A stretch of DNA of 64,000 bases from NCBI RefSeq assembly GCF_006345805.1, contig NC_043010.1, positions 27,342,001-27,406,000 of the forward strand. The letters run 5' to 3'. The DNA is from Octopus sinensis (Eukaryota). Below the pieces are notes generated by a model. That model was given only the letters and a program-made list of their open reading frames with translations. It made no database searches and was not told the origin of the DNA. Numbering within the stretch: the first letter of the stretch is position 1; each line of letters begins with the position of its first letter. This document shows, piece after piece, positions 1 through 64,000 of the stretch. The translations under genes and the position numbers were made by a program.

Positions 1-98
1 GAAGAAGAAGAAGAAGAAAAGAAGAAGAAGAAGAAGAAGAAGAAGAAGAAGAAGAAGAAGAAGAAGAAGAAAAGACGAAGAAGACGAAGAAGAAGAAG
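1..98. repeat. (GAA)n microsatellite
   Basis: Directly visible trinucleotide run. Confidence 0.95.
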
Positions 99-1807
99 AT
101 CTTCGAACCAGATAATTAGCCAGATATAAATTTCCTTCACACCGGAAGTGTAGCCATCAATTCCTCACAAACTGAACAAAGCCAACCTGACGCCTGCGCA
201 ACAAGTTGTTCATTTCTTTCTGTGTCATTCGAACGCTATGCTTGTTTCTCCACCACTTAATTTCATCTGAGGAATGCCTCTGTGTATGAAACTCTGAGTA
301 AAGGCCTGACGGTAAAATGCGCGATATATTTACTGCGTTCGTTGTGGTTACGTTTGGAAAGTTATTTTGTAAATGGAAATAAACATTCAGCAAATAGAAA
401 TAAACTCAGAGACGATATGTAAGTGGGTTAGAGAGTTTGTGTGCGTGTGTGTGTGGTGTCTTTGTGTGTGTATTTGAGCGAACGTGTATGTATATGTGTG
501 TTTGTTTGTGTGCATATGTTTTTTTCTGGGTGTGTATGCGAGAATATGGGTGCGTGCGTGTGCGTGTATCTGTTTGTGCATGTGTGTTTGTATGTGTATG
601 TGTTAGTGTGTTTGAGAGAGTGAGCGTTAGTGTAGGTTTATGTGTATGCGGGATTGTGTGCGTGGACACGAGTACGGATATGAATGTGTGCGCGTATGTG
701 CGTGGACACACACACACACACACACATTCACACGCAGATGTCATTCTTGTCTTTATCAATTGTTTAATTTCCATTGGGACAGTTATATTCGCAGAGTCAG
801 TTTGTAAGGACGGCGACGATGAAGTTGACAAGGACGACGACGGGGGAAGACAACTCCGACGACGATGAGGGACGATCACAATATTGACGATGTCTGCGAC
901 AGCGATGATGATGATGATGATGATGACGACGACGACGAGGATGCGATGGTGGCGGCGACGACGACGATGATTACTATGCGAAGATAATGATTATCTTCTC
1001 AAGACAAACCCAAAATTAGAAGCAAACAAACAAACAACAACAGCAATAGCAAAATAACCATTACAATTGATCCCTATAGATTTGGGTTGAGGTAGGAGAC
1101 ATCACTTTCACTCGAAACAGTCCCCTTTTCATACATTATGATATGCCCTCTGACAAATCGGTCAAAATCAAAACGCATAGCGCATACCTGCCACAAACGG
1201 CACAACCGCCACCCTCCATTTTTACCCCCGGTTTTCAGTCAACGTTAAATTGGTGAACCACATCCTTCGTTTTCATCAGAAACTTCTTTTACCTAGGGCT
1301 GCCCATACATTACAATGTTTAGCAGGGTTCGCTCATACTTTACCATATTTTGTTGGAAAAAACAACATTGCAATGTTATTATCAATCCGAATAAGTTTGA
1401 TGCACTTTCGAACTGGGGAACAAGCTACGCACTGCGTTTTGTCAGGGAGAATATATCTCGCTTGTAGACAGTTCGAACGTGCATCAAGCATATTCGAGCT
1501 GATAATAACATTGCAATTTTACTTATCACTGCTTAGCGTTCCTCCTTCGTTATTTATTTATGCTGAGTCGCCGTATAGCGCAACCCAGTCACCGTACGAT
1601 GACTAGAAAATGTTTGGCCTTGTGCTTGCGTTAGAAACTATATTTATTATAAATTAAACTGGTAGATTCGTTAAAAAGTCAGAGGAAATGCTTTCAGACA
1701 CATGCATATACACACATTGTTTACACCAAATTTTCAAATCTGCTTCTTTCTCTCCTTGTTTCTCCTGCTCAAGGCGGTGAGCTGGCAGAATCGTCAGTGA
1801 ATGAGAG

Positions 1808-2115
1808 TGAACGCGTGGTTTAGTGGTTAGCATACTCGGCTCACGATTTTTAGGTCGTGTGTTCGATTCTCGGTTTTGCGTTGTGTCGCTTTATTTCACC
1901 TTGCTTTAGTCCACTCAACTGTCAATAATGAGCTGTACCTGTATTTCAAAGGGCCGGCCTTGTCACATTGTGTCCTGTTGACTCCCACTGAGGACTACGT
2001 TAAGGGTACGCGTGTTTGAGGAATGCTCAGCTGCTTGTACGTTAATTTCACGAGCAGGCTGTTCTGATGATCGAATCAACTAGAAAACTCGTCATCGTAA
2101 CCGATGGAAGACCCA
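1808..2115 (+). mobile_element. tRNA-derived SINE, family D (diverged copy)
   Basis: A-box-like TGGTTTAGTGG and B-box GTTCGATTC. The body recurs at ~43790-44080 (-), ~48245-48370 (-) and as a head fragment at ~62335-62440. Confidence 0.8.
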
Positions 2116-2157
2116 TTTAGGGAATCGGATAAAATACTGAGTCGTATTTTTCCCATC

Positions 2158-2460
2158 GTGGAGGCGCAATGGCCCAGTGGTTAGGGCAGCGGACTTGTGG
2201 TCAGCGGATCGCGGTTTCGATTCCAAGATCGGGCGTTGTGTGTGTTTATTGAGTGAAATCACCTAAAGCTCCGCGAGGTTCCGGCAGGGGATGATGGCTA
2301 CCCCTTGTTGTACTCTTTCACCCCAACTTTCTCTCACACTTTCTTCCTGTTTCTTGAGTAGCTTGGTGTCCCGCCCAGCTGGGAGGAACACATACGACAT
2401 AGAAACCGTGAAACCGGGCCATGAGCCTGGCTAGGCTTGAAAAGGGCGCATGAATAAAAA
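2158..2460 (+). mobile_element. tRNA(Arg-like)-derived SINE, family B
   Basis: Head GGAGGCGCAATGGCCCAGTGGTTAGGGC...TTTCGATTCC. Homologous copies at 28442-28755 (+) and 30987-31292 (-). Confidence 0.85.
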
Positions 2461-2529
2461 TAAATTTCTCCTATCACACTCTAAAATCTCTGCCAGCGCG
2501 CTGCCCTCTAAGCAGATCTTATAATGATC

Positions 2530-2920
2530 TCTACTAGAGGGGTCTAGTAGGGGAGGGGTCTAATCGATTGCATCGACCACGTTAGTCAACTGGTACCTAT
2601 TTCATCGATCACGAAGGATGAAAGGTAAAATCGATGTCGATGGAATTCGAACTCAGAACATAATGACAGACGAAATGCTGCTAAAGATTTTTTCCGGAGT
2701 GCTAACGATTCTGCCAGCTCGCCGCCTTAAGCAGATCTTGTAATACTTTCAAACGTTGGTGCGAGGCCAGCAATTTTAGCGAGGTAGTCGATTACATTGA
2801 CCCCACTCCCCAGTTCTCAGCTGGTACGTGATTTTATCGACCCTGCAGAGATGAAAGGCAAGGCTGATCTCAGTATGATTTGAACTCAGATCGTAAAGAG
2901 TCGAAAGAAATACCGTAAAG
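2530..2920 (-). mobile_element. two family C SINE copies
   Basis: Reverse complement of GGCGGCGAGCTGGCAGAATCGTTAGC...TGAGTTCAAATTCC...CCTTTCATCCTT...AAGTACCAGTT. Confidence 0.8.
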
Positions 2921-2928
2921 GCATATAT

Positions 2929-2964
<36 letters not shown>

Positions 2965-2970
2965 ATGTGT

Positions 2971-3006
<36 letters not shown>

Positions 3007-3218
3007 GGTGTGTCTGTGTTTATCCCACCCTACCATCGCTTGACAACCGATGTTGGTGTGTTTACGTCCCCGTAACTTAACGGTTCCTCAAACGAGGGAA
3101 CGATAGAATAAGTACTAGGCTTACAATGAATAAGTTCTGGGGTTGATTTGTTCGACTAATGGCCGGAGTCAAATGATTAAAACAATAAAGAATAAAAGAA
3201 TATATATATATATATATA

Positions 3219-3544
3219 AGTTCAGCAAATTAGATTCAAATGAATATGGTACTTAAATGCACCAGAATTTTGTATGGTGTTATCCATATAAATCCATGGG
3301 GTGATTATAATCAAAATAAGCAACAAGAATATCTTCGGTAGTTTGGTACGATCGTTTCACGCTACATCATTTTATTAAATATTGTAAGTATTACAACAGT
3401 TTTAGAATGTTGAGCAATCATCAGCCATTTATAGAGGTTTTCAACATTTTAAAACTGTCGTAATACTTACAATATTTAATAAAATGATGTAGCGTGAAAC
3501 GATCGTACCAAATTACCGAAGATATTCTTGTTGCTTATTTTTAT

Positions 3545-3545
<1 letters not shown>
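3219..3545. mobile_element. PLE-type pLTR fragment with ~100-bp inverted repeat, in (TA)n
   Basis: Arms 3313-3413 and 3441-3541 are near-perfect reverse complements. (TA)n on both sides. Contains a hammerhead motif. Confidence 0.75.
3344..3427 (-). ncRNA. minimal type-I hammerhead ribozyme motif (C3-G8)
   Basis: Minus strand reads UGG-CUGAUGA-[long stem II]-GAAA-C-GAUC-GUA-CCA, with a palindromic stem III (ACGAUCGU). Confidence 0.7.
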
Positions 3546-3606
<61 letters not shown>

Positions 3607-4088
3607 GAATTTGTGAAACGATGAAAATATAATGAGTATGGGCGTGTAGGCGAAATCAGCATGAATTATTCTCACTATTTCGCTATAAAAAAAAATGAAT
3701 TTAAAATAAGAAAGCTTTTCATTAGTAACAGATATTAACGCTGAGAACTGAGAATAGTTCTGCAGTATAAATGAATGTTAAGGTAATTTTATGAAATTTT
3801 AATGAATATTTTTTACGAAATTTTATTGATAAAAAAGACAATTTATTATGAACAATTAGAATATTGGTGAGCGGGAAAAATTAATTTGCATGTTTTATTC
3901 TTTTAAAAAACAATTCTTTTATTCTTTTACTTGTTTCAGTCATTGGATTGCGGCCATGCTATTAATATATTTTGAAGGACGGTAACAAACCAACGCTGGT
4001 GCAAGACGAACACAAACATACACAAACGTTAACATACAAGCATACACCTATATACATGAACATATATATACATATATATGTGTAATAT

Positions 4089-4148
<60 letters not shown>

Positions 4149-4220
4149 ATATATATGTATATATATGTTCATGTATATAGGTGTATGCTTGTATGTTAAC
4201 GTTTGTGTATGTTTGTGTTC

Positions 4221-4285
<65 letters not shown>

Positions 4286-5319
4286 AAAGTAAGATAGGGG
4301 TTGTGAATGTAACCCACTATGGGATATCAATTATCCAATATACAGTTGCTAAATTACCAAAATTCTTAATACACAAATGTTTTTAAGTGCAATGCAATTA
4401 ATTCATTTATTGTATTAAATGGGTGAAGGTAAAAAAAATTTTTACCGTAAATTTATAACACAAATAAGAAAATGGAGAAACAAATTCAACTCGTTCATCA
4501 ACTTACGGATAGGAAATATATACAAAAAATACCATACCTCCAACCCACAGTTTACACAGGTAGAGTAGAATAGTTAGTGGACTGTTAGGTAGATAAATGT
4601 ATGTATGTGAGTGTGTGTGTATGCCTTTTTTTTAATCATTATTATTTTTTTGTTTTTGTTATATTTTTTTATTTTTTATATATTTTTAAATTTTTTATTT
4701 ACTTTTTATTTTTTTTATTTTTATTTTTTGTTTCTGTATGTAAGCATTTAGATGTGTAAATAAACAATTTTACATTGTTTATTCATTTTACAAATGAGAA
4801 CATCATAAACAATGTAAATTTTAATATCCGTAAGTTGATGAATTTGTTTCTCCATCTTCTTATTTGTATTATATATATTTCGTTTTGGGATTTGGTTTGC
4901 AAAATTCTTTATATGAGTTCGTGTGTTGAAGCATATTCTGTTGTGTCTGGGGACACAAAAGGAAAATGACTCTCCCCGGACACAACAGTATATATATATA
5001 TATACTTCACTTTCATCGCGACCTATATATATACATACAGTTACGGCTGCAAAGGTTTGTTTCAAAGTAGAAAACAAAGGAACACCTAGATGTGTATACA
5101 ATCCTAGTTGTATTTGTAAAGTATAATTGTTTATTAAATTTATATTAAATTTAATATCTATTTTAAATTATATTTAATTAATCCTATTACCTATATACGA
5201 AATGAAACGAAAACAGGTTAAATGTGTATGGAATACAAAAAGAATATCGACGTCGATAAAGCATATTATGTCCTGTTATTTGTCCAGAAATCATTCTGAA
5301 ACCTACAAATCTAAATAAT

Positions 5320-5382
<63 letters not shown>

Positions 5383-5383
<1 letters not shown>

Positions 5384-5746
5384 TGCATCTCTGATCACGA
5401 GCAGAAGTAGTGGGGGAGCATCATAGCCATGTGTTGAGAGGGATTCTTTGGGATTTGAATAAATCACCTCTGGAAACATGGGTGGTTCTTTCAACATCCT
5501 TAAACAACTCTTATTCAGGGACCTTTTGAGCGGGATGGGCTACTCAACCTGAAGAAAATTCTAACTGGGCCCCACCTGCAAGGTCATGTGCTGTTTAGCT
5601 TGATATGAGATCACAATATCGCGCACATATGGTTGTGATGCATGTGCCTGGTGTACCCTTATCAGACGGGTAGTCATGATGGGTATATTGGGCTTCGTAT
5701 ATTTTACCCCAGTGTCACTTTGATGGCATGAACTGTTCTCTCACTC
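5383..5746 (+). mobile_element. (AAT)n-flanked retroelement 3' fragment, copy 1
   Basis: Closely similar to 8171-8531, with the same 3' end (CTCTCACTC) running into (AAT)n and a different 5' end. Confidence 0.75.
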
Positions 5747-5804
<58 letters not shown>

Positions 5805-5861
5805 GTAATTATAATAATATTAATAATAACAATAATAAAAATAAAAACAACAACAACAACA

Positions 5862-5928
<67 letters not shown>

Positions 5929-5935
5929 TAATAAT

Positions 5936-7909
5936 AGCCTACCACATAGCTGGATAAAGAAATGCCTGGAAATGTATAAAATAGCGCCTACTCTGCGAAA
6001 CTTTTTGCCTGTAAGTATGAGATCATGGAGAACCGCACTAACTTTGAACAGTGACGATGAATCTCTAAATGCTGGTGATGTAAAAATTTCATGTGGCATT
6101 TTCCAGGGCGACTTACTATCACCACTCCTCTTTTGTTTAGCCTTAATGCCTGTCTCAAAATTGCTCAATGACGCACAGTACGGATATAAAATGTTGGATA
6201 AAAATATAAATCATCTCATTTACATGGATGATTTAAAGCTCTTTGCAAAAAATGACCAACAACTCAAGGGCTTACTAACGACTGTTAAACAATTCAGTGA
6301 TGACATCAGAATGCAATTTGGCCTCGATAAATGTGCAAAAGCTACTTTTATCAAAGGAAAAATGACAGAAACATCTAACGTTTACCTCGACCAGCAGAAT
6401 GTCAGCGGAAAGCTACAAGTACCTAGGAGTAATTGAAGGAGAAGGAATAAAGTATTCATTGATGAAGGAAAGGATGAGGAGAAAATGTTATCGCAGAGTA
6501 AGAGCAATACTCAAGACAGAGCTGAATGCAAGAAACAGGATCGAAGCAATCAATGCTTTAGCCATACCAGTCGTGACTTACAGTTTCAAAATCGTTAACT
6601 GGTCAATTACTGAAATATGTAATCTTGACAGAAAAATACGAAAACTGTTGACAATGTATAGAATGCACCACCCTAAGGCAGATATAGATCGACTTTATCT
6701 ACCAAGAAAAGAGGGGGGCCGTGGGCTTTTACAACTGGCAATAACAATGAAGATTGCTACAATTGGCCTAGACACCTATCTGAAAAACTCTGAGGACTGG
6801 ATGTTAAAACTTGTCTCAAAACATGAAAACAAGAAAGCATCATACTCAGTAACAAAACAGGCAAAGGAATATCTAAGTGAATTCCGAATACAACAAATTC
6901 CGGAATTAGACATACAAGAAACAAGCACAGAAAAAGCTAAGCGCATGAAAACCCGTGCTAAAACTGCTGCCTTAGATATTCTGAGTGATAAATGGCAAGA
7001 AAAACCTCTCTATGGCAAATACCCAAAGAGAGCGAATAATGCAGATGTTGACAAAGCCCTGACCCATCAATGGCTAATGGCCTCCGGCTTAAAATCTGAA
7101 ACAGAAGGGTTTATCATAGCAGCTCAAGATCAATACCTACCAACAAGGAACTACCAGGCCAACATATTAAAGAACGGCAGTAGCCCAACATGTCGTGTAT
7201 GTCAATAACAAATGAAACCATTGATCATGTTGTCTCCAAGTGCAGTCTTCTAGCACCTACAGAGTATCTCAACAGGCATGATAGAGCTGCACAATATATT
7301 CACTGGGTAATCTGCAAAAACTTGGATTTGCCCCATGAAAAAAACTGGTGGGAACACAAACCACCTCCAGTGAAAATGACCACATCTCACTCCTCTGGAA
7401 CTTTCCCATTCAAACTGACAGAAAGATAGATGCAAATAGGCCAGACATCATATTGAAAAACTTCAGACAAAAAACATGCCTCCTCATTGATATGACTGTC
7501 CCAATCGATATAAACGTATCTGTCAAGACCGACCAAAAACTGAGCAAATATAAAGATCTTGAAATAGAAATCAGCAAATTGTGGAACCTGAAGACTAAAA
7601 CAATACCTGCTGACCACTACCTAACTCAGATACCAGGAAACCCCAAAATGGCAGAAATTCAAAAGATAGTGCTCAGGGGAACTGCTCATATCCTACGCAA
7701 AATACTTTCTATGTAATCTCAAGTTTTAAAACAAAAATAATTTTCTTTTTTTTCTTTTTTTTAGGCATTCACTTGCACAACACTAAATACAAAACCAAAT
7801 ATATGGCACACTAGGCATAACAACAATACGAACTTCCAGCCTGTTGTCTCTTGAGGTCACTGGGTGAGACTTGGAGCCAACTTGTACAAATATAAAACAA
7901 AAGTCAAAC

Positions 7910-7912
<3 letters not shown>
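5936..7912 (+). mobile_element. 5'-truncated R4/Dong-clade non-LTR retrotransposon (RT + RLE), frameshifted
   Basis: ORFs 5972-6436, 6399-7208, 7190-7429 and 7348-7716 give GIFQGDLLSPLLF, YMDDLKL, CRVC..ETIDHVVSKC, RHD, RPDII..DMTVP..KLSKYKDL. (AAT)n on both flanks. Confidence 0.9.
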
Positions 7913-7979
<67 letters not shown>

Positions 7980-7980
<1 letters not shown>

Positions 7981-8531
7981 TCCTGATGCAGTACCAGACA
8001 GTGGCTCTCATTGCTCCTGATCTTAACTGATTGGAAATGTTATCATGTACATTGTTTTGTCTTGGCATAAAAGATGGGCTACAGCAAATATTCCGCTCAA
8101 TACCACAGATTTGCTTGTCAGTTGTTTGACCTTAACCAGTTGACCATGTCCCTTAGTGGCTGACGATATATGCATCTCTGATCACGAGCAGAAGTAGTGG
8201 GGGAGCATCATAGCCATGCGTTGAGAGGGATTCTTTGGGGTTTGAATAATTCACCTCTGGAAAAAAGTGTTTCGTTCAACATCCTTAAACAACCCTTATT
8301 CAGGGACCTTTTGAGCGGGATGGGCTACTCGACCAGAAGAAAATTCTAACTGGGCCCCACCTGCAAGGTCATGTGCTGTATATCTTGATATGAGATCACC
8401 ACGTCGCGCACATATGGTTGGGATGCATGTGCCTGGAGTACCCTTATCAGACGGGTTGTCATGATGGGTATACTGGGCTTCGTATATTTTACCCCAGTGT
8501 CACTTTGACGGCATGCACTGCTCTCTCACTC
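7980..8531 (+). mobile_element. (AAT)n-flanked retroelement 3' fragment, copy 2 (longer)
   Basis: Homologous to 5383-5746 and bounded by (AAT)n/(ATC)n. Confidence 0.75.
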
Positions 8532-8580
8532 AATCATTATCATCCTCCTCCTCCTTCTCCTCCTCATCATCATCATCATC

Positions 8581-8630
<50 letters not shown>

Positions 8631-9106
8631 AATAGATAAAATACAATAATAAAATTCATTGTCAACATCTGCAGGGTTTGAATAAAGGTAAAGTGTCGCA
8701 GCAAATACCGTCACACGATTTTACAATGTTCAAACGATTCAGACGGTTCACTATTCTAAACAGAAGAAACTAAAATAAATAAAATAATTGATTCTGATTT
8801 AGGCACAAGACCACCTCATGAATAAAGGAACGTTTTTCTTTGTATTAAACAATTGTCTCTGCCGTCATCTAAATTAAGTCACACATAATTAATTTCTGGT
8901 GAAGAAGTCTCTATGGATAAGTTGCCAACTGATATTTTCATTTGTTTATGTCATTACTTCGGACAAACGTATACATATGCGTGTGTGTGTGTGTGTGTGT
9001 ATGTGAGAGAGAGAGATGAGTGTTTGTATGTATTTGTTGGTGTGTGTGTGTGTGCGAACGCGCTTTGTGTGTATACACACACACACACACACACCACACA
9101 CACACA

Positions 9107-9154
<48 letters not shown>

Positions 9155-10080
9155 AAATCCGAATGGAGTAACATCCAGACCCCATTCAGGAGGACCATTC
9201 TATAACCACCCCTCTCTCTCTCGTTTACATGTAATCCTTACATACATGTTGCAACGCGTGGTGCTAAAACACTTATGTGCAATTATATATAACTGTATGA
9301 GCGTACGTTGTTTGATACGTATGTGCGTGTGTGGTGCTATAAAAAAATGCACATGCATGCACAAATGAGTATGTATGGATGTATGTATGTATTGTATATG
9401 TATGCGTTTATACATGTATAAAATAAATAAAAAAAAGAGCAAATATAATACATGTTCGATTTTTAACCGTTGCCCTTGTATACTGTGTCGTATTTTGTAT
9501 GTATGTGTGTGTGTGTGCGTATATATGTTTATGCGTGTGTGTGTGTATGTGTGTAATAGAACATAAGTATGTAGAAGTGGATAAGCATATATGTGTATAT
9601 AATTTAAGATTATAAGTATATTTATGAGTGTGTCTATATGATTGTGTGTACTTGTGTATATGTGCACAGTTGCACCTAAACGTTGTATCCATTCACAGTT
9701 AGACGATAATGAGAGGAACAAACACACGCCCACACATATATATGTGTGTGCGTCTATACAAACATATGTGTGTATATATACAACCTTCAACAAAGTAAGT
9801 CATGTACACAACTTTCACGGACACATACCAGTACACGGACATACGTTCACATGCACATACACATGTACACACACAGACGCGTCTGCCCATTCTCCTAGAT
9901 ACTCACATACATACGTAGCACATGAGTACAAACATACATACATACCTGCGTATAGGCATACCCACGTACATAGGCATGTACATGTACGCACACACATACA
10001 TACGCACATGCGTACGCACGTGCATACACACATACATACATACATACATACATACATACACACATACATACGTATATATA

Positions 10081-10655
10081 TATATAACCTGAACTAACTA
10101 GATGTAAGGGAGAAAAGAATAAAAAAGATAAGTAATAGTAAAACAAAAGTTTTGTGATATAGAGATAAATGTCTGATAATAGGTTTTAGAGTTTTGTTTT
10201 GGGGGTGAGGGTCGTAAATCACTTCCTAGTTTCGGCGGGGGAGGTTGAAATTTGATATTGTTGTGATGAGTGGTCAGTCTACATCTATCCATCACTACAG
10301 GTTTATAGCTTTAAGTTTATAGTGTGTGTGTGCGTGCATATACATACATACATACATAAATACACACATACATACTATATATATATATAACCTGAACTAA
10401 CTAGATGTAAGGAGAAAAGAATAAAAAAGATAAGTAATAGTAAAACAAAAGTTTTGTGATATAGAGATAAATGTGATAATAGGTTTTAGAGTTTTGTTTT
10501 GGGGGTGAGGGTCGTAAATCACTTCCTAGTTTCGGCGGGGAGTTGAATTTGATATTGTTGTGATGAGTGGTCAGTCTACATCTATCCATCACTACAGGTT
10601 TATAGCTTTAAGTTTATAGTGTGTGTGTGCGTGCATATACATACATACATACATA
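10081..10655. repeat. ~303-bp tandem duplication
   Basis: Units start at 10081 and 10384 and differ essentially only by short indels. Confidence 0.9.
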
Positions 10656-10796
10656 CATACATACACACAGGCGTACGTACGTACATATACACATACATGC
10701 ATGCATGCATACATGCGTGTATACATACATACACACATATATACGTGCATATATATAACGAACTAACTGTTACTTTCTCAGATGCAGCACGGATTT

Positions 10797-10844
10797 TTGT
10801 CAGTGAATAGGTCGCGGTCTTATAGCGACGAAAATATTTTGACA
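10797..10844 (+). ncRNA. hammerhead-like motif (G3 family; G3-U8 in this copy) within PLE-type fragment 10757-10930
   Basis: UGUCA-GUGAAUA-G-GUCGC-ggucuuaua-GCGAC-GAAA-AUAU-UU-UGACA. Same family as 29234-29281, with a different loop II and an identical stem II. Confidence 0.6.
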
Positions 10845-12013
10845 TATTAAACCTAAATGTTGAAGTAAATCGAACGGCTTTTGTGTGTTTCTTAAATGGC
10901 TTACAAACACCTTCCACGCTGCAATTGTTTTATATATATATATACATATACAAAAAACACATATATAAATATGTATGTACACACACACACATTCACACAT
11001 TCACACACACACACTCACACTCATATACATATATACCTGCATACACACACACATAACTCTATGCGTATACGTAAAATTACGAATGAGAGTTACGCATCTC
11101 TCATGATTTTACAGTGTAAATGGATTATATAAGTTCCTCTATGTCATTGATTATCATTCTTTTTAATGAAATGTGTGTTAATTGATGTATGTAAATAATT
11201 CATAAACTTTTCTCTTTTGGTATGTTTTTCTACACATACACACACACGCACGTACACACATACATACATACATACACACACCACATACATACATGCATAC
11301 ATGCATACATGCATACATGTATACACACACGTGTGTGTGTGTTGTATCGCAGTACACCATTTGTGCAACCTTACTGTTCAAACATGGTGTTTGTTGTGCA
11401 TCGTGGCTTGTGTATGAGCGGTCTCTTTTTGCAAGTCATAATAACTTTGTTACAATTTGTATATCAATTGCTCTCTATATGATAAGATGCAAATTCGAAG
11501 TAAAATAAAAAAGAAAAGGACAATGACACGCATAGCCATTCAAGGAAAAATGGTTGCAAAAACCCGAATGTAAGCATTCGCTCCCACGAGGTTAAAATGG
11601 TAAAGAAACTCCGTACAGTGAATGCTGCAATGTTACTCTTTACTCTTTACTCTTTTACTCTTTTACTCTTTGAGAAATGCAAATAAATCCGTGTTGATGC
11701 ATCGCAAAAATATTTTGTGAAATATAAGAAATGCTTTGATGTGGCTAAATCTAGAGTTGATGTTTCTCAAGTTATGGCGGAAGAAGAAGTCAAGGGAGAA
11801 TGAACACAGTTAAAAGGAACAGCTTATTGCTGGGGACTTTGTAGAAATGTTCCCTTTGAAAATGTCCGTCATCATCTTACGAGATGTGAGAGGGCACCAT
11901 CGAAATGGGAAATTATTAATAAAAAAGAGAAAAACCTTTGTGTTATTCAGGATAGAATATGTTCTTGTGGGAATAAGTAGCGATAACGGATAAAACTCTG
12001 TGGAGTGGCAGTG

Positions 12014-12176
12014 TAGGCGAAGGAGTGGCTGTGTGCTAAGTAGCTTGCTTACCAAACACCTGGTTCCGGGTTCAGTCCCACTGCGTGGCACCTTGGACAA
12101 GTGTCTTCAACTATAGCCTCGGTCGACCAAAGCCTTATGAGTGGATTTGGTAGACGGAAACTGCAAGAAGCCCGTC

Positions 12177-12242
<66 letters not shown>

Positions 12243-12270
12243 ATATATATATATATATATACATACATAC

Positions 12271-12309
<39 letters not shown>

Positions 12310-12510
12310 TCACCCCCAACATCGCTTGACAACCGATGCTGGTGTGTTTACGTCCCTGTCACTTAGCAGTTTGGCAAAAGAGACCGATAGAATAAGTACT
12401 AGGCTAACAAAGAATAAGTCCTGGGTTCTATTTGCTCGGCTAAAGGCGGTGCTCCAGCATGGCCACAGTCAAATGACTGAAACAAATAAAAGAAAAAAAA
12501 GAAAAAGAAC
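12014..12510 (+). mobile_element. family A tRNA-derived SINE with internal (TA)n(TG)n
   Basis: Head AGGCG..GAGTGGCTGTG, B-box GGTTCAGTCC, CORE-like CACCTTGG.CAAGTGTCTT, tail CAGTCAAATGACTGAAACAA. Other full or partial copies near 2960-3200, 13846-14025, 14440-14670, 14914-15060, 24300-24430, 27475-27920, 34075-34220, 35538-35856 and 43518-43700. Confidence 0.9.
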
Positions 12511-12628
12511 CAGAAAAAATTTCCATCATAATTAATGAAAGTACAGACATTTCAGTTACTGAAATTTTGGTTGACGGTTGTGAGTGACACCGATATGACT
12601 AAACATCATGGCGGTTGATCATCCTGAG

Positions 12629-13265
12629 CAGAGTTTCTCAATCGGGGTCCAATATAGCTCATGGTGGTCCATGTAAGATTTTGTCGCTAAAGTTTATGTG
12701 CCAATGAATTGGTTATACTTGCAGAGGCGCAGGAGTGGCTGTGTGATAAGTAGCTTGCTTACCAACCACATGGTTTCCGGGTTCAGTCCCACTGCGTGGC
12801 ACCTTGGGCAAATGTCTTCTACTATAGCCTCGGGCCGACCAAAGTATTGTGAGTGGATTTGGTAGACGGAAACTGAAAGAAGCCCGTCGTATATATACAT
12901 ATATGCTTGTGTGTGTGAGTTTGTCGCCCCCCAACATCGCTTGACAACCGATACTTGTGTGTTTACGTCCCCGTAACATAACGGTTCGGCAAAAGAGACC
13001 GATAGAATAAGTACTAGGCTTAAAAAGAATAAGTACTGGGGTCGATTTGCTCGACTAAAGGCGGTGCTCCAGCATGGCCGCAGCCAAATGACTGAAACAA
13101 GCAGAAAAATAAAATAATAATACGTAAGATATTTGAACAATTGTTTTTTCTTTCTAGAATCCGAAATTTTTAATTATAAAAATATTTAAAAAATTTTTCA
13201 TACATTGAATGGGTTCGAGGGTTCAGTAGAGTAAAATAAAATGCAAGCATGGTTGAAAACCACTG
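12629..13265. mobile_element. hAT-like MITE interrupted by a family A SINE (12723-13110)
   Basis: Ends CAGAGTTTCTCAA and GGTTGAAAACCACTG. Internal similarity to 47996-48226. Confidence 0.6.
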
Positions 13266-14237
13266 ATTAGGAGCAATGTTTGGTTTTCAGCTCAAAAGCA
13301 ATAAAGGTGAATTCTTTTTTCTACTGGAATGGGTCATTTTGTTTTGACTAAATGGAGTGAGCGAGGGAAAAACTGAAGCATTTCGAAATGTAAACGGTAA
13401 CCCTGTGACGGACTAGCCTTCCGATTAGAGGGAAGGTTGGCCGGCTTCCCCGGCCAGCGGGGTGGCATCATTGGAAAGAGAAAACAATGGAAAGTACACG
13501 GTGACCAATGATGTATGGCAACAGCCGATAGTCTGGTCGATCAAGTGATCACGTGATATGCCTATAGAAGAGGAATTCATTGAATGATGAATTCCTATGT
13601 AAGTGTTTCAGTTTGTCGTTCGTATTTAATAACGCCAGCAGAAGATAAAAATCCCTCGAGTTTCTTTATTTAAGATTAATTACAGAAGGACGTTATGTTA
13701 TCACAAACTGACCACAACAATAAAAGTAATTACAAAAGCATTAATGATGATTACCGTGAAGGAAAAGAGCAACGGCACATTTAATTAGTGGAATTTTAAT
13801 GATGAGATCAATGTTAAAAGATTAAAAACAGGTTGTTGGACAATTAAGCACAAGCGTAGCTGTGTGGTAAGAAGCTTGCTGCCCGACCACATGGTTCTAA
13901 GTTCAGTCCCACTATGTGATGCCTTGGCCAAGTCTCTTCTACAACTGCCTCGGCCCGACCAAAGTTGTGAGTGGATTTGGTAGGCGGAAACTGAGGAAAA
14001 TACGTTGTATATATATGTATATATAGTTCGTTACGCAATGTGAGTAGTGTCTGATGATTGTGCTAGGACACCAGGCAAGTTAAAAAACATTATTTGGCAT
14101 TCTCACGGCGCATGAAACTAGTAGTAGTATATAAATACATATATTGTGTTTATTAAGAAATATATATCTCTCACAAGATGGACTACTTCTTTGTTTATCT
14201 TACCATCACGGAACAGTACGCTATATATATATATATA

Positions 14238-14785
14238 TGCTTGCATTCGAGTTTGTGCAGCCATTTTTCCTAATAGTTTTTATTAAACAATGATTCTGTC
14301 TTCACCGAAAGAAGACCTTTTTACTTATTTGAATTCAAAGTTCCAGGAGGAGTCTTTTTCTTGTTTCGGTCATTAGACTGTGATCATGCTGGGGCACCGC
14401 CTTAAAGAAATTTTAATCGAATGAATCGATTCTACTGTGAGTATGTGTGTGTGTATGTGTGCGTGTGTGTGTTTCTCCTACACATCACAACTTGACAACC
14501 GGTATTGGTGTGTTCACACTCCCGTAGCTTAGCGGTTCGACAAAAGATACCCGATAAAATAAGTACTAAGCTTAAAAAATTTAAGTAGTAGAATCGATTC
14601 ATTCGATTAAAATTTCTTTAAGGCGGTGCCCCAGCATGATCACAGTCTAATGACCGAAACAAGAAAAAGACTCCTCCTGGAACTTTGAATTCAAATAAGT
14701 AAAAAGGTCTTCTTTCGGTGAAGACAGAATCATTGTTTAATAAAAACTATTAGGAAAAATGGCTGCACAAACTCGAATGCAAGCA
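14238..14785. repeat. ~199-bp inverted duplication (14238-14436 / 14587-14785)
   Basis: Arms appear to be exact reverse complements and include a SINE tail plus flanking sequence. Confidence 0.9.
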
Positions 14786-15061
14786 TTCGCTCCCACGAGG
14801 TTAAAATGGTAAAGAACTCCGAACAGTAAATGTTGCAATGTTACATTGAGAAATGCAAATAAATCCGTGTTGATGCATCGCAAAAATATTCTGTGAAATA
14901 TAAGAAATGCTTTGTAAGTAGCTTGCTTACCAACCACATGGTTCTGGGTTCAGTCCCACTGTGTGGCACCTTGAGCAAGTGCCGTCTACTCTAGCCTCAG
15001 GCCGACCAAAGTCTTGTGAGTGGATTTGGTAGACGGAAACTGAAAGAAGCCTGTCGTATAT

Positions 15062-15104
<43 letters not shown>

Positions 15105-15173
15105 TATATATACATACATATATATACATATATATATGTATATATATATGTATATATATAGTATGTATATATG

Positions 15174-15222
<49 letters not shown>

Positions 15223-15589
15223 ATATATAATATAAAAATACAAAATGGGACAAGAACGCAAAACATCCAGAAAGTTAGGTGATATAAAAAAGGGACAACG
15301 AAACATCCAGATAGACGATACAAAGAAGACTAGGACAGGTCATTCGGAGTTTTCTTTCCTCAGTCGAGTTCCAGATTATCTTTGCAATTTGGGTTGGTTA
15401 TACTCGAGATTCCTCAGGCGCAAGCATGGCTGTGTGGCAAGTAGCTTGCTTCCCAACCACATGGTCCTGTGTTCAGTCCCACTCAGTGGCACCTTGAGCA
15501 AGTGTCTTCTACTATAGCCTTGGACCGACCTTGTGTGTGGATTTGGTAGACGGAAACCGAAAGATGCCCATCGTATATATATATATATT

Positions 15590-18500
15590 ATGGCTGCCCC
15601 CTCGTTATCGAGTATGGCCATTGCTCGAAGCTTAACTGTTACTGGTGCTGTGATCGAATGTGACTTTTTAGCCCAGCTAAAGATCTACAATGTCTTGTAC
15701 AGAATTGGCAACTAAAACCTTTACTGGTAATAGCCGGCTGTAGTTGTAACTGGGCTTCATGTACCTTTGCATGTCGTTTAAGTCCTCCTGCCGAATTACA
15801 CTCTCTTCCACATGCCCGACAGTGACAACCACCACCAGTGGCCAGGTTGTCACTCATCTGTCTCGTTTTATGACTACGAAGATGACTCTTGAGTCCAGCT
15901 TTACTGAAGCAGGGTCTTGCACAGACATTGCATGTCAGCATCAAAGGAAGACCCTTCTCTTCTGGAAGTGTAACAGCGATGCCCTTCCTGACATCCCTCC
16001 TTACTTTCTCATGTGCAACTCGAGATTTCTCAAAAGTGACTGTCCCGTCATGCACAATCCTTCTCCACCTGCTACGATCCCATGTGTCAGGAGAGATACA
16101 AGCATCTCTTAAGGAAGCCTTCGGCAAGTCGTTATATTTCTTTTTTGGTTTATGTGGAGGTCGTTCTCCTTTAGCTAACTCTCCATAAAAGAGTTGTTTT
16201 GGCATCCTTGAATCCTTCTGACCAGATGACCACTCCGTCTGAGCCTTTGCTTTAACATAAGAGCTTCAATACTTTCACACCGAGAGCCTTCCAATATTTC
16301 AAGATCACTGATGCAGTCCTTCCACTTAATGCCATAGATCCGTCTGAGACACATCTGATGGAAACGTTCCAGTTGTTTAAGGTGGTATTGATATGTGACC
16401 CACGTCTCGCAGGCATAGAGAAGAGAAGGGAGCACACATGTCTTGTACACCTTTATCTTTGTCTTTCTTCATATGTCTCGCCAACTCCAGAGGCGCTTTT
16501 CTAGCCTTCCGAAAGCAACACTTGCTTTCCTAATTCTATATGGAATTTCATCATCCAAATTGCTATATCTATTAATAGTGCTTCCCAGGTAGACAAACTG
16601 ATCGACTACATCAAGTCGTTTACCATACACATAGATATTTGGTACACTATACTGCTTACAGGGGGCAGGTTGATGCATGACAACAGTTTTCTTGAGATTG
16701 ACTGTCAATCCTAAGGCAGTGCAAGCATCAGAGAATGCATTCAAAATGTGTTGCATATCAATCTCTGCGTGTGCTACTAGCTCACAGTCATCTGCATACA
16801 AAAGGTCTCTTATGATAGAGGTAAATATCTTTGTTTTTGCAGCAAGGCTCCTGATATTAAATATGCTGCCAGAGGTTCGATAATGGACGTAAACACCGTA
16901 TCTGCAGTTTCTGAATGCAATACAGAACACCATCGCAAAATATATGGAAAATAGGGTCGGTGCCAGAATATCCCCCTGTTTCACTCCATTTTGTATTGAA
17001 ATGGGCTCCGACATTTTCCCTCTAACATTCACCCTACCATTCATGTCTTCATGAAAAGACCCAACCAAAGCAAGGAACTTTTCAGGACACCCAAGTTTCT
17101 GGAGGACTTTCCACAATGCTTTTCTATTGACGGTATCAAAGGCTTTTGTCAGATCGACAAAAACCTGATGCAAATCCAGACCCTGTTCCACACACTTCTC
17201 CTGAAGCTGTCTAGCTGAAAAGATCATATCAGCAGTGCCACGTCCCACACGAAAGCCAGATTGACTTTCTGGAAGAACACAATCCAGAAGTATTCTGCAT
17301 AAAACCTTTGCTTTAACACAAGAGCTTTCCTACGGCAGACAGCAAAGATACTCCCCTATAATTACCACAATCATTCCTGTTGCCCTTTCCCTTATACAGG
17401 ACCACCATTACTGCATATCTCCAGTCCTCAGGTACAGATTCACTAGTCCATATCTTACCAAAAAAAGAGTGAAGTTTCTGCAGAAGTTTCTCACCACCAT
17501 GCTGTAACAACTCCGCATGTATGCCATCCATACCCAGAGACTTCCCATTATTCAACCTTGAGACAGCCATTGCAACTTCTTCCAACTTTGGTGGTTCTGC
17601 GAGTGCTGCCTTCACAGGCAATCCAAGGATGAGATTGAGAACATCCTCACTAACTACAGACTGCTGATTGAAAAGTTCATCAAAGTGTTCTTGCCACCTT
17701 CGCAGAATTCCTTGTGAATCACGAAGAAGTTCTTTACCATCCCTGCTTCGGAGTGGTGTCATCAGGGAAGACGTCGTTCGCAGAATTCCTTGTGAATCAC
17801 GAAGAAGTTCTTTACCATCCCTGCTTCGGAGTGGTGTCATCAGGGAAGACGTCGGTCCATAAACTTCTCGCAAGAGACCATACAACAGCTTTGTGTTATT
17901 GGAATCTGATGCCGTCTGTATCTCATCAGCCTTCTTACTCCACCACGTATCCCTCATCTCTGAGAGCCTTTGCCTCACACGTGATTTTATGTCCTTGAGT
18001 TCCCTATGCAATACTTCCCTTTCCTGTGGCTTTGCTGACAAATAGCGTGACGAAGTACATCTTTTATCAGCCAATAAATCATCTATATGTTCATCATTTT
18101 CTTTAAATCAATATTGATGCTTTCTTTGTATTAATCCCAGAAATTTCTTGCCTATATCATAAACTGACTTTTTAAGGGTCGGCCAATCCTCCCCAATATC
18201 TGCAGCATTCATTTCCTCTCGTAAAGTTCTCTTCACACTATTATACCTAAGACGATCAACAGTAAGTCTTTTAGGTAGGGTAATCCCTGCAGCTCGGATT
18301 TTATGTTTTGTGACTAATTTCACTTTTGCGAGTACTAGGCGATGGTCAGTCCAACACTCAGCTCCACGAAGAACAGGAACACACTGCACATCCTGTCTGT
18401 CACGCACCCTAACTAGGATGTAATCCAGAATATGCCATTCTTTAGATGCAGGGTGCATCCATGTAGTCTTAAACTTATTCTTTTGTTGAAACATGGTATT

Positions 18501-19832
18501 GGTAACACACAGACGCAGCTCCTCACACATCTGTAGCAAAAGCATGCCATTACTATTACACTTCCCCACTCCATGCTTTCCAATTACAGTCCATGTGTTA
18601 AAATCCCCACCCACTCTAGCATTAAAGTCACCCAGTACGATGACTTTGTCTGCCCGAAGGATATTTCTTATAATGCCCTTCAAAGCATGGTAGAAAGAAA
18701 GTTTTTCGTCATCAGTATAGCACATAGTTGGAGCATACACACTCACCAAGGTCATATAATTTCCTTTAGCCAAAGGAATTCTCATGGACATAAGACGCTC
18801 GTTAATTCCGATTGGGAATCCTTCAACAGCAAATGCCACTCCAGCTTCTCCTCTAAACTCTTCATTCCTCCCTTTCCAAAAGAATGTATATTTTCCACAA
18901 GATTTTGTAAGATGACTATCTCCAGGTAATCTCGTCTCAGATAAAGGAACGATGTCAGGATCATAGCGTTGAAGCTCCTTCGCAACAAGCGCAGTCCTTC
19001 TTTCAGGACATTCAGAGGTCTTGCGGTCACGCAGTGTCCGTACATTCCAACAGCCAATATTCAATATTTTCTTTGGTTCTATCACAGTAGCATGATGATG
19101 GCCGGGTTCAGACTGTGATGCTCTGGAGCCCCTGTCGGGCCAGACTCTTTCAGCTGATGTGGTTCCAGAGTCCTTACTGCCATTTATTTTTATACTGTTT
19201 TGATACATCATTGATTTTTTGCTTTTTAAGGCTACAGCCAGCCATTCAGTTGAGACTCACAGTGCCATCAACAATCAGGAATTAGTTAATCAATTTAATC
19301 AATCAATCACTGTTGTTATCGTGCAATGCCTGTGCAAGAAGATTTTTTTTTTAAAGTGAGGAAAGGCTGTGCACTGAGTCAATCCCACTCACTAAGCAAC
19401 AGCAGCCATACTCCGAAAAGAAGAACAAGTCAACATCATCGGTAACCACTGAGCCGCAGGTTTTATGTCGGAGTTATCCCAGTTACCTGAGTTACCTTCT
19501 CCTAGAAGGATGCCCTAACAAAGGCTAGGAGTCCTTCACTCCCAATGGTTTAACTGCGCGATCGGGTAGTCAGTCCGATTATTTCTATGTCCCCGCGCAT
19601 GATACAGCCTTAAGCCTTACGAAAAAAAAAAACTACACGTTTATTGGATGGCCGTTGACTCTCAAGAGTTCCTCCGCCCTTTGACGGATTTTGTTTTTCA
19701 TCCCGCAGGGTTTCCAATAAACACCCTCCTCACCAAGCAAGCTTGGTGGGGTTGCCGGTTTAGTCGCCGACGACCCGACCATGCAACAGGTTGTACTGGG
19801 TTACATGTTACCAGTAGCCCTCGAAAGTGACT

Positions 19833-19836
<4 letters not shown>
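15590..19836 (-). mobile_element. near full-length RTE-clade LINE, disrupted ORF (APE-RT-zinc fingers)
   Basis: APE 18108-19211 (IGCWNVRTL, LGDFNARVG, LDYIL, TDHRLV). RT 16469-18074 (NYRGVSLL, FVDLTKAFD, GVKQGDILAP, LYADD). C-terminus 15639-16450 (MPKQLFYGEL, C2H2 fingers). ~600-bp 5' UTR. (TA)n on both flanks. Confidence 0.95.
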
Positions 19837-19869
<33 letters not shown>

Positions 19870-20038
19870 TAATTGTTATCGCCATATTAATATGGCAGTC
19901 TTATAGATATAAGACTAAAAGCTGTCGCTGATTAGCTCCATGAGGCCATCGCCTTAAGATAGCTATTTGACACACAAACTGTGTCCATTATAACCTTCGA
20001 ACAAGGGAGGTCAGCCGCTTCACATTGCCAGTCAGACA

Positions 20039-20081
20039 GCTACAGACGCATTTCAGGGTATTTGCCCTTTGTCAATGTAGC
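20039..20081 (-). ncRNA. minimal hammerhead ribozyme motif, U3-A8 variant
   Basis: GCUACA-UUGACAA-AGGG-caaaua-CCCU-GAAA-UGCG-UC-UGUAGC, with a perfect 6-bp stem I. Confidence 0.7.
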
Positions 20082-20380
20082 GTAGTCGACCCAGCAGGTG
20101 TCGCCACCGATCGTCTCTGTTCGAAGGTTTTATTTACCTAGTTTCGGTGGAATACATCCAGTTGTTTTCAATAATAGAAATATTAAAATTACTAAGTCTC
20201 TCTAAAAGAGATTACGGCAGCGTTACTGGAAATTAATTGTTATCGCCATATTAATATGGCAGTCTTATAGATATAAGACTAAAAGCTGTCGCTGATTAGC
20301 TCCATGAGGCCATCGCCTTAAGATAGCTATTTGACACACAAACAGAGACGATCAGTGGCGACACCTGCTGGGTTGACTAC

Positions 20381-20423
20381 GCTACATTGACAAAGGGCAA
20401 ATACCCTGAAACGCGTCTGTAAC
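20381..20423 (+). ncRNA. minimal hammerhead ribozyme motif, U3-A8 variant
   Basis: GCUACA-UUGACAA-AGGG-caaaua-CCCU-GAAA-CGCG-UC-UGUAAC, with palindromic ACGCGU and a GUC cleavage triplet. Confidence 0.75.
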
Positions 20424-20644
20424 TGTCTGACTGGCAGTGTGAAGCGGCTGACGTCCCTTGTTCGAAGGTTATAATGGACAGTTTTGTGTGTCAAATAGCT
20501 ATCTTAAGGTGATGGCCTCATGGAGCTAATCAGCGACAGCTTTTAGTCTTATATCTATAAGACTGCCATATTATATGGCGATAAAATTAATTCCAGTAAC
20601 GCTGCCGTAATCTCTTTTAGAGAGACTTAGTAATTTAATATTTC

Positions 20645-20699
<55 letters not shown>

Positions 20700-21272
20700 C
20701 ATACATACATACGCACACACGCACACACACACACACAATATATATATGTGTGCGTGTGTGTGCGCGCGCGCGTGCGTGTGTATGTTAGTGTTTTGTGTTT
20801 GTCCCTCACTATCGCTTGATGACCGATGTTCGGCAAAAGAGCCCAATAGGATAAGTACTAGACATACAAAGAATAAGTCCTGGAGTCGCTTTGCTCTACT
20901 AAAGGCGATGTTCCAGCATGGCCGCAGTCAGATGACTGAAACAAATAAAAGATAAAAGAAAAAATAGAATATTGTCTACGTCTAACGTTCCACTGGCCTC
21001 TCTATGTGTATCGCTCCAGATAATGACCTGACTGGAGATGATGGTTTTAGTGTGTCTCTTAGTGGATCGTTTTATTCAAATAAGCGAACACAGAATTATT
21101 ACTGAATTAAAACTATTAGACCCAAAGCTAGAATATCGGGCGTCCGCAACCACCGGACCACGTAACATTTTGTACCAAATCTCAAGCAAAGAATAAATGT
21201 TTATACTTTACTTTTATCTTATTGACAATCGCAGTCTGTAGGATGTTGTTTTTGCATTATATGTACACAACA

Positions 21273-21670
21273 AGGTGGTGAGCTGGCAGAAACGTTAGCA
21301 CGCCGGGCGAAATGCTTAGCGGAATTACGTGTGTCTTTATGTTCTGAATTCAAATTCCGCCGAGGTCGACTTTGCCTTTCATCCTTTCGGGGTCGATTAA
21401 ATAAGTACCAGTTACGCACTGGGGTTGATATAATCGACTTAATCCGTTTGTCTGTCCTTGTTTGTCCCCTCTGTGTTTAGCCCCTTGTGGGTAGTAAAGA
21501 AATAGGTATTCGTCTGCCGCTCCGTTCTGAGTTCAAATTCTATCGAGGTCAACTTTACCTTTCATCCTTTCTGGATCGAAAATTAAGAACCAGTTACGTA
21601 CTGGGGTCGATCTGATCGACTGGTTCCCTCCCCCAAAATTTCGGGCCTTGTGCCTAGAGTAGAAAAGATT
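21273..21670 (+). mobile_element. family C SINE, compound form with repeated 3' portion
   Basis: Head GGTGGTGAGCTGGCAGAAACGTTAGC, and the body occurs twice. The same compound structure is at 42227-42630. More copies at 30420-30825, 41905-42080, 42630-42900 and 43230-43520. Confidence 0.85.
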
Positions 21671-22953
21671 ATATATATATTACACCTATAGTAATAATAG
21701 CGAAATTCTGTCTGTTCGTTTGGGACCCCTGTATCTCAGTCTACATTTGTTCTACATCGACATATTATGCCTTTTTGGATTCAGGATGATCCCGGGATTG
21801 AAAATCTGCCCTTCATTCATATCTTTGAACATCCAGTAATAGGATGTGATTTCGGTTGCTATTTCTAGCAGGTAAAAGTTTGGCTGATTCATGCCATCTT
21901 TGTTGGCGTTTGTCAGATGACGTCAGAGATAAAGGGAAGATAAATGACATTTGCTTCGTGAATTTTACGTCGAGATAAGAACTTTGGGACAAATTGATCA
22001 ACAGCTGGAATTCAAATTGGGACTGGAACAACAGAATGATTGCATTACAGAATTAATTCTCATCTGTTCCTAAACCTCTGATCAAACACCACCAGGGCGT
22101 ATAGTCATCCGCCCTCCAGTTAGCTCCCCGCAGGAGCTAGCTGTAAGATCCGCTCGGAGTGAGATTTTAAAGCTAATATGTAATATATATGTACTTATAT
22201 GTAATAATAAAATTATATTTTTTATGCATTTTATTGTTTTGCGTTGTGCATGACGCCCCAATCTGTGGGGGAAATTGTCTCACTCGAAACTGATCGTGGA
22301 ACAAAAAAGATTGGGGGTGGCCTTTGTAGTGTATTACCTCTGCACACCTACGTCCTTCATTCTGTTGGATGTTTGTTATCCATCCGTAGGGTAGAAGAGC
22401 AGTCTAAACGATGTTGATGGTCAACTGAGAAGCTATTGTTTAACGACAAACAATTTACTCCACAGTAAAGCATTCATAAACACTTCCACAAGTTAGAAGA
22501 CCTAAAACATCAACTTCATAATTCAAAATATTCATTATTGTAGGGCAGGTGTTGCTGTGTGGTAAGAAGTTAGCTTCTCAACCACATGATCCCAAGTTCA
22601 GTCCCACTGCATGGCACCTTGGACAAATGTCTTTTTCTTTAGCCCCGAGCTATAGCAGAAGCTTTGTGAGTGGATTTGGTAGACGGAAACTGAAAGAAGC
22701 CTGTCGTATGTATATATTCAAACATGTATATATATATATATATATATAATATATATATATATATATTATATATATATATATATTAAAATTACAATGAAAG
22801 TAAACAAACAAACGAAGTTTGCTTTAGAGGCGTTGAGATGTCTCAGAAAGTTAAAGAAGTGATTTTGTTAAATTCTTAAACGCAGGATAATGGTAATAAT
22901 ATAGCTTGAACCGGATAAGCTACCCCTATTTTGCAGCAGAAAAAGTGTTGGCG

Positions 22954-23024
22954 GCCAGCTATGAGACTCGAACTCACACCTCCGTGATTACGTGTCGCGG
23001 TGCTCTGAGCCATTAAGCTAAACT
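22954..23024 (-). pseudogene. 5'-truncated tRNA-like sequence (Thr-CGT-like)
   Basis: D-arm GCTT/GAGC, anticodon loop CA-CGT-AA, T-arm GTGAG-TTCGAGT-CTCAT, 3' acceptor AGCTGGC, TTTTT shortly downstream. The first ~3 nt are replaced by (TA)n. Confidence 0.6.
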
Positions 23025-23072
23025 ATATATATATATATATGTATTTTATATTTTCTTTTCGTAACATATTTC

Positions 23073-23119
<47 letters not shown>

Positions 23120-23274
23120 ATATATGCCAAGAATTCATAACGACCCCGAACCCACAAGAGTAAACAAGAGTGACAGAGACAAGCAGAATACTATATAGTA
23201 TTTGGATACTATGCAAATATTCTTTTAAAAAACTTTTCATTTAATATTTTCAAAATTTAATTGTTTTCCATACT

Positions 23275-23315
23275 TAGAGTTGAAAAAGTCTCAATGACTA
23301 AAACCAGTACTAAAA
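23275..23315 (+). ncRNA. degenerate hammerhead motif (U3-A8) in PLE pLTR fragment ~23125-23370
   Basis: AG-UUGAAAA-AGUC-ucaau-GACU-aAAA-CCAG-UA-CU. Homologous to 45465-45565 (-). Confidence 0.5.
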
Positions 23316-23407
23316 TGTTTTTTATGATAAAATTATTTTAGCATTTTCTACCTTGACTTTTTTCCTTATATGAATATATATATATAATATATATATATAT
23401 ATATGTG

Positions 23408-23441
<34 letters not shown>

Positions 23442-24273
23442 ACCCAGCTACCCCTTGACAACTAGTTTCGATTATTCTCCGTTTCCATAAACTAGAGGTT
23501 GGACATGAGAGATCGATACAATAAAATGTATTCGACTCAGACCTTTCGAGGCGGTACCCGTAGCACAGCTACAGTCCAATGACTCGAACAAATAATAAAA
23601 ATGAAAATAATCTGTAATCCAATTTGTTGACGAAATATTCTTACTACATTAGCACATATGTTTTCACAGAATATTCTCTCTGATGAATTGTGTCCAAATA
23701 CCAATTCTTTAAATAGTAACTGCCAAACATAGATTATTTACAAATTAATCCATCACAAGAATGATAATGGAATGCGTTGTGTAGGAGTTTGAAAAGCAAT
23801 TAATCAAAGAATTTTGCTCGAAGCAAAATTGGAAAGAGAAGGAATAGAAAACAAAGCATAAAGATAATTCGTTTACTCTTTGAGAAGGAGTTGAAGAGGA
23901 GGAGGAGAAGCTAATTACTAGGTTCTTACGTATAAAGGTAAATAAAAGGGCGCTATTTTTCTTATTAAAATCCATATTTTTATAATTCGGGTTATCTTTT
24001 TTTTGCTTTTTTATTAAAAAAAAGTTTTTTTTCTCTTTTGAGTTTGGGGCCTTTTTTGCGATATCCTTAAAGCCAGGAACTCATCATCTCCACCATTTCT
24101 ATACATACATACATACGTACGTACATATTTTACATTAATCTCATGGCTTGCTGTATATTTTTGTAGAATACAAATATATTATTCTGAAACAAGAAATGTT
24201 TGATAGTGACTTCGAAGTTTCGGACAATCAAGGCATGGTAAAACTGCATATATATATATATATATATAATATA

Positions 24274-24306
<33 letters not shown>

Positions 24307-24790
24307 TAGTTTCCGTCTGCTAAATCCACTCACAAGGTTACAGTAAAAGACACCTGACAAAGGTACCGCCGCCCAGTGATATTGAACTGAAGACTTCTTG
24401 GTTGGGAAGCTATATTCTTAACTATACACCCACACAACCACACCTCCTCTCCTCTTACTGCAGTTAACTTTAAAAAGTGTTTGTTTTGACTGAGAACAAG
24501 ATAAATCTATTTATTGATAGAGGCGTGGGATTAGGTCGGGGGTGGGGAAATAAACGATATTGGTTTTGGAAAATATAAATAAATAAAGCAGTTTGTGAAG
24601 TCGTTTAAGAGAAATTATGACAAAACATATAAATGAATATAAAATGTGTATGCTTGTGTAAATATATCCTCTACTTGACGTAATGGGTACTCCTGCTTTC
24701 ATTTGTTACAATCGTTACTTCTCTCTCACTCTCTTCTTGTCTCTCTCCTTCCCGTTTCTCCTCTCCTTATATATGTATGTACATGTGTGC

Positions 24791-24829
<39 letters not shown>

Positions 24830-25828
24830 TACATATATATAAAGTCAGTTGGGTGGGAAGTTGGGGTATCTCTAGAGAAGCGCTCAACCCGAATACTGGG
24901 CTATTAACATTGTCGGGATCCAAGCCATGGCCGGAATATTTCTGGTTGACGGAATAATATTCCAACGAAAAGATTATACCGTCATGTGGTATAATAATCC
25001 AACGAAAAGAAGACAAAGACAATTCCTTAACACATCTTTAGTTATCAGTTACACAAGTTTTCGTACCACCTCCATTTGCAACGTCAGTTTACGCGAAAAT
25101 TCTAAAAGAAAAATTACGTAATAATTGCGGGTTTAGGCATTGGAGAGGCACTTCCTCGGACCTGCATCAAAGCCGTGCTATTACACTGTGCGTCTATCGG
25201 ACCTTGTTTTTAGGAAAGTATCGGGAGGAAATAAGAAGAGGAAAAGAAATTAAAAGTGTGTATGCGTGATGGATCTGTGGGGAAGAAATTATGTACGAAA
25301 ACTGGTGGTCGTTCGGCAAAATACCATACCCTACCGCGACTTAATCTAAGATTTATACATACACCCTCTCTCGGAGGTTTAGACACAGCAGATATAACAT
25401 GAGTTTTTACCTGTATGTTTTTCAATTTTCATTTCTCTCTTGATCCTTGACATTTCTATTTTATTTTATTTTTTCCTCATGTCCACATATATTTCTCCGA
25501 TTCGTTGTTTTTTATTACGGATCGGAGTCCACTATATATGAAACCACTATCCCATCTTAATCAGGACTAAAGTACACTTCAAGTCATATACACCTCAAAT
25601 ATGGAGGCTTACAGACCTGCTGCAGAAATAGCTTATCTTCAATTTTTATTTCCGCTGCTTCGTGACCCTTATCTTTAACTATTTAAAAAAATTTTTTTCT
25701 ATATGCCTTTTTTTTCATACTCTACATCAAAGGTTCTCAACCCATTTTGACCAAAGCCCCCTCCCTGAAAGGCTGCAAGGCACGTAATATAAATATTTTG
25801 GTGCGTGACTTTTGACCCACTCTCTGTA

Positions 25829-25876
<48 letters not shown>

Positions 25877-26608
25877 TATACACACATACTTATGAAATAT
25901 ATTATCGTAGATATTTGATGCTTTGATGTTTTATGCATCATCTTTACTATATGGATTTGTGTGTGTACGTATGTGTGTGCTGTTTCTCTCCTCCGACTCA
26001 TCAGGTAGCTCTTTGATCGTTGTTGTAAGGAGCATTAGCTCGTCGATGCGTGTGTGTTTGTGTACGGACACACATATACGTACGTACATATTTCTATCTA
26101 TTTCTATTTTTAGAGATACAGAGATACAGAGAGAGAGAGGGGGTGGAGAGAGAAAGAGAGAGAGAGACTTAATTAAAATTAGGATTAGAATTAAGAACTA
26201 AAGGAATACACTAGCTAAAAATGTTTGTTTGAGGATTAACTCATGATTCGCCATTATGTAAAGGCTTGTCTCTGAATTTAGCCTTCATCGGTGGGACTTC
26301 ACGAGATTTTCTTTATTACACGCTCAAACACACACACGCATACATGTTCTCTCTTTTTCCCTTTCTCCCCCCCTCTCTCTCCAGTATATACAATCATCGC
26401 ATAAGTGTATGTCTGTGTATGGATATACATATATATATATATGCATGTATATATGCATGTATGTATGTATGTATGTATGTATGTATGTATGTATGTATGT
26501 ATGTATGAATGCATGTATGTATATGTGTGTGTTTGTGTGTGTAAGCATACGCATATACATACATAACTATATATGTGTGTATCTGTATGTATGTATGTAG
26601 TAGGTAGG

Positions 26609-26701
<93 letters not shown>

Positions 26702-28364
26702 GTATACATATATGTGTATATATATATATACATATATATATATATAAATATTTATATATTCAGACAAACATATATACATACACATACATACACACGCATA
26801 TATAAAGACACACACGTACACACATACATGCATACATTACATATATACATATATATCAAATCGATATTGACAATATATCAATACACATATATTGAGATTG
26901 ATGATGGGGCTGAGGCTATTATTATGCGTAATTTCAAAGACAGCGACTATGACGCCCGCGGCATCAAATTAATTTCCTACCGTCCTTATTCTCATTACCG
27001 ACGAGGAGATCATTCTCTAAAGAGTTACGATGAATATTTCACTAATGTCGGAGAAATGTCAATCATCTATCAAAAAATGAAAGCCATTAGCTGTCTTTGG
27101 CAAGTTCCAGCCGTCAATGCATCTCTCCAGATTTCCCCATCCCGCTCCCCCCGCTTTCTGCCTCATTCACCATTTCACCTTGATTCACGTCTATATACTC
27201 CTCCGACACTGCTTCCTTGTTTTATCTATCTCTCTCTCTACGCTTATAAGTCACTATAGGTGCTAGATTATTGCTGTTCTCATTCCGCTCAACTATTTCC
27301 CCGTTTCTCCTCCATTTCCTTCCGTTCCACCCCACTTCTCTCCAATCTACATTTACGTCAGAAATGTTAGGTTCTATGTCAACCTGAGGAAGTCTTGTAG
27401 AAATCATGGCTGCACAGATTCTTTAGTTTTTCTGACATCATAACAAATTAAGTTGTTAATTTTGGATATGTCTTTTATTTTTTAGTTATTTCAATAAACA
27501 GACTGCGGCCGCGCTGGAGCACTGCCTTCAAGAATTTTAGTTGAACGAGCCAACCCCAATACTTACTTTGTTTAAAGTCTGCTGCTTATTCTATCGAAAC
27601 GCTAAGTTACGGGGATGTAAACACACCAACACCGGTTGTCAAACGGTGGTGGGAATCAAACACACACACACACACGCACAAATACAAACACAAGCACAAT
27701 CACACACACATACACACACACGTACACACACAGACACGTACACACACACACACTCCCACATGAATATATACGACGAACTTCTTTCAGTTTCCGCCAACCA
27801 AATTCCCTTTGGTTGGCCCGTGGGCATGGTAGAAGACACTTGCCCCAGGTGCCACGCAGAGGGACTGAAGCTAAACCAAATGGTTGGAAGCAAGCCTGTT
27901 ACCACACAGCTAGGCCTGCACCTATATATGGTAAGACCGGCCACGCAGAGGTAGTTTTATCCAAAAGATCTGCATTCCAACGGTGTCTAAACCATTTTTT
28001 CAAGATCATATTGTTAAACGTGTTCTTTTTTCTTTTACGATTGTAGGGTATCATTTGAAGAAAAGTTGGCTGATGTTTCTAGCAGATGAAGCAACAACTT
28101 AAAGATCCATGTTTGTCACGTCTATTTTGTTTTCGGCACTGCATTATAGGCGCAAGCATGGCAGTGTGGTAAGAAGCTTGCTTCCTAACAAGATAGTTCC
28201 CTGTTCAGTCCCTCTGCGTGGCACCTTGGACAAGTGTCTTCTACTATAGCTTCGGGCCTTAGGCCTCAGACCAACCAAAGCCTTGTGAATAGATTTGGTT
28301 GACGGAAGCTGAAAGAACACCGTCGTATATATATATATATATATATATATACGACGGTGTTCTT

Positions 28365-28441
<77 letters not shown>

Positions 28442-28445
<4 letters not shown>

Positions 28446-28755
28446 GAGGCGCAATGGCCCCAGGGGTTAGGGCAGCGGACTCGCGGTCATAGGATCGCGG
28501 TTTCGATTCCCAGACTGGGCATTGTGAGTGTTTATTGAGCGAAAACACCTAAAGCTCCACGAGGCTCCGGCAAGGGGTGGTGGCGATCCCTGCTGTACTC
28601 TTTCGCCACAACTTTCTCTCACTCTTTCTTCTGTTGGCCTGCTCACTTAGCCAGTGGGGTGGCGTCATGTGAAGGCTAAAACAATGCAAAGTGCATTGTG
28701 ACCGGCGATGTGTAACAACATCTGGTAGCCTGGTCGGCCACGACGATCACGGTGA
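28442..28755 (+). mobile_element. family B SINE with an alternative tail
   Basis: Same head as 2158. The tail matches ~13430-13560 instead of the tails of the 2158 and 30987 copies. Confidence 0.8.
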
Positions 28756-28763
28756 TATATATA

Positions 28764-28829
<66 letters not shown>

Positions 28830-28996
28830 ATAATATATATATATATATATGATATATATATATATATATATATATGATATATATATATATATATATATAA
28901 TATAATATATATATAATATATATATATATATATTATATATATGATATATATATATAATATATATAATATAATATATATATAATGATATATATATAT

Positions 28997-29030
<34 letters not shown>

Positions 29031-29083
29031 GGAGATGTACTCGCATAGCAAGTAATTTGATCTGAGATCGTGTGCTGAAACGA

Positions 29084-29366
29084 AAACAATTGCAGCGTGG
29101 AAGGTGATTATAAGCCATTTAAGAAACACACAAAAGCCGTTCGATTCACTTCAACATTTAAGTTTAATTTGTAAAAATATTTTCGTCGCTAAAATCCGCG
29201 ACTGTTCACTGACAAAGTCCGTGCTGCACGGACTTGTCAGTGAACAGGTCGCGGATTTTAGCGACGAAAATATTTTGACAAATTAAACTTAAATGTTGAA
29301 GTGAATCGAACGGCTTTTGTGTGTTTCTTAAATGGCTTATAATCACCTTCCACGTTGCAATTGTTT
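29084..29366. mobile_element. ~283-bp near-perfect palindrome of a PLE-type pLTR in (TA)n
   Basis: Centre GTCCGTGC-T-GCACGGAC at 29225. Arms are ~140 bp with few mismatches. Confidence 0.85.
29234..29281 (+). ncRNA. minimal hammerhead ribozyme motif, G3-C8 variant (mirror copy 29169-29215 on -)
   Basis: UUGUCA-GUGAACA-G-GUCGC-ggauuuua-GCGAC-GAAA-AUAU-UU-UGACAA. Confidence 0.7.
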
Positions 29367-30986
29367 ATATATATATGTATATTGGTAAAAACGGTAACAT
29401 AACAAAAGAAAGAAAGATACCTCAATATTATGTAAATAGAGGAATTTATCTGTAAATATATGTGACAATTATATTTACAAATATATATGTATGTATGTAT
29501 GTGTCTTTGTGTCTGTGTTTGTCCCCCACCACCGCTTGGCAACCGGTGTTGGCGTGCTTGCGTTCCATGTAACATAGCGGATCGGTAAAAGACACCAATA
29601 GAATAAGTACTGGGCTTTAAAAAAGCCCTGGGATTTATTTATCCGACTAGAACACTTCAAAGTGGTGCCCCAGTATGGCCGCAGTCAAATGACTGAAACA
29701 AGTGACAAAATATAAAAGATAAAAGATATTCAATGTGTCTCACTCTTTCTCAAGACAATATGGTGTCATTTAAGGGATATTTGGCTGTTATTTCTAGGAG
29801 GTCAAACAAGTACTTTTCAAAGCTAATAAGTTCGACGGAGTCTTAGCTAGTATTACTCGTGGGATCCCGTGATCGTTGCGATTTCCGAATAGAATAGATA
29901 CTGACGGAGTGAAAAAACAATAACCCAAACAAGCTGAACGAGGGTCAATTGTCGTCGTATATGACGTAAACCCATCAACAGACGCTGCTGGGTCAAACAG
30001 GTCAAATACTTATACATTTATTTACTTTTATAGTTGTTGTTCTTGTTGCTATTTAACCAATGAATGGTAATGGCTAGTTTTCCGATTTCTGCACGACGTT
30101 TATTTTTTGTGAGTGTATAATGATATGTGGAAATTGATGAAATAAAGTCTGTTATCAGCATATTGTTGGGAATCAAACTTCTTACCACACAGTCACTCCT
30201 GCACCTTTATTTATTTTAGTTTTGGTTTTTATCTACCTAGGACTATATTATCTAATGGAATTTCAAACTTATCTTTCTCAGCCTTGTCATAGTAAATATA
30301 TATTTACCCTGCAGTGTCTTGAAATTTAAATTACCGATTTCCAGTATTTCTCTTGCAAACTTCTCAAGGGTCTGGAGTTCACAAGTCGAGAACTGTCGTA
30401 CGATATATTGGTTTCAAATAATTTCAAATTTTGGTACAAGGTCAGCAATTTGGGAGTAGGAGGAAGCCGATTACGTCGACCTCAGTGGTCAAGTGGTACT
30501 TTATTTTATCGATTCCGAAAGAATGAAAGGCGAAGTTGACCTCGGCGGAATTTGAAATCAGAACGAAAAGACGGACGAAACGCCGCTAAGTATTTTGCCC
30601 GAGGTGCTAATAATCCAACCAACCCGCCACCCTCCATTGTACGATATATTATATATTAATTTAAAATCTTGGTGCAAGGTCAGTAATTTCTAGGGAGGGG
30701 ATAAATCGATTATATTGATCCCCGGTGCTCAACAGACACTTTATTTTACGGATTCCGAAAGATGAAAGACAAAGCCGACCTCGGTGGAATTTGAACTCAG
30801 AACGTAATAACTGACGAAATGCCATTACTCAGAGAGTGAGGTATGCTGTAAGATTTAAGGTTTGATGACTACGACTTTTTAACATTCGTCACTTAATTCT
30901 ACAAAGTCTCTGGGAAAGAACTTAACCCTTCTGGTTCTCACTCACCAGAGACAGCCCCGCGTTCTATGATACATACTTCTTCCTTT

Positions 30987-31292
30987 CGTCGCCCTTTTAA
31001 AGCCTAGCCAGGCTCATGGACCCGGTTTCCCGGTTTCTGTGGCGTATATGTTCCCTCCAGCTGGACGGGACGCCAGTCCATGGCAGCGTTACTCAAGAAA
31101 CAGGAAGAGAGTGTGAGAGAAAGCTGTGGCGAAAGTATACAACAGGGGTCGCCACCACCCCGTGCCGGAACCTAGTGGAGCTTTTAGGTGTTTTCGCTCA
31201 ATAAACACACACAATGCCTGGTCTGGGAATCGAAACCGCGGTCTCCCGACCGCGAGTCCACTGCCCTGACCACTGGGCCATTGCGCCTCCAC
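30987..31292 (-). mobile_element. family B SINE with target-site duplication
   Basis: Flanks ACTTCTTCCTTT (~30975) and ACTTCCTCCTTT (~31291). Sits inside a TTAACCCTT...AATGGTTAA-bounded segment (30921-31460), a possible piggyBac-type MITE. Confidence 0.85.
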
Positions 31293-31848
31293 TTCCTCCT
31301 TTAAACGGATCTAAATTAAAATATTTCATGAAAATTACGCGCAAATTTGTTTTAAACAACAATTTAATTATGACAAGATTATTTTACGTAATTTATTTTC
31401 AAAATAAATTGCAGAAAACGCCGAGTATCTCAAAAGAAATATGATAACGAAATGGTTAAAGTGATCTGAATTTAAACCTGCCATCAAAATTTTATGTTAA
31501 TTTATGTTCCAAACAACAGCTTTATAATGGCATGAACTGAAACAAAGGAAGTTATTTCAACAGAAATATGGTAACAGGAGAAACTCTAAATCATGGATCG
31601 ACTTCTTTATAAGAAAAGGAAGCATTGGGTACAATATATCCGAAAAACAAATACAGACAGGATGGCCACGGTTGAAACTTCTTCGGTCCAATATTTAATC
31701 AGTTCATATAAGTAATGTTTAGGAACCATTCAACCACATAAACACACACACACACACACATCAATACACACATATTCAACTGCAACGATTGTAAACCAAA
31801 CGACGTAGCCACACGCCTTCACAATAGACATATTCATATCCACAGGCA

Positions 31849-31947
<99 letters not shown>

Positions 31948-32355
31948 ACTCTTTTACTCTTTGCTTCAGTCATTTGACTGTGGCCATGCTGGAGCACTCC
32001 CTTTAGTCGAGCAAATAGACCCCAGGACTTATTCTTTGTAAGCCTAATACTTATTCTATCGGCGTCTTTTGCCGAACCGCTAAGTTATGGGGACGTAAAC
32101 ACACCAGCATCGGTTGTCAAGCGATGCTAGGGGGACAAACACACACAAACACATACACACCCACACACACAAACACACATACATATATACGACGTGTTGC
32201 TTTCAGTTTCTGTCTACCAAATCCACTCACAAGGCTTTGGTCGGCCCGAAGCTATAGTAGAAGACACTTGCCCAAGGTGTCACGCAGTGGGACTGAACCC
32301 GGAACCATGAGGTTCGTTAGCAAGCTACTTACCACTCAACCATTCCTACGCCTAT
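31948..32355 (-). mobile_element. family A SINE, complete
   Basis: Reverse complement of the 12014-12510 consensus. Confidence 0.9.
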
Positions 32356-32659
32356 ATATTCACATATATATATATACATGCATTTATAGGCATATGTACA
32401 TGTATATGTGTTTATGCAGAGAATGTTTGTGAGTATAAATAAGTGTTGTGTATGTGTGTGGAGTCACGGATACTTTAGAGACTAGATTTGTAGTTACTTA
32501 ATTCCCCACCACAGGGTGACCGTGAAATTTTAAGCTAAAAATCTCACTATCAGTTTGTATCATATTCATACATGCATACACACACGTACACAATCAAACA
32601 CATACATACATATGCATATATAGTGATATATATTCATCTATATTTATAAGTATATATCT

Positions 32660-33722
32660 CTCTCTCTTCCCCCGTCTGTCTTGATAGACAATGGGTCGCG
32701 CCAAGGGTGGGGCCTACTTTGATGATGAGCAGCGTCTGCTGTGACTGAACAGTCCAATTCTAGAGTGGTAGTCCCTGGTACAGTTGCTGCACACGAACAT
32801 CGATGGGTACGTGTGGGGTGTTGCTGCAGTTGTCCTCCTCCTGTCCCGCCTGTCCGACCACAGCTGTGCTCTCCTTTCCTCAGCCATGGAAACGCCTTTC
32901 CTCACTGTCCGACGCCAGGCAGAGCGGTCAGCAGCTGTTACCTCCCACGTGTCCACACATATGTTGGCAGTCCTCAGGTCGCGCTTGCACACATCCCTGT
33001 ATCGTAGCTGTGGACGTCCCTTGGGTCGGGATCCCGTGGTGAGTTCGCTGTACAGGATGTCTTTAGGCATGCGACCGTCCTGCATGCGGCAGACATGTCC
33101 GAGCCAGCGCAGTCGTCTCCGCACGAGGAGGGCATGCATGCTTGGCATATTAGTCTGTTCTAGGATGACTCCGTTTGGTACTCGGTCCTTCCAGGAGCTG
33201 CCAAGGATCCGTCGAAGACACCGCATTTGGAAGCCGCTGAGGCGGCATTCTTGCCGGGTGTATGTTGTCCAGCTCTCGCTGCCGTAGAGTAGGGTGCTCA
33301 GCACGCAGGCTCGGTACACTGCGATCTTGGTGGTTATTGTGAGCATGTTGTTTTCCCACACTCTCCTGGAGAGCTTAGCCATGGCAGCAGCAGCCTTCCC
33401 AATCCGTCTGTTCAGCTCCGGCTCGAGGGACAGGCTGCTGGAGACCGTCGATCCCAAGTAAGTGAACTCGTTCACCACCTGCAAGCTGTGGTCGCCGACA
33501 CTGATGCTGGGGACCCCTCCGACGTCCTGGCCCATGATCTCTGTCTTTTTCAGGCTGATGGTAAGGCTGAACTCTTGGCAGGCATCCGCCAGGGAGCTGA
33601 CCAGCCTCTGGAGACCCGGCTGGTTGTGTGATGTTAGGGCGGCATCGTCAGCAAAGAGGATCTCTCTGATCAGCACCTGACGGACTTTGGTCTTAGCTCT
33701 GAGGCGCGCAAGATTGAACATA
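32660..33722 (-). mobile_element. 5'-truncated RTE (BovB-like) LINE with an uninterrupted 335-aa C-terminal frame
   Basis: [70 protein letters not shown]. Short 3' UTR and (GA)n tail. Confidence 0.95.
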
Positions 33723-33864
33723 AGTATATATACTTATATATATATATATGTATATATGTATATGTATATGTGTATATGTATATATGTATATGTATATATG
33801 TATATGCATATGTATATATGTATATATGTATATGTATATATGTATATATGTATATGTATATATG

Positions 33865-33896
<32 letters not shown>

Positions 33897-33981
33897 CACA
33901 TACACATATATATGTATGTATGTGTGCGTAAAGCGGTCGTACATTTCTTTGTATACACAAGGTATGCTATATACTGATGTG

Positions 33982-34062
<81 letters not shown>

Positions 34063-34581
34063 ATGTATATACATACAGGCTTCTTTCAGTTTCCGTCTAC
34101 CAAATCCACTCACAAGGCTTTGGTCGGCACGAGGCTATGGTATAAGACACTTGCCCAAGGTGCCACGCAGTGGGACTGAACCCGGAACCATGTGGCTGGT
34201 ACGCAAAATGCTTACCACACGTATCTATATTCATATTTCTATGTCAATGTGTTTATTCGCTTTCCCTATCCGCACACATCCATGTATACCACAAGAATTC
34301 ATATCATTATCATCATATAATGTATTCATATCAACATACTACATCACACACACACAGATAATACGGTAACCTGTGACACACCCACAAACCTCCATATATC
34401 CTGAAACACACACATGCACATACTTAGACACATACACACACACACTCCTCCCACACGAAGCACACTCTCAAATACTTATATATACATATGGTATAATTTC
34501 CAGTTTGCATATTGGTATATATTTGTACACATATATACACACATATCCACACGTATATAAACTGGCAGGTAGACGCACAAC

Positions 34582-34616
<35 letters not shown>

Positions 34617-35205
34617 GTGTGTCTGTCTGTCTGACCCTCTCTCTCTCTCTCTCTCTCTCTCTTCCTCTACATATATATATATATCATAACATATATGTTT
34701 ATATAAATGTGTGTGTGTCTGTATGTGTGTGTTTGAATATATATATCCACACAGACACACACACACACACACACACACATATGATTTGTATTCATTATTT
34801 AATGCAACGCTTCGTACAACAAATTTTCTGTTTCTATGCGTGTGTGTGCGTGTGTATATATACAGAGAGCGCGAAAAAAAGACTGAAGGGAGAGACAGAG
34901 AGAGAGAAGGAAATTATGTATCGACATCAATATAATAGCATCCCAGTTTATAAATATATATATGTAAGCGCGTATATGTGTATGTCTATATAAGTCCATA
35001 AGTATGTCTGCCGTAGATACTTGTAAAAACATGCAAGAATAGAGTTGGGAGTAAACAAAATGATGGCGAACTGAGAAGCATCGAAATAGATTTTATTAAA
35101 ACTGAAACTTCGTGACTAGGTTTCACGGCCCCAAATACGAACGAAATTAATTACATATGGATGCAGGCACACACGCATACACTCACTCACTCACATACAT
35201 GCGCA

Positions 35206-35268
<63 letters not shown>

Positions 35269-35435
35269 CATACATATAGAGAGGGATATATGAATATATG
35301 AATATTCGTATATCAATATACATGCATATATGTGTGGGTGGGTGTATGCATGTATATAGATATAAATATAGGTAGAGATAGTTAGATATACAAATAAGAG
35401 TATATCAATATCTATGTATCTATCTATCCGCCTAT

Positions 35436-35534
<99 letters not shown>

Positions 35535-36018
35535 CATTCTTTTATCTTTTTACTTGTTTCAGTCATTTGACTGTGGCCATGCTGAAGCACCGCCTTAAAG
35601 GGTTTCAGTCGAAAGAAATCGACCCTATGACTTATTCTATCGGTTTTTGGCCAAACCCCTAAGTCGTAAACATACCAACATCGCTTTCCAAGCGATGGTA
35701 GGAGAACAAACAAAGTTACACACGTTAATACACACAAACACACACACATACATGCATACATACACACACACACTCACACAAACACATATACGACGGGTTT
35801 CTTTCAGTTTTCGTCTACCAAATCCACTCTCAAGATTTTGGTCGGCCAGAGGCTATGAAGGCCTGATTGAAGGCCCAACTTTCCGAGTTCTTTTTATGGG
35901 GTTTAGAAAAACTGAAGGACCGCTGCAATAAGTGTGTGGATCTGAGAGGGGAATATGCTGAATAAAAACCATAAGTAACTGATCCTCTTGTGTTTTCTTT
36001 TACCCAAAACTAGGAGCT

Positions 36019-36056
<38 letters not shown>

Positions 36057-36251
36057 CGTACATTTATACACAAAAGAGGTGACCCCTAACAGGACATCTT
36101 ACATGCTAGAAGGAACAATCAAAATCCAAACCAAGGTTAAGAGCAGTTTCTAAGGGGATGAAAAATAAAAACATTTTCAATAGTTACCACTTGTACCTAG
36201 GTTTTGGACATTAATGAACAAATAAACAATATGTTTATCTGTGTCCATTCA

Positions 36252-36291
<40 letters not shown>

Positions 36292-36300
36292 GAACACACA

Positions 36301-36366
<66 letters not shown>

Positions 36367-36367
<1 letters not shown>

Positions 36368-36735
36368 GGCGCAGGAGTGGCTGTGTGGTAAGTAGCTTGC
36401 TAACCGGGTTCAGTCCCACTGCGTGGCATCTTGGGCAAGTGTCTTCTGCTATAGCCCCGGGCCGACCAATGCCTTGTGAGTGGATTTGGTAGACGGAAAC
36501 TGAAAGAAGCCTGTCGTATATATGTATATATATGTATGTGTGTGTGTTTGTGTGTCTGTGTTTGTCCCCCTGGTGTGTTTACGTCCCCGTCACTTAGCGG
36601 TTCGGCAAAAAGACCCGATAGAATAAGTACTGGGCTTACAAAGAATAAGTCCCGGGGTCGATTTGCTCGACTAAAGGCGGTGCTCCAGCATGGTCGCAGT
36701 CAAATGACTGAAACAAGTAAAAGAAAAAGAAAAAA
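36367..36735 (+). mobile_element. family A SINE, complete
   Basis: Matches the family consensus. Confidence 0.9.
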
Positions 36736-36748
36736 ATATATATATATA

Positions 36749-36963
36749 TGAGAGCGTGTTGAAAAGTTCCTCGCTTTCAGGGTATGGCTGGAGGTTCAAC
36801 CGTCTGTGTTCTTTTATCGGGCTTAAGGAAAATGAAGGACCGCTGCAATAAGTGTGTGAATCTGAGGTGTGTGTGGGGGGATATGTTGAATAAAAATTAT
36901 GATTAACTGAACCTCTTGTGTTTTCTTTTAACCAAAGCCAGGAACTTTCCTGCACCTCCCCGT
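36749..36963 (+). mobile_element. mariner-derived MITE (partial second copy ~35855-36023)
   Basis: TIR-like ends TGAAAAGTTCCT.GCTTT and AAAGCCAGGAACTTT. Retains a transposase C-terminal remnant (RCNKCV..GEY.E*). Confidence 0.65.
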
Positions 36964-38950
36964 GTAAGTATATGGATGGATATAAGAGAAAGAGACAAAG
37001 GGAGAGAGAGATATGCATTTATTCAGACAGACAGACACACACGCACACAGACACACACACACACACATAAAGACACACACACACATATAAAGACACAAAG
37101 ACAAACACATACACAAAGTCACACACGTATAAATGAACACACACACATACACGAATATATACATCCGTATATGCATACATGCACACATAGATATATATAT
37201 ACTTACATGCACACAAATATACACATACACCCATTCTTACATACATACATACACACATATATACACACATACGTACATGCATACATATATTTATATACAT
37301 TCACGCATGCATACACAAACATATACAATCATGTATACATACATATATACATGCATGTATACATACATACATACGTATATACATACACACATACACAAAC
37401 ATACACACTCACACGCATGCATACATACATACATACATACATACATACATCCATACGCACATACATATTTGCATATATGTATACATACATACACGAACAC
37501 TGATAAATCTATGAAATCGATATACATTTCACAGTGTTCAATATATAAGATTATGTAGCAACTGTCTGGTAAGGTCCAGTTCCATACCCCTTTCCCTAAC
37601 CCCTATTCTCTCTTCCCTGTCTCCCTCCGGCCATCTTTCTCTCCCTCTCTTTCTCCCTCTCTTTCTCCCTCTCTTTCTCTCTCCCTCTTTCTCCCTCTCT
37701 GTGATCTTTATGTGGCCTGCTTGACCTGCTAGAAATAGCAACTGAATCTCCCTTAAATAACACCCTAACAAGTTAGAGAAAAAGGATACGTCAGATGAAG
37801 TAGATCTAAAAAAGATGGGATGGTCACGACTGGAATAAGTTTAATCAAAGATCTATTCGATCAGGGTTGATCTTATGGTTAAGCTGCAATATTTTGTGCA
37901 CATATACGCACGCACACACTCACACATACGCACACACATGAGCACTTATACATACATACACATATTCACTTATTTTTTTAATACATTTCAGCCCTAAGGC
38001 TGTTGCCAAGCTGGAGCACCGCCACATACATGCATACATACATATACATACATGTATATGCATACTTATCTCTACATACATAGATATATATACATATACA
38101 CACACTCATATACACACAGATGCATACACATATGTGCACAAGAAATTTGCAAATGCTTGTTTAGTCACATTCACACACACACGTATACACGCAGAAACAA
38201 GCATAAACATAATCACACACACAGACAAACATGCACACGAACACCAAACGCACACACACACACATAACTTCACATGCTTACATTCACATATTTGACAATA
38301 CAACTACTTATCAAACCCAAAAAGGAGATAATACAAATAATAAAAAAAGCAGAACGTATCGCATATCGAGTATCAGCTACCTACCTCATAGAAGTGCAAT
38401 CTCAGCTGCTGTCGACAATGTCCAATTAGAAAACAAGCCTTGGTTTTTAGTCGTCCGTTAGTGAAAACTGTAATGGGGATATCTCCGGCAGTTTCAGAAC
38501 TAGCGTCCGTGACGTCAATTCGTCAGTGGCGCGTGGTTGCTTTGTAGAAATCTATTGTAATGGCATCACAAGAGAGAATCTGATAGTTGTTGGTTAATAA
38601 AATTATTTCATCTTTTTATCTTTTTTTCTTTTTCTTTCCTTTTTTCTTTTTTTTTGTCTTTGCCCTTTTATCTTTCCGGAAGATGTAAGTTAGTGGTGGA
38701 AACGTAAAGGCACTAAAGCTTTAGACTGAGGTCAACTGATGCCCTCAGCTCAGCCCATTATTTATACCTCCCTGCGACTTCGAAGTGACAAGCCATTAAC
38801 ACGTAATAAATAATCGAACACGAACTAATCGATAAACAATTTCGGTTTTCTTTCAGGCCATCGATATCCAAGCCAAATGTATTTATGTATATTGAACATA
38901 AACTACCTTTTTTTATTTTAAAATTCTATTTATTTATGACAAAATACTTT

Positions 38951-39135
38951 TAATTAGGGCAACAAACGAAACAATTATAATGAGAGAAAGAAGCAAAAAA
39001 TAATCATAATTCGGGTTACAGGTTAAAAAAAAATCATACACAGGGTAACAAAATATTATAATTTAGGCAACAGGCAAAAAAGCATCATTCGGGCAACAGG
39101 TGAAAAACTGTAATTAGGGCAACAGGCAAAAAGAA
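38951..39135. repeat. degenerate ~30-bp minisatellite with TAATTAGGGCAACAGG core
   Basis: About six spaced GGGCAACA-like units. Confidence 0.6.
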
Positions 39136-40451
39136 GGCAAATTTTCGTTTTTTTCTGTTTTTTTTTTTTTTTGATTTTATTTTTCTATAGACACTGATTA
39201 AGTTGCGCCATAGTAAATCTGGAAACAAAAAAGGAAAAGGCATAACCTTGTGACGCCCCTAGTTTCATTTGGTTCCCCCAATATTTATTACTTTGCTTAA
39301 TGGTGAGTTAATCTTGGAGTGCTGTATAGGACCAGTTAAGTAGTAAAAACGATACAATGCTCTGTCTCTCTCAATCGTACGTGTAAAGGGACGAACCACA
39401 AGGATATACAACCTTCTGCTCGTGTTAGAAATATGTTTGTTTTTTTACTTTTGCCAAGGTCCATTTTGCGTTTCATATCTGCGCAGTTCAGAAGTATGAA
39501 ATGCCAGTCAGGTACTGCAGACGATAAGATCGGTTGTCTAACCAAAACTTCCGAATCCAACAAATTTCTAGTTGTATGCTTAAGTTAGAAATCATTTTCC
39601 TTTTCTTTTAAATCTTTTTGTTTGAATAGAAGGAAATGCGCTTTCCTCTTTGCAGGGTCTCTGAGACAGACGGATGGGAGAGAAGAATATATTTTTGAGC
39701 GAGCAACTTGATTTGAATGCTTGCAGCTTAAATTCTAAAGGTACTCAGTGCCAGATGGTGGAGTTAAACTGTATAACGGATTAAATATATTCTCCAACCA
39801 GGCCGTGGTTCGATTTGAACTCACAACAGGAAGAGCAGGAAAAAATACCACAAGGCATCCAGTCCGACCTTCTTACATTTCACCGGCTTGGATTGGTATT
39901 TATTTTGTATCGACCCCGAAAGCATGAAAAACAAAGCTGACTTTGGTGGGATTTGAATGCAGAGAATCGGAACAAAATACAGTGACGCATTGAGGCCCAA
40001 CGCTCAAGTACCAGGTTTAATATCAAGGTACTTGGGTTGATTCATTCGACTAAAATGTTTCAAAGTGGTGCCCCAGCATGGCCGCAGTCTAATGACTGAC
40101 ACATGTAAAAGAGATTAAAAAATAAAAGATCTATTCGTAGGACTACATTGTCCCCTGTGTTCCTTCGAAATAAAGCTGCAGGGTCTGATTTAACTCATAT
40201 AATGTCAATGTGCAGAAGAAAATTACTTGTTTTTCACTTTCAGGATATTTAGGAATTAAGCATAAACTGCAAAAAGACTGAACTTTCTTATAGAGAAAAA
40301 GACATCGGATAATATAGTCTTAGATACATTATGACTGAAAGAGAAGGAAGGGGCGCCTTTAATCCTACATCTGCTCGATCTGAACTAACCTGAGACTATT
40401 AAACAAAAATAATAACTGAAGTGTTTTTGTGCTTTTGGTGCCCTGGACTAT

Positions 40452-40860
40452 CTTACTCTTTTACTTGTTTCAGTCATTTGATTGCCGCCATGCTGGAGCA
40501 CCGCCTTTAGTCGAGCAAATCGATCCCAGGACTTATTCTTTGTAAGCCTAGTACTTATTCTATCGGTCGCTTTTGCCGAACCACTAAGGTACGGGGACGT
40601 AAACACACCAGCATCGGTTGTCAAGCGATGTTGGGGGGACAAACACAGACACACAAACATATACACACACATATATATACATATATATATATATACATAT
40701 ACGACGGGCTTCTTCCAGTTTCCGTCTACCAAATCCACTCACAAGGCTTTGGTCGGCTCAAGGCTATAGTAGAAGACAGTTGCTCAAGGTGCCACGCAGT
40801 GGGACTGAACCCCGAACCATGTGGTCTGTAAGCAAGCTACTTACCACACAGCCACTCCGA
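40452..40860 (-). mobile_element. family A SINE, complete
   Basis: Matches the family consensus. Confidence 0.9.
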
Positions 40861-43733
40861 AAGTTTCAAAGTAGGGTCTCTTCTCATAGAATGCCATTGT
40901 CTTCCATGACAGGAGGAAAATATGCATTGGATACTGTCGTCTTAAGTACAGTAAATCTGAATATTTCTTAAGATGTGATGGTCACGACGGGAACATTTTT
41001 TATTGATAAGTCTGGTTAATTAGTATTGACTGGAAGCTAAAAGGCGACGGCAACGATGACGTCGAAAGTAGCAGCGTTAGCGGCGGCGGTGATGACAATG
41101 ACGGCGGTCACGACGAATCAATAAAATGGAGTGTTAACATGGTTAAACGTCCTGCTTGTAAAACACCTAAATTTCTCTCAAATCACATCCAGCCATCCTT
41201 TAAATTATTTAAGTGGACGCAAAGCGCGTTATGAAGTGAGATGTATTTGGCTGCTATTTCTATTGAGTTCGGAACTGCCGAGAGGTTCCCACATACAAGC
41301 TCGGGATCTCTCGTTAAATCCTTCATAGGTTTTCACTGAATCTATTTCAATCCTATCTTCCGACGCAAATCTAACACAGTAACACGTCTCTAAACGTAAA
41401 ACACAAGGGCTACGAACAAAACGCTGTTAAGTTTCTTTTTTTTATATATTTTGTGTTTGTTACTCTTGCTGTGAATAAATTTGCATTTACATTACATTTG
41501 TTATTCCTTCGGATTACTTGTTACCAAATGTAGACACACATCTAATTCCTCGGATTCGTGATTTTAAATTGATTATATAAATGACCGAATTGATTGAACG
41601 GTGATGTACCAATTGAAAGGTCACTGGTTCTTATCATGTCTGTTGTCAAGACACTTAATTCCCAACTTGCGTGTCATTTCATCACGGGAATCGTCATGGC
41701 AACGCGGAGAATACAGTGAAATGCCTCTCAATTCTGAGAATACTGTTTCACTCAAGAATCGTCTCTACTCCCCCCTTCATGCCGTGTGCATATGCACACG
41801 CACACGTGGTTTGTAATCAGAGCACATAAATAATTAATGTGCGCACACGAAACATAATGTGTACACGAAAGTTTCATTGTTAAAAATCAAAGAATAATTA
41901 ACAGTTTCTAATTTAGGTTGAAGGCCAATAATTTTTCACGGGAGGCGGTTGGTCGAAACCATTGTCTCCAGTACTTAAATGGTATCTTATTTTGTCGATC
42001 CTGAAAGAATAAACGGTAAAGTTGACCTCGGCGGGATTTGAACGCAGAATGTAAAGAACCGGAAAAAATACCGCAAAGCGTTTCTCCCATCACTCTTACT
42101 CTTCTTCCTGTTCACTGCCTTTGATTATGGTTTCTGGTTTAGGCACGGAATCATTTTTAGGGGAGGCAGTATATCGATTACATCGACCCCAGGACCTAAA
42201 TCGTACATTATTTTATCGATCCTGAAAGGCAGCGACCTAGTAGAATCGTTGGCACCCTGGGCGAAATGCTTAGCGGTATTTTGTCTGCCGCTACGTTCTG
42301 AGTTCAACTTCCGCCGAGGTCGACTTTGCCTTTCATCCTTTCGGGGTCGATTAAATAAGTACCAGTTACGCACTGGGGTCGATGTAATCGACTTAATCCC
42401 TTTGTCTGTCCTTGTTTGTCCCCTCTGTGTTTTGCCCCTTGTGGGTAGTAAAGAAGCAGGTATTTTGTCTGTTTTTACGTTCCGAGTTCAAATTCCACCG
42501 AGGTCGACTTTGTCTTTCATCCTTTCGGGGTCAATAAATTAAGTGTCAGTCGCGTACTGGGGTCGATCAAATCGACTGGTCCCCTCCTCCAAAATTTCAG
42601 GCCTTGTTCCTGTAGGAGAAAGGATTATTTTTTCGACTCTGGAACACTGAAAAGCAAGGCTGACCTCGATAGGATTGAACTCAGAACGTAAAGAGTTGAA
42701 ACAAAATGGTTACTGATTTAGGGAGGAGGAAAGCAATCTTGAGAAGTGAGTGTAATTGTGTGGCTGGTACTTATTTTATCGGTCCCGGAAGGAAGAAAAA
42801 CAAAAACTAACTTCGAAGGGAATTGAAACCAGAATGTAAAGATCGGGAAGAAATATCACAAAGCATTGCTCAAACGATTCTTCTGGCTCACCACCTTATA
42901 ATACATACAGTTACAACACCTACTTCTCAGACACTGATAGTCCGGAACTTCTTATCCACACTGATTTACGCGCAGGAACTTCAAATTTCCGCGACCGTCT
43001 GACTAGTTTCACTATACCTTGCATATTACAGTATTAATAAATTTGTATCCCTGAATTAATGCACAGACACCACTATTTCATTTAATTATTGAAGTAAATT
43101 TAATATTTGTTTAATTTAGAGTATGTTAATCAAAGTGCCTACCTTAGTTTTCGAAGAATCAATATTCTAGAAAGTCTTTGAAATGAAAGGTTCTGGAAAA
43201 CTAATGTCGTACCTGGAAGTAATAATTGATTTAATCTTATCTCAACGCCAGCAATTTTGAAAGAAAAAAACAAATCGATACCATGGGCCTCAGTAGCTAA
43301 CTGGTACTTTGTTTTATCGAGCTTGAAACGGCGAAAGACAAAACTGAATAGAGTAATAAAGGATTTACTTCTTGGTTGTGATACTGAAAGAAAGAGCAAT
43401 GACTCATGAAATATGCATGTACACCTCGGAGGCATTTGAACTAAGAACATAGAGAGAGACGAAATGTCGCTAAGCATTTTGCCCGGTGTGGTAACGATTC
43501 TGCTAGCTCGCCACCTTACTTGTTTCAGTCATTGAAATACGGTCATGCTGGGGCACCAACTTGAAATGTTTAGTCATTCAAATTGACCCCATTACTGATA
43601 TTTTTAAAGCCTGATTCTTATCCTGTTGGTCTCTTCCTGCCAAACCACTAAGATATGGGGGTCGTAATTAAACCAACAACGGACGTCAAGCGATTTGGAG
43701 AACAAACACGAACACGCACACATACATATGTAT

Positions 43734-43768
<35 letters not shown>

Positions 43769-45117
43769 CACACATATTTATTTCTTAACTGGCACTCCGT
43801 CGGTTACGACAACGAGTGTTCCAGTTGATCAGATCAACAGAAGAACTTTCTGAGCACTCAACAAACACACGTGTCCTTAAACGTAGTTCTCAGCGAGATT
43901 TCAGTGTGACACAGAATGTGACAAAGCCAGCCTTTTGAATTACAGGTGCAACTCGTTTTTGTCACCTGAGTGGACTGGAGCAACATGAAGTAAAGTCTCT
44001 TGCTGAAGAACGCAACGCATCACCACGAATCGAACTCACGGCCTTAAGATCGCGAGCCGAATACGCATAACCACTAAGTTCCCGTCGACAAAATTCACTC
44101 AGTGGTTATGTCCAGAGCTACAGATGATACTTTATCAAGGTAGTGTACAGTGAAACTGAAACCGTGACCCTGTGGTTGCTAAGCGAACTTGCTAACCACA
44201 CAGCCATGTTTGCATCGCTGTCTGAAAGAAAGAAAACAATAGAATGCTTTTACGGCTGCAGCAGGTTTTTACTCATGAATTATTATTATCTTTTTTTTCA
44301 TCAAAATCGCGTTGAGAACTAAACAACAACATCAACATCAACAATAACAAGTGGCCTTTACGTTGACGCTCAAGCTGCAAGAAATAGCAGCCAAATCGTT
44401 TTCATATCACGGCCTTACCAAGTTAAAAAGGAAAACTCAAAGGTTGTTCTTTGGTGAGCTGGATAATTCCGAAAAGGCAGGATGGTCATAGATGGAATAT
44501 TTTTGATAAGATATCTCTGCTTGGTCAGGCTTGATCAGGCTTGCTCTGAGAGCTGAACAATCACAACCACAACGACAATCAGGAACACAATAAAACGCCC
44601 TCCTTCGCAGCATGAACAACAACAGGCCAGGCGTGGCTATGTGGTAAAAAGCTTGCTCTTTAACCACATGGTTCTGAGTTCAGTCTCACTGCAAGGTACC
44701 TTGAGCAAGTGTCTTCTACAGTAGCTACGTGCCGACTAAAGCCTTGTGAGTGGATGTAGTGGACAAAAATCGAAAGAAGACCAACGTTAATATATATTCA
44801 CACACACATATATATATATATATATCTTACCGTCGTTCTGGTCTAACGACTCCCATGTTTGTTTTAGTTCCGTTTCCTTGTATGTCTCCACTGTCCTGTT
44901 TTTGTTCCCAACTTTGACCCTCCATCGAAGACTCATATTGTCATTCAATGCTCGAAATGAGGAGTAGATAGACAGCCGACAATTGATGAAGAGTTTTATA
45001 TTACTTGTCCTGTTTTCCATTTGTTTCTCTCGTTGTTTGCGTATTCAACTTTGTTTTCGTATTTCATGTTCTTTATTGTTGGTGACGTCCTGTACCCATA
45101 TATGCACACACACACAC

Positions 45118-45168
<51 letters not shown>

Positions 45169-45258
45169 TGAGAGTTCACGAAAAAGACAAAAGACGAAGA
45201 CAGGTGGGGTACAAAACAAACAGATGTATTAGTATAACGCTCAGGAATAGAAAACGTC

Positions 45259-45292
45259 TTTTACGTTTCAAGCCTACGCTCTTCTACAGAAA
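45259..45292 (-). ncRNA. hammerhead-like motif (A6U variant) in short PLE-type fragment 45168-45370
   Basis: UUU-CUGUAGA-A-GAGC-guag-GCUU-GAAA-CG-UA-AAA. Confidence 0.45.
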
Positions 45293-45366
45293 CGGACACA
45301 GAAAAAACAAGGAGAGAAACAAAGAGAGAAAAAAATGTGTGTAGTGGCTAACGATCTATCATGGCG

Positions 45367-45438
<72 letters not shown>

Positions 45439-45444
45439 AAGGAT

Positions 45445-46973
45445 GAAAAGGAACACACGAGTTGATATATATGAAAAAATAAGTCAGGATAGAATATGCT
45501 AAAATAATTTTATAAAGAACATTTCAGTACCGGTTTCAGTTGTTGTGACATTTTCAACTGTAACAATTAAATAATTAAATTTAGAAAAATTAAAAGAAAA
45601 GTTTTTTAAAAGAATATTTGTATAGTGGTCAAATATAAGTGGCATTTTCCTTGTTTCTGCCTGTCTCTGTCTCTCTTGTTTACTCTTGTGTGCTCAAGGT
45701 CGTTGTGAATTCTTGGTAGGGAAGAAGATGAAGGAGGAGGAGGGGAGGAGGGGAGGAAGGATACGAAGAATTTGGGAGTGCCTTGATTGTGGTATTTTGA
45801 ATGGTCAGTGAATGCTAGCAGTTGCTGTTCAATTCATGAAAATATTTCTATTGAAAGTTTTGCTTATACAATTTGCGTAGGTGTTATACTAAAAAGCATT
45901 AGTGATAAAGTTAGGAAGAAGAAGAAGGAAGAAGAAGAAGAGAAGAAGAAGAAGAAGAAGAAGAAGAAGAAGAAGAAGAAGAAGAAAGAAAAGGGAGAAT
46001 ATGAATGAGTGAAAGTAGTGAGGTGTTGGATGACAAAGTTGACACGTTATGGATTATAGCAGTGATTGGGGCTGATTTTTAATGGATTCTTAGGAATATA
46101 ATATTTGCGTGTGTATTTGTGTTATTCTAAGGCCGAGGTGGATATATCGTTTGTCGTAGATGCGTTCAGAAGGGGCCTGTATTTGTAATAAAGAGAGTTT
46201 CTTTACTAATTCGTTGGTTCCAGTTTGTATCGTCCCTGAATTGGTAGAGGGGAAAAATCCTGAAGCTTGGAGTTTTGTTGTTGGCGCAAATATCTATGTG
46301 TTGGCTGAATGCTATTTTTCTATTTTGGGGAATATTTATTTGGGATCTGTGCAGGGCCATTCTTTTACGTAAACTATTTTTTGTTTGGCCTATGTATTGC
46401 TCTTGATACCCAGAGCAGGTTAGTGTGTATATCAAGTTCTCCGAAGCACACGTGAAGTTGCTTTTCACTGTGAAACGTTGTCCCTGTTTGAAGGAGAACT
46501 CTGATCCCTCAATTAGATAATCGCATATCGCACAATTGGGCCTTCCACATTTTTTTACTGTCGGTTTCTATGTTGGTGAGCTTATTCGGGCTTGTGTTAG
46601 GAGACTTTTCATAAATTTGGGCTGTCTCTTGCTTTTTATAATCGTCTGTGTTTGGAGGATTAAGTTCATTCTGTGGTCCTTTTCTAGCAGGGGTATGTTT
46701 TGGAGGATGGTGTCGAAGGCTTCATTGTCGAGAGGGTTGTGTGTGGAGATGTATGGTAAGGCTTTAGGTCGTAAATTTTTCTTTAATTTGGGATGTCTGA
46801 GTTCCTGGATGTTGAATGCATCTGTCAATTAGTGAAGGTGGTTAGTTCCTGGTGATGAGGGTATCTTTTAGTTCATGTAGTCATGTGTCTCTGGTGTTTG
46901 CATTAGAAACTATAGTACATATCCTTTTTGCTAGATTGAAGGGGATATTCATTCTGGTGTGTCTGGGGTGGCA
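45445..46973 (-). mobile_element. 5'-truncated Penelope-like element (RT thumb, Cys linker, GIY-YIG endonuclease, pLTR); Neptune-like
   Basis: CHPRHTRMNIPFNLAKRICTIVS; LPYISTHNP; CGRPNCAIC; FTCASENLIYTLTC..QYIGQTKNSLRKRM..H..KE. Hammerhead-like motif at 45522-45563 (CAG-UUGAAAA...GAAA-CCGG-UA-CUG). Confidence 0.85.
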
Positions 46974-47995
46974 TACATACATATATCTATGTGTGCGTGT
47001 GTGTATGTGTGTGTCTTTGTGTCTATGTTTGTCTCCGACCACCACTTGATAACCGATGTTGCTGTGATTACGTCCACGTAACCTAGCAGTTCGGTGAAAG
47101 TGACCGATAAAGTAAGTACCAAGCTTAAAGATAAATTTTAAAAATAAAGAACTACTGAGGTGTATTTCTTCGACGAAAATTCTCCAAGACGGTGCCCCAG
47201 CATGGCCGTAGTCGAATGACTGAAACAAATAAAAGATAACGCGATATAACAACCAGCACCCCCACCATCACTATAACAAGAACAACAACGACGACAACAA
47301 CAACAAAACCATCAACGTAACAACAACACCAATTGGCACGTGTTCCATTAGTAATTCAGCATTTAAGGCAGAAAAACTATGCAAAACGTGACATTTCTAA
47401 CGGGACACCTGCTCAGGTTTAATTTCCCTCAATCTGCTCGTCTTAATCTTTTCTGGATCGGAAAATTAATTGATGGCGAATTGTAATTGAAAAAAATAGA
47501 GCAGGACTGGGTGGTGGTGGTGGTGAGAGGGGAAGGGATGAATATAGGAATGAGAGAATGAATGGTTAGAGGGAGGTTGAATGAATGAAGGAAGGAACAA
47601 AGGAAGGAAGGAACAATGGAAAAAAGAGATTAAAAGGAAAAATGGATGAGAGAAATAAAGAAAATATGAAAGACGGAATGAAAAAGGAAATAAGATAGAG
47701 AAGAAAGAAAGGAAAAAAGGATGTAATGAGTGAAAGAATGAAGGGAGGAATGGAGGAAGGAAGGAAGGAATAGAGGAAAAAAAGAAAAAGTACAATCAAT
47801 GAATCAATAATTGAAGAAAGAAAGAAAAATAAGGAATGAAAGAAAAAAGAAAAACGTTGGATAGGAAGAAAAAGAAAAGAAAGAACAAAATAATATTAAT
47901 CCCACTTTCGCCTCCTGCTTCTCTTGCTTCTTCTCCCCCTCCTTTTCTTGCTTCTCCTCCTCTCCCTCCTCCTCTAATGTATGGAGGCCCTAAAT

Positions 47996-48226
47996 TAGTG
48001 GTTGTCAATGGGGGCCTATATAACCTTTGGGGGAGGTTGAGGTCCATATAAGATTTTGTCCTTAAAATCTATGGTTATACGAGTAAAATATTTTAAGATT
48101 TTTTTTTCTAGAATTCCTAATAATATTTTGGATTTTTTAAACATTGAACGTCTATGAGGGTCCATCCAAACAAAATAGTAATCTAAAGGGGGGCCATGGG
48201 TAAAAAAAAATGGTTGAGAAACACTG
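47996..48226. mobile_element. hAT-like MITE
   Basis: Ends TAGTGGTTGTCAA and GGTTGAGAAACACTG. Similar to 12629-13265. Confidence 0.6.
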
Positions 48227-48387
48227 ATTTAACCAATTATAATTGGTACTCTGTCGATTACGACGACGAATGTTCTAGTTGATCCAATCAACGGAACGGC
48301 CTGCTCGTGAAATTAACGTGCAAGAGGTTGAGAGCTCCACGTAACCTCAATGTGGTTCTCTGAGGGATTCAGCATATATATATATAT

Positions 48388-48785
48388 AATTTACAAAATG
48401 AGGGCAAGAGAAAAATTCTAATGCCAAATATGCCGAAAAAAAGACAAAAATTGTCAATAACCATTATAATTTATGCGTCTCGAAACAAACCGATAGAAAT
48501 TTCTAAAAAATCCGTTATTACCGTATTGGTCCCAATTTCGGGGTTAATTCATAAGAATTTTCCCCTCGGATTTTTTAGAAATTTCTATCGGTTTGTTTCG
48601 AGACGCATAAATTATAATGGTTATTGACAATCTTTGTCTTTTTTTTCGGCATATTTGGCATTAGAATTTTTCTTTTGCCCTCATTTTGTAAATTATTTAT
48701 AAATTTAACCTTTAAAGGTATTTTTTGATATGCTGGCCAATGATAAAAAATTTTTCCCGAAAAAAAATTTTATCCTACATTAGTT
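48388..48785. mobile_element. PLE-type fragment with ~127-bp inverted repeat in (TA)n
   Basis: Arms 48388-48514 and 48567-48694. The spacer on the minus strand holds a hammerhead 3' half (GGGG..CCCC-GAAA-UUGG-ga-CCAA-UA). Confidence 0.7.
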
Positions 48786-48815
48786 ATATATATATATATA
48801 TTATATATATATATA

Positions 48816-49980
48816 TAAATGAAAGAATGGAGTCGAACGACGATTTTAACAAAATTCCTTTACTCTCGACATATGTTTCGAAGACTACATACTCTTAATT
48901 CCGAAGGAATAAAGGGTGCATTATGCCGCCTTCTCATCAATATAACTTTCAAGCTGGATTGGTCCATATTGTCTGTATCCTTTCCTTTTGATAAGGGCAG
49001 GAAATATTGTGGAGTCTGTAATTCCGAACTATTCTATATCCTTTTCGCCAAGTTCCCCTTGGTAAACACAATAATAGAAAAATCCTATAAGTGCATGCAT
49101 TGGCAGAAGCACACTTTCCACTCATATGAATGATGATTAATATAGATAACCTCTTTGATTTAATAATTTAGTTCCATTTCTACAACACCACCATAGACAA
49201 ATCTTTTTTTACACTCCGTTACATGATGAACTACTACTAAATTTCGTTGGGGTATGTTTCACCTCTGTCTCTCTACCTCTCCCCCTCTCTCTCTATCTCT
49301 ATCATAAGCACAATCAAATACACAGACACAAACCTCACCACTAAATGTATTTGGCATTTGTCCCCCCACACACACAATCACGCACACACACACACACACA
49401 GGCACGAATGCAGTTATATACATACACACACATAGACACTCAAACTCATTAGCAAAAGCAAACAACCACGCATCCCCATACATGCAGCTTGCACTCTGTC
49501 CCGTTCCTATTCTTAGAACTTTCTCCTTCCAACCATTTTTGAACTCTTGAACTTTTTAGAACCTTCTCCATCCAACCTATTTTGACGTCATTGCTTATAA
49601 CGGAATATTTTAAAGAAACACTCATTATTACTGTGGACTTCATGTGGGCAGTCATCTAAAAGTTTTTGTTCGTCATGATGCTGACATAGGTTCCTTGTCT
49701 TTCCTGATGAGAAGGCGGCATAATGCACCCTTTATTCCTTCGGAATTAAGAATATGCAGTCTTCGAAACATATGTCGAGAGTAAAGGAATTTTGTTAAAA
49801 TCGTCGTTCGACTCCATTCTTTCATTTACTTATAGTTAAAAAAAGACACAAATTTCCACACGAAAACACGGGATTTCTGCCCTTGGCATGTAGCTTCAAC
49901 CGTGTTTTCTGACGTGAATTTGCTACCCGGGTATCGGTTAACCGAATTATCCATGCTAGGATAATTCATTCACCTACTTA
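48816..49980 (+). mobile_element. 5'-truncated Penelope-like element with an inverted 5' pLTR piece
   Basis: 48940-49133 encodes LDWSILSVSFPFDKGRKYCGVCNSELFYIL..LVN..KCMH, resembling a PLE endonuclease C-terminus (CxxC..CxH; Naiad-like). 48816-48939 is the reverse complement of 49705-49828. (TA)n on both flanks. Confidence 0.8.
49699..49781 (+). ncRNA. type-I hammerhead ribozyme, canonical core
   Basis: CUUUC-CUGAUGA-GAAGGC(g)GCAUA...UAUGC(a)GUCUUC-GAAA-C-AUAU-GUC-GAGAG. All core nucleotides, a GUC triplet and palindromic ACAUAUGU are present. Confidence 0.85.
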
Positions 49981-50070
49981 ATTATATATATATATATATA
50001 TATATGCATGTGTGTATATATATGTGCATGTATGCATATGTATATGTGTGTGTGTGTGTGTGTGTGGACA

Positions 50071-50460
50071 TGTCAGATCACTCTTAGATTTACCCAGTAC
50101 AAACTGTGGCATGATCGGGCCGTCGGCATCTTAACCGGCACACCCTACCAAGCCTGCTTGGTAAGGAGGACGATTTTCATCGGACACCCTACTGGTTGAT
50201 AAACGAAACCTGACAAAGATCGGATGAACTCAACAGCGTCAACTGTCATCCAATAGCTGGGAGAGAGTGGACCCCTAATCTTCGTTTAGGTATTTCTGTA
50301 TTGAACAAAGAAATTCCTAAAGAACACCCAACTAACAGTGAAGCCGGAGATCTTGTTCTTATTTATTTTTGGAGTACTTGGTTTTGTAGGGGATGGACAT
50401 AGCACTGTTGTGCAAGCTGTTGTTGGCTTTAAATTTCAGTATTGGCATCGCTGACAGCCA
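50071..50460 (+). mobile_element. diverged RTE 5'-UTR-only fragment
   Basis: Aligns by eye to the reverse complement of 19640-19836 (TGTCAG..ACCCAGTACAA..CCAAGC.TGCTTGGT.AGGAGG..CATCCAATA). Confidence 0.7.
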
Positions 50461-51026
50461 TTGCCTTTCAAATCTTGGATAAGATATTTTGTGTGTAGTG
50501 GTCATACTTCCCTACGAATTGAAATATATACCGCGTGTGTATGTATTTGTGTACATATGTATGTATGTATGTATGTATGCATGTATGTATGTATGTATGT
50601 AAGTATGGATGAATGGATGGATGGATGGATGGATGGATGGATGGATTATATCAGTGTGTGAGTGTGTACGCTTGTGGTTTGTACTTGGTGAATTAATCGT
50701 GTGTGTGAGTGTGTGTGTGTGTGTGTGTAGCGGGAGAGTATGCATGTGTATGTGTGTAATTGTGTATGGATATCTATATGTATGTGTATGTCCATATGTA
50801 CGTCTGTGCATATGTATGCCTAGATTGATGAATGAATAGATGGGTGGACGGACGGATGGATGTGCAGTTGTGCATATATATTTGTGCTTTGTGAATTAAT
50901 GCGTGTATAGTGAGTGAAAGAGCATGTGAATGTGTATGTTTATATATATATATATATATATGTTTGTATATTTCTATGTATGTATTTGTGTATGTATGTA
51001 TGTATGTATGTATGTATGTATGTACC

Positions 51027-51539
51027 CACGAGGGGGCACCAAAAAGTAACCGGAACCGTTCGCTGTGGGACAAGCTCGCTGTAGTTTGCCGATCGGTGTC
51101 ATCCACTAGTGTAGTACGCCCACGTGGTGCGTCTTCGTTTTGCAGTGCTTCTCCCTTGTACGTCAATTTTTGCGATGGCTGAAAGGAAGGAACAGCATGC
51201 TTCCATGAAATTCTGATTTCTGCTGAGGAAAACAGTGACCAAAACAGTTGTCATGCTTCAAACAGTATACAAGGAAGCTGCCATGAGCAAAACACGAATG
51301 ATTTACGAATGATTTTCACGCTTTAAGAATGGTTACTTGTCGCTTGAGGACCAACCTCGTTCAGGGCCATTGTCAACCTCCCGAACGAATGAGAATATCA
51401 TGAAAATTCATGAACTGATCTTGAAGGACTGTCACTGAACAATTTACGAACTTGTTGATATGACTGGTGTATCTTGAAGATCCAGCCAACGAATTTTAGG
51501 CGAGGAATTGTGAATAAAAAGAGTTGCAGCAAAATTCGT

Positions 51540-51540
<1 letters not shown>
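51027..51540 (+). mobile_element. mariner 5' relic (TIR plus N-terminal transposase, with stops)
   Basis: TIR-like CACGAGGGGGCACCAAAAAGTAACCGGAA. Frames give TVVMLQTVYKEAAMSKTR, FSRFKNG..SLEDQPRSGP, KRVAAKFV. Confidence 0.85.
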
Positions 51541-51614
<74 letters not shown>

Positions 51615-51616
<2 letters not shown>

Positions 51617-52190
51617 GAGGGTGAATAAATTGCCGTGCATATTACGCAAAGAGGATAGTAACACTGACATCTCATTTTAACAGATATATTTACCAAAATT
51701 ACATAAAAATTTCTTGAAAGACTAAAAAGTAAATTGATTCAATAGAATCGCCATAGGCTTCAACCACGGCCTTCAGACAACTTCGGAATCTCCTGCAACT
51801 CTTCTGAACGGTTTCTTTGTTTAAGTTGGTGAATACTGCCATAATCCTTGCCTTCAGTTCATCTTTGGTGTTACAAGTCGTCTTGTTCCTCTCTCGCTCA
51901 ACTACACCCCACACATCAAAAGGGTTGCAGTCTGGGGAGTTAGGTGGCCAGCTGTTAGGGGTGATGTGGTCGCAGAAATTATCTGACAGCCATGGCTGGA
52001 TTCTCCTGCTTGTGTGGTATGGTGCAGAGTCCTGTTGCCAGACATAAAGACTTCCAGCAGCCACACTCTTGACCCAGAGCAACACTACCTCCTCGACGCA
52101 CTTGATATAGGCCTCGGTGTTGAGTCTGAGGTCGTGTGGGAAGATGATTGGAGGCATAACGTCGCCATCACTAATGATCACTTCAAACAC
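51615..52190 (-). mobile_element. Tc1/mariner maT (DD37D) transposase 3' relic
   Basis: ORF 51699-52190 contains WQQDSAPYH...WPPNSPDCNPFD, with 37 residues between the 2nd and 3rd catalytic D. TIR-like CAGAGGGTG at 51615. Confidence 0.85.
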
Positions 52191-52195
52191 CTACT

Positions 52196-54600
52196 TGCAT
52201 GGTCTTCCACGACTCTCGGCAAGAGAGGGGGAGTGTTGTGAAAGACCCATCACAGCCGTGGACGTACGGGATGCGATGGCAGGCTTGGATGGTTTGCCCT
52301 ACGAGTTCTATTGTCATATGCCAGACTTGTTTGGAGGTGTCTTGGCAGCGGTCTGTTGCAACTGGCAGCAACACGAAGCGAAGAGTTGTGGCTCTGCTAA
52401 ACAATGATGCAAGCAAGGGAAACGTCATAGATAACTTCAGGCCTATCACTCTGCTCAACGCAGATTTGAAGATTTTGGCCAAGGTGCTAGCCGAGACGTT
52501 GGAGCTTGTCATCGAGAAACTGTTCGAAAAGGCACAAACATGCGCCGTGCTGGGAAGGATTATCCATGACAACCTCCATCTGATGCGCTACATCATAGAC
52601 AGGTTAGTTAAGGAACCTGGTATGGGCGGGGCCCTGATCAATTTGGATCAATCAAAAGCTTTCGATAGAGTCGACCATCGCTATTTGGAAGCTGTCCTTA
52701 GAGCGGCTGGTTTCGGTCCCGTTTTCCGCGGTTGGATCGCTGCCTTATACAGCAGCATCCGCACGGTAGTTCGCGTAACTGGTCATCTGTGCAGACCATT
52801 TAACATCACACGTTCGGTCCGTCAAGGATGCCTCCTCTCGTTGCTGCTGTACGTACTAGAGCCACTATTGCGGAAGCTGGCGACGCTGAGGGGCTTCCCG
52901 CAAGAACTGGGATTCAAGAGGAACGTGTCTGCATACGCGGACGACGTCTCCGTGATAGTGTCTAGCCATAGGCATATCGACCTGGTCGCCGAGACACTAA
53001 AAGAATACGAAGCGGTAACGGAATGTAAAATCAACCGGGAAAATTCTGTGGGCTTGCGACTCGGCACCTGGGGAAGCAAGCTCATGCTGTCCAACAGCGT
53101 TTCCATCGTGGGACGCCGGACTGACGGATCAGTTAAATTGCTCAGAGTCTGGTTCGGTCCGGACCTCCAAATGGAGAAGAATTGGGACGAGATAACGAGT
53201 AGGGTGGCCACTCTCACCCAGCAATGGGCCGAGAGGAAGCTATCCCTAAAAGGTCGGGTGGAGGTGGCGAACGCATATATTGCTTCTGTCATCGGTTACC
53301 GTCTGATCGTCGTGCCTTGTCCCGACTCTACCATCACTAATCTGAACGCATACTCTTCAACTTTTTGTAGAAGGGAAGCGTTCCTATGGTTAGGCGATAC
53401 ATTTTCTGTCAATACACGCTAAATGTAGGGCTGGGCATGCCTTGGTTGATAATGCGTAGACATGCGCTGCGACCGCGACGTCTCTGGCGCTTCATAGACG
53501 ACGGTGAACAGGTTTGTGAGGCGCGCTTTCCCGCAGCAGGTCTCTTTGGCCGGACTTCAGTTGTGGATCAAACAGAGACCGAGGCTAGGCGAATGGCACC
53601 GCGAGTGCTGCCTTGCTCCCAAAGCAACTCTGCCGTCCAGGACCAAACTTGTGCGACTTCAATTCCACGAAGGCGTTCTATAGAGGATTAGTGGAGGGGA
53701 GGTGGGATGACGTTCTCTGGGAGAATCTGGGCATCGACGAGGAATACCTGACTCGCCAGTTGAGGACAACTTTCGGGCCGGGACCTATGGACAATCACCA
53801 GAGATTCCTGGCCTGGCAATGCTATCGGGAAGCATGGCCCGTTCGGTATAAGCTCTACAGGCACGGTTAAAGATACACCGGACCGACTTGCCCGAGATAC
53901 GGTCAGAGCGACAAAACCGTTCTGCATGCACTCGTGCAGTGTCCAACCATTTCGGACCTGTGGGCTTATGCCGAACGGCAGCTGTCACATGTGGGACGAA
54001 TTTGGTTGTCGGCCGAGTCTATCGTGAAAATTGCTCCACCACCTTCCCTCAACCGGGAAGGCAAGCCAGTTTTCATCGTACTGGTGGCCATGGTGAAAGA
54101 ATGTATATGGTGGACTCGAGCGAAAGGTTTAGAGACAAACACTTTCCTCTCTGGCCAATTGCTTATCAACGTTTTCAAGTCCCACTTGAAAAGGAAGGTG
54201 AGAATAGAGGGGCAAGTTTTGTCTCATGAAAGATTCAATAAAAGGTGGATGAATGCAGCAAAAATGGTACGCGTGAATGACGAAACCACTTTGAGCATGC
54301 TCCTGTAAACCCCCCCAAAAGAGAGAGAGGGCACTTTGCTCTCATGTGATTTTTTTCCCTTCCTGCCTGATGTTACCGTAGGCTTGTCTCTCCACGGATA
54401 AACCTAATCTGTTTTTTTTTACATTTTTACTCTATGCTGTGATACACGAACCCTTTTGATCGGATTTTTTTTATACGATCCCTTTTGATCGGAACTTTTT
54501 CCTCCTTCTTTTCAATTTTCCCTTTTTTTCCTTTCGAAAAGAAAAAAAACTCTACATTGTATTTAGTCCCCTTTGTGTCGGCCCTGTGTGAATAATAAAG
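52196..54600 (+). mobile_element. 5'-truncated Tx1/L1-clade LINE, copy 1
   Basis: NFRPITLLNADLKILAK, LDQSKAFDRVDH, VRQGCLLS, AYADD, C-terminal Zn-knuckle remnant, AATAAA and (TATC)n tail 54602-54678. Confidence 0.92.
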
Positions 54601-54601
54601 A

Positions 54602-54678
<77 letters not shown>

Positions 54679-54679
54679 G

Positions 54680-57600
54680 TCTGAAACAAATATGCCACGA
54701 TACAGGTTCGCTTCAACAGCGAAGAAAGAGCGAAAGAACTTTCGACGCTCACATTACAGTCGGAAAAACTAATTTTAATTCCGACCTACCTTGGTCAACG
54801 CGTGACCAAAATTTCGATTAAAAATGTCCCTCCAGAAATAGAATCACAATGGCTGTTGTCAGCGGAGGAAAATATAAATATTCCGGAATATGCCGCCTTG
54901 GAGGAAAAGAAATGGTCGGGGAAAGTGGTTCAGTTATTGATGCAAATTGATCAAAACCAAATCAATAACATCCCCCACCAAATTGAGCTGCCAAACGGCA
55001 ATTTCCTTTACGTGGTGGTAGAGGGTGGGAGGCCTCGCTGTTACTTGTGTGGCAGCGAGGAACACCTCAAAAATTATAGCCCAACAGCAAAAAAAAACAA
55101 CAACAAAAACAAGAACAAGAACAACAACCACAACAAGGAAAAAATCAAAAGAAAAAAGAACCACTACTACCCACACAACTATCAGCACAGAGGACAAGCA
55201 AAGGGAATACGGAACCAAACTCGCCAACACCAACAAATGAACATACAACAACATCTGAAAAAACACCAACAACAACAGCAAGAACAGAACCATTACTACC
55301 CACACCACCATCAGCACAGAGGACAGACAAAGGGAGTAGAAAACCAAACCCGCCAACACCAACAAATGAACATACAACAACATCTGAAAAAACACCAGCA
55401 AGAACTAAAGAAACAGTAAAACCAAAAGACAATACAAAAACTGTTTCCCCTTCCCCCACATCACACACACCACACACACAAGCAGTCAACAACCAGCATC
55501 AACGAAAACAACAACACAACCAATTACACAAACATACATTGAAGCCTACAACATGCCCCTACCTCCTTCCGATTCCTCGGAAATTTCGTCGGAAGACGAA
55601 AGCACTGAGGAATGGCAAATAGCCAGAAAAGGAAGGAGGAACAAAAAAAGAACAAAATCCAATACAAACGCAAACAAAGCAGAGAGATATGCATCTCCCG
55701 AAGACATCTCAAACCCTACCACAAACAATATCAACGCCACAAAAATATATAAAAAGAATATGCTCACAGCCATCGAGACCAAAAGCACAGAGTTGATGAA
55801 ATACATCAATACAAACACAAACATTACAGAAAACGACATTAAAACGAACAATCACCCACAAACAAAACAACCAGAACACATAAAAATTTATCACATATCA
55901 CCAACATTGCACCACACACTAAAGTCCCTCTATCCCAATGCGGTAGGGGGATGTCATAAATATTTACGTAAAAACAGCCTCCTTGATGAAAAATCAAAGG
56001 AGGAGACAAATCTTTCGAAAGGTAACTCTCCTTTCCTTTCGTTTGTGTTTTAAAGCACACAACTCAATAGGCTCATGGTCAAGATTGGTTGTGTGAATGC
56101 GCGTGGCTTGGGGTCCCTTGGAAACAAGGGTACCTTTTAAATGACATCAAGTCACATAATTTGGAAATCATAGCAATGAGTGAGACCAGACTCCATGAAC
56201 CCTTGACCCTAAAGTCCATGTTTGGCGAACAGTTTAACATTTATTTTTCTCCCTGTCCGCCAAGAATGGGCGGTAGTTTGTGGTACTTTTTCGCAAGAGT
56301 CTGGATCTCGAAGTAAAGACGATATTCGTAGACCCGGAGGGTAGACTGGTTGTCCTGGATGTCGACGGCAATGATGGGTGCGCTTTTCGACTCGTATCAG
56401 TCTACGCACCGCTTTTAACAGGTCGGCCGGATTTCTTTCGACGTCTAGAAGTATTCCTGGGAACGTCTCGTCCTTTACCTTTAGTGGGGGATTCGAATGC
56501 TACCTTGGACACGCATTTAGACTACGTGGGGAGAGACGAAAATAGACGGGGATGTAAATGCCTCAGAGACCTGCACAGACGCTTTCAACTGTCTGACAGG
56601 TACCGACTCGACGACCTAAATGTGCCAACGGGGACATGGAGCAATCGCATTGGGTCGTCGAGATCGTATCTAGATAGGATACTATGCAGGACAGCAGCTA
56701 GGGATAGCTTAGGATGTCCACAATTTCACATAGTCAGCTACACAGATCACAAACTTGTGACGTGCACGCTAGACTTAGATTAGGCACATAGGCAGGGTCC
56801 CAGTTACTGGAAACTGAACGCGTCTTTCCCGTCCAGACAGGTTTTCAGAAACCGAATTAGCACACTAGTAAAGAGGGCTTTGACGGGAGCCATCGTCAAC
56901 AACAAATGGTGGTTCGCCCTCAAGAGAGCAGTAAAAGCAGAAGTCATTAGGTATAGCAAAGCACTAGCCATAGATAGAAACAGAGTAGAGAGTGAGCTAG
57001 TTAAGAAGTTAGAAGAGGCAATAAGAAGCGGCATCACATCCGACGTTTTGGCGGCGAGGTTGGCCCCCGACAAACATTTCAACGCCAAACACGAAGGGTG
57101 TGCTGTCAGGGCTAGGATGCGTGCTCTAAGGATGGAAGGTGTTGGAGACGCGAGAGAGGCCCAGGTGGCGGAGGCGCAACGGGGCAACAAAGCCACCATT
57201 CGGTCTCTGGTAGATGAACAGAGACGCGAGTTGCTCGAGCCGAGCAAGATGTGCGAGGCGTTTCAGCAGCATTTTGGCCGGCTGTTCGAGAGGAGTGGCG
57301 AGCGAGAACGCAGTTTGAACTTCAGCCTGCCACGATTCTCGACAAGAGAGGTGGAATGCTGCGAAGGTGCCATCACGACGGCAGATGTGGGGGACACAAT
57401 GGCAGAATGCTCGAGAGACAAATCGCGGGTTTGGATGGTCTGCCCTACGAGTTTTACAATTGTATGCCAGACTTGTTTGAAGACGTCTTGGCAGCGGTAT
57501 ACTGCAACTGGCAGCAAAACGGGAGCATACTCGGTTTTGCGAGCCGAGGAGCCGTAACGCTACTGAAGAAAGATCCAAACAAGGGGGACATTATAGATAA

Positions 57601-59647
57601 CTTTAGGCTCATCATTCTGCTCAATGCAGACCTGAAAATTGTGCCCATGGTGTTAGCCAAGAGGTTGGCGCTTGTCATCGAGAAACTGGTCGACAAGGCG
57701 CAAACGTGCGCCGTGCCGGGCCGGAGCATCCATGACAACCTCCATCGATGCGCTACATCATAGACAGAGTAGTTAAGGAATCTGGCATTGGTGGGGCCCT
57801 GATCAATTTGGATCAATCGAATGCTTTCGATAGGGTAGACCATCGATACTTGGAGGCAGTCCTTAGAGCGGCTGGTTTCGGTCCCGTTTTCCGCGGCTGG
57901 ATAGCTGCTTTGTACAGAGGTATCCGTTCGGCAATTCGCGTAAATGGACATCTATCGAGACCTTTCGACATTGCACGTTCGGTCCGTCAGGGATGCCCCC
58001 TCTTTCGCTTCTATACGTATTGACTCTTGAGCCACTACTGCGGAAGCTGGCAACTCTGAGGGGCATCCCGCGAGAACTGGGATGCGGGACGAGCGTGTCT
58101 GCATACGCGGACGACGTCACCGTCATAGTGACAAGCCACGAGCACATCGAGCTGAAAGACTACGAAGCGGTGACAGGAGCAAAAATCAACCGGGAAAAGT
58201 CAGCGCCTCCGTCGTGGGACGCTGGACGGAAGGCCCAGTCGAGTTGCTCGGGGTCTGGTTCGGTCCGGACCTCCAAATGGAGAAGAACTCGAACGAGATA
58301 ACGAGTAGGGTGGTCACTCTCGCCCGGCAATGAGCCGAGAAGAAACTGTCCCTAAAAGGTCGGGCGAAGGTGGCGAACACGTACATCGCGTCCATAATCT
58401 ATTACCGCCTGACCGTCGTACCTTGTCCCGACCCTACCATCACCAAACTAGAACGCATTCTCTTTCACTTCTTGTGGAAAGGATGCGTCCCGATGGTCAG
58501 GCGATCCATTTGCTGTCAACACCCGTTAAAAGGAGGACTGGGCATGCCGTGGTTGATGATGCGCAAACACGCGCTAAGACTGCGACATCTCAGGCTCTAC
58601 GTAGACGACGGTGAACAAGTGTGGTCGCCGTTTGTGAGGCACGCTTCCCCGCAACTCGTCTCCATGACCGAACTGCAGTCGTGGATCAAAAAAGGCCAAG
58701 GAAAGGTGAATGGCACCGCGAGTGTCGCGTTGCACTCAACCAACTATGCCATCCCGGGTCGACCCAAGCATTCTATAGGGGATTATTGGAGGGGAGGTGC
58801 GACGACGATCTTGGGGCGAACCTGGACGTCTACGAGGAATACCTGACCCGCCTGTTCGAGACGACTTTCGGGCCAGGGCCCATGGACAACTTCCAGAGAT
58901 CCCTGGCCTGGCAGTGCTACCGAGAAGCGCTACCCGTTCGGGATAAGCTCTACAGACACGGCTCGAGAAACACGGGGCCGACCTGCCCGAGATGCGGTCA
59001 GAGCGACGAAACCGTTCTGCACGCACTTGTGCAGTGTCCAACAATTTCCGACCTGTGGGCTTATGTCGAACAACTGCTGTCACGTGTGGGACGAGTCGGT
59101 TTATCAGCCGAGTCTATCGTCAATATCGTCACGCCTCCTTCCTTCAAACGGGAAGGAAGAGCTATTTTTATCATCCTTGTGGCTATGGCGAAAGAATGTA
59201 TCTGGTGGATGCGTCTAAAAGGATTGGAGACAAACACTTTCCTCACTGGTCAATCTCTCATCAACTTCTTCAAGTATCACTTGAAAAGGAAAGTGAGAGT
59301 AGAGAGGCAAGTTTTGTCTAGCGAATGTTTTAAAAAAAGATGGGTGAATGTAGCAAGAATGGCACGTATGAATGACGAAGCCACCTTGAGCATAATCCTA
59401 TGAACCTGGAAATTGAAAACAGAGGATTACCTACTTGCAAATAAATGTGGTAACATGTAACAATATTAACCGAGGTTACCGTGGTCTTTTCCGTAGGCTT
59501 TTCTCCCCACGGATAAACCTTATCTGCTTCCCCTTTACACCTTACATCTATGATACACGATCCCTATTGATCGTTTTTTTCCCTTTTGTTTCCCTTTTTA
59601 TATTTTCTTCCGTCTGTGTGCATCCCTTTGTGGCTAATAAAGAATCA
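54680..59647 (+). mobile_element. near full-length Tx1/L1-clade LINE, copy 2 (ORF1 remnant + frameshifted ORF2)
   Basis: ORF1 has a zinc knuckle CYLCGSEEH. ORF2 starts at 56075 (MVKIGCVNARG), with APE (VGDSNA, YLDRI, TDHKLV), RT (LDQSNAFDRVDH, RQGCPL, YADD) and CPRC..ETVLHALVQC. AATAAA, then (TATC)n 59648-59723. Confidence 0.93.
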
Positions 59648-59709
<62 letters not shown>

Positions 59710-60417
59710 CCTATCTATCTATCAATTAGAATTGAAAGAAAGTCTTGTTGAACTTTTAGCATGATCATTTTGAATATTCTTTTTCAAAGGTTACCATATA
59801 ATAAACATTAATTTTTATATACGATAGTTTGTTCTTTTTTTTTCTTTATTTATAGATTACTTTATACCATAGTGGTTAAATTTGTATAGACTTTAGCTTT
59901 TCAAAATGAGTAAAATTACGCCTACAGCAGACATTCAATGCTGCATGAATTCAAAAGATGCTCTTCAGCAATGGAAATGGTAAGAAATATCCGTCCTGTC
60001 AATGGAAATGAAGTTTTAAGTTCCCGGTTATGCTAAAGATAATTTGGCCAGTTTCGTGCGGGAAATTTTTCTGTCGCTAAATTTCTATAATCTGGACAAT
60101 CAAATCTATTTATACTAAGCTTCTGGAAACCATATTAGAGGAAAATCAGGGGCAAGCTGCACGGAAGTTAGCAAAACAGTTCACGTCACACTTCGATTGT
60201 AAAACATCTTATGGGATTAGGAAAAGAGTCAAGACTTGGTCAATGAGTCCCTCATTATCAGACTGCTTCTCAGCTCAATCAAAGGGTTGCCTTCTATTCG
60301 TAATTGAACAGAATTGCTACCGAAACTTTCCTGGATAGAATTATCACAAGTGATGAAGAGCGTAATTTCTACATTATTTACATTTGACGGATATTTGTCT
60401 TCATCTTGTTTGTTGTT

Positions 60418-60463
60418 AATACAACGTTTCGGCTGATATACCCTCCAGCCTTCATCAGGTGTC
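60418..60463 (-). ncRNA. minimal hammerhead ribozyme motif (C3-G8)
   Basis: GACAC-CUGAUGA-A-GGCUG-gaggguauau-CAGCC-GAAA-CG-UU-GUAUU. Confidence 0.7.
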
Positions 60464-60668
60464 TTGGGGGAAATTTCGAACCTGGGTTCTCATTCCTAAG
60501 GTATTTTTCGATGTTATCATCATCATTTCAGGTCACTACCTGGAATCGAACTCGGAATCTTGGGGTTAGTAGCCCACGCTCTTAACCACAGCGCCATATG
60601 CCCGTGGGCGTAGGTTCAGAGCGCGGACTACTAACCCCAAGATTCCGAGTTCGATTCCAGGCTGTGAG

Positions 60669-60733
<65 letters not shown>

Positions 60734-60815
60734 TAACAATAACAACAACAACAACAACAACAACAACATCGAAAAATACCTTAAGAATGAGAACCCAGGT
60801 TCGAAATTTCCGCAA

Positions 60816-60861
60816 GACAACTGATGAAGGCTGGAGAGTATATCAGCCGAAATGTTGTGTT
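60816..60861 (+). ncRNA. minimal hammerhead ribozyme motif (C3-G8)
   Basis: GACAA-CUGAUGA-A-GGCUG-gagaguauau-CAGCC-GAAA-UG-UU-GUGUU. The consensus of the two copies restores stem I GACAC/GUGUU and palindromic AACGUU. Confidence 0.65.
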
Positions 60862-61622
60862 AACAACAAACAAGATGAGGACAGATATCCGTCAAATGTA
60901 AATAAAGTAAATAATGTACATAATTCCTCATCTTTTAAATATAGAACTGCAGCGTAATTTCTATAATCATATCCAACGAAAGCGACAACGGCCAGCACCA
61001 GATGAGAATCCATTACCACAGAAAAAGTGGCACATGAAGGGTGTCGTCTACCATGAAATGCTTAACCAAAACGAAATACATAATGTGAAGATTTTACTGC
61101 CGTTAATTATAAGCATTGTATAAAAATATGCAGAAAAAGCGATAATCAGGGGTCAATTGTAAATCGGGGTTGCGCTCACACAATAATGCGAGACCATAAA
61201 TTAATTAAGTCACGAAAGCGTTTATCAATTGTGAAGAGGTTAATTGAGTTTTTCTGTACTTCAAAACCTGAAGAATATTACGCGCGAGGGCGCAACGTTC
61301 TGCAAAATAGATGGAATTACATTATCAGTAATGAGGGGAAATAATTAATCTTGTTTAAATATTTTAATTAATACCAAAGAATCATTTGTTTCTTTCCCAT
61401 CTTGAAGTGCGAAAAGACACACACACATTGATATATACTTATATATATTATCTATATATGCGTATATATGTGTGTGTATACTTGTGTGTATGTTTGTGTG
61501 TGTGTGTATTTGGTATGTGCATGTGTATACTCGGAAATATCTTTCACTTAAATCTATTTCAATCATCAAAAAATTTGTGTACTCAGACACTCTCACCATT
61601 TCTCTCTTTCTCTTTCTCCTTT

Positions 61623-61697
<75 letters not shown>

Positions 61698-61699
61698 AT

Positions 61700-61746
<47 letters not shown>

Positions 61747-61759
61747 TATATATAATATA

Positions 61760-61795
<36 letters not shown>

Positions 61796-62754
61796 TGTAT
61801 TTTATATGTATTTATGTATACACATGAATAATGTGCTCACAGGACACCAAGTACACTTTTGAGAAAAATTGACAAAATGTACGGAAATTCTGTGGAACCA
61901 AAATCAATGGCTTAAATTCTGTGAAATCAATCAAGACAACAAAATCAATAACTTTGAAGCATGAACTGAAGATGTTGAGTGAAAAACTTCTTTCTGTGAA
62001 AAAATGCCGGAACGAACCAGCAATGACCACGAATAATTCACAAGCAGTATGTAGGAGGATGAAGGTAAACGACATGATTGTAAAAAGGGCCCCCTTGAGA
62101 GGATACATTTAATCCAGAAACCGAATGTGGGAGGATAAAGAAAAACGATGTGATTTTAAAAGAAAGTCCTTCTGAGAAAGATCATAAATCATTTTGTTTA
62201 AAAGTTGGGAATGAAAGGAAGATTTTTAATCGAAAAGACAGCATCGTGAAAGTTACCTCTGGATGAACTACGATAGAAAAGCTTACATATAAAATAAGAT
62301 TGGAACTTTTACCAAAGTGCTGGGAATGTGAAAGTGCTTGGCGTAGTAGTTAAGGTTTTCAGCACACGATCTGAAGATGGTTAGTTCAATTCCTGAAACT
62401 TGCGGTGCCGTCGTGTTCTTCAGCCAGATTTTCATTACTTTAACCCAAATTCCGGAAATGGATCTTCCGTTTCACTCTTAGAAAACTGCTTCTTTGTCGT
62501 AGGAAGAATTCCAATACTTAAAAAGAAACATGTAAAAATAGCCTGTTGATATTGTCAAAATTCCAATGAAAGGGCCTTGGAGCTAGGTTAGAAACCGGCT
62601 TTTTCTCGATTGGGAAGACATCTTGAAATGAAACTGAATAATGACATACATACATTCATACGTACGTACACATCTACGTACATGCACACATTTATACATG
62701 TAAAAATATACAGATGTATACACACGTACATACCAGTGAAACAAACCACCTAAT

Positions 62755-63437
62755 AATGGTTTCAAATTTTGGCACAAGGCCAGCAATTTCAGTGGAGGGG
62801 AGGAATCGATTACATCGACCCCAATATTCGACTGGTACTTATTCTATCGACATCGAAAGGATGAACTGCAAAGTCGACCTCGGCCGCATTTGATCTCAGA
62901 ACATAAAGAGGAATAAATGCCGCTAAGCAATTTTCCCAGTATGCTAACGAATCTGCCAGCTCGCCGCCTCATCACATCAGATAATAATCCTCTCTAGTAA
63001 GGGTACATGGCCTGATATTTTTGTGCAGAGGGGACTAAGTGATTACATCGACCCCAGTGTTTCACTGGTACTTAATTTATCGACCCCGAAAGGATGAAAG
63101 GTAAAGTCAACCTCGGTGGAATTTGAACCCAGAACGTGTGGACAGACGAAATGCTGTCAAGCATTTCGCTCGACGTGCTAACGCTTCTGCCAGCTCGCCA
63201 CCTTTTCACACCAGATGATAATCTTTTCTACAATAGGCACAAGGGCAGAAATTTGGAGGGCGGGGATAAGTCGATTATATCGACCCCAGTACTCGACTGG
63301 TACTTATTTTATCGACCCTGAAAGGATGAAAGGTAAAGTCGACCTCGGCGGAATTTGAACTCATAACGTAGCGGCAGACGAAATGCCGCTAAGCATTTCG
63401 CCCGGCGTGCTAACGATTCTGCCAGCTCGATGCCTTA
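62755..63437 (-). mobile_element. three head-to-tail family C SINEs
   Basis: Units ~62755-62970, ~62985-63205 and ~63220-63437, separated by CACA(T/C)CAGAT(A/G)ATAATC-like spacers. Confidence 0.85.
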
Positions 63438-64000
63438 TCACACCATCACAGTAACAGAAACCAACGACGTGAAAGCCTTGAACATCTTATTGAAATCTCA
63501 CAATTTTTATGTATGACTGCCATGTGTCTTTTTTTATTCCTTTATATGGCAAGAACCACATTTCGCTCTGTTGTTGTGTTTAGATAGTTAACACATGCAA
63601 TACATATAAAATATATATATCAAATACGTCATTTTTAAAAGGTCCTAATTGCAAATGGGAATACAGTTGATGTGTTTCTGTTTTTATTTTGTTTTCTATG
63701 TGTGTGCGGATTTTATTGTATTTCTTGTTGTAAACAATGAAAAATTGTTAAAACAGAAATATGGAAACTGACATTTCTCTTTTTTTAAATGTTTTTTTTT
63801 TTTGTTTTGTTTTGGTTTACGATTATGTGTAAATGAAATTTTTGGTTTTGTCGTTCTTTCTGTGATTGATGTGACTGTGTTAAGAACGCGCACGCGTGCG
63901 TTTTTTGTGCGGCCATGTTTAAACATGTATTGTGTGGATTAATATAACAACGAATGTATGAATGTGTATGCGTGTGTGTGTGTGTGTCTCATATGAGTGT

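Follow-up and report, generated by a model that had tools for sequence, protein, structure and literature searches.

Hammerhead motifs with C-G, U-A and G-C versions of the 3:8 core pair in Penelope-like elements of Octopus sinensis

The hammerhead ribozymes of Penelope-like elements (PLEs) cut slowly and are dispensable for insertion in vitro. Their U3-A8 variants are already on record, with about 1,300 in Schistosoma mansoni according to PMC4209133, and section 8 of Perreault et al. 2011 (PMC3088659) describes natural U3-A8 covariation together with a U10.1-U11.1 mismatch. In the anole, uncleaved PLE RNA serves as template, and the engineered double change C3G/G8C restores cleavage in part (PMC11167929). 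The sole match to “G3-C8” in the literature searched is another engineered variant (PMC3884650).

The window, i.e., the whole 64,000-nt stretch of Octopus sinensis DNA analyzed here, contains ten sites at which an initial annotation had reported hammerhead cores. All of these cores and their coordinates were found in the sequence and could be assigned to a strand. They belong to six dispersed repeat families (A to F), for each of which 40 of 40 scored candidates were matches in the octopus's own genome. The features are the following:

3344..3427, minus strand: family A hammerhead, C3-G8, 3-bp stem I, long stem II with a U.U mismatch as first pair, palindrome ACGAUCGU, A17
about 3218-3548: fold-back element enclosing the family A hammerhead, other arm without core
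9155..9202, plus strand: last 16 codons of a family E GIY-YIG ORF (tblastn 94% to the end of the E endonuclease), part of a 5'-truncated family E PLE copy extending to 10928
10798..10844, plus strand: family E hammerhead, decayed (G3-U8), bulged G after A9, palindrome AAUAUU, U17
19866..20650, both strands: family C insertion, a minus copy of more than unit length and an inverted plus copy of a 365-nt unit
20039..20081, minus strand: family C hammerhead, U3-A8, 6-bp stem I, 4-bp stem II, palindrome A(C/U)GCGU, C17
20381..20423, plus strand: family C hammerhead of the inverted second copy
23277..23312, plus strand: family D hammerhead, broken (G12 to A, stem I damaged)
29031..29364, both strands: family E fold-back inserted into (TA)n, one arm exceeding the other by a tail of about 55 nt
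29235-29281, plus strand: family E plus-arm hammerhead, G3 at 29240, C8, predicted to be masked by the inverted arm
45525..45560, minus strand: family D hammerhead, U3-A8, palindrome ACCGGU, A17, stem II mismatches in this copy
46125..46973, minus strand: family D ORF remnant, Neptune-like, with RT thumb, long Cys linker and GIY-YIG (PF01541, E 1.3e-4), about 570 nt upstream of the hammerhead at 45525
48810..49979, plus strand: family B 5'-truncated PLE, Hydra-like, with an inverted partial copy (48810-48940), an endonuclease tail (48940-49133) and then the 3' repeat
49700..49780, plus strand: family B hammerhead, C3-G8, long stem II, palindrome ACAUAUGU, C17
60419..60462, minus strand: family F minimal hammerhead, C3-G8, bulged A, palindrome ACGU, U17
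60817..60860, plus strand: family F hammerhead, inverted counterpart of the preceding copy, pair 2.1:1.1 lost

Several of the window copies are broken (those at 23275, 45522, 60816 and 10797, and the left, minus arm of the insertion at 29169, which has lost the bulged G). The G-U pair noted in the copy at 10797 was confirmed, and is a decay of C8 to U in a family whose state is G-C. The scattered genomic copies, including those in the window, are mostly inert relics decaying after insertion. The description as “minimal” suits family F, but not family C with its canonical-size stems, nor families A and B with their long stem II and 8-nt palindromes.

Five of the six families (A, B, D, E and F) are located in PLE terminal repeats accompanied by RT and/or GIY-YIG ORFs, in agreement with the proposal that the hammerhead motifs belong to PLE-type elements. 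The ORF lies on the same strand, upstream of the motif, at 9 of 30 loci for family D and at three loci for family B (L253, L261 and L269). Family A, which is Hydra-like, is linked to an ORF at L226 and L230, and L215 is a 5' repeat running into an RT; an ORF next to the family A copy at L239 was rejected as part of another family, H (see below). For the Penelope/Poseidon-like family F the link was found at one of 30 loci (L299). Of the 22 upstream-selected family E loci that extend as far as the hammerhead, 16 have the ORF upstream and on the same strand, a figure that is a co-occurrence count. In a natural copy of family E, the core is located 1,040 nt downstream of an 839-aa open RT-endonuclease frame, which contains YVDD and a GIY-YIG domain (PF01541, E 3.5e-5); no Pfam RT match to this frame was found, and its relatives are annotated RT-domain proteins. 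The single ORF with RT and C-terminal GIY-YIG is an open frame in E and present only in pieces in A, B, D, F, G and H. The elements show other PLE hallmarks as well: their hammerhead lies within the 3' repeat, they have inserted into (TA)n, inverted 5' copies occur, and one arm bears a tail. The family E copy on C13 is 5'-truncated, and no E or other PLE copy with repeats on both sides of the ORF was seen among the copies examined. The annotation had counted at least six PLE-derived families, of which five are thus linked to a PLE ORF, but family C lacks one in 29 loci.

The octopus motifs share with the PLE hammerheads in the covered parts of PMC4209133 the type I architecture, a short stem I, G10.1-C11.1, a palindromic helix III, a frequent U17, a bulged base after A9 (here in E, F, G and H) and an occurrence mostly as single truncated copies or opposite-strand pairs. 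They differ from them in the stem II of 50-60 nt and the 8-nt palindromes of A and B.

A descriptor that ignores positions 3 and 8 found seven matches in the window and none in the reversed and complemented sequence; one of the seven is an artefact bridging the arms of an E palindrome. We then used a genome sample totalling 1.2 Mb, taken as 120 pieces of 10 kb at even intervals from contigs C1-C10. At a score of at least 10 it contained 16 matches, 13 of them Watson-Crick at 3:8, against none in the controls, and at a score of at least 9 there were 18 against two, with a descriptor that had been revised twice once the families were already known. The earlier version had given 15 real matches, four in the reversed/complemented sequence and 5.0 per shuffle, the excess over controls being seven for C-G, three for G-C and one for U-A. 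The motif is therefore commoner than chance, as had been expected. That AT-rich repeats merely resemble a loose pattern is extremely improbable: the first descriptor's background of 4-5 matches per 1.2 Mb and the 4 of 15 singleton matches without a Watson-Crick 3:8 pair would fit this explanation, but not the 16 matches against none, the location of the motifs downstream of PLE ORFs, a known site for them, or the compensatory changes described below. For the six families the controls and ORF links rule it out. No Rfam hammerhead match was obtained in the C region (E <= 10) or the F region (E <= 2), nor for the window among the 150 of 275 matches listed.

Extrapolation from about 16 intact-looking motifs per 1.2 Mb gives about 36,000 in the genome (95% Poisson 21,000-59,000). 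Cores other than CUGANGA account for five of the 16 sample matches, and searches restricted to CUGANGA would miss about one in three of the sample's intact-looking motifs, all of family E included, or about 11,000 genome-wide (range 3,700-26,000, extrapolated from 5/16). The prediction that such searches overlook these variants holds to this extent; however, U3-A8 has already been published and searched for in PLEs, as the covered parts of PMC4209133 report.

We next compared the 3:8 pair across families, with one copy per locus and overlapping or duplicate loci removed. The pair is C-G in A (32/33 copies), B (38/39), F (37/41) and G (9/10), U-A in C (27/27), D (33/35) and H (7/8), and G-C in E (47/54). 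Each of the 12 multi-copy clusters has a Watson-Crick 3:8 pair (eight C-G, three U-A, one G-C) and a self-complementary helix III of its own; 54 “C-A” matches in the E cluster were artefacts across palindrome arms and were excluded from this tally. The commonest letters are U4 G5 A6, A9, G12 A13 A14, A15.1-U16.1 and H17 throughout the eight families examined, and the family consensus retains the hammerhead fold that had been anticipated. Stems I and II carry compensatory changes; stem I is only 3 bp in A, D, G and H (3 bp or bulged in G), and 10.1:11.1 in family D is A-U in 13 copies, G.U in 12, U.U in four and G-C in three. Among copies chosen by similarity to a query, deviations from a column's commonest letter number 50/2717 in the core and 595/17267 in the flanks, and shared variants occur at 1/88 core sites (a CpG) and 26/578 flank sites.

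Positions 3 and 8 had been said to change together. They do so between families, but within families no covariation was found, either in the per-family copies or in the 5,532 E copies exact at the 18 other positions. One of the two positions was changed in 464 of the latter and both in 10, about what independent decay would give (at most about 11); none of the double changes is C-G or U-A and only two are A-U. Genomic E copies decay neutrally at 3 and 8, and the swap exists between families only. The term “selected ribozymes” can consequently apply to master elements alone. It is most improbable that individual genomic copies are working ribozymes selected by the host and form a large hidden complement; the density of intact-looking motifs speaks for it, but it is already contradicted for the bulk of copies by the E double changes, and many copies lie in fold-backs that are predicted to mask the motif.

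Two further families, G (C3-G8) and H (U3-A8), are sisters of E. Their ORFs and that of E are 39-45% identical to each other, and E, G, H and one Octopus protein form a single clade (support 95/93) separate from 13 other relatives in the tree of these sequences. The ORF link of H consists of one locus and a UTR shared in L351. Compared by eye with the Nematis rows in the supplement alignments of PMC8557442, the three resemble them in the C-terminal GIY-YIG, whose core includes two Cys, and in the short CX3CxxC linker; the Nematis traits of a short CX2-5CxxC linker and a CCHH endonuclease are likewise present by eye.

The hammerheads of E, G and H can be aligned, and in a 10-copy alignment the 3:8 pair is G-C in four, C-G in three and U-A in three. 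Every other core letter, the bulged G and G10.1-C11.1 are common to the three families, and two stem II pairs show changes on both sides. Thus, three Watson-Crick versions of the 3:8 pair occur in alignable hammerheads of one PLE clade, a swap that comprises only three lineages, so that shuffle counts are not to be taken as probabilities. The core of E is GUGAACA, with 5,058 exact 20-mer copies in its own genome. In contigs from four runs no change in this core reached 5%, but loop II varied at four sites and there were two loop indels.

PLE hammerheads as such, and their U3-A8 version, are already published, and the G3-C8 family is the new part. In the literature text searched, we found no natural G3-C8 hammerhead, and its presence in more than 5,000 copies is apparently unreported. 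The main-text parts and Fig. S3 rows of PMC4209133 covered here contain no G3-C8 core, nor three 3:8 states within one clade; section 8 of PMC3088659 does not name G3-C8 in its text. The Anolis Poseidon element PAc (PMC11167929) resembles the octopus elements in the hammerhead within the repeat, the tail signature and the lack of ends at the cut site, but there G3-C8 was engineered, whereas here it is natural.

The natural exchange of a tertiary core pair among three versions inside a single clade is an argument for selection on the catalytic fold and not on the stems alone, and the cleavage geometry of the predicted ribozymes has likely been kept by selection across these families. We therefore consider it probable that the five PLE families and the ORF-less 365-nt repeat carry type I hammerheads predicted to cut themselves, their 3:8 pair being maintained by selection on master elements. 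Transcription would start from the repeat, the two palindromic halves of helix III would pair, and cleavage would follow after position 17. The RNA cut would be that of the element itself, likely in dimeric form or assisted by the protein of the element; the role of the hammerhead may be to process or limit the transcript.

In folding predictions, a dimer is better than two monomer hammerheads for E, C, D and B, but not for F or H, and the hammerhead fold of the E dimer lies 5.7 kcal/mol above the dimer minimum. The copies in the window include no same-strand tandem pair, and of the four copies tested three are predicted to be masked by inverted arms (stem I probability 0.00 for 29240, 49704 and 60821 with their inverted arms, and only 0.02 for 10803 in context). 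In none of seven families do 5' copy ends pile up at the predicted cut site, and uncleaved RNA is therefore apparently the template. A pile of F ends at -98 is a microsatellite boundary and was rejected as a cut-site signal. In family H, three alignments begin 7 nt ahead of the cut site, too few for use; the two of these loci that were inspected (L212 and L317) form fold-backs at the helix III palindrome.

The fold-back copies of E start about 56 nt upstream of the predicted cut site, and this can be read in two ways. Tentatively, E would be the first natural high-copy G3-C8 hammerhead, in a lineage that cycled through C-G, U-A and G-C and thereby tuned cleavage speed; the copies would start there because slow G3-C8 cleavage leaves uncleaved RNA for copying, while cleavage is selected in the master element. 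Alternatively, and with a still smaller probability, the E motif no longer cleaves and persists as a structural relic or protein-binding fold, the element having no need of cleavage. Besides these starts, this alternative is consistent with anole PLE hammerhead mutants that had no effect on insertion in vitro and with the only partial rescue by G3-C8 (PMC11167929), and with Naiad PLEs that spread without canonical hammerheads (PMC8557442). On the other hand, arriving at G-C from either C-G or U-A requires two changes, which together re-create precisely a tertiary pair that the secondary structure does not show; all other conserved features named above were kept across E, G and H, and E subfamilies differ in loop II. 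E, G and H are ready-made natural constructs for comparing cleavage rates.

Family C is a 365-nt unit of 41% GC for which no RT or endonuclease ORF was found at any of 29 loci; an endonuclease next to it in L058 belongs to a neighbouring B-like element and was rejected. It looks like a non-LTR retrozyme, a class defined by an ORF-less, self-paired, tandem unit of 170-400 nt with a type I hammerhead (PMC7229834; bioRxiv 10.64898/2026.07.22.740005), all of which is found in family C. Tandems are present in L033 (three units), L037/L047 (one place) and L059, the predicted circle is strongly self-paired (z -4.8), and the hammerhead has the 6-bp and 4-bp stems of that class. Family C would thus add a retrozyme-like unit with U3-A8 in a cephalopod. 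It differs from the described non-LTR retrozymes in this core and its A10.1-U11.1 pair, and in that its copies are mostly single or inverted, with PLE-like two-point 3' ends.

The O. sinensis genome comprises 2.72 Gb, and the window is rich in microsatellites and in remnants of retroelements; the protein of one of its elements is 98% identical to a protein recorded under Octopus vulgaris. All ten hammerhead sites proposed in the initial annotation were found in the window sequence, and they sort into six families (A-F), each dispersed genome-wide. The copies at 23275, 45522, 60816 and 10797 and the left arm of the copy at 29169 are defective. Motifs were searched for with a descriptor that left positions 3 and 8, the core base pair of the hammerhead, unconstrained and that was revised twice when the families were already known. 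The first version found 15 matches in 1.2 Mb of evenly spaced sample sequence, versus 4 in reversed/complemented DNA and 5.0 per shuffle; C-G contributed seven to the excess over controls, G-C three and U-A one. In the same sample, at a score of at least 10, the last version gave 16 versus 0 in the control (C-G eight, G-C three, U-A two, other three), and within the window seven versus 0, one of the seven being an artefact.

Across all loci, the last descriptor yielded 27 clusters. The 12 with at least two members are all Watson-Crick at 3:8 (eight C-G, three U-A, one G-C), and the same holds for 11 of 15 singletons. For 12 independent families, the chance of all matching would be about 5e-4, a figure qualified by the relatedness of the families and the preselection of six of them. 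Extrapolation from a sample of contigs C1-C10 gives about 36,000 (21,000-59,000) intact-looking motifs, of which about 11,000 (3,700-26,000) have cores other than CUGANGA and, as anticipated, would be missed by a search for that pattern. Five further multi-copy C3-G8 clusters lie at other loci (L069, L037, L288, L224, L099 and others), most with 6- or 8-nt palindromes. Another U3-A8 hammerhead, with palindrome ACCGGU, adjoins a D-related ORF (L169:8747, +). A single G3/A8 motif with a 6-bp stem I and palindrome AGCGCU (L038:2545, -) could represent a second family, of G-C or U-A type, that has decayed.

Derivation from Penelope-like elements (PLEs) is supported for A, B, D, E and F, which have linked ORFs, and not for C, for which no ORF was found in 29 loci. 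The coding remnants in the window are:

9155-9202, last 16 codons of the E ORF
46125-46973, D ORF remnant (reverse transcriptase (RT) thumb and GIY-YIG endonuclease), about 570 nt upstream of the D hammerhead
48940-49133, B endonuclease tail, preceding the B hammerhead

Family E is preceded by a GIY-YIG ORF: among 29 loci picked by an upstream query only, the hammerhead was reached in 22, the ORF in 21 and both in 16. In one natural copy, 1,040 nt separate the core from the end of an upstream open frame of 839 aa. The D ORF lies upstream on the same strand in 9 of 30 loci, and longer ORFs precede B in L253, L261, L269 and L336. In L230, family A is linked to a related ORF that carries a CxCX5C linker; L226 has that upstream stretch in common, and in L215 family A continues into an RT. 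For F, a single locus (L299) shows a preceding ORF of Penelope/Poseidon-like type. Judged by eye from their motifs, the basis of all PLE clade names given here, the A and B ORFs are similar to the Hydra clade that PMC8557442 describes, and D, with its long Cys linker, looks Neptune-like.

Tracing the E ORF gave two sister families absent from the initial annotation, G (C3-G8; behind ORFs in L335, L342, L343 and L347) and H (U3-A8; behind the ORF in L239/L334, with a UTR shared with L351), whose endonuclease regions are 39-45% identical to that of E. E, G and H group with one Octopus database protein in a clade separate from 13 other relatives (support 95/93; 116 columns, bootstrap incompletely settled). 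Their hammerheads align, and 10 of 10 copies keep U4 G5 A6, A9, the bulged G, G10.1-C11.1 and U10.2-A11.2, while 3:8 is G-C in four, C-G in three and U-A in three; these copies represent three lineages, not ten events. Two additional stem II pairs are altered on both sides among the three families. Over eight families, differences from the column's commonest letter occupy 50 of 2717 core cells versus 595 of 17267 flanking cells, and shared stem variants mostly keep pairing, except for CpG decay and a U.U at D 10.1:11.1. Family H remnants (ORF tail, UTR and 3' end) without a hammerhead lie at 4534-4998.

An exact E 20-mer has 5,058 genome copies versus 0 for the reversed control, and 5,532 when positions 3 and 8 are free. 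Ten copies are changed at both positions, none to C-G or U-A. The proposed co-variation stands between families and not within E copies, and because double changes are at the level of independent decay, selection is placed on master elements rather than on genomic copies. In contigs of four public runs on an E copy, no core change reached 5%; several in loop II did.

The feature is real and mostly a known system: hammerheads in PLE repeats, the dimer architecture and U3-A8 are already published. In the accessible parts of the literature, G3-C8 occurs as an engineered change only (PMC3884650; PMC11167929), C3G/G8C giving partial rescue of the anole PLE ribozyme (PMC11167929), and no natural example was found, including in the examined Fig. 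S3 rows of PMC4209133 and in passages of PMC6155905 and PMC11014351. Its novelty is uncertain, since the literature covered did not extend to Hammann et al. 2012 or to the most pertinent survey, Lunse et al. 2017. What would be new is the natural G3-C8 family together with the three-way swap in one clade.

Family C is a 365-nt unit, in tandem in three places and often present as more than one unit per copy. Its 3' end falls at either of two fixed points spaced about 60 nt, and folding it as a circle gives a z of -4.8. This ORF-less unit is consistent with non-LTR retrozymes as described in PMC7229834 and bioRxiv 10.64898/2026.07.22.740005, and mobilisation by PLE enzymes would fit.

The anatomy, position and covariation of the motifs are directly observed. 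By analogy with the known family (PMC4209133; PMC6765202), repeat-derived RNA would fold the hammerhead motif, two palindromic helix III halves would pair, and the backbone would be cut after position 17. In predicted folding, the dimer is preferred to two monomer hammerhead folds in families E, C, D and B and not in F or H. All hammerhead pairs in the window are on opposite strands. By prediction, the inverted arms hide the motifs at 29240, 49704 and 60821 and leave 20387 unmasked; the window loci are probably inert. The anole PLE ribozyme requires the element's protein (PMC11167929). Copy ends do not pile up at the predicted cut site among the copies here, in line with the anole PLE, whose insertion in vitro is independent of cleavage according to the same source. 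In two H copies (L212:276-283; L317:372), the fold-back point coincides with the palindrome of helix III, 7 nt short of the predicted cut site.

E fold-back copies (L302-L330) are centred within a few bases of a CTAAC-pyrimidine tract-CAG run. In the window, this run (10755-10790, just upstream of the E hammerhead) resembles a 3' splice site or initiator. A ~400-aa open frame next to an E copy (L007, -) resembles an innexin gene. At 60515-60685, the F repeat contains a tRNA-like stretch with A-box/B-box-like words, some 130 nt upstream of its hammerhead; a tRNA match to this stretch was absent from the Rfam results. A tRNA-like match at 22957-23024 (-; 30.6 bits, above the gathering score) is probably a tRNA-derived repeat. 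Several types of non-LTR retrotransposon have left broken ORFs at 5732-7716 (+), 15639-19256 (-), 32714-33733 (-) and 52178-59403 (+).
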